NCBI GenBank assembly: GCA_041179585.1
Contig: JBEGTB010000007.1
Coordinates: forward strand, 1 to 42,798
Length of the DNA: 42,798 nucleotides
Source: Actinomycetota bacterium
Lineage (GTDB): Bacteria > Actinomycetota > Actinomycetes > S36-B12 > UBA5976
Reading direction: 5' to 3'
Shown here: piece by piece, positions 1 through 42,798 of the stretch
Position numbering within the stretch: position 1 is the first letter of the stretch
Layout: the number at the start of each line of letters is the position of its first letter
Made by a program: the position numbers and the translations under genes
The notes under the pieces: generated by a model
Told to the model about the DNA's origin: nothing
What the model saw: the letters and a program-made list of their open reading frames with translations, nothing else
Databases searched by the model: none

Positions 1-1655
1 TCTTAGCTGACTTAAACGTGATTCGTAAGTCACTTGTTGAAGTGGGCGAGGAAGAACTTGCAGTTCGGGTTATCGATCGCACCATCGCGGTTGCAACGGC
101 GGTTGGTTTGCACCTTGCCACCCTTGATGTACGTGAGCATTCAGCACGTTATCAAGATGCAGTTGCTCAATTAGTTGACCAGGCTGATCCCGCATTTAAA
201 TACCGCGAAAAGAGTCCAGCAGAACGTCTAGAGTTCCTGCGCAAAGAATTAGGTTCAACAAGGCCACTTGCCAGCAACTCACCACCGCTAAATGCCGATG
301 GAATGCATGTATTTGGCGCTTACACGGCCATCAAACAAGGTCAAGAACTTTACGGAAAGACCGTCTGCGAAACGGCGATTGTTTCCATGACCCGAGGCGC
401 TGATGATTTACTGGCTGCTGTTGTTATCGGCCGCGAAGCTGGTCTTGTTGATTTGAATCGTAAATATGTCGCAGTCGACTTTGTTCCCCTTCTTGAAACC
501 GTCGATGAACTTCAGGCGGCCGATCGAATCCTTGATGAATTACTAAGCACTACTGCATACCGTGAGATCGTCTCAATTCGCGGGAATGTGCAGGAAGTGA
601 TGCTTGGTTACTCCGATTCAAATAAAGATGCCGGCATTCTGACTTCACAATGGGAAATTCACCTAGCGCAGCGACGGTTAAGGGATGTAGCAAATAAGCA
701 CGGAGTGCGTCTTCGTTTATTCCATGGCCGAGGTGGAACGGTAGGTCGTGGTGGCGGTCCAACATTCGAAGCGATTTTGGCTCAGCCAGCAGGTGTTTTA
801 ACTGGCGAACTTAAAGTAACTGAACAAGGCGAAGTAATTTCAGACAAATACATTTTGCCGCCACTTGCTCGTGAAAATTTAGCGTTAACTTTGGCAGCAG
901 TTTTGGAATCTTCAATTTTGCACAGAACGCCTAATGTGCCGCAAGAAAAGATGACTCAATGGAATCAAGTGATGCAGTCAGCCTCAGATGCTGCGCTGGG
1001 TGCCTATCGAGGACTAGTTCAGCATCCAGATCTTCCAGCATATTTCGATCGTTCAACCCCAGTCAGTGAGTTAGCCGATGTTCATATGGGTTCTAGACCA
1101 GCAAGACGACCAGACACCAGCGCTGGAATAACTGGCCTTAGAGCAATTCCTTGGGTATTTGGTTGGACCCAGTCACGACAAATTGTTCCAGGATGGTTTG
1201 GTGTTGGCACCGGACTTAGAGCAGCCAGAGAAGCAGGCTATGAATCACAGCTCAAAGAAATGCTTCAGAGTTGGACCTTCTTTTCAAATTTCATTTCAAA
1301 TGTGGAGATGACTCTTGGAAAAACAGATTTAACGGTGGCTCAGAACTACGTTGATGCGCTAGTGCCAGATCAGTTAAAGCATATTTTTGAAACTATAAAA
1401 ACTGAGTTCGAATTGACTAGAGCAGAAATTTTGAATTTAACTGGCGAAAGTGAAGTTCTGGCTGCAAGTGAAACTTTGTCACGCACCTTGGCAATCAGGG
1501 ACACTTATTTATTGCCACTACATCATCTTCAAATAACTTTGCTAAATCGAGTGCGGCACGCAAGAGAGAATGGGCATGAGCCAGATAGCGAGCTAAAACG
1601 AGCTTTAAGTATTACCGTAAACGGAATTGCTACTGGCCTTCGCAATACTGGCTGA
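1..1655 (+). CDS. ppc: Phosphoenolpyruvate carboxylase, C-terminal part (5' end outside window)
   Basis: Motifs VMLGYSDS, FHGRGGTVGRGGGP, LRAIPWVFGWTQ and C-terminal RNTG; the frame is open from the window edge through the GTG at 18. Confidence 0.97.
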   Translation, partial: LADLNVIRKSLVEVGEEELAVRVIDRTIAVATAVGLHLATLDVREHSARYQDAVAQLVDQADPAFKYREKSPAERLEFLRKELGSTRPLASNSPPLNADGMHVFGAYTAIKQGQELYGKTVCETAIVSMTRGADDLLAAVVIGREAGLVDLNRKYVAVDFVPLLETVDELQAADRILDELLSTTAYREIVSIRGNVQEVMLGYSDSNKDAGILTSQWEIHLAQRRLRDVANKHGVRLRLFHGRGGTVGRGGGPTFEAILAQPAGVLTGELKVTEQGEVISDKYILPPLARENLALTLAAVLESSILHRTPNVPQEKMTQWNQVMQSASDAALGAYRGLVQHPDLPAYFDRSTPVSELADVHMGSRPARRPDTSAGITGLRAIPWVFGWTQSRQIVPGWFGVGTGLRAAREAGYESQLKEMLQSWTFFSNFISNVEMTLGKTDLTVAQNYVDALVPDQLKHIFETIKTEFELTRAEILNLTGESEVLAASETLSRTLAIRDTYLLPLHHLQITLLNRVRHARENGHEPDSELKRALSITVNGIATGLRNTG

Positions 1656-1656
1656 G

Positions 1657-2190
1657 TTAAGTAGTTAAGTTTTTAACTGAATCGCAAACTTGAGTTATTT
1701 GAACTTCTAATTCTTCTGGCTTTAGGAAATTGGCAGCATAAATTGCAAGCTCTGGTAAATATTTCATTTTCGTAAAACTAGCGATGGCTTTGTAAGGAGT
1801 TAATATTTCAGAAAGTGAAAAGCCATGCTCACCTTTTGCTGAGTAAAGTTCTTCAATTCCACCAGTTGTAGTTAGGACTTGTAAGTTCTTGCCTTCTAAT
1901 TTGTAGACATTTTGGTAAGCCCAATCTTCAGTCAAAATATCGTCTAAGTATTGTTTTAAAGAAGCAGGGCTGTGGTACCAGTACAGCGGAAATTCAAGAA
2001 TTATTGAATCTGCTTGTTCCCAAAGTTTTTGTTCTTCTTTTGGATCAAAGTGCACGCCATTTCGACTTAATTGATCAATGTGCCTAACAGTTACGCCATC
2101 AGTTTTGGCAAGTTTGTCTGTAATCGCTAGGTGGGTGTTTGAGGTCGATAAGTATGGGTGGCTTAGTATGACCAATACATTTTTTGACAC
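1657..2190 (-). CDS. Flavodoxin-2 family NAD(P)H:quinone oxidoreductase (KefF/MdaB-like)
   Basis: 177 aa; LSHP N-terminal motif, FPLYWY..PA.LK..LD and TTGG motifs typical of the flavodoxin_2 family. Confidence 0.85.
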   Translation of the reverse strand: MSKNVLVILSHPYLSTSNTHLAITDKLAKTDGVTVRHIDQLSRNGVHFDPKEEQKLWEQADSIILEFPLYWYHSPASLKQYLDDILTEDWAYQNVYKLEGKNLQVLTTTGGIEELYSAKGEHGFSLSEILTPYKAIASFTKMKYLPELAIYAANFLKPEELEVQITQVCDSVKNLTT

Positions 2191-2203
2191 CTCTAAAGAC
2201 TAA

Positions 2204-2240
2204 CGGCCATTGCGTTGCTAAATTACCTACGCAATGGCCG
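2204..2240 (-). terminator. Stem-loop downstream of betA, probable intrinsic terminator
   Basis: Perfect 12-bp inverted repeat CGGCCATTGCGT (2204-2215) / ACGCAATGGCCG (2229-2240) 14 nt after the betA stop; only a weak U-tract (ttagtcttt) follows on the minus strand. Confidence 0.7.
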
Positions 2241-2254
2241 CTTCGCTGTAAGCG

Positions 2255-3904
2255 TTACTTATCTGACTTGTACCAATCAACATATTCAGGGGCAAGTGGT
2301 TGCTTACCTTGAATGATGTCTGCAGCCTTTTCAGCAACCATCATTACTGGTGCATAAAGGTTTGCATTGGTTACATAAGGAAATACTGAAGCATCCACAA
2401 CACGAAGACCCTCAACGCCATAAACTTTCATAGTTTCTGGATCGATAACTGCCATGTCGTCTTTACCCATCTTGGCTGTGCAGGATGGATGGTAGGCGGT
2501 TTCTGCGTCTTTGCGAACCCAGTCAAGGATTTCTTCAGGTGTTTGGACACTCGGTCCTGGACTAATTTCACCATCGCTGTATTCATCAAAAGCTGATTGT
2601 TTAAGGATGTTACGGGTGACTTGAATCGCTTCTACCCATTCGCGGCGATCCTGATCAGTTGAAAGGTAATTAAACAGAATTGATGGCTTAGCTTTTGGAT
2701 CTTTGCTAACGATTTCGATTCGACCACGTGCATCTGAATACATTGGTCCAACGTGAACTTGGTAACCATGCCCTTGTTCGATACCGGTACCGTCATAACG
2801 AACGGCAATAGGTAAGAAGTGATACATCAGATTCGGATACTTAACTTCGTTATTAGATCTAGCAAAGCCACCACCTTCAAAGTGGTTTGTTGCACCTGGT
2901 CCCTTGCGAGCAAATAACCAAGCAGCCCCAATAAATGGTCGCTTCCAAACTTTAAGGTTTGGATTCATCGTGATTGGTTTCTTGCAAGCGTGCTGAATGT
3001 AAACCTCTAGGTGGTCTTGTAGGTTTTGGCCAACACCAGGAAGGTCTTTAACAACTGGAATACCTAAGCGATTAAGTAATCCCGATGGACCGATACCTGA
3101 AAGCTGCAAAACTTGCGGCGTATTAATCGCACCACCACAAAGAATTGTTTCGTGTCCGCGATATTCAACAATCTTCTTGCCAACGCGAACTTCAACGCCA
3201 ACAGCCTTGTCACCTTCAAAAATAACTTTATTAACTTGGTGACGAGTCTTGATCGTTAGGTTCTTGCGGCCTTTAACTGGGTGCAGGTAAGCACGAGCTG
3301 ACGACCATCGACGACCTTTCTTGACATTCTTATCAAAAGGTCCAAAGCCTTCTTGTTTGTAACCATTGACATCGTCAGTTCGAGTGAAACCGGCTTGAAC
3401 AGCAGCATCAAAGAATGCTTTGAAAAGGGGATTCTTAGCTGGTCCTTTTTCTAGGTAAAGCGGACCGCTATGACCACGAAATACTTTGTCATTAGGAACG
3501 CCAGTAGCGTTTTCCATTTTCTTGAAGTACGGAAGGCAGTGAGCGTAATCCCACTTTTCCATTCCTTTGTCGCTAGCCCAACGTTCGTAGTCCAAAGGAT
3601 TACCGCGCTGGAAAATCATGCCGTTGATTGATCCTGAGCCACCAAGTACTTTGCCGCGGCCATGGTAAACCTGACGGCCACCCATAAATGGTTCCGGATC
3701 TGTTTTATACATCCAGTCATAAAACCTGTTACCGATTGGGAAAGTTAGGGCCGCTGGCATGTGGATGTAAACATCCCAGATTGAATCTTTGCGCCCAGCC
3801 TCAAGCACTAGAACTTCGTTATCTGGATTCTCAGATAGCCGATTTCCTAGAACACTTCCGGCTGAACCGCCACCAATAATTATGTAGTCATAAATCTTGT
3901 TCAT
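2255..3904 (-). CDS. betA: Choline dehydrogenase (GMC oxidoreductase)
   Basis: [14 protein letters not shown] motif, [29 protein letters not shown] and ETAYHPSCT; 549 aa; betaine gene context. Confidence 0.93.
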
Positions 3905-4753
3905 TTATAGTTCTCCAGCAGCTGTATCGACAACGTTTGCAACTAGCATCGCCCGGGTCATTGGACCTGTACCACCTGGCATAGGGGCGATGTGGCCAGC
4001 AACTTCGCTGCATGCTGGATCGATGTCACCTAGTAATCCAGCATCCGTTCGAGTAATGCCAACATCAAGTAGCGCAGCGCCCGGCTTGATCATGTCTGGC
4101 TTAATGAAGTGCGGAACACCAGCAGCAGCCACCACAATGTCAGCACGCTTGATGTGAGCGGCCATGTCTTTTGTACCGGTGTGACACAAAGTAACTGTGG
4201 CATTTTCACTACGGCGGGTAAGAAGTAATCCAAGTGGGCGACCAACTGTTACGCCGCGCCCAACAATACAAACTTCAGCGCCATCAAGATTTACGTCATA
4301 TGCGCGAAGCAATTCAACGATGCCACGAGGTGTACAAGGAAGAGGTGCTGGAACACCAAGAACTAAGCGACCAAGGTTTGTTGGATGCAGACCGTCAGCA
4401 TCTTTCTTTGGATCAATTGCTTCAAGAGCTGCATTAGAGTCAAGACCCTTCGGTAGTGGCAACTGAACAATGTAGCCAGTACATGCTGGATCTTCGTTGA
4501 GACGTTTGATTGCAGCCATTACATCTGCTTGCGTTGCATTTGCTGGCAGATCTTCGCGAACAGAAGTGATCCCAACTTCATGGCAGTCGCGGTGTTTTCC
4601 AGCCACATATGAGTGTGAACCTGGATCATCACCAACAAGGATGGTGCCAAGGCCAGGGGTAATACCTTTCGCCTTCAATTCTTCAACGCGCTTAGCCAGC
4701 TTGGCTTTAACTGCAGCAGCGGTTGCTTTACCATCCAGGATGATTGCGGACAT
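3905..4753 (-). CDS. folD: Bifunctional methylene-THF dehydrogenase / methenyl-THF cyclohydrolase
   Basis: ILDGK, YV.GK, VQLPLP, KDADGL, PCTP.G, VGRG.TVGRP and PGG.GPMT motifs; stop abuts the betA start. Confidence 0.97.
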
Positions 4754-4805
4754 GCCTCTAACCTTCTGTTTTGTTTAATCCAATAATTTAAATTATTTGG
4801 CTTAT

Positions 4806-5411
4806 CTAAAGATACTCAACTGTGGCGTCAGTCAGGGCTGCCCATAGATGCTCTGCAAAAGAACTGCGAACAAACAGGATGTAGCAGTCTGTGCAGCAGT
4901 ACCACATTATGACCGGGGTACGGAACATAATGCCTTGGCTGCAACTATCAATGCCGAAATTCTTTTTGCGTAGATCTTGTTCCCAAACGTGCTCAAGAAC
5001 TTCAACTGATTTTGGACCAGAAACTTCAAGTTTGGTTCTCTGGGCACTTATGTCAACTAGTGAGATGTGATGAATTGCACGCACGTGCTCCAAGAGCTCA
5101 GATGCATCTGCTGTTCCAGTGAGTAACCATTGGTCAGGTCCAAGACATAATGCAATGATGCCTTTTTGATCTTTTTCATATTCTGGCTGTCCCATGCACG
5201 AGGCATTCACTCTGGCAACTTTTCCAACTGTTGTCGGCAAAGTTAGCCCAAGGGCAGCATTCACAGCTGAGAATGCTGACGAATTTGGATCAACTCGAAG
5301 ATCCCACATCGGAGTGAATGGAACTTCATACATCCAAATTGGGTCACCCTGTTTGCCCCAAGTTGCGCCATTAAGCGGGCTCTTTGCGCCCTTTAATACT
5401 TTAACCGTCAC
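4806..5411 (-). CDS. soxG: Sarcosine oxidase subunit gamma
   Basis: LGPDQWL, VDISAQR and VRSSFA motifs; follows soxA. Start moved from the ORF-track 5432 to the in-frame GTG at 5411 because AAGGAGA (5421-5427) lies 9 nt upstream. Confidence 0.9.
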   Translation of the reverse strand: MTVKVLKGAKSPLNGATWGKQGDPIWMYEVPFTPMWDLRVDPNSSAFSAVNAALGLTLPTTVGKVARVNASCMGQPEYEKDQKGIIALCLGPDQWLLTGTADASELLEHVRAIHHISLVDISAQRTKLEVSGPKSVEVLEHVWEQDLRKKNFGIDSCSQGIMFRTPVIMWYCCTDCYILFVRSSFAEHLWAALTDATVEYL

Positions 5412-8082
5412 GACGTGTGTTCTCCTTGTCAAAGAAAAGCGGTTCAGTCACTTTTGCCATAATCACTTTTCCGCGAAGAGGTATTGCAACTTCCTCGCCG
5501 TGACGGGCTTGACCGTTAGCCAACATACCCATGGCAAATGATCTGCCAAGGGCTGCTGACATGTAAGAACTGGTTACATAACCAACGTGCTTAACTGGTG
5601 GCTTTTGGCCAGCATTGCTAGCTTCAACAACGTAAGCACCTTCTGGAATAACTTCTTGGCCATCAATTGGCATGAAACCAACTAATTGATGACGTCCAGC
5701 ACGAGCGGTATCGCTACGAGTAAACGAACGTTTGCCAATGAAATCTTTCTTCTTGGAAACAATCCAGTCCATACCAACATCCATCGGAGTTTGAGTTCCG
5801 TCAGTATCTTGGCCAAGGATCACATAACCCTTTTCAGCACGTAGTACGTGCATAGTTTCAGTTCCGTATGGCGCAATACCGAATTCTTTACCTTCGCGCA
5901 TTACTGCTTCCCAAATGTGGGCGCCATACCAAGCTTCAACGTTGATTTCGTAAGCTAATTCGCCGCTGAAAGAAATACGAGCGATGCGAGCGGGAATGCC
6001 AGCAACATCAGCGTATTTATTTTCCATGAAACCAAATGCTTCGTTTGAGGCATCAAGTCCTGGTGCAAGTTTGGCAATTAAGTTACGTGACTTAGGGCCA
6101 ACGATTGCAACAGTTGAAATGTGTTCTGTTACTGATGTGCAGTAAACCTTTAGGTCAGGCCATTCGGTGTAAAGCCATTCTTCTAACCAGTCCAATACTT
6201 TGGCAGCGCCACCAGTTGTTGTGGTCATTAAGAAATGATTTTCCGCAAGACGTGTTGTAACACCGTCATCAAAGACCATTCCGTCAACACCACACATAAA
6301 GCCATAACGGCTTTGGCCAACCTTTAGCGAGCTAAACATGTTGGTGTAAACGCGGTCTAGGAATTCAGCTGCATCAGGTCCTTGGATATCGATCTTTCCA
6401 AGTGTTGATGCATCCATCACACCTACGCCATCACGAACCGCAGCGCATTCACGTAGAACTGCAGCATGCAAGTCTTCCTTGCCCTTAGGGAAAAACCAAG
6501 GACGTTTCCATTGGCCGACATCTTCCATCGGCGCGCCTGCTGATTCATGCAGAGCATGAATTGGTGTGCGACGAACAGGATCAGCTAACTTTCCACGTTC
6601 GCGGCCAGCAAGAGATGCAAATGGAACTGGAACAAAAGGTGAGCGGAAGGTGAGTGAACCAATTTCATCTGGCTGCTTACCAAGTGCTGCGCCAATTAGA
6701 CCCATGGTGATAGTTCCGCTGGTCTTACCTTGATCATGCGCCGTACCGATTGCGGTGTAACGCTTTACGTGTTCAATACTTTGCATACCCGCTTTTACTG
6801 CACGACGAACATCACGCAATGTTGCATCGCGCTGGAAATCAACGAATGCATCGGGTGCTTGAGCATCACTTTGCTGTGGACCAAAGAAGATTGCCGGGGA
6901 ATCGTCGCCACCAAAGTCACCGGCCACCATGCCAACAGCAGAGACCCACTTATTTTCTAGATCGTGGTAATCAAAGCAAGCCAAAAGTGAATTCCACTTT
7001 GGTTTCACACCAATGTAAGTACCTAGATGAACTGTAGGAGTCCAGCCGCCAGATACAGCCACTAAGTCAGTATCAATACATGTTGTTTCGGTACCATCAA
7101 GGTTGCCAATTTCAACACACTTAACGGTCTTTTTCTTTGGCTTCAGTTCTGCATCAACTGCAGTCTTGCCGTTCATGATTGTGATACCTAGCGCTTTAGC
7201 GGCCTCGACCGATGGACCAGATGCGCTTTGGCGACAATCTGCAATTGCTAGAACTTCTACGCCAGCATTGTGCAGGCGAACTGCGTCGCGGTAACCCTGG
7301 TTATCAACTGTCACAACAACTGCGGTCTTAAACACATCAACACCATCACGGGCCACGTAAGTAGCTGCAGCGTGCGAAAGCATGATGCCTGGAAGATCGT
7401 TATTCGCAAACACAAGATGACGTTGGTAAGCACCGGTTGCCAAAATCGTTCTCTCAGCACGGAAATGCCAAGTGCGCATGCGTGCTTTCTTTTTGTGAAC
7501 TTCACTATCTAGATGATCGGTGCGACGTTCGCTTGCAACGCTGTAACCCTGGTCGTACAGACCATGAACAATTGTGCGCGGTAAGTAAGTCACATTTGGC
7601 ATATCAAGAACTGCAAGTAGATCTGCTGGAATATCTTGACCTAGGTGAACTAAATGACCACCTGGGCGATCTTGTTCATCGCAGATGACAACATCTTTGC
7701 CGGCGCGAGCTTGTTCACCAGCTGCTTTAAGGCCAGCAGTACCAGCACCAACTACTACAACATCCACGTGACGGTATTTCTTGTCATAACGTGACTTGTC
7801 CCGAGTATCTGCAAGATCGCCAACACCTGAAAGGGAGCGAGCAACTAAACCATCAGTGATTGGCAGAACTGTTGCTGGATACATTGGTTCGCCCGCACCT
7901 GAAACCACCTGCACAAGCGCATTGGCTTCTTCGTGGCCAAGTCCGATGATTCCTCTTGGTCGATCACGGTAAGCCGAATCAGTGAAGTGAACAATGCCAT
8001 TGCGAAGTAGGGCAGTGGCTAATGTGTCACCTTTGTGACCTTTGTATTTCTTGCCATCAAATTTAAATTTAACTTTACTCAT
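5401..8082 (-). CDS. soxA: Sarcosine oxidase subunit alpha
   Basis: FDG...GDTLATALL, GAGTAG dinucleotide fold, KRYT..G...DQGK, and GcvT-like C-terminal domain (DASTLGKI, RISFSGEL.YE, LRAEKG). Confidence 0.95.
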   Translation of the reverse strand: MSKVKFKFDGKKYKGHKGDTLATALLRNGIVHFTDSAYRDRPRGIIGLGHEEANALVQVVSGAGEPMYPATVLPITDGLVARSLSGVGDLADTRDKSRYDKKYRHVDVVVVGAGTAGLKAAGEQARAGKDVVICDEQDRPGGHLVHLGQDIPADLLAVLDMPNVTYLPRTIVHGLYDQGYSVASERRTDHLDSEVHKKKARMRTWHFRAERTILATGAYQRHLVFANNDLPGIMLSHAAATYVARDGVDVFKTAVVVTVDNQGYRDAVRLHNAGVEVLAIADCRQSASGPSVEAAKALGITIMNGKTAVDAELKPKKKTVKCVEIGNLDGTETTCIDTDLVAVSGGWTPTVHLGTYIGVKPKWNSLLACFDYHDLENKWVSAVGMVAGDFGGDDSPAIFFGPQQSDAQAPDAFVDFQRDATLRDVRRAVKAGMQSIEHVKRYTAIGTAHDQGKTSGTITMGLIGAALGKQPDEIGSLTFRSPFVPVPFASLAGRERGKLADPVRRTPIHALHESAGAPMEDVGQWKRPWFFPKGKEDLHAAVLRECAAVRDGVGVMDASTLGKIDIQGPDAAEFLDRVYTNMFSSLKVGQSRYGFMCGVDGMVFDDGVTTRLAENHFLMTTTTGGAAKVLDWLEEWLYTEWPDLKVYCTSVTEHISTVAIVGPKSRNLIAKLAPGLDASNEAFGFMENKYADVAGIPARIARISFSGELAYEINVEAWYGAHIWEAVMREGKEFGIAPYGTETMHVLRAEKGYVILGQDTDGTQTPMDVGMDWIVSKKKDFIGKRSFTRSDTARAGRHQLVGFMPIDGQEVIPEGAYVVEASNAGQKPPVKHVGYVTSSYMSAALGRSFAMGMLANGQARHGEEVAIPLRGKVIMAKVTEPLFFDKENTRRDG

Positions 8083-8360
8083 GCTGGCTTCTTAGGTTGT
8101 GGTTCGAATGGTTTATAGGTTGGTCCGAATTCATGGGTAATGGTGTTACGCCAAACATTGAACCAGCGACGGCAGCCTGCACTATGAACCCATCGTTCAG
8201 CGTGCCAGCCTTTTGGATTAGCGCGGAAGAAAACATACTTACCCCATTGCTCATCGCTAATTAATTCGCGTTCTTGTGGGTATTCAACGCCAGCTTCATG
8301 GCCGTAGTGAAATTCGGTTTCATCTCTTGGACCACACCAAGGACATGGAATATGTAACAT
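8079..8360 (-). CDS. soxD: Sarcosine oxidase subunit delta
   Basis: CPWCGPR.E.EF and ERW.H..GCRRWF zinc-binding signature; 93 aa between soxB and soxA. Confidence 0.96.
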   Translation of the reverse strand: MLHIPCPWCGPRDETEFHYGHEAGVEYPQERELISDEQWGKYVFFRANPKGWHAERWVHSAGCRRWFNVWRNTITHEFGPTYKPFEPQPKKPA

Positions 8361-8372
8361 TTCAAGTTCTCC

Positions 8373-9608
8373 TTAGTGAGCCACGCCGGCTGCGCCGTGC
8401 TCGTCGATTAGATGGCCAGTAGTGAAACGCTCTAAGGTGTAACCCTTATTTAGTTCGTGTGGGCTACCAGTTGCAATGGTGTGGGCCATAACCCAACCAG
8501 ATCCTGGTGTTCCCTTGAAACCACCAGTACCACAACCACAGTTCAGGTAAAGGTTTTCAACCGGTGTTAAGCCGATAATGGGCGAAGCATCAGGGGTTGT
8601 ATCAACAATGCCACCCCAAGTGCGAAGTAGATGTGCCCGTTCAAAAATTGGGAACAGTTCAACTGCAGCAGATAGTTGGTGTTCAATCACATGGAATCCA
8701 CCGCGCTGGGCGTATGAGTTGTAAGCATCAGTACCAGCACCCATTACTAATTCACCTTTATGTGCTTGGCTGACATAAACGTGAACCATGCCAGACATGA
8801 TTACGGTGTCAAGAACTTGTTCAAGTAGTTCTGAAACAAGTGCCTGCAATGGACGAGATTGAACTGGAATCTTGAAGCCAGCCATTTCAGCAAGCACCGA
8901 AGAGTGACCAGCGCCAACTAGCGCAACTTTGTTTGCTAAAACATCACCTTGGTTTGTTTCAACACCAACAACGCGGCCATCTTGAACTTTAATTCCAGTT
9001 ACTTCACAGTTTTGAATGATGTCAACACCCATGTCACCAGCAGCCTTGGCATAACCCCATGCAACCCAGTCGTGTTTAGCGATACCACCACGTGGTTGGT
9101 AAGTAGCGCCCATAACTGGGTAGCGGATGTCCTCGCTGATGTTAACTATCGGTGCAATTTTTTTAACTTCTTTTGGTGTCAGCCATTCACTATCGATGTC
9201 AGCAACACCGTTTGCGTAGTAGTTACGCATCTTGGTGCGCACATCGCTAACGCTGTGGGCAAGAGTCATCACGCCGCGCTGTGAGAAGAACATCTCATAG
9301 CCGACATCTTCTTGCAGGCCTTCCCATAGTTTTAGGGAATGTTCGTAAATACCCTCTGACTCATCCCAAAGGTAATTTGAACGAATGATTGTGGTGTTAC
9401 GAGCCATGTTGCCACCAGCTAGCCAACCCTTTTCAAGCACAGCAATATTTGTCATGCCGTGAAGTTTGGCTAGGTAGTAAGCAGTAGCTAGGCCGTGGCC
9501 ACCACCGCCAATGATGATTGCATCGTATGACTTCTTTGGTGCTTTATGCGCCCAAAGAAAATCTGGATGCTCAGGTAATTCAACTGTTCGTCTGCGAGTA
9601 ATCGACAT
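8373..9608 (-). CDS. soxB: Sarcosine oxidase subunit beta
   Basis: [38 protein letters not shown] and C-terminal HGAAGVAH. Confidence 0.96.
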
Positions 9609-9609
9609 T

Positions 9610-12036
9610 TTAGGACTTCAATCTAGTCATGCCAGCGTCGAATTGAACATCTTCGCTGACAACAGCTGGGTAGAACTGATCAAAGTATTGCACTTCGACC
9701 TTGGTGCCAAGTGTTGAGGCTTCAATTGGTAACCAGGCATAGGCAAGTGAATTACCAATACGGTGACCGTAATTACTCGATGTGGTGAAACCAATTGGCT
9801 GGCCGTTCAAGTAAACGGCTTCTTTGCCTAGGGTTACGTGTTCTTGATTTTCAAAAATCAAGGTAACTAGTTTTTGCTTGATCGCAGTTGGATCAATTGC
9901 TTCAAATGCTTCTGCGCCCTTAAAGCCACCGCCCTTACGAACCGCAAAAGCTAAACCGGCTTCATGTGGGTTGTGATCGCTCATCATGTCAGTGCCGTAC
10001 GAGCGGTAACCCTTTTCTAGACGCATTGAGTTGTAAGCGCCGCGACCTGCAGGAATGATGCCGAATTCTTTTCCGGCTTCCATCAAGGTGTCCCAAAGCT
10101 TTAGGGCAAAGTCAGCGGTTGTGTAAATTTCATAACCGCTTTCACCAACATATGAAAGGCGCCATAGTGTTGCTGGAACTTGATCAAGGTAAGTATTCTT
10201 AGCCTTAAAGTAACCAAGTGCTTCGTGACTAACATCATCTTTGGTTAACTTTTGAATTACTTTGCGGGCATGTGGCCCGAAGAGACCAAGAGCCACAGTT
10301 CCGGCAGTGATGTCATTAATAAAGACATTATCTGGTGCTGACATTTCTAAGCGGGCAACGTCAACAGCGCCGTTAGCACCAATCACAAAATGATTTTCGG
10401 CTAGGCGAGTAACAGTAACATCAGAAAGAATCCCAGCCTGGTCAGTTAGCATCAGACAGTAAGTAACACTGCCTGGCGCTTTATCCAACTTGCCAGTTGT
10501 TTGCTGCATTAAAAATTCAAGTGCGCCTTTACCTTTAACTTCAATTCGCTTAAGCGGAGTGATGTCAAAGATGCCGACGTTCTCACTTACGTATTGTGCT
10601 TCGGCGCCAACGATTGGTGACCAGAACTTAGCTGACCAATCATCGCGCTTAGGTGTCTTATATTTCTTAACAAGTTTCTTATTTGATTCAAACCACTGGG
10701 CACGTTCGTAACCTGATGCCTCAAGGAATACACCGCCTAGTTCTTGATGACGGTGGTAGTAACCGGTGGTACGAATTGGGCGAGGCTTTTCCATTGGTTG
10801 CAATGGGTGAATGATGTCGTAAACCTCAATAAAGTTCTGTGATCCACGCATCTTGATGTGTGATGGACCAAGTTGATGTGGTTCAAAACGATTCACATCA
10901 AATTCATGCATTGGCAACTTTGGATGACCATCGATAATCCACTCGGCAGTGGCCCTGGCAACACCAACAGCGTGGGTAGCCCAAACTGCTTCGGCTACCC
11001 AGAATCCCTTAAGACCCTTCCATTCACCAACAAGTGGAAAAGTGTCGACAGTGAATGAGAAAACACCATTCATTCCATCAGTTAGTTTGGCTGTGCCAAC
11101 ATCTTTTAGGTATTGACTGGAGAGTTTTTGAACTGGCTCCCAGTCTTCTTCAGTGAATTCAAGCTGACTTGGCATGATCGGGGCTTGGTCGTACGGAACA
11201 AACTCTTCAGCTTCAACTGGCATTGCCTTGTGTAAATAAGAGCCAATACCCATCGCATTAAACCGTTGGCGGTAATAAAGATCGCCTTCTTGGTTTCGCA
11301 TAATTGGCATGGAAAGTTCTTCGGTTTCACCGGCAAGTTCTGGAAGATCTTCAGTAAACGCTAACTGATGTGCCATCGGCTGGAATGCCTTTGACATACC
11401 AAACATTCGACCAACTTTTGGTCCCCAGATACCAGCAGCAGAAATAACAATTTCAGCTGGCACAAATCCTTTATCGGTTGTTACGCCAGTTACTTTTCCA
11501 TCTTCGCTTTCAATTCCAATTACGGTAGTGCGATCTTGGAACTTCACTCCACGTGCTTCAGCATTGCGCTGCATTGCTTGAATTGCACGAACTGCTTTGG
11601 CGTTACCGTCAGTTGGACAGTATGCCGCGCCATATATTTTGTCCGCTTTAACTAATTTATGTAGCTTCGCTGTTTCTTCTGGTGAAATAACTCGAGCTTC
11701 AGTGTAGCCATACATGTGTAACCAGGAAACGCGACGGTGTAACTCTTTAAGTCGGCGTGGGGTAGTTGCTATTTCAAGAGAACCAACCTGATAGAAACAA
11801 GGGCCATCTTCATGTTTTGCATTAACAAGTTTTTCAATGCCTTGTTCAGCCATGCGCGCAAGAGTTTTGCTTGTTGAAACTTTTTGGAATAAACCAGGTG
11901 CATGTGATGATGACCCACCAGCTGCAGGAAGTGGACCTTGTTCAAGAACTGTGATGTCAGTTTCGCCACGTTCACTTAGTTCATCTGCAAGTGCTGCGCC
12001 AACTAAACCAGCACCGATAACAACGATTTTGCGCAA
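9610..12036 (-). CDS. Dimethylglycine oxidase/dehydrogenase (FAD domain + GcvT-type THF domain)
   Basis: N-terminus resembles Arthrobacter DMGO as I recall it (IGAG.VG..LADEL..RG..ITVL.QGPL..GGS.SHAPG, with the His used for covalent FAD); AHQ and DLYYR active-site segments; GcvT domain RLSYVGE.GYE and MRLEKGY; TTG start. Confidence 0.88.
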
Positions 12037-12065
12037 TGCAATACGCCTTTCAACTCAAAAAAGGT

Positions 12066-12101
12066 GTTGCGTAATACGCAACCTAGTGCGAACTGCGCAA
12101 C
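12066..12101. promoter_or_regulatory. Tandem palindromic operator upstream of the dmg-soxBDAG-folD-betA operon (IclR-like)
   Basis: GTTGCGTA-A-TACGCAAC perfect palindrome (12066-12082) plus a degenerate copy AGTGCGAACTGCGCAAC (12085-12101) at a 19-bp period; the same architecture occurs at 18644-18679. Confidence 0.75.
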
Positions 12102-12164
12102 ACTCGATATATTCGTTCATTTCCAGTTCGTACGCAAGTCCTTTAAGAAACTATTTAGGCAAAG

Positions 12165-12201
12165 CAAAACCCCCAAGTACCAAAGGCACTTGGGGGTTTT
12201 G
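12165..12201 (-). terminator. Intrinsic terminator after proX
   Basis: 14-bp inverted repeat CAAAACCCCCAAGT / ACTTGGGGGTTTTG with a T-rich tail on the minus strand, 16 nt after the stop at 12218. Confidence 0.85.
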
Positions 12202-12217
12202 GATGTCTAGTTAAAGA

Positions 12218-13180
12218 CTACTTAACCCAACCATCGGCTGTTGCCTGATTGGCAGCGATCCACTTCTTAGCAGCTTCTTCAGGTGTCATTCCACCTTCAA
12301 TGTCAGCAGCTACACCGTTTTGATCGTCGTTAGTCCATTTGAAGTTCTTAATAATGCGAGTGAACGGATCATTTGCATCCATAAGTTTCTTTGAAGCTAA
12401 CTTAATCAGTGGTGATGAAGGGTAGTCAGTTAGACCACTTGCTTCGGCAGTATCTGTCCAGTCGTTTGCTGGGAAATTAACACGAGCCAAAGCAACCTTT
12501 GCAAGGAAGTTTTGTGGTTCGTAGAAGTATCCCAATGCTGGAGTCTTGTCTGCAGCAGCTTTGGTGAACACGTCAATTAGCGCTTGTTCTGAGCCAGTTG
12601 AAATGATTGTGAAGTTAAGGCCATTGGCTTCAACCATTTTTTCACCGATTGTGGTGTATCCCGGAGGACCTTCGTACCAAGCACCCTTGCCCTTTGATTC
12701 GTCAGTGACGAATAGGTCAGCGTACTTGTTTAGGTTCGCAGAATCTGTGATGTCTGGATATTCTTCAGCCATCCATGCTGGTACATACATACCAATAAGA
12801 CCGACGTTTCCGTTGTCGCCAACTTCAACTACAGCGCCACGGTCAACCCAGTCTTGCCAACGGCCGCCGCCCCAGTCTTCGATTACTACGTCAATCGTTC
12901 CAGCTTCCATGGCATCGTAGGTTACGCCTGCTTCTTCCAAGGTCACTTGTTCGATTGTGCAACCTGCTGCCTTAGCAACTTCAGTCACAACCTGTGCTGA
13001 CGCTGTGTAGCCAACCCAAGCATGCATTGCAATGCTGTAGGAACCACATGCTTCGGCAGCACCTGTTTCTGTAGTAGATGCAGCGTCATCAACGCCAGCT
13101 CCACCACATGCCGTTAAGGCAAGGCCTGCAACTGCAGTTAATACTGCAAACTTGAAGCCCTTTCCTTGTTTCCGGACCAT
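12218..13180 (-). CDS. proX: Glycine betaine/choline ABC transporter substrate-binding lipoprotein (OpuAC/ProX family)
   Basis: Lipobox ALTAC; G.IDV.IEDW, YVP, YFYEP and AAKKWI motifs; aromatic residues suited to a quaternary-amine box. Confidence 0.85.
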   Translation of the reverse strand: MVRKQGKGFKFAVLTAVAGLALTACGGAGVDDAASTTETGAAEACGSYSIAMHAWVGYTASAQVVTEVAKAAGCTIEQVTLEEAGVTYDAMEAGTIDVVIEDWGGGRWQDWVDRGAVVEVGDNGNVGLIGMYVPAWMAEEYPDITDSANLNKYADLFVTDESKGKGAWYEGPPGYTTIGEKMVEANGLNFTIISTGSEQALIDVFTKAAADKTPALGYFYEPQNFLAKVALARVNFPANDWTDTAEASGLTDYPSSPLIKLASKKLMDANDPFTRIIKNFKWTNDDQNGVAADIEGGMTPEEAAKKWIAANQATADGWVK

Positions 13181-13256
13181 TCTTATCTCCTCGCTAGGAA
13201 ATGGGTAACCTACGCGGTAACCCTTCGGATCAACGTTTGCCGATCCGAAACTTTAT

Positions 13257-15230
13257 TTAATGTCGCGGTGCTGAATTTCTTCGCACTGCAAACTGTGCCA
13301 TTCGGTCGATCATGATGCCTAGCAACAAGATCGCAAAACCAGCAACAAGTCCCTTACCTTGCAGATCTGGCTTTGAACTGCCCAGAATTACTAAGTAGCC
13401 TAACCCTCCAGCACCAACGAATCCACCAATTACAACAACGGCGAGTACGAATATCAATCCTTGATTAGTTGCCAGCAAAAGGGAATTCTTTGCTGCAGGA
13501 AGTTGCACTTTTGTTATCAATTGTCGTGTTGTGGAACCAGAAGATACCGCTGCCTCAATCATTGTTACGGGTACGTCTCTAATTCCTTGACCCACAATTT
13601 TCACAACTACTGGGATCGAATAAACAATGCCCGTTGCAATAGCTGTGAATCTGGCAGGTCCGAAAAAGCCAAGCATTGGAATTAAGTAGACAAATGCTGG
13701 CAGCACCTGACCTGCATCCATGATCGGTCTAATAAATCGTTCAGCACGCTGGCTTCGACCCACCCAAATACCAATTGAAACGCCGATAACCATAGTGAGC
13801 AATGTGGCAACCAAAGTTTGAGCAAGTGTGATCATGGTGTCAAACCAAAGTCCACTTCCAACAATTAAAAAAAGAACAACCAAGGTAACAATTGCTGATC
13901 TGAATCCGCCGACAAGTAATGAAATTAACGCAATGGCTGCAACGGTCAGGAACCACGGTGAATTAGATAGCAGGGCTTCAAGTGGATTGAGAATTCCAAC
14001 TGTTACAAATTTAATTAGGCCCTCTGTAAAGAAAGAAAAAGTAGAAGTAACCCACTTGACTGCTGAATCTGCCGCATGTGCAATTGGTTCAGAAAAATTA
14101 ATTTGTTCTGGAAAATAAGCGGCCCAGGCTAATTGTCTAGATAGGAAAACTGAGACAATTGCTGCACCGCCAGTTGCAAAGAGCGCAATCTTTCTGCGTT
14201 TTTGTTGTGCCGGGCTTGGCGGCACAAACGTATTCTGCTTAACAACTGCTGCGGTTGTCGAGCGATCAAGCATGATTGCTAGAAAGACAACTGCAAAACC
14301 TGCGACAAATCCCTCGCCGACGTTTCTAATAATTAGAGCTTCAATAACTGGCTTTCCAAGTCCTGGTGCGCCGATCAAAGCAGCAATCACCACAAAAGAA
14401 AGTGCAGCCATAACAGTTTGATTTACGCCCAAGACAATCGTCTTTTTTGCAATTGGTAACTGAACTTTGGTTAGTGTTTGGCCTCCAGTTGAGCCCATCG
14501 AGATACTTGCTTCAACGGGACCTTTTGCAACACCGCGAATTCCAAATGCGGTTAAACGAATCGCAATCGGAATGCTATAGACCATTGTGGCGATTGTGGC
14601 TGATGCTGGACCGATTAAGAAAAACAATGCAAGCGGTGCCAGGTACACAAGCGTTGGCAAAATTTGAGCTAAATCCAAAATTGGTGTCACCAGTCGAAGT
14701 GCAAAATCTGACCGGCCAGCCCAGATGCCCACCGGGATACCGATAACTAAAGAAAGAAATACCGCTGCAATGGTCATTGCAAGCGTGTCCATTGAGTGAC
14801 TCCACAACCCAAGTGCACCGCATGCGAAAGTTAAAGTAACTGCAAGAATTGCGGTTCTGGCGTTAGCGATTGCAAACACGATGAAGCCAATTAGCGCGAT
14901 CACGCCAAACCAGCCAATTAATGGGATTGATGATCCGGTCGTTGGAACAGAAATTGTTTCTCGGATTAAGGTTACGAAACCATCGATAAATTGCCGAATT
15001 GGATTAAAAAAGTATTTAAATGCAGCGCCATCTGTGCGATTACCTCTGATGGATTTCGCTATTTCACCTACAAAATTTGTAAAAGTTGTATTTTGCGGCA
15101 CTGCTAATTCATATGTGTACTTGCCACTGAAAATTTTTGAAAGACCAAACCAAGCCACCAAAATTCCGGCAAAAATCCAACCTCTTTTTATTTCTCTCCG
15201 GTTGGAAGTACCCAGTACTTCATCGCTCAT
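13257..15230 (-). CDS. proW: ABC transporter permease with two fused ProW-type transmembrane domains
   Basis: 657 aa hydrophobic protein with two repeats of D..Q.LP..VYL.P and EA...G.T..Q...KVQLP.A. Confidence 0.9.
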
Positions 15231-16261
15231 GAATGTGCTCCGCCACCGATTAATTTCAAAATATCATTTGCTGTGATGTAGCCGATTGACTTACCTGCAT
15301 CCATTACTTCAACAGGTCCAGTTGCAGCAAGGACAACTGGTGTTGCTTCTCTGATGATCATTGTGGACTGGACTGACTTATCTGACGGAAGTTCACCACT
15401 TGCCAGTGGGCGAGCGATTGATTTAACGGTTAACACGTGTGACTTGGGAACATCTCTAGTGAAGTCAGCTACATAATCATCAACTGGATTTCCAATCAAT
15501 TCCTCAGCGGTACCCATTTGTACTATTGCGCCATCGCGCATGATGGCAATGCGATCGCCAACCTTTAGCGCTTCATCTAAATCGTGGGTAATAAAGATCA
15601 TGGTTTTACCAAGTTCTTTTTGCAGACGAATTACCTCAGCTTGCATGTCGCGACGGATGAGCGGGTCAAGTGCAGAGAACGGTTCATCCAAGAACATCAC
15701 ATCTGGGTCAACCGCAAGTGCACGAGCAAGACCAACACGTTGCTGCATACCGCCAGATAACTGTTCAGGGTAAGCCTGCTCAAAACCATTTAGACCAACT
15801 AATTCGACAACCTCTTGCGCGCGGGCATGACGCTTTTCTTTGCTGACTCCGTTAATTTCAAGTGCATAAGCAATGTTGTCAATCACTTTGCGATGAGGAA
15901 GAAGTCCGAAGTTTTGGAAAACCATTGAAAAGCGGGTTCGGCGAAGTTCACGAAGGCGACTTGCTGATGCCTCAAGAATATCTTCGCCATCCATAACGAT
16001 ATGGCCTGAAGTTGGTTCAATTAATCTAGTTAAGCAGCGAACTAAAGTTGATTTACCAGATCCAGATAGACCCATCACAACGAATACTTCACCTGGGGCA
16101 ACATCAAAAGACACATCCCGAACGGCAGCTGTGTTACCAGTTTTTTCCCGAAGTTCTGCACGTGGCAATGCTGCATCTGGGCTACCAACTAATTTTTCTG
16201 GGTTCGGTCCAAAAACCTGCCAAAGATTACGAACAGAAATTGCGCTTGCTTTGTTTGTCAT
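15227..16261 (-). CDS. proV: Glycine betaine ABC transporter ATP-binding protein
   Basis: Walker [27 protein letters not shown] and FITHDL; ATGA overlap with the permease. Confidence 0.93.
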
Positions 16262-16263
16262 TT

Positions 16264-17772
16264 CTAGTTGCCCTTCGGGTCTGCAAACCAGTCAGATCTA
16301 GCAGGGGAAAGGTTCTGCCAGATGTGCTTATGTTCTAGATATTCTGCCAAGCCAGCCTGGCCTAATTCTCGTCCTATGCCAGATTGCTTGTATCCACCCC
16401 ATTCAGCCTGTGCTACGTAAGGGTGAAAATCATTGATCCAGATGGTTCCGTGGCGAAGTTTTCTGGCCACTCGCTGAGCCTTATCTGCATCTTCAGTCCA
16501 GACAGCACCTGCCAGACCATAAATAGTGTCATTGCCAAGTGCAATCGCTTCTTCTTCGGTATCAAAAACTTCAATGGTCATAATCGGACCAAATGACTCA
16601 TCTTGCACACATTTCATTTTTGTATTGCAGTTATCTAAAACTGTTGGGCGATAAAAGTAACCATCTTGCAATTGCGGTTCGCTTGGCCGTTTGCCGCCAG
16701 CGCGAAGTGTTGCACCTTCAGCAATCGCATCTTTAACAAACTGTTCAATTTTGTCGCGGTGAGAAGCACTTATCAGCGCGCCAGTCTCAGCATTTTCATC
16801 ATGGGAGCCACCAAGAACAATTGCATCAGCCCTGCGAGCAACTTCAGCAGCAACTTTTTCATGGATACTGCGCTCAACAAGTAAGCGAGTGCCAGCTGAA
16901 CATACTTGGCCAGAGTGTAAGAAAACTGCCGTTAGCGCATTGTCTATTGCTGCATCTAAATTACTATCAGCAAAAATAATGTTTGGATTCTTTCCACCAA
17001 GTTCAAGTGCGATCTTCTTAACTGTTTCAGATGCGTTAGCCATCAAACGTTTACCAGTTACCAATCCGCCAGTGAAAGAGACCATGTCAACATCAATGTG
17101 AGTGCTAAGTGGTCCACCTGCAGTAGCGCCAGCACCCATAACCAAGTTGGCAACACCACCTGGAACGCCAGCCTCAACAAGAACATCCATCAACATTGAA
17201 GTTGTGCTTGGGGTTAGTTCACTTGGCTTAATTACAAATGTGCAACCGGTTGCAAGCGCAGGTGCAATTTTCCATGATGCTTGAAGCAGGGGATAGTTCC
17301 ATGGAGTGATCATCGCAACGACACCAACTGGTTCACTTACGATTGTGCTTCGCACACCATCGCGGCCAGTATCAACTTCACGTTCGTGAGCGCTTGGGGC
17401 TTGATTGGCGAAATATCTGAAAACCGAAATGATGTCATCTAAGTCATAGCGAGCTTCAACGATTCGCTTTGCGGTATCGCGCGATTCAGCTTCGGCGAAT
17501 AATTCTTTGTCACGTTCCAGAATGTCAGCGATGCGATCAAGTATTTTGGCTCGCTGTTCGCCAGTAAAAGAAGTCCAGTGACCATCATCAAATGCTTTGC
17601 GAGCTGCTTTAATTGCAAGTTCAGTATCGCTAGCCGTTGCTTCAAAGAACTCACCAACTGGCTTGGCGTTAGCTGGGTGCAAAATTGTGCGCTTTTCACC
17701 AGATGAACTTGGTACGCGTTTACCGTCGATAAATAAGGAATCGATATTGCTATAGCCCATTTGGTAAACCAC
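16264..17772 (-). CDS. betB: Betaine aldehyde dehydrogenase (exact start uncertain: GTG 17772 or ATG 17760)
   Basis: [21 protein letters not shown], catalytic GQVCSAG and ESFGP; context with betA and the transporter. Confidence 0.85.
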
Positions 17773-17872
17773 CCAAGATTTCTAGTTTCTTAACTTTTGC
17801 CACTTGTCGATGACTAGTCAAGTTCTGGCACTTCTTTGTAACGTAAGCGTTTTTAGGTTTCATAATGTGGGG

Positions 17873-18652
17873 CTATTCTCTCCAACTATTTGGTGAACCT
17901 GAAAGTGCCTTAGCACTTTTTACTAATTGCTTTCCAACAACATCTAAATTCAATTTGTGCATGCGGGCTGTTGGTCCAGAAACTACGAGCGCTGCAACAA
18001 CATCTAAGTGCGAATCACGAATTGGCGAAGCAACTGCCGTGAAGCTATCTTCCATTTCTTCATCGGCAATGGCGTACCCGCGCTCACGAACTTTATCTAA
18101 TTCTTTTTCAAAATCCACAACTGTAGTAATTGTCTTCTTGGTTAATTTTTCAAATTTATTTGGGTAAGTTGCTTTGCGAGATTTTTCGTTTAACCAAGCA
18201 ACTAAAACTTTTCCAGTTGCGGTGCAATGAATTGGAACAATCTGACCTAGCCAGCTGGACATAGTCATGATGTGGGAGCCAGCAACCTGATCAACATAAA
18301 GAACTTTGTTGTTATCTAAAACTGCAATGTTCACTGTTTCACCAAATTGATCGGCAAGTGCGCGCGTAACAGAACGTGAGCCACCAACAGCACCTAGGTT
18401 GCTTGACACAGTTCCCGCTAATCGAACTAATCCAATTCCTAGTCGATATCGACCACGGTCAGAAATTTGTTCAACTAAGTTGTGCGCCAAGAGGGAAGCT
18501 AACAAGCGCGAAGCAGTCGATTTATGAATATCCAATTCAGCGGCTATTTCAGTTACGCCAGATTCACCTTTGGCGCCAAGTATTTCCAGAATCTGCAATG
18601 CGCGATCAACAGATTGAACTGCTGAACTTTCGCTAGAAATACTGTTGCCCAT
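17873..18652 (-). CDS. IclR family transcriptional regulator (IclR-1)
   Basis: VQSVDRAL..L, HTH segment GVTEIA.ELDIHKSTASRLL, HCTATGK and ALVVSGP effector domain. Confidence 0.95.
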   Translation of the reverse strand: MGNSISSESSAVQSVDRALQILEILGAKGESGVTEIAAELDIHKSTASRLLASLLAHNLVEQISDRGRYRLGIGLVRLAGTVSSNLGAVGGSRSVTRALADQFGETVNIAVLDNNKVLYVDQVAGSHIMTMSSWLGQIVPIHCTATGKVLVAWLNEKSRKATYPNKFEKLTKKTITTVVDFEKELDKVRERGYAIADEEMEDSFTAVASPIRDSHLDVVAALVVSGPTARMHKLNLDVVGKQLVKSAKALSGSPNSWRE

Positions 18653-18679
18653 GACGCAACATTATGCGCCATGGGCAAC
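18644..18679. promoter_or_regulatory. Tandem operator overlapping the IclR-1 start codon and its leaderless promoter
   Basis: GTTGCCCATGACGCAAC (18644-18660, 13/17 identical to 12066-12082) plus TATGCGCCATGGGCAAC (18663-18679) at a 19-bp period; -10-like TAATGT 6 nt upstream of the ATG. Confidence 0.7.
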
Positions 18680-18703
18680 AGCCTTGTCTAGGTTTTTATA
18701 AAA

Positions 18704-20371
18704 CTAGAAGAGGCCTACTACTAAGCCATCTTGAAGTTTGATGGTGTTTGCCGCAGGAACCTTAGGCAAACCAGGCATCGTCATGATGTCACCTGTGACA
18801 ACAACGATAAATTCAGCGCCTGCACTTAAACGAACTTCGCGGATTGCCACAACGTGGTTTGAAGGGGCGCCCTTTAAGTTCGGGTCAGTTGAGAAAGAGT
18901 ACTGAGTCTTCGCCATACAAATTGGGAATTTTCCATAGCCAGCATCTTCGAAACTCTTTAACTGATCGCGAACGGACTTGTCAGCCACGATGTCATCAGC
19001 ATCGTAAATGCTTGTGGCAATGGTCTTAACTTTGTCCCAAAGCGATAGTGAATCGTCATACAGCGGAGCAAATTGTGCAGTGCCTGATTCAGCCAGTGCT
19101 ACAACTTTTTCAGCAAGTTCTTTAGTGCCCTTGCTACCTTCAGCCCAGTGAGTACAGCGAACTGCATCCACACCAAGTTCAGCACAGTATTTCTGAACAG
19201 CAGCGAATTCAGCATCTGTATCAGTAGTGAAGTTGTTTACGCCGACTACTACTGGAACACCAAACTTCTTAACGTTGCGGATGTGACGACCAAGGTTAGC
19301 TAGACCTGCTTCAACAGCAGCTACGTTTTCTTTTCCTAGGTCATCCTTAGCAACGCCGCCGTGCATCTTTAGCGCACGAACAGTGGCCACGATCACAGCA
19401 GCACTTGGTGCAAGACCTGCCTTGCGGCATTTAATGTCGAAGAACTTTTCAGCACCAAGGTCAGCACCGAAGCCAGCTTCAGTAACAACGTAATCGCCAA
19501 GGCGAAGAGCGGTGTCAGTAGCCAAAACTGTGTTGCAGCCATGTGCGATGTTGGCAAATGGTCCACCGTGAACAAACGCTGGATTATTTTCAAGTGTTTG
19601 TACCAAGTTAGGCATTAGTGCATCTTTAAGTAGAACTGTCATCGCACCATTTGCGTTTAGTTGGCTAGCTGTGATTGCAACTTTGTCGCGGGTGTAACCA
19701 ATAACAATGTTGCCAAGACGGCGTTCTAAGTCATCTAGATCCATGGCTAAACAAAGTATTGCCATAACTTCAGATGCAACAGTGATATCAAATCCGGCTT
19801 CACGTGGGTAACCATTTCCTGGTCCACCAAGAGCTGCAGTGATTTGGCGAAGTGCACGATCGTTCATGTCGATTACTCGCTTCCAAGCAATACGACGAAC
19901 ATCAATACCAAGTTCATTACCCCAGTAGATGTGATTATCGATCATTGCTGAAAGTAAGTTGTGGGCTGCGCCAATGGCATGGAAGTCACCAGTGAAGTGC
20001 AGGTTGATATCTTCCATTGGAATTACTTGGGCGTAACCGCCACCTGCGGCGCCACCTTTCATACCAAAACTTGGACCAAGTGATGGTTCGCGCAGACAGA
20101 TGATTGCATTCTTACCGATTGCATTTAGGCCATCACCAAGACCAACAGTTGTTGTGGTCTTACCTTCACCTGCAGGGGTTGGTGTCATGGCAGTAACAAG
20201 AATTAACTTGCCGCGTTCTTTTTTCTTGATTGAGTCAATGAATTCCATTGACACTTTGGCTTTAGTTGGGCCGTAGTTCAAGATCGCTTCAGCTGGAATC
20301 CCAATTCGAGAGGCTATTTCACCAATTGGTTTAATTTTGCCTTCGCGGGCAATTTCGATATCTGATTTCAC
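18704..20371 (-). CDS. fhs: Formate--tetrahydrofolate ligase
   Basis: [54 protein letters not shown] and MTMPGLP motifs. Confidence 0.98.
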
Positions 20372-21807
20372 GCCGTTAGCTCCTTTGATCGTTTGGCCAC
20401 ATATTCATCAAGTTCTTCTTTTATCGCAATGTCGATTGCTGGTGCTTCATATTCCTCCAGCATCTTTTTGTAAATTTCATTGGCCCTGGTGGCGGTATCT
20501 TTCTTCCCGTTGCGGCTCCAGCGATCGTAGTTATCGCTAGAAGATAAGAACGGGCGGTAGAAACAATCACGGAATCGTTCCATAGTGTGCATTGTGCCAA
20601 GGAAGTGACCACCATGACCGGCTTCAATGTGGGCATCAAACCCAAGAGATGCTTCATCAATTTCAAATGGAGTGAATTCAACTTCCATCATCTGAACAAC
20701 TTCCATGTCCATAATGAATTTCTCATAGCTTGCAACTAAGCCACCTTCAAGCCAGCCAGCTGAGTGCAAAACAAAGTTAGTTCCAGCAAGGAATGTTGCG
20801 TGCATGGTCATTAGCGTCTGGTAACCAGCCTGAGCGTCAACGGTTTGAGCAGCATTTAAGCCACCACCACCGCGGAATGGAAGGCCAAAGTGACGGGCAA
20901 TCTGGCCGGTACACAAAAGGCCAATTGCTGATTCTGGAGTACCAAACATTGGTGAACCTGATTGCATGTCAATGTTTGAAAGGAAAGATCCAAATACAAC
21001 TGGACAGCCTGGGCGAATTAACTGAGATAGCGCAATACCGGAAAGTGCTTCAGCAATTTGTTGAACAAGTGATGCCGGAATAGTTACAGGTGACATCGCG
21101 CCCATTAGCAAGAACGGAGTCAAGATAACTGCTTGGTTAGCCCGGCTGTATTCAAACTGGGATTCAAGCATGCGATCATCCCAGCGCAGAGGGCTGTTGC
21201 AGTTAATTAGTGAAATTGTTGCCGGTGCTTTTTCAATAGCTTCACGGCCACCAAAAAGAATTTCGCTCATCTTGATTACATCGCGTGCATTCTGAGCAGA
21301 CACGACGTTACCCATGTATGGCTTATCAGTAAGCGTTTGCAAACGGTAAGTCATATCTAAGTGACGGGTATCTAGGTGAGTATCTTCTGGTTCGCAGATA
21401 ACACTGCTTGCTACATCCATTGTTGAAAACATCTGGCTGAGTTTTAATAGGTTTTCGTAATCGCGAAGTTTGGCATCGCGACGTACGCCATCTTCAAGAA
21501 CGAAAGGAGAGCCGTAGTTACCAGCGAAAACCATGTTTTCGCCACCAATGCGAACTGAGTTCTTTGGGTTACGCGCTTGCAAATCAAATTCTTTTGGAGC
21601 TTTAGCAACCTGAGCCAAAATAAATTCAGGGTCGAACTTAACGTTGTTACCTTCAACTTTTTGGCCAGCTTTACGGAAAAGGTCTAATGCCTCTTCGCTT
21701 AAGTACTCGATGCCTATTTCAGAAACAATTCGGCGCCAACCTTTATCCAAGGCAGCCATTGCATCCTTGGAAAGAATCTCAAAGCGCGGGCTTTTATTCT
21801 GGAACAT
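20368..21807 (-). CDS. mtgB: Trimethylamine methyltransferase (MttB/COG5598) family protein without pyrrolysine; probable glycine betaine:corrinoid methyltransferase
   Basis: [36 protein letters not shown]...VDAQAG, LHSAG.LE and GGHFL..HT; no in-frame amber codon; substrate inferred from context. Confidence 0.85.
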
Positions 21808-21855
21808 TTATTCTCCAAATCGCTTGACGAACTGTAGTCAGAGTACACTACTATA

Positions 21856-21871
21856 TGGAACAGGTGTTCCA
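21856..21871. promoter_or_regulatory. Palindromic operator in the mtgB / IclR-2 divergent region
   Basis: TGGAACA-GG-TGTTCCA perfect inverted repeat matching the known IclR motif class TGRAACA-N1-2-TGTTYCA; directly after TTGACG (21824) ... TACTAT (21849). Confidence 0.8.
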
Positions 21872-21933
21872 GATGGTGAAAATTATCTAGGGTACCTAAA
21901 ACAGGGTTCCACCTTATTAATAAGGAGACAAAG

Positions 21934-22689
21934 ATGGAAGAGAAATCCGTAACTGGTACTCAAGCCATCGATCGCGCCTGTGATTTATTAGTTCGAGTTC
22001 TAGATAGTGAAGAACCTCAAACATTAAGCGAATTAGTGGGGGCAACTGGACTTGCCAAAGGAACCACTTCACGCATTCTTAATGCACTTGAACGAGCTGG
22101 TCTATTAACCCGAAGCCAATTTGGTGGCTTTGAAGCTGGCCCAGTTCTCAACCAATTTGCAGTAAAGGGCGGTGCTTATACCGCTCTTATTAATACTGTC
22201 ACTCCAGCCATGGAGGGTATCGCCCAAAAGACTAAAGAAACAGTCAGTTTGGCAGTTGCTGGTCATGAAGGTATCGACAATATCGCCCAGGTTGCAGGTG
22301 ACTATATTCTTGGAAGTCGCAATTGGGTTGGCCAAAGTGTTCCGCGCCATTGCAGCGCCGCAGGAAAAGTTTTAATGGCGCTTGCTGGCGCAAGCGCCCC
22401 ACAAGTATTGAATCCACGTACCCCAGAGACAATCACCGATCAAAAAGTTTTAGATGAAGAACTTCGCAAAGTTCGCGAACGAGGCTATGCCGTAATTCGC
22501 AATGAACTTGAACCAGGTTTGGTGGCGATTGCAGTTCCGGTCTATAGCGAAAAGGGCAAAGTAATTGCTGCCCTTTCTGTTACTGGGCCAGCAGAACGGA
22601 TTGCCCCAGAAAATGAATCTCGCATTGCCTCGCTAATGCAGCGAGAATTATCAGGAAACGCAAGACCACAACATGAAGGAGCGGCATGA
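21934..22689 (+). CDS. IclR family transcriptional regulator (IclR-2)
   Basis: QAIDRA..LL, LSEL...TGL.KGT.SRIL, HCSAAGK, RGYA and AALSVTGP; AAGGAG RBS. Confidence 0.95.
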   Translation: MEEKSVTGTQAIDRACDLLVRVLDSEEPQTLSELVGATGLAKGTTSRILNALERAGLLTRSQFGGFEAGPVLNQFAVKGGAYTALINTVTPAMEGIAQKTKETVSLAVAGHEGIDNIAQVAGDYILGSRNWVGQSVPRHCSAAGKVLMALAGASAPQVLNPRTPETITDQKVLDEELRKVRERGYAVIRNELEPGLVAIAVPVYSEKGKVIAALSVTGPAERIAPENESRIASLMQRELSGNARPQHEGAA

Positions 22690-23342
22690 CCCCCGATGAA
22701 ATCCTGACGGAAATGTACGAAGCAACCATGGCCGGAAATGGTCCGCGCGTACTTGAACTAACAAATGAAGGTCTTGGCCAGGGTATGTCACCTGACACCA
22801 TACTTTTTGATTCACTTATCCCAGCGCTTGAAGAAGTGGGTGCACGCTTTGAACGCGGCGACTACTTCGTTCCTGAAATGCTTATTGCAGGTCGTGCGAT
22901 GAGTGGCGCGCTAGACATTCTTCGCCCGCTACTTGCAGACACCGGCGCCGAAACTGTTGGCACATTCCTAATGGGCACGGTTAAAGGCGATGTGCACGAT
23001 ATTGGCAAGAACTTAGTGAACATCATGCTGGAAGGCGCTGGCTTCCAAGTTATTGATCTTGGCGTTCAGGTTGCCCCTGAAAAGTTTGTGGATGCAATCA
23101 AGGAGCATCAACCTGATGTTGTTGGTATGTCAGCATTCCTAACTACGACAATGCCAATGTTCAAAGTCAACATTCATGAAATTTCTAAAGCTGGCATGCG
23201 CAATGACGTGATCATTATGGTTGGCGGCGCCCCGGTAACTCAAGAATATGCAGATGTGGTTGGTGCTGATGGCTACGCAGCGGATGCGGCAACTGCAGTT
23301 CGCAAGGCTAAAGAACTAATTGCAGCCAAGCGCGGTGCATAA
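22686..23342 (+). CDS. mtgC: Cobalamin-binding corrinoid protein (MttC/MtgC type)
   Basis: Cap domain (VG.RFE.G.YFVPEML) plus B12 motif GDVHDIGKNLV, SAFLTTT and VGGAP; 218 aa standalone protein. Confidence 0.92.
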   Translation: MTPDEILTEMYEATMAGNGPRVLELTNEGLGQGMSPDTILFDSLIPALEEVGARFERGDYFVPEMLIAGRAMSGALDILRPLLADTGAETVGTFLMGTVKGDVHDIGKNLVNIMLEGAGFQVIDLGVQVAPEKFVDAIKEHQPDVVGMSAFLTTTMPMFKVNIHEISKAGMRNDVIIMVGGAPVTQEYADVVGADGYAADAATAVRKAKELIAAKRGA

Positions 23343-23352
23343 GTAATACGCC

Positions 23353-23736
23353 ATGGCTGAATTCATCGCGTCTCTTGAACACGTCGTCAAAGGTCCAGTT
23401 TGGGGCTGTCAGATGTGTGGTCAATGTGTTTTGCACTCAACCGGTATGACTTGTCCAATGAATTGTCCAAAGACACTTCGCAATGGACCATGTGGTGGAG
23501 TGCGCGAAGACGGACACTGTGAAGTTAAACCTGAAATGCGTTGTGTTTGGACAAAAGGCTTCGAGCGAACTCAAGCCTGGCCTTTGCCTAATACCTGGAA
23601 AGAAGAATTTAACCATTTGCGTCCACCAGTTGATAACCGACTAAAAGGTGGATCATCTTGGATCAACTTTTTTACCAAAAGAGATAAGTGGACACCAAAA
23701 GGCTGGGCAGAGACAACTGAAGAGGCCAAGCATTAA
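23353..23736 (+). CDS. metV: MetV-like Cys-rich protein (MTHFR C-terminal/small-subunit domain)
   Basis: CQMCGQC......CPMNCPK..RNGPCGG....CEV.....CVW pattern with 8 Cys; stop abuts the metF start. Confidence 0.85.
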   Translation: MAEFIASLEHVVKGPVWGCQMCGQCVLHSTGMTCPMNCPKTLRNGPCGGVREDGHCEVKPEMRCVWTKGFERTQAWPLPNTWKEEFNHLRPPVDNRLKGGSSWINFFTKRDKWTPKGWAETTEEAKH

Positions 23737-24648
23737 ATGTCCACGCTTGAATACAAATTAACTAAAACCAGCGAACAAGTTTTCACCGCTGAATTTCCAT
23801 CACTTGATGGAAATGCCATGGAAAAAGCTAAAAAACATGCAGATCGTTTTCGTGGTTGGTTTGATGGCGTTAATGCAACGGACAATCCAGCTGCGCATGC
23901 TCACGTTTCAAATGTGGCCTCTTCGATTGCAATGAAACAACTTGGCTTGGAACCGATCATGCAAGTTGTTTGCCGTGACAAAAATCGTTTGGCTCAGCAG
24001 GCAGACTTAGTGAGCGCAGCAATGTTTGGTGTTGAAAATTTCGTTGCGTTAACAGGAGACGATGTGACTGCTGGTGATGAGCCAGAAGCCCGTCGTGTAT
24101 TTGATTTGGACGGCCCGCAATTAGTTCAGTTGATGAGCACTCTGAAGCGCGGAAAATATATGTCTGGCCGCAAACTAGATCCAGCGCCACATATGTTTAT
24201 TGGGGCAGTGGAAAATCCAGGTGCACCGCCATTTGAATACCGTGTGCAGCGCGTTGCTAAAAAATATGCAGCCGGCGCGAAATTCTTACAATTGCAAATC
24301 TGTTACCACCAAGATCGGCTCGAGCGTTTTTGTGCTGGGGTTAAAGCCGCTGGCCTTGAAGGCAAAATTGCCATCATTCCAACCATTGTTTTAGTAAAAG
24401 GCGCTCGTCCACTTCACTTTATGCACGAATCTGTTCCAGGAATTGATATTCCAGCGAATGAAATTGCACGTGTGGAGAATGCGACCGATCCAAGTGAAGC
24501 TGCTTACCAACAGACTTTGGAATTTGCTAAGCATGCCTTAGCGCAACCAACAGTTCGCGGATTACACATCACCGACTTTAGACATGACGACACATTAGAT
24601 CGACTAATGACTGATCTTGGCCGAGTGCGCCAGGTGACACCTAACTAA
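23737..24648 (+). CDS. metF: Methylenetetrahydrofolate reductase
   Basis: TAEF (catalytic Glu position), NATDN, EPIMQ..CRDKN, LTGD, KK..AGA.F.Q.Q and GLH motifs. Confidence 0.88.
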   Translation: MSTLEYKLTKTSEQVFTAEFPSLDGNAMEKAKKHADRFRGWFDGVNATDNPAAHAHVSNVASSIAMKQLGLEPIMQVVCRDKNRLAQQADLVSAAMFGVENFVALTGDDVTAGDEPEARRVFDLDGPQLVQLMSTLKRGKYMSGRKLDPAPHMFIGAVENPGAPPFEYRVQRVAKKYAAGAKFLQLQICYHQDRLERFCAGVKAAGLEGKIAIIPTIVLVKGARPLHFMHESVPGIDIPANEIARVENATDPSEAAYQQTLEFAKHALAQPTVRGLHITDFRHDDTLDRLMTDLGRVRQVTPN

Positions 24649-24661
24649 GAAAGGGAGCACT

Positions 24662-25513
24662 ATGCACACAATAGTTAGCTCAGCTAGCAAGACAGTAACG
24701 ATCGGTCATGATCAGCCGTTTTGTATTATCGGCGAACGCATAAACCCAACCGGACGCAAGCTTTTCCAAGAACGTTTGCGCAATGACGACCTTTCAACAA
24801 TCAACATTGACGTAGCTGATCAGGTTGCTGGTGGCTGCGACATGCTTGATGTGAACATGGGTGTTCCATTAACTGATGAGCCAGCACTACTTGCAAAAGC
24901 AATCAAACTAGTTCAGTCGTTAACTGACCTTCCAATTTGTATTGACTCTTCTGTAATTGAAGCACTTGATGCAGGTCTTGCAGTCTACGAAGGTAAAGCA
25001 TTGATTAACTCAATGACTGGTGAAGATGATCGCATGGATGCAATTTTGCCTTTGGTTAAGAAGTACGACGCAGCAATCCTTGCTCTGCCAAATGATGAAA
25101 CTGGCATTCCAATGACAGCCGATGAGCGCATGCCAATTGTTGAAAAGATTGTTCGCCGCGTTGAAAAAGAAGGTATTCCACTCGAAAACCTCTTAATCGA
25201 TCCACTTGCGATGCCAGTTGGCGCAGAACCAGAAGCTGTTAAGCACACACTTGAAACGATGTACCGAGTGCGCGAAAAGTACGGCCTAAATATGTCAATT
25301 GGCGCATCAAATGTGTCTTTTGGTCTACCAAATCGCCATGCACTAAACGCAGCATTCATGCCAATGGCAATGTCAATGGGTCTAACTTCAGCAATCATGG
25401 ATGGCCGCACTAAAGAAGTTGTGCAGTCAGTTCGCGCAGCTGATTTACTACTTGGCTTAGATGCCTGGGGTGGCAACTGGATTACCAACTTCCGCGAGTC
25501 AAAAGCCGAGTAA
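24662..25513 (+). CDS. Methyl-corrinoid:tetrahydrofolate methyltransferase (standalone MetH pterin-binding domain, AcsE/MtgD-like)
   Basis: IIGERINPTGRK, LDVNMG, PICIDSS, LINS, IDPL, GASNVSFGLP.R and SAI.D motifs. Confidence 0.9.
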   Translation: MHTIVSSASKTVTIGHDQPFCIIGERINPTGRKLFQERLRNDDLSTINIDVADQVAGGCDMLDVNMGVPLTDEPALLAKAIKLVQSLTDLPICIDSSVIEALDAGLAVYEGKALINSMTGEDDRMDAILPLVKKYDAAILALPNDETGIPMTADERMPIVEKIVRRVEKEGIPLENLLIDPLAMPVGAEPEAVKHTLETMYRVREKYGLNMSIGASNVSFGLPNRHALNAAFMPMAMSMGLTSAIMDGRTKEVVQSVRAADLLLGLDAWGGNWITNFRESKAE

Positions 25514-25560
25514 TCAAGGCAATTAAACTTTCTTAAGACAATCTTTGAACGAAGGATATT

Positions 25561-27423
25561 GTGAGCGACCAAGATAACCAAAGCACGCAAGTTGCCGCTG
25601 GTCTTGGTCGCGTCACAATCAACTTCACTCCAAGCAATCAAGAATTTCGTGTTCCTCCAGGCGTCAGTGTTTTCGATGCTGCCTCTTGGAATGGTCTAGC
25701 GATTGATTCAACTTGCGGTGGCCACGGCACCTGCAAGAAATGCAAAATTCAAGTTCTTGAAGGAGAAGTTCCAATATCCAGACTGGATATTCGTGCATTC
25801 ACACCGGAACAACTTAAAGATGGCTGGCGCCTTGCATGTGTGGCAAGAGCCAATAGCAATCTAAAAGTTGATGTGCCCCCACTCGCTACACGGCCAAAAG
25901 CTGCAACTGTTGGTGTTGGTCGCCAAGTTATTTTGCGTCCAGGTGTTCAAAAACGCTACGTGGAATTAACTGAACCAACTTTGCACGATCAGCGAACCGA
26001 TATCGATCGCCTTCGCGATGCAACTGGAGATCTGGAATTTGAAGCTGAATTAGCGGTCTTTAGAACGTTGCCAACTGTTATTCGTCAATCAAACTTTAAA
26101 GTCACTGCAGTTGTAGTTGATGAAAAATTAATCGCAGTTGAACCAGGTGACACAACTGAACAAAACTATGCCGTTGGTATCGACCTTGGCACCACAACAG
26201 TTGTAGCAACTTTGCTCGATTTAGTTACTGGAACACCGATGGCCGTTAAGTCCATGCTTAACAAACAGCAGCCATTTGGCGCAGATGTAATTTCTCGAAT
26301 TTCCGCTGCCATGATGGACCCGCAAGCCGGGCCGCTAATGCAAAAGGCAGCGCTTGATACTTTCAATGAATTGATTGCTGAAGTTTGCACTGAAGCGCGA
26401 ATTAGTGCGCAGCAAATTTATGCACTTTCCATTGCAGGCAACGCAACCATGGTTCAACTATTACTTGGTGTTGATCCAGAACCTGTTGGTGTAGCGCCAT
26501 TTATTACTGCTTCACAAAAGTGGCCAACTATGTCAGCAAGTGAAATTGGTATTGATGTGCTTGGCACTGCCCGTTGTTATTTGTTCCCAAGTTTTGGCGC
26601 TTATGTTGGCGGCGACATTGTTGCTGGCGTACTTGCAACTGGAATGGATCGCGACAAGCGAACACGTCTTTTAATTGATGTTGGCACTAACTGTGAAATT
26701 GTTCTAACGAACGGCGACACAATCCTTTCAACTGCAGCGCCAGCTGGCCCAGCGTTTGAAGCTGCTTCTATCGCATGTGGCATGCGCGCTGCAGATGGCG
26801 CGATCGAAGTTGTTCAGGTTAAAGATGGCGAATTAGTGCTGGGTGTAATCGGCGATGCTACGCCAATTGGTCTTTGTGGCTCTGGTTTAGTTGACGCCGT
26901 TTATGCGCTTAATAAAGCAGGATTACTTGATAATTCAGGTCGCTTTGTCACAGACGATGAAGCAAAACAAATCGCACCAAAACTTGCTGACCGGTTAATT
27001 ACCAGGGCAGAAGGTGACCGTGCATTTGTGCTTTACGGCGAAGGTGAAACACCAGTGTTCCTTTCCCAGCGTGATGTTCGCGAACTGCAGTTCGCAAAAG
27101 CTTCAATTGCTACCGGCTGGCGCTTACTGCTTGAAGAACTAAATCTTAAAGATGATGATGTGCAGCAGGTATTGCTTGCTGGATCATTTGGCTCGTACCT
27201 TTCACCGACATCCGCTGTTGGTATTGGCTTAGTTCCAAAACTTCCAGTTATGCGAATTGTTAGCGCAGGAAACGTTGCTGGTGAAGGTGCCAAGATGGTT
27301 TTACTTTCTGACACCGAACGCCATGGCGCAGATGCACTACTTGACGAAGTAACTTACGTTGAACTTTCCGATCGTCCAGATTTCCAAGAAAAATTCTTTG
27401 TCGAATTGGCATTGCCATCGTGA
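25561..27423 (+). CDS. ATP-dependent reductive activator of corrinoid enzymes (RACE/RACo; 2Fe-2S + ASKHA, DUF4445)
   Basis: N-terminal CGGHGTCKKC...RLAC ferredoxin; IDLGTTT, GADVISRI, IDVGTN.E, GPAFE, GLCGSG, LAGSFG and AGN motifs. Confidence 0.92.
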   Translation: MSDQDNQSTQVAAGLGRVTINFTPSNQEFRVPPGVSVFDAASWNGLAIDSTCGGHGTCKKCKIQVLEGEVPISRLDIRAFTPEQLKDGWRLACVARANSNLKVDVPPLATRPKAATVGVGRQVILRPGVQKRYVELTEPTLHDQRTDIDRLRDATGDLEFEAELAVFRTLPTVIRQSNFKVTAVVVDEKLIAVEPGDTTEQNYAVGIDLGTTTVVATLLDLVTGTPMAVKSMLNKQQPFGADVISRISAAMMDPQAGPLMQKAALDTFNELIAEVCTEARISAQQIYALSIAGNATMVQLLLGVDPEPVGVAPFITASQKWPTMSASEIGIDVLGTARCYLFPSFGAYVGGDIVAGVLATGMDRDKRTRLLIDVGTNCEIVLTNGDTILSTAAPAGPAFEAASIACGMRAADGAIEVVQVKDGELVLGVIGDATPIGLCGSGLVDAVYALNKAGLLDNSGRFVTDDEAKQIAPKLADRLITRAEGDRAFVLYGEGETPVFLSQRDVRELQFAKASIATGWRLLLEELNLKDDDVQQVLLAGSFGSYLSPTSAVGIGLVPKLPVMRIVSAGNVAGEGAKMVLLSDTERHGADALLDEVTYVELSDRPDFQEKFFVELALPS

Positions 27424-28025
27424 CAAACACCAAGGGGAATGTTGCAGTGATTGCTTGTGGTGCGCTGGCATCACACGTGCACGAGATTGCAGCTAGAAAT
27501 CACTGGGATTTACATGTTGAACCAGTTAATCCGTTATTGCACAACAGGCCAGAAGGTATCGCACCTGAAGTTGAAAAGTTAGTTAACGAACTTCAGGGCC
27601 AGCATCAAAAAGTGGCTATTGCATATGCAGACTGTGGAACTTATGGCGAACTGGACAAAGTTTGTGACAAGTATTCAGTTGAGCGTTTGGCTGGCGAACA
27701 TTGTTATGACGTATTTGCCACCGCTGAAAAAATGCGTGAGGAATTTGCCAAGGAGCCTGGCACTTTTGTTTTGACAGATTATTTAGTTAAGTCATTTCGC
27801 CGTAGCGTGATGAAAGAAATGGGACTTGAGAAATACCCAGAACTACGGGATGACTATTTCCATTCTTATAAGCGCATAATGTGGTTAGCCCAGCACCAAA
27901 CTGAAGAATTAACCCAAGCAGCAAATGAAGCCGCTGAACTACTTGGCCTGCCGCTTGAAATAGTTCAAGTGGGGGACCAATACTTAGAAGAACAACTAGT
28001 AGCCCTGATCGGGGAGTCAAAGTGA
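27420..28025 (+). CDS. DUF1638 family protein
   Basis: IACGAL, LHN.P, YADCGT, HCYD.F and GTF.LTD motifs; GTGA overlaps on both sides; the family commonly accompanies RACE genes. Confidence 0.8.
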   Translation: MTNTKGNVAVIACGALASHVHEIAARNHWDLHVEPVNPLLHNRPEGIAPEVEKLVNELQGQHQKVAIAYADCGTYGELDKVCDKYSVERLAGEHCYDVFATAEKMREEFAKEPGTFVLTDYLVKSFRRSVMKEMGLEKYPELRDDYFHSYKRIMWLAQHQTEELTQAANEAAELLGLPLEIVQVGDQYLEEQLVALIGESK

Positions 28026-28483
28026 CCCAATTCGTAGTTGATGACTTAACTGCAGAACTTGAACAGTTCCGCGGTGACAATTTTGCAGTGCTTCGGGCAT
28101 TGCAAAAGACTCAAGAGGTCCTTGGCTTTGTTCCAGATTCAGCAATTGATGTTGTGGCAAAGGTTTGTAATGTGTCTCGCGCTGAAGTTTATGGCGTGTT
28201 CACTTTCTATAGCGATTTCAAATCAATTCCACCTGCAAAATGCATCGTGAAAGTTTGCGTAGCTGAGGCATGTCAAGCAAATGGCAGTCGCGAACTAATC
28301 GAAGAGCTTCACAAAAAAGGTTTTGATGTTCATAAAGGCACCAAACAAGGCGATGTTCAGATGGAACAGACTTTCTGCTTAGGTAACTGTGCACTTGGCC
28401 CAGCAGCGCTTATTAATGGCAAGCCAGTTGCCAGAGCCACAGCAAAATCACTTATTGCCAAAGCAAATGAGGAAGCCCGATGA
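28022..28483 (+). CDS. fdsG: NAD-dependent formate dehydrogenase gamma subunit (NuoE-like, 2Fe-2S)
   Basis: SRAEVYGV.TFY, C.AEACQA.G and FCLGNCALGP motifs. Confidence 0.9.
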   Translation: MTQFVVDDLTAELEQFRGDNFAVLRALQKTQEVLGFVPDSAIDVVAKVCNVSRAEVYGVFTFYSDFKSIPPAKCIVKVCVAEACQANGSRELIEELHKKGFDVHKGTKQGDVQMEQTFCLGNCALGPAALINGKPVARATAKSLIAKANEEAR

Positions 28484-29979
28484 AGGTATTTGTTCCAGGT
28501 GACTCAACTGCACTTTCTGTCGGTGCAGATGAAGTTGCAGATGCATTAGCAAAGGCTGGCGCAGAAGTTGTCCGTACCGGCTCTCGCGGTATGTTCTGGC
28601 TTGAACCACTAGTTGAAGTTCAAACAGATGCGGGCAGAGTTGGTTATGCAAACGTTGAACCAAGTGATGCTAAAGATTTACTAAATGGCAAACTAACGAA
28701 GAAATCAATTGGTGTAGTTGACGAATACGACTGGATTAAAAAACAACAGCGCGTAACATTTGCTCGCGTTGGCATCATTAATCCAGTTTCAGTTGATGAT
28801 TATGAAGCACACGGCGGCTTAATTGGTTTACGAAAAGCACTTTCACTTCCTTCAGAACAAATTGTCGAAGAAGTAACAGAGTCTGGCCTTCGTGGTCGAG
28901 GTGGCGCGGGATTCCCAGCAGGTATTAAGTGGAAAACCGTATTAGGTGCGACCGCAGATCAAAAATATGTTTGCTGTAACGCTGATGAAGGCGATAGTGG
29001 AACATTTGCTGATCGCATGCTCATGGAAGGCGATCCACTAACTCTAGTTGAAGGCATGATTATTGCTGGTATTGCAGTTGGCGCAACTAAAGGTTTAATT
29101 TATTGCCGCTCTGAATACCCGCATGCAATTGCTGTTCTAAATAAAGCCATTGAAAATGCATATGCAGCAGGTGTTCTTGGTAAATCAGTTTGTGGTTCAC
29201 ACTTCGCATTTGATCTAGAAGTTCGAAGTGGTGCTGGTTCTTATGTTTGCGGTGAAGAAACTGCAATGCTTGAAAGCCTTGAAGGAAAGCGCGGCATGAT
29301 TCGTCCAAAGCCGCCAATTCCAGCACTTAGTGGTCTTTATGGAAAACCAACTGTCATTAATAACGTAATGACTTTGGCAGCAGTGCCGATGATCATGGCA
29401 AATGGCGCAAAGGCTTACCAAGAAATTGGTGTTGAACGATCACGCGGAACTCAAGTTTTCCAATTAGCAGGAAACATCGCTAAAGGTGGAATTGTTGAAA
29501 CTGGATTTGGTATCACCCTTGGTGAACTAGTTGATGGTTTTGGCGGAGGCACAAATAGCGGTCGCCCGATTAAGACAGTTCAAATCGGCGGGCCGCTTGG
29601 CGCTTACCTAGATAAAAATTCATGGGATGTACCGATGGCATATGAATCACTTGCAGCAGCTGGCGGCATGCTTGGCCATGGTGGTGTTGTTGTTTTTGAT
29701 GACACCGTAAACATGGCTGCCCAGGCAAGATTTGCCATGGAATTCTGTGCCGAAGAATCTTGTGGCAAGTGCACACCATGCCGTATCGGCTCAACCCGTG
29801 GGGTTGAAGTCATCGACAAAATTGTGGCTGGTGAAAACCAAGCCGAAAACCTTGAATTACTTGAAGACCTTTGCGAAGTTATGACTGACGGTTCACTATG
29901 TGCAATGGGCGGGTTAACGCCACTTCCAGTGCGTAGCGCGCTTAAGTTATATCCAGCAGACTTTGGATTAAGGAGATAA
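28480..29979 (+). CDS. fdsB: NAD-dependent formate dehydrogenase beta subunit (NuoF-like, FMN/4Fe-4S)
   Basis: GSRG.FWLEPLVEV, SGLRGRGGAGFP, CNADEGDSGT, GAGSYVCGEET and ESCGKCTPCR...SLC motifs. Confidence 0.93.
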   Translation: MKVFVPGDSTALSVGADEVADALAKAGAEVVRTGSRGMFWLEPLVEVQTDAGRVGYANVEPSDAKDLLNGKLTKKSIGVVDEYDWIKKQQRVTFARVGIINPVSVDDYEAHGGLIGLRKALSLPSEQIVEEVTESGLRGRGGAGFPAGIKWKTVLGATADQKYVCCNADEGDSGTFADRMLMEGDPLTLVEGMIIAGIAVGATKGLIYCRSEYPHAIAVLNKAIENAYAAGVLGKSVCGSHFAFDLEVRSGAGSYVCGEETAMLESLEGKRGMIRPKPPIPALSGLYGKPTVINNVMTLAAVPMIMANGAKAYQEIGVERSRGTQVFQLAGNIAKGGIVETGFGITLGELVDGFGGGTNSGRPIKTVQIGGPLGAYLDKNSWDVPMAYESLAAAGGMLGHGGVVVFDDTVNMAAQARFAMEFCAEESCGKCTPCRIGSTRGVEVIDKIVAGENQAENLELLEDLCEVMTDGSLCAMGGLTPLPVRSALKLYPADFGLRR

Positions 29980-29981
29980 AC

Positions 29982-32831
29982 ATGACCTTGTTATCTGATC
30001 CTCGTGGCTTATCGCCAATCCGTGATGGCATTGGTGAACCAGATTTTGGTACGCCAAAGTCCACTTCAGATGTGACCGTCACTCTAACCATTGATGGCTC
30101 ACCAGTTTCAGTTCCAGCTGGAACATCAATCATGCGCGCAGCTGGTGAATCTGGTTGTTCGATTCCCAAACTTTGTGCAACTGACTCTCTTGAACCATTT
30201 GGTTCATGCCGCATGTGTTTAGTCGAAATTGATGGTCGCAAGGGAACACCTGCTTCATGTACAACTCCGGTTGAAGAGGGAATGGTTGTTCGCACCCAGA
30301 CTGCAAAGCTGGGCAAACTTCGTCGCAATGTGATGGAACTTTATATTTCTGATCATCCGCTTGAATGTTTAACTTGCGCTGCAAATGGTGACTGTGAACT
30401 TCAGGATATGGCTGGTGTGGTTGGTCTACGCGATGTTCGCTACGGATACGAAGGTGAAAATCACCTTGGCGCAGTTAAAGACCAGAGCAACCCTTACTTT
30501 GATTTTGATAGCAGCAAGTGCATCGTTTGTAATCGTTGTGTTCGCGCCTGCGATCAGATCCAAGGAACACTTGCCTTAACCATCGAAGGCCGAGGCTTTA
30601 ATTCAAAAGTAAGCCCAGGCGGACTTAATTTCTTATCAAGTGAATGTGTTTCTTGTGGTGCTTGCGTTCAGGCATGTCCAACCGGAACTCTAGAAGAAAA
30701 AAGCGTTATTGAACTTGGTATGCCAACTCGCACAGTTCAAACAACCTGTGCTTACTGTGGTGTTGGCTGTACTTTCAACGCTGAACTTCGCGGCGATGAA
30801 TTAGTTCGTATGGTGCCTGCCAAAACTGGTGGCGCTAATGAAGGCCATTCATGCGTTAAAGGCCGTTTCGCTTTTGGCTACGCCAGCCACAAAGACCGCA
30901 TCCTTTCACCAATGATTCGCGAAAAAATCACTGATGAATGGACTGAAGTCTCTTGGGATGAAGCCATTACATACGCTGCCACCAAGTTCAAAGAGATTCA
31001 GGCTAAATACGGTGACAACTCAATTGGTGGCGTGACTTCATCTCGCTGTACAAACGAAGAAATCTTCACCGTACAAAAAATGATCCGCACAGCTTTCGGT
31101 AACAACAACGTTGATACCTGTGCTCGCGTATGTCACTCACCAACAGGTTTTGGATTAAGTTCAACATTTGGAACTTCAGCTGGTACCCAAGACTTCAAGT
31201 CTGTTGGCAAATCTGATGTGATCTTGCTAATTGGTGCTAATCCAACAGATGCCCACCCAGTATTTGGTTCACGCCTAAAGCGTCGCCTTCGTCAAGGTGC
31301 AAAGCTAATCGTTGTTGACCCACGCAAGATTGATCTTGTTGAATCAGCACACGTTAAGGCTAATCACCATCTACAACTTCAACCAGGCACAAACGTTGCA
31401 GTAATCAATGCACTTGCGCACGTAATTGCGACTGAAGGTTTGGCTGATAAGAACTTCATCGCTGAACGCTGCGATAACGAAGCATTTGATCGCTGGATGA
31501 AATTTATTTCTCTTCCAGAAAATAGCCCTGAAGTTGTTGAAGCACAGTCCGGAGTTCCTGCCGAAGAACTTCGCAAGGCCGCTCGCTTGTTTGCCACAAG
31601 TGGAAACGGTGCAATTTATTACGGTCTAGGTGTTACCGAACACAGCCAAGGTTCAACCATGGTTATGGGCATGGCAAACCTTGCTATGGCAACTGGAAAC
31701 ATCGGTCGCGAGGGTGTTGGAGTTAACCCGCTTCGTGGACAGAACAACGTTCAGGGATCTTGCGACATGGGGTCTTTCCCACACGAACTTTCTGGTTACC
31801 GTCACGTTTCAGATGATGCAGTTCGCGAACAGTTTGAAACATTATGGGATGTAAAACTTCTTCCTGAACCAGGTATGCGCATTCCAAACATGCTGGATAA
31901 CGCAATTTCTGGTGAATTCCGTGGCATGTTCGTGCATGGCGAGGACATCGCTCAATCAGATCCAAATACTAAGCACGTCATGGCCGCTCTTGAAGCAATG
32001 GATCTAGTTGTTGTTCAAGACTTGTTCATCAACGAAACAGCTAAGTTTGCTCACGTATTTTTCCCAGGAACTTCGTTCCTTGAAAAAGATGGCACATTCA
32101 CCAACGCTGAACGTCGCATTAACCGCGTCCGTCCAGTAATGGCACCTAAGAATGGCAAACAAGAATGGCAAATCATTTCTGAGCTAGCAACTGCAATGGG
32201 TTACCCAATGCATTATGACAATGCTGCTCAAATCATGGATGAAATTGCAGCGATCACCCCAACATTTAAGAATGTCAGCTTTGAACTTCTTGATCGCGTT
32301 GGCAGCTTGCAGTGGCCAGTAAATGATGCAGCTCCGCAAGGAACACCAATCATGCACGTTAATGGTTTTGTTCGCGGTAAGGGCTTATTTGTTGAGACAC
32401 CATTTGTACCAACAGAAGAACGTGCCAATCGCAAGTTCCCACTGCTATTAACAACAGGGCGCATTCTTAGCCAATACAACGTTGGTGCACAGACTCGTCG
32501 CACAGCGAATAGCACTTGGCATCAAGAAGATGTTTTAGAAATTCACGAATCCGACGCGCAAATGCGCGGAATCGTCGATGGCCAGAAAGTTGCGATTTCA
32601 AGTCGTATCGGTGAGACAGTTATGCGAGCAGAGGTTTCGGCTCGCGTTCCAGCTGGCGTTGTATACACAACTTTCCATCATCCGATAAGCGGCGCGAATG
32701 TGATTACAACTGAATTCTCTGACTGGGCAACCAACTGTCCAGAATACAAAGTGACCGCAGTTGAAATCAGACCAGCTGATTCAAGCCAGGATGCAACCAA
32801 TTCTCTTGATGATGTCTTGATGAAGGCTTAA
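29982..32831 (+). CDS. fdsA: NAD-dependent formate dehydrogenase alpha subunit (Mo-bis-PGD, Cys ligand)
   Basis: IPKLC..GSCRMC and multiple Fe-S motifs, CAYCGVGC, active-site DTCARVCH (Cys, not Sec), LRGQNNVQG and CPEYKV. Confidence 0.95.
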   Translation: MTLLSDPRGLSPIRDGIGEPDFGTPKSTSDVTVTLTIDGSPVSVPAGTSIMRAAGESGCSIPKLCATDSLEPFGSCRMCLVEIDGRKGTPASCTTPVEEGMVVRTQTAKLGKLRRNVMELYISDHPLECLTCAANGDCELQDMAGVVGLRDVRYGYEGENHLGAVKDQSNPYFDFDSSKCIVCNRCVRACDQIQGTLALTIEGRGFNSKVSPGGLNFLSSECVSCGACVQACPTGTLEEKSVIELGMPTRTVQTTCAYCGVGCTFNAELRGDELVRMVPAKTGGANEGHSCVKGRFAFGYASHKDRILSPMIREKITDEWTEVSWDEAITYAATKFKEIQAKYGDNSIGGVTSSRCTNEEIFTVQKMIRTAFGNNNVDTCARVCHSPTGFGLSSTFGTSAGTQDFKSVGKSDVILLIGANPTDAHPVFGSRLKRRLRQGAKLIVVDPRKIDLVESAHVKANHHLQLQPGTNVAVINALAHVIATEGLADKNFIAERCDNEAFDRWMKFISLPENSPEVVEAQSGVPAEELRKAARLFATSGNGAIYYGLGVTEHSQGSTMVMGMANLAMATGNIGREGVGVNPLRGQNNVQGSCDMGSFPHELSGYRHVSDDAVREQFETLWDVKLLPEPGMRIPNMLDNAISGEFRGMFVHGEDIAQSDPNTKHVMAALEAMDLVVVQDLFINETAKFAHVFFPGTSFLEKDGTFTNAERRINRVRPVMAPKNGKQEWQIISELATAMGYPMHYDNAAQIMDEIAAITPTFKNVSFELLDRVGSLQWPVNDAAPQGTPIMHVNGFVRGKGLFVETPFVPTEERANRKFPLLLTTGRILSQYNVGAQTRRTANSTWHQEDVLEIHESDAQMRGIVDGQKVAISSRIGETVMRAEVSARVPAGVVYTTFHHPISGANVITTEFSDWATNCPEYKVTAVEIRPADSSQDATNSLDDVLMKA

Positions 32832-32837
32832 GTCCAG

Positions 32838-33053
32838 ATGGATGTAGCGAAACTAAAGATGATGGTTAATCAAATTGACCAGAACATTCCTTTTGCTGGC
32901 GTTAAATCTGAAGTGATTGCAACACATCTGAAGAAATTCTGGACACCACAAATGCGAGCAGATATTTTTCATGATGTTCAGGCCAGTCCTGAGAGCTATA
33001 GTGCTGATGTTCGTGAAGCTGTTACCAAACTTCATCAAGAAGCCAACGCTTAA
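32838..33053 (+). CDS. fdsD: Formate dehydrogenase delta subunit
   Basis: KL..MVNQI...IATHLKKFW.P.MR signature; 71 aa directly after fdsA. Confidence 0.88.
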   Translation: MDVAKLKMMVNQIDQNIPFAGVKSEVIATHLKKFWTPQMRADIFHDVQASPESYSADVREAVTKLHQEANA

Positions 33054-33057
33054 TCTT

Positions 33058-34221
33058 CTACCAAGGAAGTCTAAGTAAGCGAACTGTGCTGGTCCCTGGA
33101 ATCTTTCCAGGTTTTACAACGGCCAAAGCATCTGCTGAAACTAAGCCACGTAACATCGCTGATCCACGAAATTCAGTCGGACTAACTTTGCCGTCAGTAA
33201 AACTAACTGGAATCACGCGAGTTCGATCCGCTTCTGATTCTTGCTTAAGTGAAGAAATTTCTAGCTCACTAAGTGGTTGACCTAGGAGTCGATTCATTGC
33301 TGGAGCCACAATAGTTAAAAAACTAACCAGCGCTGCAAGTGGATTACCAGGAAGACTTGCTACAAGTTGGCCACTTGGAAGTTTTGCTAAAACACTTGGA
33401 TGGCCCGGGCGCATATTTATTTCATCAATTAAAAACTCAGCGTTTAAATCACGTAGCGCACTTCTAATGTAATCAAAGTCGCCATGAGCCGTTCCACCTG
33501 TTGTGATGATTATTGGTGCAAGGCAAGAAACAATCGCATTTCTAGTCTCGGATGCATCATCGAGCACCCTAGTTAGTTGCCCAATTTGCCCACCAATGTG
33601 ATTAATCCAGGATGGAATTTGAATGGATAGTGAGTCTCGAATTTGGCCCGGGCCAGCGTCACCTGAGCTGATTAATTCATCGCCGGTAATCAATACATCA
33701 ATGTATGGGATTTCGCGAACATTTATTTGATCGATGCTTGCACTAGCAGCCAGACCTGCTGCAGCTGGAGTAATTTTTTGACCGGCAGCCAAAATAACTT
33801 CGCCAGCTTTAGCTTCATCACCTGGGACGCGGATGTGTTTACCCATAGGAACTGGAACTTTGCTTGCAATATCGCCATCAAAAATAATTGCATCTTCATT
33901 TGGTATTACAAAAGAACAGGCTGGGGGAATGTGTGCACCAGTGCTAACTCGAAGCGCATCACCTGAAGCTAATTCAAACGCAGCTTGGCCTGCGCGAACT
34001 TCACCCATGATCTTCCATGGACCAGAGCCTGCAACTGCATAGCCATCCATCATCGCTGTGTGAGCAGGTGGCAAATCTGATTTCGCAACTAAATCAACAG
34101 CACAAGTACGGCCAATTGAATGAAGAAGTTCGATTGTCTGAATACCTACCGGTGAGACATTGTCATATGAAATTTGGCGGGCGTCATCCCATTCCACATT
34201 GTGGTTCGCCAAATTAGCCAT
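33058..34221 (-). CDS. moeA: Molybdopterin molybdotransferase
   Basis: AMMDGYAV, TGA..P, TGDEL, TTGG...G.FD, MRPGHP and LPGNP motifs. Confidence 0.92.
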   Translation of the reverse strand: MANLANHNVEWDDARQISYDNVSPVGIQTIELLHSIGRTCAVDLVAKSDLPPAHTAMMDGYAVAGSGPWKIMGEVRAGQAAFELASGDALRVSTGAHIPPACSFVIPNEDAIIFDGDIASKVPVPMGKHIRVPGDEAKAGEVILAAGQKITPAAAGLAASASIDQINVREIPYIDVLITGDELISSGDAGPGQIRDSLSIQIPSWINHIGGQIGQLTRVLDDASETRNAIVSCLAPIIITTGGTAHGDFDYIRSALRDLNAEFLIDEINMRPGHPSVLAKLPSGQLVASLPGNPLAALVSFLTIVAPAMNRLLGQPLSELEISSLKQESEADRTRVIPVSFTDGKVSPTEFRGSAMLRGLVSADALAVVKPGKIPGTSTVRLLRLPW

Positions 34222-34260
34222 GGGATTAATCTACCTGCAAACGTGTGCGATGCTTTATTT

Positions 34261-35073
34261 GTGCAAAATATGCAACTATCTCAGATTGATTCAATAGTTG
34301 TTGCCGGCGGTAAGGCCACTCGTATTGGCGGCATTGATAAAGCAATGCTTCCCCTAGGTCTTAATCAAAAAACTTTATTAGCTTCAGTTGTTGCCAGTTG
34401 CCCTGGAAAAGTTATTGTTGCAGGCTCCAATCGACCAGAGATAAATGGCGTTACCTGGGTGGATGACTTAAGTGCTGATGGGGGACCAGCTGCGGGAATT
34501 TGGGCGGCTCTTACCCAAATTAATTCTGAATATGTATTCATCAGTGCAGGTGATCAACGAATAAATAGCGATCAAGTAAATCAGATTTGCTTGGCTGCCC
34601 TTGGCCATGATGGCGCTTGGGCTATTAGGGAAAATGGCCAAGGCCAACCACTTCTGGCCTGTGTTAAATCGCGACTAATTAAAGATTTACTGCAGGAGTC
34701 AAAAGGTGTTAACGCTTCACCTTTACGATTAATGCAACAGTTAAATATGGTTGAAGTGAAAGTGGCAACTAGCGAAGTATTAGATATTGATACTTGGGCT
34801 GATGCCATCAATGCGGTTAAGGAATCTGGAATGAGTGAAGTAACTCCTGTTTGGTTAAAACAAGTTGCCGCAACTTTAGGTATTCCTGAAACTGAAATAC
34901 CAGTTAATGCACTTCTTGATCTAACCCGCGATGTTGCCCACAATGTTGAGCGCAAATCTGCACCTCTAACCACATTCTTAATTGGCCTTGCTGCCGGAAA
35001 AACTGGAGCAAGTGAAAAAGAATTAATTGAAAAAGTTGAGCAGGCAATAAAAGACTGGACCCCAAGTGAATAA
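34261..35073 (+). CDS. mobA: Molybdenum cofactor guanylyltransferase fused to a C-terminal small domain (DUF6457-like)
   Basis: VAGG.ATR.GG.DK, GP.AG, QPL and DIDTW motifs followed by W.......LG......LLDLTRDVAH.V.R..APLTTFL.G. The start is likely GTG 34261 or ATG 34270, since the ORF-track start 34174 overlaps moeA. Confidence 0.82.
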   Translation: MQNMQLSQIDSIVVAGGKATRIGGIDKAMLPLGLNQKTLLASVVASCPGKVIVAGSNRPEINGVTWVDDLSADGGPAAGIWAALTQINSEYVFISAGDQRINSDQVNQICLAALGHDGAWAIRENGQGQPLLACVKSRLIKDLLQESKGVNASPLRLMQQLNMVEVKVATSEVLDIDTWADAINAVKESGMSEVTPVWLKQVAATLGIPETEIPVNALLDLTRDVAHNVERKSAPLTTFLIGLAAGKTGASEKELIEKVEQAIKDWTPSE

Positions 35074-35884
35074 TCAGGAACCAGTCTCGGCGACAGCCAG
35101 AATTACCGTTAAAAAAACAGGTAAAGATTCACCAGTTACCGATTATGTGGTTGGCGAAGAGCCACTTGAAATTCGCCTGGAAACTGAAAGTGGTAAACAG
35201 CAATTAGCCGTAACCATGCGAACTCCGGGTAGCGACAATGAGCTTGGCGCAGGATTCTTGTGGTCAGAAGGACTACTTCGCACTCGCGATGACTTAATTG
35301 CAATCACATCTTGTAAAGATGCGGACTTAACTCCGCGTGAGCGCGAAAATATTATCGTTGCTCACGTTAAGCCTGGTACTCCAGCACTTAACCGAGTTCT
35401 TGATCGCAGATTCACAATTTCAAGTGCTTGTGGGGTTTGCGGTTCAACTCAAATAGATGATCTACGTGAACGCGGTTGCCAGAATGTTACCCCAGCAACT
35501 TTGCCAATCGAAAAGATGGTCACGCTTCCAGATTTAATGCGTCCACGCCAAAAGATATTTGAAAAAACTGGTGGCTTACATGCAGCTGGATTATTTGATC
35601 CCAATGGCAACTTAGTTATCGTTCGTGAAGATGTTGGCCGTCACAATGCAGTGGACAAAGTTGTTGGTTATGCGCTGATGAATAATCTAATTCCACTTAG
35701 TGGTTATACCCTTGCAATCTCTGGTCGCGGGGGATACGAAATTATTCAAAAAGCGATCAGTTCTGGAATTTCTGCAGTGGTTGCTGTTTCCGCGCCAACA
35801 TCATTGGCTGTTGAAACTGCAAAAGCTTTTGGCCTGACCTTACTTGGCTTTACTCGCCAAGGTCAGGCAACACATTACAACTAA
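35066..35884 (+). CDS. fdhD: Formate dehydrogenase accessory sulfurtransferase
   Basis: EEPLEIR, TMRTPG, SACGVCG, TGGLHAA, REDVGRHNAVDK and SAPT.LA motifs. Confidence 0.96.
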   Translation: MNNQEPVSATARITVKKTGKDSPVTDYVVGEEPLEIRLETESGKQQLAVTMRTPGSDNELGAGFLWSEGLLRTRDDLIAITSCKDADLTPRERENIIVAHVKPGTPALNRVLDRRFTISSACGVCGSTQIDDLRERGCQNVTPATLPIEKMVTLPDLMRPRQKIFEKTGGLHAAGLFDPNGNLVIVREDVGRHNAVDKVVGYALMNNLIPLSGYTLAISGRGGYEIIQKAISSGISAVVAVSAPTSLAVETAKAFGLTLLGFTRQGQATHYN

Positions 35885-35901
35885 TTGGCTTTACGACTAT
35901 T

Positions 35902-35978
35902 TGGGGTGAGTGACGGGACTTGAACCCGCGGCATCCTGGACCACAACCAGGTGCTCTACCAGCTGAGCTACACCCACC
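35902..35978 (-). tRNA. tRNA-His (GTG), with encoded G-1 and CCA
   Basis: Reverse complement folds as a cloverleaf: acceptor GTGGGTG/CACTCAC, anticodon arm CCTGG-TTGTGGT-CCAGG, T-loop GTTCAAG, C discriminator pairing with G-1, CCA end. Confidence 0.97.
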
Positions 35979-36041
35979 ATGTGCCATCACTTATTAAAAA
36001 GTGACAACCTGAATAATTGTAATGAACTAAGCGAAGTTCGA

Positions 36042-36668
36042 CTAATTTGCTGAAAGTTTGTCCGCAATCTTGCGGGCTTTGTCTGCATCTGGGCCAGGCT
36101 GATCCACGAATGCAACTTCACGGTAGTAGCGAAGTTCAATAATTGAATCTTTGATGTCACCTAATGCGCGGTGATTGCCGATTTTGGCTGGGCTTGCAAA
36201 GTAAAGGCGTGGGTACCAGCGACGAACAAGTTCTTTAATCGATGAAACATCGATGATTCGGTAGTGCAGGTATGAGTCAACTCTTGGCATATCGCGCTGA
36301 ATAAAGATTCGATCAACATGAACTGAACTGCCGGCAAGCGGTGCTTTATTGGCTTCTGGCACACGTTCAGTGATGTATTCAAAAAGTGCAGCTTCCGCTT
36401 CTTCAAGTGAGACACCTTTTGGAATTTCAGGAAGTAGACCAGATTCGGTGTGCATTGAAACGACCACAGGATCCATGTTGTCTAGTTTGTCCTGCGGAGC
36501 CTTGATGACAATTTGGAAACCCTCATCAACTGCATTTAATTCAGCATCAGTAATGATGCAGGCAATTTCTACCAATAAATCATTCTTGAAATCAAGACCG
36601 GTCATCTCACAATCGATCCAGACAATGCGATCCATTGGATTGCGTTGTTCGCCTTGGGTTTCAGTCAC
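36042..36668 (-). CDS. orn: Oligoribonuclease
   Basis: VWIDCEMTGL, MH..SGL, LHYR.IDVSSIKEL and HRAL.DI.DSI.EL.YY motifs. Confidence 0.96.
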   Translation of the reverse strand: MTETQGEQRNPMDRIVWIDCEMTGLDFKNDLLVEIACIITDAELNAVDEGFQIVIKAPQDKLDNMDPVVVSMHTESGLLPEIPKGVSLEEAEAALFEYITERVPEANKAPLAGSSVHVDRIFIQRDMPRVDSYLHYRIIDVSSIKELVRRWYPRLYFASPAKIGNHRALGDIKDSIIELRYYREVAFVDQPGPDADKARKIADKLSAN

Positions 36669-36687
36669 GCAGTAATTCTAATCAAAG

Positions 36688-37035
36688 TTAATTGTTTAAT
36701 TTAGATTCAAGATCAACTAGGCGTTTTCTCAGGGCAGCAAGCTCGCTTTCTTCAACCAATCCCATTCGAGCCACAATCTGGCTTAGTACCTTTTCAACTT
36801 CTTCAGTGCTAAAGATTGAGTTATCTGAATTTGCCCTAAATCTTGGACGTTCAGGAAGTGAGTCAATAAGTTCTCGGACAATCGAAACGCCAGTTGCGCC
36901 TAGAACGAACAGCGCATCAGAGATTGCTTGTGGATCAACTTCGCGTCCACTTTCACTTCTTTGTTCAACGACACGTTCTTGGCTCTTTTCAAGCATGTCA
37001 GCGCCCATGCGAAGTAGTTCAGCAATGTTTATCAC
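36688..37035 (-). CDS. Hypothetical helical/coiled-coil protein (about 115 aa)
   Basis: Fills the gap between orn and the kinase; C-terminal GLV..SEL.ALRKRL.DLE coil; start placed at GTG 37035 because TACCAT lies 6 nt upstream. Confidence 0.65.
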   Translation of the reverse strand: MINIAELLRMGADMLEKSQERVVEQRSESGREVDPQAISDALFVLGATGVSIVRELIDSLPERPRFRANSDNSIFSTEEVEKVLSQIVARMGLVEESELAALRKRLVDLESKLNN

Positions 37036-37123
37036 CCTTTGATGGTAACTCGAAAAACCAGATTTCGCATTTTGTACCAAAACCATGAAATGCGCACCAT
37101 GGCGTTTTAAGTCAAAATTAGGT

Positions 37124-38437
37124 GTGCCTGAAATTCCACAATATTCAATCTCAAGAAGTGCTCGGATGATGAGTATTCCTGCAGCTCACGTTGGGCGCAG
37201 GGCTATTGGAGCAGGCAAAACAATACTTGGTAAAGACAGTGATGAAGCAAAAATTGAGGCTCAATTAAAAACAGCAGCACAGCTTTTTAGAGTCATGGGA
37301 ACGCTAAAGGGCGGGGCTATGAAACTTGGCCAAGCCATGAGCGTTTTTGAATCATCGTTGCCAGAGTCTCTGGTTGGGCCTTACCGCGAATCACTAAGTA
37401 AATTGCAAGATTCTGCGCCACCAATGTCAACGGCCAGCGTGCTTAAACAAATGAAAAAGAATTTGGGCCCAGATTGGCGTAGCCGATTTTTAGAATTTGA
37501 TGAAGTGCCAGCCGCAGCCGCTTCTATCGGACAAGTTCATAAAGCTACCTGGAAAGATGGCAGAACCGTTGCCGTGAAAATTCAGTACCCAGGTGCAGCT
37601 GGCGCTTTGATTGCCGATTTGAATCAGATTTCCAGATTGGCAAGATTAGTTGGTCTAACAATTCCAGGCCTTGATGTTAAAGCACTAATAACCGAGCTCA
37701 AGTCAAAAGTGGTTGAAGAACTCGACTATTTACACGAGGCAAAATCGCAAAAAGCTTTTGCAAATGCTTACGAAGGCCATCCAGACTTTTTCATTCCACA
37801 TGTTTTATCAGCCGCACCTGAAGTGATGATTACTGAATGGGCTGACTCAAAACCACTTTTAGAAGTTATTAATCACGGCACAAAAGTAGATCGCGATAAG
37901 TATGGACTTTTACTTTTCAGATTTCTTTTGTCTGGGCCAAAAATTGCAGGGTTATTACACGCCGATCCGCACCCTGGAAATTTCCGAATAATGGCGGATG
38001 GAAAATTACTTATTTTAGATTTTGGAGCAACTGCAGATTTTCCAGACGGCCTGCCCCATAGCATGGGCAAATTACTAAGCATTGCCATGCAGGGAAATGA
38101 CGCTGCAGTTGTTGCAGGACTTAAATCAGAAGGGTTCCTAAAGGAAAACATAAATATTGATCCAAAGTCATTACTCAATTACTTAGCTCCTTTTACTGAG
38201 CCAAGTGCAGTACCAGAATTTCAACACTCAAGAGAATGGTTGCAAGATTTATTTGCCAAGACCGCTGACCCAAGAAACCCAGACTGGTCAATAGCTTTCA
38301 AGATAAACCTGCCACCTGAATACCTAATGATTCACCGAACCTGGATTGGCAGCCTTGGCGTTCTGTGCCAACTTGAATCAAAATTTTCTGTTCGCGATGA
38401 ATTTGAAAGATGGGTACCAGGTTTCGCTAAAGTTTAA
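37124..38437 (+). CDS. ABC1/UbiB/AarF family atypical kinase
   Basis: KGG.MKLGQ, AAASIGQVH, VAVKIQYPG, EELDY, HADPHPGNF and LDFG motifs. GTG 37124 (MPEIP) is preferred over ATG 37085, but the start is uncertain. Confidence 0.9.
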   Translation: MPEIPQYSISRSARMMSIPAAHVGRRAIGAGKTILGKDSDEAKIEAQLKTAAQLFRVMGTLKGGAMKLGQAMSVFESSLPESLVGPYRESLSKLQDSAPPMSTASVLKQMKKNLGPDWRSRFLEFDEVPAAAASIGQVHKATWKDGRTVAVKIQYPGAAGALIADLNQISRLARLVGLTIPGLDVKALITELKSKVVEELDYLHEAKSQKAFANAYEGHPDFFIPHVLSAAPEVMITEWADSKPLLEVINHGTKVDRDKYGLLLFRFLLSGPKIAGLLHADPHPGNFRIMADGKLLILDFGATADFPDGLPHSMGKLLSIAMQGNDAAVVAGLKSEGFLKENINIDPKSLLNYLAPFTEPSAVPEFQHSREWLQDLFAKTADPRNPDWSIAFKINLPPEYLMIHRTWIGSLGVLCQLESKFSVRDEFERWVPGFAKV

Positions 38438-38515
38438 TTTTCAGCGCACCCAAAGTCGGGCACGTATCTGGAATAAATGCGCTTGCAATTGGTTAGTTAT
38501 AGACATAAACTAAAA

Positions 38516-38533
38516 TAGTTGAAAATTCAACTA
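38516..38533. promoter_or_regulatory. Palindromic operator upstream of pirin
   Basis: TAGTTGAA-AA-TTCAACTA perfect inverted repeat, with a related TAGTT-N9-AACTA at 38494-38512. Confidence 0.65.
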
Positions 38534-38553
38534 AAGACCTAGGAGATTAATAA

Positions 38554-39522
38554 ATGCCAGCAGTAACCGCAGACACCATGGCATTACCAAGAGTTTTAGT
38601 AAACCCATTAGGCAAAGTTCGCCAAGTGAAAAGTATTACCAATGCGCCGCAAGCATACGAAGGTGAAGGCTTCCCGGTAAGACGCGCATTTGCAGGAATA
38701 TCACCAAGAGACTTAGATCCATTTATTCACATGGATCAAATGGGTGAAGTCGAATACCTTCCAGGTGAACCAAAGGGAACACCATGGCATCCGCACCGTG
38801 GTTTTGAAACCTTCACTTACTTAATGGATGGTCAATTCATCCACCAAGATTCACATGGTGGAGGTGGCACCATTCTTGAAGGTGGCACCCAATACATGAC
38901 CGCTGGCGATGGCATCTTGCACATCGAAACCCCACCAGAGAAATTAGTCATGTCAGGTGGCACATTCCATGGTGTTCAGCTTTGGATTAATTTGCCTAAA
39001 GCAAAGAAAAGAATTGCACCTCAGTACCAAGATCTGCAAGGTCGTGATTCCGCACTTGCCACATCAGCTGATGGTGGCGCCTTGATTCGCGTGCTAGCCG
39101 GAGAAGTTGCTGGACACAGGGGTCCTGGAATTTCACACACCCCACTTTCAATCACACATGTGACCGTAGCACCTGGCGCGCAAGCCGATATTCCATGGCG
39201 TAAAGATTTCAATGCACTTGCTTACGTGCTTGCAGGAGAGGGTTCAGTTGGACCTGCGGGTCACCCAGTTAAAACAGGTCAGATGGCAGTGCTCACTGAT
39301 GGCGACACAGTTCGACTAAGAGCCAATGAAATTCAAAACAGTAAAAATAAAAATCTTGAAGTCTTCCTAATTGGTGGTATGCCACTTCATGAGCGTGTAT
39401 TTATGTATGGACCGTTTGTAATGAGCAGCCAAGAAGAAGTTATGCAGGCTGTTGAGGATTATCAAAAAGGTCGCTTTGGCCAAATTCCAGTCGATGCGAT
39501 CATGCCGCATCGGCCAATCTAG
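38554..39522 (+). CDS. Pirin family protein
   Basis: EGEGF.VRR, DPF, HPHRGFET.TY, H.DS.G, TAG.GI.H.E, QLWINLP and YGPFVM motifs. Confidence 0.95.
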   Translation: MPAVTADTMALPRVLVNPLGKVRQVKSITNAPQAYEGEGFPVRRAFAGISPRDLDPFIHMDQMGEVEYLPGEPKGTPWHPHRGFETFTYLMDGQFIHQDSHGGGGTILEGGTQYMTAGDGILHIETPPEKLVMSGGTFHGVQLWINLPKAKKRIAPQYQDLQGRDSALATSADGGALIRVLAGEVAGHRGPGISHTPLSITHVTVAPGAQADIPWRKDFNALAYVLAGEGSVGPAGHPVKTGQMAVLTDGDTVRLRANEIQNSKNKNLEVFLIGGMPLHERVFMYGPFVMSSQEEVMQAVEDYQKGRFGQIPVDAIMPHRPI

Positions 39523-39574
39523 GGTTTAATTCAAAACCCGTAGAATTAGGGCGGAACTTTTAAAGTTCAAAGTA

Positions 39575-39647
39575 GCGCCCGTGGCTCAATGGATAGAGCA
39601 ACAGGTTTCTACCCTGTCGGTTGGGGGTTCGAGTCCCTCCGGGCGCG
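39575..39647 (+). tRNA. tRNA-Arg (TCT), CCA not encoded
   Basis: Acceptor GCGCCCG/CGGGCGC, D-arm GCTC..GAGC, anticodon arm ACAGG-TTTCTAC-CCTGT, T-loop GTTCGAG. Confidence 0.96.
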
Positions 39648-39654
39648 CTCTTGA

Positions 39655-40473
39655 TTAACGCAATATTCCTTGCATCGCTAGCGCACCATTTTCATTTGCA
39701 ATCCAAAGATTAGTCTGACCTAGCTCACGTTTTCCATGAACTGTGAACCCATTTGGCAAAGTCACCGGGCTTTTTGCCCTGTATTCAAATTCATTGAAGC
39801 TGCAATTATTTTGCTTGGCTAGATCAAGTAACAAAGTTGCCAAAAGTGGTCCGTGCACGATTAACCCGGCATAACCCTCAACTTCGCGGGTGTAGTTCAC
39901 GTCGTAGTGAATTCGGTGACTATTGAAAGTTAACGCTGAATATCTAAAAAGGGTTGTTTCATCCAATTTCCAACTGGCTTGAAAATCAGAATCAGTACTG
40001 GCTATTTCTGGCTGGGCAGTGGAACTTTGTTTGGCTGCACTTCTATAAACGATGTTGTGTTCTTCTTGAATACACAATCTTCCTGATTGATGTATTTGGT
40101 GCTCAACGGTTACAAAAATTAAATCGCCAGTTCGACCAGATTTTTCTTCAATACTTAAAATTTTGGAATTTCGTTTGGCTTCTTTGCCTATTTCAACTTG
40201 GTTATGCCATTTGATGTTTCCACCAGCCCACATTCGACGGGGAAGCGGAAAGTTAGGCATACTTACGCCAAGTTTGGTGTGACCATCGTGGCCAAGATCT
40301 GATGCCTTGGCTTGTTCATGGAAGTAAAGCCAATGCCATGCAGGTGGAAGTTTGTCACCTGATGCAAGTGATGGGGCGCGATCAAGCGTTGCTTCTAGTT
40401 TTTGAACTTGGGCAGAATCAATAAAAGATTCAATAGAAGTCTGCTTTTCAAGCCAACTATCCCAATTGCCCAT
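39655..40473 (-). CDS. Double hot-dog (MaoC/FAS1-like) acyl-CoA hydratase, mesaconyl-C4-CoA/itaconyl-CoA hydratase-like
   Basis: LPP.WHWLYF, LG.DGH, PRRMWAGG, LFRYSALTFN.HRIHYD and VHGPL motifs. Confidence 0.85.
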   Translation of the reverse strand: MGNWDSWLEKQTSIESFIDSAQVQKLEATLDRAPSLASGDKLPPAWHWLYFHEQAKASDLGHDGHTKLGVSMPNFPLPRRMWAGGNIKWHNQVEIGKEAKRNSKILSIEEKSGRTGDLIFVTVEHQIHQSGRLCIQEEHNIVYRSAAKQSSTAQPEIASTDSDFQASWKLDETTLFRYSALTFNSHRIHYDVNYTREVEGYAGLIVHGPLLATLLLDLAKQNNCSFNEFEYRAKSPVTLPNGFTVHGKRELGQTNLWIANENGALAMQGILR

Positions 40474-40611
40474 ACCTTGATCGTAATCGCTTCTGACTTT
40501 TAGTTATTCACAGGCGAACTAATTTCACAGCCTTTAATCACTTTCTTGTTTCACTTCTTGCCCCAGATGTAAATAGCCACTTAGTCAAAAGAAAAGAAAT
40601 AAGGAGTTTCT

Positions 40612-41007
40612 ATGAGTAATTCATTAATCCAAGTGATCGGCAATGTTGCCTCAGATATCCGATTTAATTCAACTGCTGAAGGTATTCCAGTTGCTAGTTT
40701 TCGCCTAGCTGCCACCGAGCGAAAGTTTGATCGCACGCTTTCGCGCTGGGTTGATGGCGATGTCAATTGGTACACAGTTTCTTGTTGGCGGGCGCTAGCC
40801 GAAAACGTTACTGAATCGATTAATAAAGGGGACCCGATCTTTGTGGTTGGCAGGTTAAATGTCAGAACTTGGGAACGTGATGAGCGCACTGGAATCTCAT
40901 TGGATATCACCGCTGAATTAATTGGTCATGATTTATCTAGGGGAACTGCCAAATTCCAGCGTGGGATCAAAGTAATGAGTGAGGAAAGTAGCACCTATGC
41001 CGCTTAA
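40612..41007 (+). CDS. ssb: Single-stranded DNA-binding protein, short paralog lacking the acidic tail
   Basis: OB-fold (GNV..D, F.LA, V.CWR.LAEN...S..KGDP..V.GRL, IGHDL..G); no C-terminal DDIPF-type tip; conserved actinobacterial position before ettA. Confidence 0.88.
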   Translation: MSNSLIQVIGNVASDIRFNSTAEGIPVASFRLAATERKFDRTLSRWVDGDVNWYTVSCWRALAENVTESINKGDPIFVVGRLNVRTWERDERTGISLDITAELIGHDLSRGTAKFQRGIKVMSEESSTYAA

Positions 41008-41021
41008 GTAGAATTGAGCGC

Positions 41022-42716
41022 ATGGCTGAGTACATTTACACCCTGGCAAAAGCACGCAAAGCACATGGCGACAAAGTAATTCTTGATGACGTAACCCTTT
41101 CATTTTTACCTGGCGCAAAGATTGGCGTCGTTGGTCCAAATGGTGCAGGTAAATCAAGTTTGTTAAAGATCATGGCTGGGGTGGAAAAGCTATCCAATGG
41201 TGATGCATTCTTAAGCCCTGGTTTCACTGTTGGCATGCTGGCTCAGGAACCAGATCTAGATGATGACAAAACAGTTTTAGAAAACGTAGAACTGGGTGTG
41301 GCAGAAACCAAAGCAATGCTTGATCGCTTCAATGAAATCTCAGCGCAGATGGGCGACCCAGATGCTGACTTTGACACTTTGATGGCTGAGATGGGCACAC
41401 TTCAAGAGCAGATCGATCATCGCAATGCTTGGGATCTAGATAGCCAACTTGAACAAGCAATGGATGCACTTCGCTGCCCACCAAGTGAAGCAGATGTGAA
41501 AGTTCTTTCCGGTGGTGAACGCCGCCGCGTGGCTTTATGTAAATTGCTTTTGCAACAGCCAGATTTATTACTGCTTGATGAACCAACTAACCACCTTGAT
41601 GCGGAAAGCGTTAACTGGTTAGAACAACATTTAGAAAAATACCCAGGAACTGTTGTGGCAATTACCCACGACCGTTACTTCCTAGACAACGTGGCTGATT
41701 GGATTCTCGAACTAGACCGAGGCCGCGCTTACCCATATGAAGGTAACTACTCAACATATCTTGAAAAGAAACAAGCACGTCTAAAAGTTGAAGGCGCTAA
41801 AGATGCCAAACTTCAACGACGTTTAGGTGAAGAACTTGAATGGGTTCGCTCAAATGCCAAAGCACGTCAAACAAAGAGCCGTGCTCGTTTGGATCGCTAT
41901 GAAGAAATGGCACTTGAAGCTGAGAAGACTCGCAAACTTGATTTTGAAGAAATTCAAATTCCACCGGGCCCGCGTCTAGGTAACGTCGTAATCGAATCCG
42001 AAGGTTTAACTAAAGGCTTTGGCGATCGACTACTTATCGACAATCTTTCATTCACTTTGCCGCGTAACGGCATCGTTGGTGTGATTGGTCCTAACGGTGT
42101 TGGTAAAACGACACTGTTTCGCATGATTGTTGCGGCAGCTACTGAAGACGCAAGTGATGCATCAGCCCAGCCTGATTCAGGAAAACTTCGCGCTGGTGAC
42201 ACTGTAAAACTTTCTTATGTTGATCAGAGTCGTGCTGGCCTTGATCCAGCAAAGAACGTTTGGGAAGTTGTTTCTGATGGTCTGGACTGGATTAAAGTTG
42301 GCCAAGTTGAAATGCCATCACGTGCTTATGTTGGTGCATTTGGTTTCAAGGGTCCTGATCAGCAAAAGCCATCTGGTGTTCTATCTGGTGGTGAACGTAA
42401 CCGCTTAAATCTTGCACTTACTTTGAAGCAAGGTGGAAACGTACTGTTACTGGACGAACCAACGAACGACCTTGATGTTGAAACTTTAGGATCACTAGAG
42501 AATGCACTTCTAGAATTCCCAGGTTGTGCTGTGATCACTTCCCACGACCGCTGGTTCCTAGACCGTATTGCAACCCACATCTTGGCTTATGAAGGTGACT
42601 CACAATGGTTCTGGTTTGAAGGAAACTTCGAATCATACGAAAAGAACAAGATTGATCGTCTTGGCGCAGAAGCTGCCAGACCTCACCGCGCAACTTACCG
42701 AAAGCTAACTCGCTAA
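41022..42716 (+). CDS. ettA: Energy-dependent translational throttle ABC-F protein
   Basis: Two ABC domains (GPNGAGKS, GPNGVGKT, two LSGGE, two LDEPTN), ELEWVR linker and EIQIPPGPRLG. Confidence 0.95.
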   Translation: MAEYIYTLAKARKAHGDKVILDDVTLSFLPGAKIGVVGPNGAGKSSLLKIMAGVEKLSNGDAFLSPGFTVGMLAQEPDLDDDKTVLENVELGVAETKAMLDRFNEISAQMGDPDADFDTLMAEMGTLQEQIDHRNAWDLDSQLEQAMDALRCPPSEADVKVLSGGERRRVALCKLLLQQPDLLLLDEPTNHLDAESVNWLEQHLEKYPGTVVAITHDRYFLDNVADWILELDRGRAYPYEGNYSTYLEKKQARLKVEGAKDAKLQRRLGEELEWVRSNAKARQTKSRARLDRYEEMALEAEKTRKLDFEEIQIPPGPRLGNVVIESEGLTKGFGDRLLIDNLSFTLPRNGIVGVIGPNGVGKTTLFRMIVAAATEDASDASAQPDSGKLRAGDTVKLSYVDQSRAGLDPAKNVWEVVSDGLDWIKVGQVEMPSRAYVGAFGFKGPDQQKPSGVLSGGERNRLNLALTLKQGGNVLLLDEPTNDLDVETLGSLENALLEFPGCAVITSHDRWFLDRIATHILAYEGDSQWFWFEGNFESYEKNKIDRLGAEAARPHRATYRKLTR

Positions 42717-42718
42717 CC

Positions 42719-42798
42719 ATGCTTGAAGTAGTCGTTCCAATTCACCTTCGCTGGGGTGACATGGACGTCTATGGTCACATTAATAACGTGGCGTACGC
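42719..42798 (+). CDS. Acyl-CoA thioesterase (4HBT family), 5' fragment cut by the window end
   Basis: Manual translation MLEVVVPIHLRWGDMDVYGHINNVAY contains the RW.DMD.YGH.NN motif; not in the ORF track. Confidence 0.85.
   Translation, partial: MLEVVVPIHLRWGDMDVYGHINNVAY

Follow-up and report, generated by a model that had tools for sequence, protein, structure and literature searches.

Gene content of the locus

The window, a stretch of 42,798 nucleotides, is the entire contig C7 of a metagenome-assembled genome (MAG; G000, 1.17 Mb, 101 contigs, 78% complete). Its ORF list places 28 contiguous, uninterrupted genes at positions 2255-35884 (Table 1), and profile searches matched all 28 to the families proposed in an earlier note on this DNA, confirming its description of a block of about 28 contiguous genes of one pathway. 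The MtgC, RamA/AcsV, SoxA, SoxG, BetB and Bhmt models were matched below their curated NCBIfam cut-offs, which we count against the explanation offered here; the corrinoid protein reached 201.2 bits with NF047996 (MtgC_2; cut-off 370), the activase stayed under the cut-off of NF040756 (AcsV) at 437.9 bits, and FdhD fell slightly short with NF001943 (264.4 bits; cut-off 269). The island MTHFR matched solved MTHFRs at an E value of only ~1e-5. The dimethylglycine (DMG) enzyme is closest to Arthrobacter DMG oxidase (PDB 1pj5, E 7.8e-231 over residues 3-807), whereas DMG dehydrogenase 4pab gave only E 2.6e-105, indicating that it is of the oxidase type. FdsA has no in-frame stop codon and is therefore of the Cys type. 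The MttB-family gene, likewise with no internal stop codons, overlaps fhs by 4 nt.

Table 1. Features of the window, with coordinates, strand and supporting matches
Feature	Position	Strand	Evidence
BetA, choline dehydrogenase (choline to betaine aldehyde)	2255..3904	-	TIGR01810 841.8 bits, cut-off 732.1
FolD, methylene-THF dehydrogenase / methenyl-THF cyclohydrolase	3905..4753	-	NF010789 479.9 bits vs 401
SoxG, sarcosine oxidase gamma	4806..5432	-	TIGR01375 E 4e-25, under cut-off; place in soxBDAG order
SoxA, sarcosine oxidase alpha, folate-binding GcvT-like part	5401..8082	-	TIGR01372 1033.1 bits, under cut-off 1164
SoxD, sarcosine oxidase delta	8079..8360	-	PF04267 117 bits
SoxB, sarcosine oxidase beta	8373..9608	-	TIGR01373 600.5 bits vs 529.45
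DMG oxidase, DAO + GcvT-like folate domain, 808 aa (predicted: DMG to sarcosine + methylene-THF)	9610..12036	-	
OpuAC-type binding protein, betaine/choline ABC importer	12218..13180	-	PF04069 125.8 bits
Fused double ProW-type permease	13257..15230	-	TIGR03416 + NF008196, two stretches each
ProV-type importer ATPase	15227..16261	-	TIGR01186 363.3 bits vs 326.6
BetB, betaine-aldehyde dehydrogenase	16264..17772	-	TIGR01804 586.9 bits, under cut-off 668.6; top of 43 ALDH models
IclR-family regulator 1, precedes betB-importer block	17873..18652	-	NF045644 + TIGR02431 matches
Fhs, formate-THF ligase	18704..20371	-	NF010030 916.6 bits vs 652
MtgB-like non-pyrrolysine MttB-family methyltransferase (predicted: betaine to DMG, methyl to corrinoid protein)	20368..21807	-	PF06253 621.7 bits
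Palindrome TGGAACAGGTGTTCCA in divergent MttB/IclR2 promoter	21856..21871	.	Only perfect match in window
IclR-family regulator 2, opens plus-strand operon	21934..22689	+	TIGR02431 E 1.8e-38
MtgC-like corrinoid protein, B12 cap + B12-binding domain	22686..23342	+	PF02607 + PF02310
MetV-like small Cys-rich subunit, 8 Cys in residues 1-64	23353..23736	+	PF12225 85.3 bits
Divergent MTHFR, MetF2/MetVF type	23737..24648	+	PF02219 90.2 bits
MtgD/MtgA-like pterin-binding methyl-THF:corrinoid methyltransferase	24662..25513	+	NF005719 315.4 bits vs 259; PF00809
RACo/RamA-like reductive activase, 2Fe-2S ferredoxin + ASKHA	25561..27423	+	PF00111 + PF17650 + PF17651 + PF14574
DUF1638 protein	27420..28025	+	PF07796 88.8 bits; 4-nt overlap with neighbour on each side
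FdsG, NAD-linked formate dehydrogenase gamma	28022..28483	+	NF004638 E 3.8e-40
FdsB, NuoF-like	28480..29979	+	TIGR01959 E 4.2e-133
FdsA, molybdopterin catalytic subunit	29982..32831	+	TIGR01591 893.7 bits vs 666.25
FdsD	32838..33053	+	PF11390 43.4 bits
MoeA, molybdopterin molybdotransferase	33058..34221	-	NF007960 E 2.9e-56
MobA-like Moco guanylyltransferase	34174..35073	+	TIGR02665 E 5.2e-15
FdhD, formate dehydrogenase sulfurtransferase	35066..35884	+	TIGR00129 145.7 bits, over cut-off 140.9
tRNA-His, conserved right-hand border of variable locus	35902..35977	-	ARAGORN

Gene content, order, conservation and co-occurrence were observed directly. The window is one contig of a 101-contig MAG, and its contiguity might be taken for an assembly or binning artefact mixing genes of different organisms. 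Such a chimera is highly improbable: the sister genome G063 (98% complete, 8 contigs) has all 28 genes in identical order, again beside Orn and tRNA-His, so that the arrangement is no assembly accident, gene order and flanks recur in loci L003, L006 and L010, GC content is even over the window (0.44-0.48), and 79-97% of the words sampled from positions 18700-28000 are present in 20 runs from 11 studies. No RNA run turned up. The nearest relatives are Actinobacteria and Nanopelagicales MAGs, and the host is therefore an actinobacterium, as proposed. Sister genomes show the Orn/tRNA-His locus in three states: with the full island, with the core only (activase, MtgD and corrinoid protein beside FolD; G057, G084 and G065) or empty (G055 and G080). 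FolD is kept in all five genomes without the island, and tRNA-His adjoins Orn in G057 as well as in G063.

Genomic context was counted in the 80 best GTDB loci in Actinomycetota. An IclR-type gene adjoins the MttB gene in 79 of them, a count that may include paralogue cross-hits. In the 250 nt preceding the MttB gene, 29 of 79 loci have an exact copy of the sequence GGAAC-N4-GTTCC, and 52 have a copy with no more than one mismatch; the remaining 1.42 Mb of these loci contains no exact copy and 36 with no more than one mismatch. We regard the palindrome TGGAACAGGTGTTCCA as a candidate operator of IclR regulator 2. Two IclR regulators would control the locus, the second probably binding the conserved core TGTGGAAC-N4-GTTCCACA, which lies upstream of the MttB gene, between that gene and its own.

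Predicted substrate of the MttB-family enzyme

Family membership and context predict each chemical step of the following pathway. An OpuA-type ABC importer would bring in choline or betaine, BetA and BetB would convert choline to betaine, and the MtgB-like enzyme would transfer one betaine methyl group to Co(I) of the MtgC-like corrinoid protein, from which the MtgD-like methyltransferase would pass it to THF; the ferredoxin-RACo activase and DUF1638 would hold cobalamin in the reduced state. DMG oxidase and SoxBDAG would then take off the remaining two methyl groups with O2, yielding methylene-THF, and glycine would enter a glycine cleavage system encoded off-island. The gene assignments and pathway logic of the earlier note (choline to betaine, to DMG plus methyl-THF, to sarcosine, to glycine) are supported, as every family matches.

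The MttB-family protein is far closer to non-pyrrolysine MtgB-type structures (3.1e-128 for 4yyc, 7.9e-122 for 2qne and 4.9e-121 for 9yce, whose deposited name is 'glycine betaine methyltransferase') than to Pyl-MttB 7xcl (only 3.4e-38). In Desulfitobacterium hafniense MtgB, betaine is contacted by Y97, R312, H348 and F356 (PMC13080624). The first three align with Y98, R312 and H348 of the island enzyme, residues that do not vary across the 80 actinobacterial sequences, whereas the fourth contact is replaced by an equally invariant G356. The F356L variant of the D. hafniense enzyme showed a Km raised several hundred-fold (PMC13080624), and the replacement counts against the proposed activity on betaine. 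The invariant W352 may substitute for the lost contact, and the W...GG motif is common to the island enzyme and the aerobic 4yyc protein.

The lost phenylalanine would also fit an enzyme that takes another acidic quaternary amine, such as proline betaine, carnitine or gamma-butyrobetaine, the step from betaine to DMG then falling to the Bhmt-like protein of contig C9 as a genuine betaine-homocysteine methyltransferase. R312 and H348 are also present in family members with different acidic substrates (PMC13080624), the actinobacterial group shares only 42-45% identity with proteobacterial homologues (D. hafniense MtgB is similarly distant, judged by reading the alignment), and the top NCBIfam model of the C9 protein is named betaine-homocysteine S-methyltransferase. 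We nevertheless think another substrate quite unlikely. The MttB gene is flanked here by betAB, the OpuA-type importer and DMG oxidase, and betA or betB lies within 10 kb of it in 44 of the 70 core-bearing loci; the W...GG motif is shared with an aerobic protein. The C9 protein (293 aa, PF02574) scored 299.3 bits with the Sinorhizobium meliloti-type 'Bhmt' model, under its cut-off of 338, and that type has been argued to be MtgE, without betaine-binding residues (PMC12478193). A homocysteine-coupled step would also be unable to sustain catabolic flux. The Rieske-domain frames of G000, G061 and G063 span 89-372 aa, none being of the size expected for GbcA, and offered no further candidate for catabolic betaine demethylation. 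We consider betaine the more probable substrate.

Proposed fate of the methyl groups

The island MetV/MetF pair would oxidise methyl-THF to methylene-THF, and FolD, Fhs and the NAD-linked FdsGBAD would carry the C1 units to CO2, with Fhs presumably running from formyl-THF to formate plus ATP. The gene families for this oxidation match as proposed, and the organism encodes a haem-copper oxidase and glycine decarboxylase (COX1 and GcvP in five of five genomes; glycine cleavage off-island in G000). The phrase 'Wood-Ljungdahl methyl branch in reverse' is fair for the enzymes, but the route is the ordinary H4F-linked C1 oxidation route, also invoked in the marine work. Oxidation of methyl-THF by NAD+ is thermodynamically uphill, which counts against the pathway, and no acceptor for these electrons was evident.

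The earlier term 'self-contained' does not hold as written. Cobalamin appears to be taken up rather than synthesised: a cobalamin riboswitch precedes BtuF/BtuC-like transporter genes on contig C8, and cobQ exceeded its cut-off in none of five genomes. Glycine cleavage also sits outside the island, as does, in the complete sisters, canonical MetF (254-285 bits; G061, G063, G057 and G055).

MtgE could draw directly on methyl-THF made by MtgD, and the core persists without MttB, MetVF and FDH in G057, G084 and G065. The corrinoid module might be primarily a methionine synthase. The island would then supply nitrogen and methyl groups for assimilation (methionine/SAM, serine, ammonium) and clear surplus osmolyte with no energy gain, and the role of FDH and Fhs would be to detoxify formate or balance C1 units; DMG oxidase and SoxBDAG, as oxidases of their families, would send electrons to O2 with energy unconserved. 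This is unlikely in our view, since a dedicated second, MetVF-type MTHFR, Fhs and a four-subunit NAD-linked FDH with its own Moco maturation genes overlap or pack tightly within the strand block that holds the corrinoid genes. The MetVF-type MTHFR tracks the island, being seen only in G000, G061 and G063, which carry it, and the module has FDH genes beside it in G063, G072, L002, L003, L006, L010 and L051. Three methyl groups per betaine would far exceed methionine demand, and in marine work MetF2 was the protein most induced on N-osmolytes (PMC12478193). We thus favour oxidation for energy.

Occurrence of the module and a probable second role in methionine synthesis

Systems of this kind are already known. 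Ruegeria pomeroyi has an aerobic B12-dependent MtgBCD betaine demethylase, shown genetically and by proteomics, and alongside it a RamA-like activase, DUF1638, a further MetF and downstream genes at the same location; the system has been mapped in Proteobacteria, where DMG/sarcosine and C1-oxidation genes are co-located with it (PMC12478193). Plasmid p1 of Paracoccus methylovorus bears the same module (MttB and B12-binding proteins, DUF1638, MTHFR-C protein, MTHFR, methyl-THF methyltransferase and ASKHA). Corrinoid protein, MtgD and activase adjoin the MttB gene in 70 of the 80 best actinobacterial loci, DUF1638 is present in 61, fhs in 19 and MetV with MetF in 15. The core module is thus widespread in Actinomycetota, cultured genera included (among them Nocardioides, Phycicoccus, Asanoa and Pseudonocardia). 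Literature searches turned up no published account of an actinobacterial locus. The novelty suggested earlier was accordingly not upheld, and of the earlier interpretation as a whole the assignments and pathway logic stand.

A probable double role of the core as methionine synthase had been missed in the earlier note. We consider it rather probable that corrinoid protein, MtgD and activase form, with the stand-alone MtgE-like homocysteine methyltransferase of contig C9, the cell's only methionine synthase; core and MtgE-like protein would match the split methionine synthase of Phaeobacter and Ruegeria. G000 gave no MetH-length match and no MetE, absences that are weak because the MAG is 78% complete. 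Among 93 family genomes, tabulated by hand and related rather than independent, full-length MetH was found in 14, the corrinoid protein in 51, MtgE-like in 52 and MttB in 54, and MetH occurred together with any of the other three in only one (G046). Thirteen of the 14 high-quality genomes from the genus encode corrinoid protein and MtgE-like but no MetH, and the other (G055) shows the reverse; both empty-locus genomes examined, G055 and G080, encode full-length MetH. Only Phycicoccus loci, 4 of the 80, have MtgE-like next to the module. P. inhibens needs DUF1638 to make methionine (PMC5764234), and the absence of DUF1638 from the whole genome of core-bearing G057 counts against the second role. 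At the thresholds used, 39 of the 93 genomes have neither system nor MetE, indicating that methionine auxotrophy is common in the group; it could apply to the island host as well.

Taken as a whole, the block is probably an island for choline/glycine-betaine catabolism in a freshwater actinobacterium that is aerobic, genome-reduced and related to Nanopelagicales MAGs.

Gene content of the probable betaine island

Contig C7, which makes up the complete window, belongs to a MAG (G000) of 1.17 Mb in 101 contigs that is 78% complete. The 28 genes of the betaine island are tightly packed, many of them overlapping by 4 nt, and each gene assignment was backed by an NCBIfam or Pfam match, which confirmed the observation, coordinates and gene count of the earlier note. 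Its reading of the locus as a route from choline/betaine to CO2 was also judged sound, all the enzyme families having been matched. A chimeric contig was ruled out: in the sister genome G063 (98% complete) the stretch from Orn/tRNA-His to betA contains the identical 28 genes in unchanged order, GC is even across the window (0.44-0.48), and 20 sequencing runs from 11 studies contained 79-97% of the words sampled from 18700-28000. The labels of these runs were mostly freshwater or aquatic metagenome, with one groundwater and one soil. The nearest homologues of the MttB-family protein, 73-88% identical, came from MAGs titled Actinobacteria, Actinomycetales, Nanopelagicales or Actinomycetota.

Features of the betaine island and of associated loci in G000 and other genomes
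Feature	Coordinates	Strand	Position or description
Betaine island	2255-35884		28 genes
MttB-family gene, fhs		minus	first in transcription order; 4-nt overlap
IclR regulator		minus	after fhs
betB, proV, fused double proW, OpuAC binding protein		minus	after IclR regulator
DAO+GcvT protein, soxB, soxD, soxA, soxG, folD, betA		minus	end of minus-strand block
Second IclR regulator		plus	first gene, diverging from MttB gene
Corrinoid protein, MetV-like Cys-rich protein, divergent MTHFR		plus	after second IclR regulator
Pterin-binding methyl-THF:corrinoid methyltransferase, ferredoxin-RACo activase, DUF1638		plus	after divergent MTHFR
fdsG, fdsB, fdsA, fdsD		plus	after DUF1638
moeA (opposite strand), mobA, fdhD		plus-strand end of island	after fdsD
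Perfect palindrome TGGAACAGGTGTTCCA	21856-21871		49 nt from MttB start codon, 63 nt from second IclR gene
17-nt inverted repeat	18642-18681		94% complementary, 6-nt loop; just 3' of fhs, overlaps first IclR gene start
PEP carboxylase, 3' part	3-1655	plus	left flank
KefF-like NAD(P)H oxidoreductase	1657-2190	minus	left flank
132-aa ORF	36688-37086	minus	between Orn and ABC1-type kinase gene; no NCBIfam/Pfam match
MtgE-like gene	G000:C9:987-1868		PF02574, 222.3 bits
B12-binding-domain frames, 143 and 331 aa	G000:C96:612-947 and 12915-13181		
MetH, MttB, corrinoid protein, MtgE-like genes of G046	C2:2345-4571, C35:245076-248591, C7:6217-7179		
DUF1638 region of G065	C90 1478-2077 (L103); C36 (L102)		adjoining Orn
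MtgE-like gene of Phycicoccus loci L028, L031, L047, L049	about 2800-4960		adjoins DUF1638, opposite strand

The MttB-family protein (PF06253, 621.7 bits) is a 479-aa open frame without internal stops, that is, a non-pyrrolysine member. Its structure matches were 4yyc (3.1e-128), the D. hafniense betaine methyltransferase MtgB (2qne; 7.9e-122) and 9yce, deposited as glycine betaine methyltransferase (4.9e-121); the pyrrolysine TMA enzyme was matched at 3.4e-38 only. The betaine pocket of the D. hafniense enzyme consists of Y97, R312, H348 and F356, according to the accessible text of Picking et al. 2026 (PMC13080624). When these positions were transferred by hand count along the alignment of the two proteins, Y97, R312 and H348 fell on Y98, R312 and H348 of the window protein, and F356, the second aromatic of the cation-pi pair, was replaced by G356. 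Residues Y98, R312, H348, W352 and G356 were invariant in 80 of 80 sequences (the window protein and 79 actinobacterial homologues), and a W...GG motif is common to the window protein and the proteobacterial 4yyc protein. As judged from these alignments, G356/W352 would be a pocket variant of aerobic lineages. With three of the contacts conserved and one aromatic lost, a rival substrate for the MttB protein is still a live alternative to betaine.

The later steps of the betaine route are represented as follows. The DAO+GcvT protein matched the Arthrobacter dimethylglycine (DMG) oxidase 1pj5 at E 7.8e-231, as against 2.6e-105 for DMG dehydrogenase, and the latter identity was rejected. A GbcAB-type betaine monooxygenase was likewise discarded, since none of the Rieske frames in the island genomes had the size expected of it. 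SoxBDAG is encoded by four subunit genes in the order B-D-A-G; SoxB scored over its cut-off, SoxD is a PF04267 match, and SoxA and SoxG matched their models but under the cut-offs. All four FdsGBAD subunits are encoded, together with FdhD (NF004638; TIGR01959; TIGR01591, 893.7 bits vs 666.25; PF11390; TIGR00129, 145.7 bits vs 140.9). COX1 and glycine decarboxylase are encoded in G000 and four relatives, indicating an aerobe able to dispose of glycine. We regard the catabolic choline/betaine reading of the island as probable.

Locus states and a proposed second role of the corrinoid core

Among sister genomes, the locus between Orn/tRNA-His and FolD was found in three states: the full island (G000, G063 and, split over contigs, G072); a core consisting of the activase, the methyl-THF:corrinoid methyltransferase MtgD and the corrinoid protein (G057, G084 and, with a divergent DUF1638, G065); and an empty locus (G055, G080). 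Both genomes with the empty locus carry MetH, which in G055 adjoins a canonical MetF. MetVF-type MTHFR occurred only in the island genomes G000, G061 and G063, with none in G057 or G055, and G061 and G063 encode a canonical MetF elsewhere in addition to the divergent MTHFR of the island. The island enzyme would be dedicated to methyl-THF oxidation, a direction that we infer. Among five genomes DUF1638 was split in the same way as MetVF-type MTHFR. Core-only G065 keeps its divergent copy, and G057, though its core is as in G065, has DUF1638 nowhere, so that the need for this protein seems to vary. The copy in G065, a genome without MttB, is 54% identical to that of the window. The full and core states differ in four interleaved places, so the simpler history would be one in which a full island lost genes but kept the housekeeping ones. 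The left flank, KefF-like gene and PEP carboxylase gene together, is conserved in G057, G055 and G080, and the PEP carboxylase gene without KefF in G084 and G065. The three natural states resemble a ready-made deletion series, separating housekeeping genes (corrinoid protein, MtgD, activase, FolD) from betaine-specific ones (MttB, MetVF, oxidases, Fhs, FDH).

Separate PF02574, pterin-binding and B12-binding proteins are all present in G000, the latter two inside the window. The two stand-alone PF02574 proteins of G000 are one MmuM-like protein and one, on contig C9, that resembles the homocysteine methyltransferase MtgE; the best model of the latter was the S. meliloti-type 'Bhmt', which Mausz et al. 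renamed MtgE in the part of their paper available (PMC12478193). None of three B12-binding-domain frames in G000 (78% complete) had the length of MetH, and MetE was found neither in G000, at the same completeness, nor in any of 40 genomes of the genus. The further B12-binding-domain frames on contig C96 may be mutase subunits. Across 93 genomes of the family, MttB was present in 54, the corrinoid protein in 51, an MtgE-like protein in 52, a full or near-full MetH in 14 and weak MetE-like matches in 3; in a hand tabulation of these related, not independent, genomes MetH co-occurred with MttB, the corrinoid protein or the MtgE-like protein only in G046. The same limit applies to the 14 high-quality genomes of the genus, 13 of which had the corrinoid protein and the MtgE-like protein without MetH, the remaining one (G055) having MetH without either. 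In G046 (genus g6), where a full MetH accompanies all three proteins, the tblastn map placed no MtgD between activase and corrinoid protein.

An MtgE-like gene stood beside the module in 4 of 80 surveyed loci, all from Phycicoccus; these copies showed 52-56% identity. Complex prediction for the corrinoid protein with the MtgE-like protein gave a median score of 0.32 against a mark of 0.34, with all controls at 0.00, and carries no weight in either direction. Read from gene content, the co-occurrence pattern matches what the published dual-function model would predict, and we lean towards the corrinoid core doubling as a methionine synthase.

No cobQ over the cut-off was found in 5 of 5 genomes, and a cobalamin riboswitch lies on contig C8 upstream of BtuF- and BtuC-like genes. 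The island is therefore not self-contained, contrary to what had been supposed at first. This result agrees with the B12 auxotrophy reported for acI strains in the accessible text of PMC5301498.

Candidate operator and distribution in Actinomycetota

The palindrome between the MttB gene and the second IclR gene is the sole perfect match of its sequence in the window. In the 250 nt that precede the MttB gene, 29 of 79 loci had an exact copy of its core, GGAAC-N4-GTTCC, and 52 had a copy with one mismatch or none, and the remaining 1.42 Mb of the same loci contained 0 exact and 36 one-mismatch copies; the extended consensus was TGTGGAAC-N4-GTTCCACA. From this pattern we propose the palindrome as a candidate operator of the adjacent second IclR regulator. 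The best upstream match had 3-4 mismatches in 13 of the 79 loci (L028, L049, L056, L058 and others), which may have another operator or a site further upstream of the MttB gene. A repeat search of 17700-22000 returned mostly chance pairs besides this palindrome, listed there at 21858-21873, and the inverted repeat at the start of the first IclR gene, which may act as a terminator or in autoregulation. Promoter-like sites in 17000-36500 were fewer than in shuffles (10 vs a mean of 27.5), and terminator-like sites there were at chance level. Rfam, run at gathering thresholds over the whole window, found two tRNAs only, indicating that no riboswitch controls the island itself.

In a survey of the best 80 loci of Actinomycetota (one genome per GTDB species), whose counts are lower bounds because many loci lie on truncated contigs, the corrinoid protein, MtgD and activase genes adjoined the MttB gene in 70, and betA or betB lay within 10 kb in 44 of these 70. 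DUF1638 was present at 61 loci, fhs at 19, MetV with MetF at 15, fdsA at 5, all from the closest relatives, and soxB at 4. Named cultured carriers were Nocardioides, Phycicoccus, Nostocoides jenkinsii, Asanoa and Pseudonocardia; genetics would be feasible in core-module carriers among them (Nocardioides, Phycicoccus, Asanoa, Pseudonocardia). Of 300 evenly sampled Actinomycetota genomes (completeness >= 90%), 36 had an MttB-family match at E <= 1e-100, and 3 of these 36 had an orthologue 67-70% identical. Reduced versions of the island occur in other genera of the family: the locus of G004 (genus g2; L093-L095) contains the betaine-to-glycine genes and MetVF without FDH or DUF1638, and that of G044 (genus g5; L096-L097) is without sox, DMG oxidase or FDH.

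Relation to known systems and significance

The island belongs to a kind of system that is already known. MtgB (PF06253), the corrinoid protein MtgC and MtgD demethylate betaine aerobically in Ruegeria pomeroyi, where MtgC and MtgD with MtgE also act as a methionine synthase; RamA and DUF1638 are co-induced there, and no protein is more strongly induced than MetF2 (Mausz et al. 2025, PMC12478193, available text). According to the same text, other Proteobacteria often have co-located genes for reactivation, C1 oxidation and later demethylation. The parts list of R. pomeroyi DSS-3 and Phaeobacter inhibens (PMC12478193, PMC5764234, as far as available) is alike from the methyltransferases to the homocysteine module: two methyltransferases, one of the non-Pyl PF06253 type and one that binds pterin, a small corrinoid protein, an activase of the ferredoxin-DUF4445 type, DUF1638, a second MetF and, as a protein of its own, the PF02574 part, with most carriers lacking classical MetH. 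In the window, a stand-alone corrinoid protein (PF02607 + PF02310) is encoded with a PF00809/NF005719 methyltransferase (315.4 bits vs 259), a RamA-like activase (Fer2 + RACo domains) and DUF1638 (PF07796); NCBIfam MtgC models scored below their cut-offs on this corrinoid protein (201.2 vs 370). The identical module, in the same order, is found on a plasmid of Paracoccus methylovorus, with an MTHFR-C-terminal-domain protein adjoining MTHFR. Given the R. pomeroyi MtgBCD system and this plasmid, the combination of chemistry is not new.

By contrast, the carriers here are Actinomycetota, of likely freshwater habitat as judged from run labels, and their MttB is 42-45% identical to proteobacterial homologues. 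There is one MttB paralogue as opposed to up to seven in marine Ruegeria-type carriers, in the literature available. A single locus of 34 kb covers every step from choline to CO2, with FdsGBAD, Moco maturation genes and a DMG oxidase that depends on O2, some sister genomes have the core without DUF1638, and IclR proteins with a conserved palindrome would provide the regulation. Roles in Ruegeria and Phaeobacter were drawn from experiments, whereas the present system is known from genes.

Arthrobacter and other aerobic Actinomycetota have DMG oxidase (the E 7.8e-231 match), SoxBDAG and BetA/BetB in common with the island; the difference is the first demethylation, here putatively assigned to a B12 methyltransferase. 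D. hafniense, an anaerobe, leaves DMG as its end product, whereas the oxidases here would degrade it onward. Its MtgB/MtgC/MtgA system (PMC13080624, available text) shares the fold family (E ~1e-121 over the full length), the conserved Y97, R312 and H348, a corrinoid protein and a methyl-THF methyltransferase; it differs in F356, which is G356 with W352 nearby here, and the present host is aerobic (COX1). H4F-linked C1 oxidation in roseobacters and methylotrophs has the same enzymes (FolD, Fhs, FDH) and direction, from methyl groups to ATP and NADH, but the entry here would be methyl-THF via a MetVF-type reductase in the oxidative direction, and the betaine locus physically incorporates the C1-oxidation genes. 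SAR11 reportedly uses this route too, with FolD, Fhs and FDH. It is also invoked in the available text of PMC12478193.

Our literature search, which covered main-text material, found no actinobacterial or Nanopelagicales description of the locus; the system is published for Proteobacteria (PMC12478193, available text). In that text Actinomycetota appear as 5% of marine mtgC reads only; Dataset S2 and Fig. 4 of the paper may list actinobacterial genomes. Peatland Actinobacteriota express methylamine methyltransferase genes (PMC10805028), and an acI-A7 strain is the only one of four acI genomes with FDH, Moco synthesis and a betaine/proline transporter (PMC5301498), both according to the parts available. 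The invariant G356/W352 pocket variant and the conserved candidate operator are small new details.

The route is nearly completely consolidated in a reduced freshwater genome, which makes it worth keeping beside the methionine-synthase evidence and the candidate operator. In a joint reading for which we consider the balance even, genome-reduced freshwater Actinomycetota that do not make B12 would use a split, RACo-reactivated MtgC/MtgD/MtgE as their sole methionine synthase, the choline/betaine-to-CO2 pathway would be a removable add-on around the same corrinoid protein with the IclR palindrome as its switch, and sister genomes would preserve the states of this arrangement as a full island, a core by itself, or an empty locus accompanied by classical MetH. 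Such a reading offers a concrete, testable betaine/choline route for an abundant type of freshwater actinobacterium and predicts that betaine use and methionine synthesis there both need imported B12. If true, the coupling of betaine and methionine known from marine Proteobacteria would reach into another phylum and another biome, and two central functions would hinge, in abundant lake bacteria, on B12 that others supply.

Follow-up and report, generated by a model that had tools for sequence, protein, structure and literature searches.

A predicted MtgBCD-type cobalamin-dependent glycine betaine demethylase in an aerobic freshwater actinobacterium

Introduction

Which enzyme demethylates glycine betaine in a bacterium that encodes the steps before and after this reaction? 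The question is raised by a stretch of 42,798 nucleotides on contig JBEGTB010000007.1 of assembly GCA_041179585.1 (the window; all coordinates are positions in it). A preliminary description of this DNA found neither betaine-homocysteine methyltransferase (BHMT) nor the Rieske monooxygenase GbcAB in the window. It proposed that a pyrrolysine-free MttB system fills the gap as a betaine:tetrahydrofolate (THF) methyltransferase. The source is a metagenome-assembled genome that is 78% complete, so that gene absences in the host genome are provisional. Its nearest relatives are labelled Candidatus Nanopelagicales, and an aerobic host is indicated by genes for a dimethylglycine (DMG) oxidase-type enzyme, a heterotetrameric sarcosine oxidase and COX1.

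The concept of cobalamin-dependent betaine demethylation has already been published for aerobic marine bacteria. MtgBCD(E) of aerobic Rhodobacterales was reported by Mausz et al. (PNAS 2025; PMC12478193) and in a preprint by Hammer et al. (10.64898/2025.12.19.695462), with genetics of MtgBCD in R. pomeroyi in the former and in P. inhibens in the latter. The hosts named in the account of Mausz et al. are Alpha-, Gamma- and Deltaproteobacteria, whereas the host here is a freshwater actinobacterium; in the same account, Actinomycetota make up just 5% of the assignments of marine mtgC reads. Betaine use by acI-B was predicted by network analysis, with no mechanism named alongside the prediction (Hamilton et al. 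2017; PMC5574706). Our literature search found no paper on an MttB-type betaine system in acI, Nanopelagicales or Actinobacteria.

In this study, we examined the gene content of the locus, the predicted binding pocket of its MttB-family protein and the distribution of its genes among relatives. We suggest, with a probability of roughly 75%, that this region codes for a cobalamin-dependent glycine betaine demethylase of the MtgBCD type, and that the freshwater actinobacterium carrying it is aerobic, has a streamlined genome and scavenges B12. New here are the phylum of the host and its occurrence in fresh water, modular variants that arose naturally in the genus, and an apparent pocket difference from MtgB, Trp352/Gly356 in place of Ile/Phe356.

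Results

Gene Content of the Locus

The features of the locus are listed in Table 1. According to the gene calls, two divergent operons in the window hold every part of the mtg system except mtgE. The genes of the cluster are calls with strong family scores, which excludes a chance pattern.

Table 1. Features of the locus, with positions in the window and supporting matches.
Feature	Position	Strand	Evidence or remark
Betaine pathway block: betA, folD, soxG, soxA, soxD, soxB, DMG oxidase, OpuAC/permease/ATPase, betB	2255–17772	-	
betA	2255–3904	-	
soxBDAG (heterotetrameric sarcosine oxidase)	4806–9608	-	soxD at 8079–8360
DMG oxidase	9610–12036	-	772 bits to 1pj5 vs 357 bits to DMG dehydrogenase
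betB	16264–17772	-	
Formate-THF ligase (fhs)	18704–20371	-	PF01268 886.8 bits; 4-bp overlap with mtgB stop
mtgB-like, non-pyrrolysine MttB-superfamily methyltransferase (P0001, 479 aa)	20368–21807	-	PF06253 621.7 bits; proposed glycine betaine:corrinoid methyltransferase
Perfect palindrome TGGAACAGGTGTTCCA	21856–21871		126-bp divergent mtgB/iclR2 intergenic region; candidate IclR operator
IclR-family regulator (iclR2)	21934–22689	+	IclR_C 119 bits, HTH_IclR 36 bits; 4-bp overlap with mtgC start
mtgC-like corrinoid protein (218 aa)	22686–23342	+	B12-binding and B12-binding_2 domains
MetV-like Cys-rich small subunit (127 aa)	23353–23736	+	PF12225 (MTHFR C-terminal) 85 bits
Divergent MetF (MTHFR)	23737–24648	+	PF02219 90 bits; proposed methyl-THF oxidation
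mtgD/mtgA-like pterin-binding methyl-corrinoid:THF methyltransferase	24662–25513	+	Pterin_bind 93 bits
RACo-type ATP-dependent reductive activator of corrinoid protein	25561–27423	+	Fer2, RACo_linker, Raco_middle, RACo_C_ter
DUF1638 protein	27420–28025	+	PF07796 88.8 bits
NAD-type formate dehydrogenase: NuoE-like, NuoF-like and molybdopterin subunits	28022–32831	+	Pfam matches
moeA, mobA-like, fdhD (molybdenum cofactor and formate dehydrogenase maturation)	33058–35884		

Around the mtg genes, the choline-to-glycine pathway is complete, together with C1 oxidation on THF and a formate dehydrogenase. The steps on both sides of betaine demethylation are thus encoded, as the preliminary description had stated: betA and betB before it, DMG oxidase and soxBDAG after it. 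The formate dehydrogenase genes appear to lie in the same operon, as judged from their overlapping starts. In other marine taxa, mtg genes are described as often adjoining genes that serve to demethylate DMG and sarcosine and to oxidise C1 units (PMC12478193).

The corrinoid protein, THF methyltransferase and corrinoid activator that had been placed near the MttB gene are all there. The mtgC-like protein carries GDVHDIG, a DxHxxG motif. It scored 201 bits with the NCBIfam model MtgC_2, below the cut-off of 370, and its PDB matches were 1y80 (186 bits) and MttC 7xcn (147 bits). The mtgD-like protein scored 315 bits with NF005719, above the cut-off of 259, and matched the methyltransferase MeTr (2yck) with 156 bits. 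The RACo protein combines a 2Fe-2S domain with an ASKHA domain and reached 438 bits with the AcsV model, below its cut-off. The DUF1638 protein has been named as a corrinoid reactivation component by Mausz et al. (PMC12478193). In the genus, the MetF type of about 90 bits was found only beside the mtg cluster, and canonical MetF of about 250–285 bits elsewhere.

By its published description, MtgBCD(E) of Rhodobacterales comprises a pfam06253 protein, a corrinoid protein, a pterin methyltransferase, a second MetF, a RamA/RACo-type activase, DUF1638 and a separate homocysteine module. The first three were found together here, with a RACo-type and DUF1638 reactivation module and a dedicated second MetF. 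There are also differences from the Rhodobacterales system: the catabolic MTHFR is a MetV and MetF pair, all parts except mtgE are gathered in two divergent operons, and cobalamin synthesis genes were not found in our genome.

Family and Fold of the MttB-Type Protein

The mtgB-like reading frame is free of internal stops, so the absence of an amber codon noted earlier holds. The PF06253 match covers profile positions 25–499 of 500, placing the protein in the MttB superfamily. It does not belong to MttB proper, as it has no in-frame UAG for pyrrolysine and scored 282.9 bits with TIGR02369 (pyrrolysine MttB), below the cut-off of 525. The ten-residue stretch quoted in the preliminary description spans residues 308–317. 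In the HMMER alignment, Leu317 takes the place of the pyrrolysine of M. barkeri MttB 7xcl (X at chain position 334). The protein reads RGGGGLN where D. hafniense MtgB (2qne/9yce) reads RSGGGLN, with Arg and Leu common to both, and its Arg312 aligned with the carboxylate-binding Arg312 of MtgB. The Leu and the upstream Arg that had been likened to those of Desulfitobacterium MtgB were therefore both recovered by alignment.

An AF2 model of the protein had a pLDDT of 97.3 and the TIM-barrel fold of solved MttB-superfamily members, with TM scores of 0.93–0.97 to 9yce, 4yyc, 2qne and 7xcl. The best PDB sequence match was S. meliloti 4yyc (431 bits, 42% identity, TM 0.96), annotated as 'trimethylamine methyltransferase' with its ligand unassigned. 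Trp352 and the Gly355/356 motif are common to both, whereas the N-terminus of 4yyc is longer (residue 3 of our protein aligns with chain residue 45). No established function for 4yyc was found in the literature search. D. hafniense MtgB 2qne followed with 410 bits. It is likewise 42% identical and lacks pyrrolysine in its TIM barrel (TM 0.97 to the betaine-bound form 9yce), and it has Leu at the pyrrolysine-aligned position. The MtgB/MtgC/MtgA system (PMC13080624) shares the three-component logic with a RACo-type activase, but it belongs to an anaerobe, whereas our host is aerobic. M. barkeri MttB (7xcl, 135 bits), whose substrate is trimethylamine, shares the superfamily, the fold (TM 0.93) and a homologous corrinoid partner, but only 24–25% identity.

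Binding Pocket and Phylogenetic Position

The betaine contacts of MtgB have been defined experimentally (PMC13080624), and they were mapped onto the mtgB-like protein via the HMMER alignment. Three of the four contacts are kept (Y97 as Y98, R312 and H348). The fourth is lost: Phe356 of MtgB corresponds to Gly356, and Trp352 stands where MtgB has Ile. The protein thus has the carboxylate-binding Arg312 and His348 but not the aromatic pair Tyr97 and Phe356. In MtgB, the F356L replacement raises the Km about 800-fold (PMC13080624). We also compared the 120 closest homologues, which are 67–91% identical and nameless or called 'trimethylamine methyltransferase'. All 121 close orthologues among the matches listed have Y98, R312, H348 and W352.

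In a wider set of 101 unnamed representatives, aromatic residues at 352 and 356 never occur together; 38 sequences have one at 352 alone and 45 have one at 356 alone. A FastTree of this set, which contained no named characterised enzymes, put the mtgB-like protein in a Trp352 clade, apart from the MtgB-like clade recognised by its AGILQYF motif. Just 9 of the 34 Trp352-type representatives have an aromatic residue at position 98, and the Trp352 clade therefore probably holds several specificities. The idea that residues 352 and 356 share one helix face was dropped, because DSSP on the model gave an irregular loop at 348–357; that the aromatic residue has simply moved by one turn is thus unproven.

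The loss of Phe356, the position outside the MtgB-motif clade and the probable spread of specificities all favour a different substrate. The MttB-family protein might act on proline betaine, carnitine, gamma-butyrobetaine, choline or phosphocholine, with betaine converted to DMG by a BHMT-like protein encoded on contig C9. We regard this explanation as unlikely. The mtgB-like gene is the sole PF06253 gene of the host genome and lies inside a betaine pathway, and Tyr98, Arg312 and His348 are retained; the distribution of the genes and the nature of the C9 protein also speak against it, as described below.

Co-Occurrence with Betaine Genes

We investigated the surroundings of the MttB gene at 80 related Actinomycetota loci. 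mtgC adjoins mtgB at 75 of them, mtgC, mtgD and RACo all lie within the flanks at 70, and betA, betB or the OpuA ATPase (at least 55% identity) is present at 55. Orthologues with 70–73% identity and the same gene order were found in Nocardioides, Phycicoccus, Asanoa and Pseudonocardia.

Within the genus, the sample consisted of 21 genomes, 17 of which have the MttB gene. BetA is present in 14 of these 17 and in none of the four others. A DMG oxidase orthologue (at least 70% identity) showed a similar distribution, 14/17 against 1/4, and the divergent MetF/MetV pair occurred only together with the MttB gene. The co-occurrence with betA and DMG oxidase argues against another amine as the substrate. 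From the gene context (betA/betB, OpuA-type transporter, DMG oxidase, SoxBDAG) and the co-occurrence in the genus, we infer that the substrate is probably glycine betaine. Gene content, context and distribution thus lend support to the earlier proposal of a betaine:THF methyltransferase beside O2-dependent oxidases.

Alternative Betaine Enzymes and Methionine Synthesis

No ORF in the window matched the homocysteine S-methyltransferase or Rieske oxygenase families, in line with the preliminary description. A bhmT or gbcAB gene elsewhere in the genome that carries the flux had been named as evidence that would count against the proposal. A GbcA-type oxygenase was not found in the 78%-complete host genome, whose only Rieske matches were a small fragment the size of a ferredoxin and an ORF of 371 aa on the contig with COX1, and none of the 21 genus genomes had a PF00848 match. 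Uncharacterised ORFs of 343–367 aa with an N-terminal Rieske domain are present in 7 of the 21, which counts against the main reading.

A BHMT-like gene does exist on contig C9 (293 aa), and this also counts against the main reading; the nearest NCBIfam model of its product, NF005718, is named betaine--homocysteine S-methyltransferase. The score was 299 bits, below the cut-off of 338, and the protein matched the MetH homocysteine domain with 163 bits versus 79 bits to human BHMT. A genome that is 95% complete (G030) retains a C9-type gene and has no betaine genes. The two genomes with full-length MetH (G145 and G157) lack the C9-type protein, the MttB gene and all split modules. The C9 gene therefore looks, by sequence, like a MetH homocysteine module (MtgE) rather than a BHMT. 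The same protein type has been reinterpreted as MtgE by Mausz et al., as described there (PMC12478193).

The remaining 19 genus genomes have MtgC- and/or MtgD-like modules, and MetH and split modules occur together in 0 of the 21. MetH and MetE were not found in the 78%-complete host genome, which accordingly combines a separate MtgE-like gene with the apparent lack of both. Rhodobacterales with MtgBCD(E) are described as usually lacking MetH and MetE, and the genus shows the same exclusivity of MetH and split modules. Genome G030 keeps ppc-folD-mtgC-mtgD-RACo at the same locus without the MttB gene. This retention and the mutual exclusivity would suit a cluster in which the corrinoid protein, pterin methyltransferase, RACo and DUF1638 form a split methionine synthase only, with the MttB gene as a functionally unlinked neighbour. 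We give this very little credence, because MttB-family proteins are known only as methylases of corrinoid proteins in the published accounts (PMC12478193, PMC13080624), MtgC is the sole methyltransferase-type corrinoid protein found (the remaining B12-domain matches were mutase-like or weak), the divergent MetF/MetV pair is tied to the MttB gene, and mtgC so regularly adjoins mtgB.

As for the supply of B12, corrin-ring genes and CobS were not found in the host genome, and none of the 21 genus genomes yielded CbiC. Rfam families in the window were limited to two tRNAs, with no B12 riboswitch found there; contig C8 has a cobalamin riboswitch upstream of its BtuFCD-like genes.

Discussion

Based on these results, betaine demethylation by an MtgBCD-type system could proceed as follows. 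Choline would be oxidised by BetA and BetB, or betaine imported via the OpuA-type transporter. The MttB-family protein would bind betaine through Tyr98, Arg312, His348 and probably Trp352, and methylate Co(I) MtgC, yielding DMG. The pterin methyltransferase would then pass the methyl group from MtgC to THF, and RACo with DUF1638 would re-reduce oxidised Co(II). We infer that the flux runs in the oxidative direction, from methyl-THF to CO2 via MetVF, FolD, Fhs and formate dehydrogenase. The two methyl groups left on DMG would be taken off by DMG oxidase and sarcosine oxidase. Together with MtgE, which is encoded separately on contig C9, the proteins MtgC, MtgD and RACo would probably also serve as the split methionine synthase of the cell.

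Cob(I) is sensitive to oxygen, so the mtg system might be a remnant or work only at low oxygen, with a minor role in oxic lake water. We consider this most improbable, since all reading frames of the cluster are intact, positions 20368–28025 were found nearly whole in 20 sequencing runs from 11 studies, the key residues are kept in all close orthologues among the matches listed, a dedicated reactivation system is present, and a homologous system is reported to function in aerobically grown Rhodobacterales (PMC12478193; preprint 10.64898/2025.12.19.695462). No RNA run containing the stretch was listed, which weighs neither way on its expression.

A broader hypothesis is tentative, and we put it at somewhat less than an even chance. 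In B12-auxotrophic freshwater acI-type Actinomycetota, a core of MtgC, pterin methyltransferase and RACo/DUF1638 may be the only methionine synthase and thus indispensable, and an accessory island (mtgB, metVF, bet, sox, DMG oxidase, fhs and formate dehydrogenase) may turn this core into a betaine demethylase. MtgB would then have an aromatic cage of Tyr98 and Trp352 instead of Tyr97 and Phe356, a second structural solution for betaine.

If the demethylase reading is true, cobalamin-dependent betaine demethylation, described for marine Proteobacteria, extends to Actinomycetota that abound in fresh water and to many soil genera, and both betaine use and methionine synthesis of B12-auxotrophic lake bacteria are tied to an external vitamin. 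Among the four acI strains cultured by Kang et al. 2017 (PMC5301498), genes for formate dehydrogenase and the molybdenum cofactor, as well as a betaine transporter, were reported from acI-A7 alone, a distribution that the system may explain. The Trp352/Gly356 pocket offers a defined target for studies of how enzymes of the MttB superfamily select their substrates. As the concept is already in print, the gain is one of range and detail rather than of kind: a known system is placed in a new host.

The regulation of the locus may involve the IclR-family gene, a homologue of which was found at 79 of the 80 related loci. The palindrome TGGAACAGGTGTTCCA upstream of it is the single zero-mismatch site of the window and may serve as its operator. 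A similar palindrome, TGGAACCTATGTTCCA, was found 104–151 bp upstream of mtgB in 9 of the 24 related loci examined. These nine are the closest relatives (79–88% identity), comprising all eight such loci with sufficient upstream sequence and locus L058.

Gene cluster for proposed choline and betaine degradation

Two divergent operon-like gene strings start from a 126-bp spacer; the palindrome TGGAACAGGTGTTCCA lies there and has no other perfect match in the window. The leftward string consists, in order, of mtgB, encoding an MttB-family protein, fhs (4-bp overlap with mtgB), an IclR regulator gene, betB, an OpuA-type ABC transporter, the dimethylglycine (DMG) oxidase gene, soxB-D-A-G, folD, and betA. 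The rightward string begins with a second IclR gene, which overlaps mtgC by 4 bp, and continues with metV, metF, mtgD, RACo, and DUF1638. These are followed by three genes, with overlapping starts, for subunits of an NAD-type molybdenum formate dehydrogenase, and then by moeA, mobA, and fdhD. All partners that the preliminary description had placed near mtgB, namely a corrinoid protein, a THF methyltransferase, and a RACE activator, were found at 22686-27423. The DMG oxidase gene scored 772 bits against the solved N,N-dimethylglycine oxidase 1pj5 versus 357 bits against DMG dehydrogenase. Together, the two strings cover every step between choline and glycine, and all three methyl groups would pass to THF and be oxidised on to CO2.

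The MetV-like protein is just 127 aa long and very rich in Cys, and no electron acceptor for methyl-THF oxidation by MetV/MetF in an aerobe was evident among the cluster genes. A Flavodoxin_2 gene (NAD(P)H:quinone oxidoreductase-like) lies between ppc and betA. In the window, two tRNA genes flank a block of an RNase T-like exonuclease, a 132-aa ORF with no Pfam match, an ABC1 kinase, and a pirin gene.

Locations of the genes and elements described (G, genome; C, contig; L, locus; unprefixed positions are in the window)
Feature	Location	Strand	Remark
mtgB	20368-21807	-	479 codons, internal stops 0; PF06253
mtgC, corrinoid protein	22686-23342		motif GDVHDIG
metV-like (small, Cys-rich) + metF	23353-24648		
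MetV-like protein	23353-23736	+	
mtgD, pterin-binding methyltransferase	24662-25513		
RACo-type activase	25561-27423		
DUF1638	27420-28025		
Flavodoxin_2 gene	1657-2190	-	
tRNA gene	35905-35977	-	
132-aa ORF	36688-37086		
tRNA gene	39575-39647	+	
Cobalamin riboswitch	G000:C8:6618-6745	-	RF00174
BtuFCD-like set	L094:1259-4074		
PF13769 ORF	G000:C9, L003:1877-2170	-	97 aa
Rieske-domain ORFs	G113:C6; G113:C8:4058-4315; G129:C10:36964-37167; G145:C94; G157:C56; G156:C186; G161:C88		
Extra DAO + GCV_T fusions (examples)	G007:C3:17272-19674; G007:C3:39249-41630		
Second MttB-family paralogue (examples)	G046:C27:38566-39975; G021:C24:46132-47526		

Active site of the MttB-family protein

The protein matched nearly the whole PF06253 (MTTB) Pfam profile at 621.7 bits, and its score for the pyrrolysine-type equivalog TIGR02369 was 282.9 bits, below the cut-off of 525. 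The preliminary description had reported no internal amber codon and Leu at the pyrrolysine position. Both observations held: the ORF is open throughout, and in a HMMER alignment Leu317 falls on the pyrrolysine (X, position 334) of M. barkeri MttB (7xcl), while D. hafniense MtgB has RSGGGLN in the segment aligned to residues 308-317. The closest solved relatives by sequence were 4yyc (S. meliloti, unknown ligand; 431 bits) and the D. hafniense MtgB structures 2qne (410 bits) and 9yce (408 bits); pyrrolysine-type MttB scored 135 bits. An AlphaFold2 model (pLDDT 97.3) superposed on betaine-bound MtgB with a TM-score of 0.97 (42% identity), on 4yyc with 0.96 (42%), and on MttB with 0.93 (25%).

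Mutagenesis and a ligand-bound structure have shown that betaine in MtgB is held by Tyr97, Phe356, Arg312, and His348 (Picking et al. 2026, PMC13080624). These residues were mapped using the 9yce chain index, which equals the native number minus 2, as verified on all four. Alignment to MtgB showed that Tyr98, Arg312, and His348 are kept in the window protein and that position 356 is Gly. In this segment D. hafniense MtgB reads HTAGILQYFM, whereas the window protein shares a Trp form with S. meliloti 4yyc. Tyr98, Arg312, His348, Trp352, Gly355, and Gly356 were invariant in all 121 sequences formed by the query and its 120 closest matches. Since one of the four defining contacts of MtgB is not conserved, we do not place the protein in the D. 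hafniense MtgB clade.

Among 101 full-length representatives drawn from the best 150 of 8115 family matches, 38 had an aromatic residue at 352 only (Trp in 34), 45 at 356 only, 18 at neither, and none at both. As shown by FastTree, the two types form separate clades, with the window protein within the Trp clade; their mutual exclusivity is therefore no independent evidence of compensation. The segment 348-357 is also an irregular loop in the model. For these reasons Trp352 is put forward only as a hypothetical second cage residue.

Other routes in the genome

The preliminary description held that BHMT and GbcAB are lacking from the window, and indeed neither homocysteine methyltransferases nor Rieske oxygenases were matched by any of its ORFs. 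The genome has two homocysteine methyltransferase genes, one of MmuM type (NF007020, 349 bits, above cut-off). The other, a 293-aa protein on contig C9, was nearest to the NCBIfam model 'betaine--homocysteine S-methyltransferase' (299 bits, cut-off 338), but it is closer to the homocysteine domain of T. maritima MetH (163 bits) than to human BHMT (79 bits). Proteins of this S. meliloti 'Bhmt' type have been argued to be MtgE, which supplies the homocysteine module when methionine synthase is split (Mausz et al., PMC12478193). PF00848 had no match in this genome or in any of the 21 genus genomes. Of the two Rieske matches here, one is a fragment of ferredoxin size and the other a 371-aa ORF on the contig with the COX1 gene.

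The window gene was the only PF06253 match in the genome. Neither MetE nor MetH was found in this 78% complete genome, where the B12-domain matches were MtgC and mutase-like proteins. CobS and CbiC were likewise not found in it, and CbiC was found in none of the 21 genus genomes. BtuFCD-like genes (Peripla_BP_2, FecCD permease, and ABC ATPase) are preceded by a cobalamin riboswitch (39.5 bits), an arrangement consistent with B12 uptake by a cell whose genome yielded no corrin-ring gene.

On C9, the MtgE-like gene is immediately preceded by a 97-aa ORF matching PF13769 ('Virulence_fact', 61 bits). This pairing, with a SpoU methylase gene on the opposite side, is conserved in both G030 and G007 (48-64% identity).

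Comparison within the genus

Across 21 genus genomes, including this one, the MttB gene was present in 17. BetA was found in 14 of these 17 and in none of the four others; a DMG oxidase orthologue (at least 70% identity) was found in 14 of 17 and in one of four, this one match being a fragment cut off by the end of a contig in a genome of 70% completeness. In G030 (95% complete), MttB, BetA, and DMG oxidase matches were all absent. The same locus there holds ppc, folD, mtgC, mtgD, and RACo and no other gene of the island, the accessory betaine set, and the MtgE gene is kept with unchanged neighbours. The Flavodoxin_2 gene is missing from this locus, as is betA, and may therefore belong to the island.

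MetH was found only in G145 (full-length) and G157 (two pieces), which lack MttB and every split module. The remaining 19 genomes had MtgC- and/or MtgD-like modules, and 14 of 21 had an MtgE-like match of at least 150 bits. A canonical MTHFR type (about 250-285 bits) adjoins metH in G145 and G157; a divergent type (about 90 bits) was seen beside the mtg cluster only. In this genome just the divergent type was found, probably owing to the incomplete assembly. Such patterns are consistent with a split methionine synthase as the core (MtgC, MtgD, RACo, and MtgE), to which an accessory betaine island is added.

Taken together, context, residues, fold, and co-occurrence support the proposed betaine:THF methyl transfer by a pyrrolysine-free MttB system. 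Such a system is already published for other aerobes, and that in the window is of the MtgBCD(E) type. We infer betaine as the substrate and a dual function of the system.

In 7 of 21 genus genomes, with or without the MttB gene, there were 343-367-aa ORFs that carry a Rieske domain at the N terminus but have no PF00848 match; none was found in this genome, and two lie on contigs also bearing betaine genes. Many genus genomes carry two extra DAO + GCV_T fusions (38-40% and 29-32% identical to DMG oxidase), which may demethylate other N-methyl amino acids. Only the DMG oxidase copy was found in this genome.

Distribution and relation to known systems

In R. pomeroyi, mtgC and mtgD are required for growth on betaine and for methionine synthesis, and MtgB-type proteins, MetF2, RamA, and DUF1638 increase on betaine; the same report describes mtgBCD in SAR116, SAR324, and SUP05, where MetH is mostly lacking, and assigns 5% of marine mtgC reads to actinobacteria (Mausz et al. 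2025, PMC12478193). Deletions of mtgB1, mtgC, and gbcAB have been described in P. inhibens (Hammer et al., preprint 10.64898/2025.12.19.695462). For acI bacteria, cobalamin synthesis was reported absent, with formate dehydrogenase, molybdenum cofactor genes, and a betaine/proline transporter in strain acI-A7 only (Kang et al. 2017, PMC5301498), and betaine use was predicted for acI-B (Hamilton et al. 2017, PMC5574706). In the main texts searched, no link was found between these observations and an MttB-family system in Actinomycetota.

A close MtgB homologue was found in 38 of 151 sampled genomes of the order, counting this one, and, excluding it, in 22 of 32 in the family and 12 of 15 in the genus. 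Among the best 80 loci from named genomes, many broken by contig ends, mtgC was present in 75, mtgD in 72, RACo in 70, and DUF1638 in 61, with mtgC, mtgD, and RACo together in 70. betA, betB, or the OpuA ATPase (at least 55% identity, within 10 kb) accompanied 55, and metV + metF 15. In named genomes, the nearest loci belong to freshwater MAGs that bear the label Candidatus Nanopelagicales or Actinobacteria (MtgB identity 79-88%), followed by Nocardioides, Phycicoccus, Nostocoides, Asanoa, and Pseudonocardia (70-73%). The assembly amounts to 1.17 Mb in 101 contigs, of which C7 is the window. Sampled words of 20368-28025 were 79-97% present in 20 runs from 11 studies, mostly freshwater/aquatic metagenomes, indicating that the arrangement recurs in independent samples.

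In larger genomes from another family of the order, a second MttB-family paralogue shares 41% identity with the window protein, which suggests that further methylated amines are substrates there.
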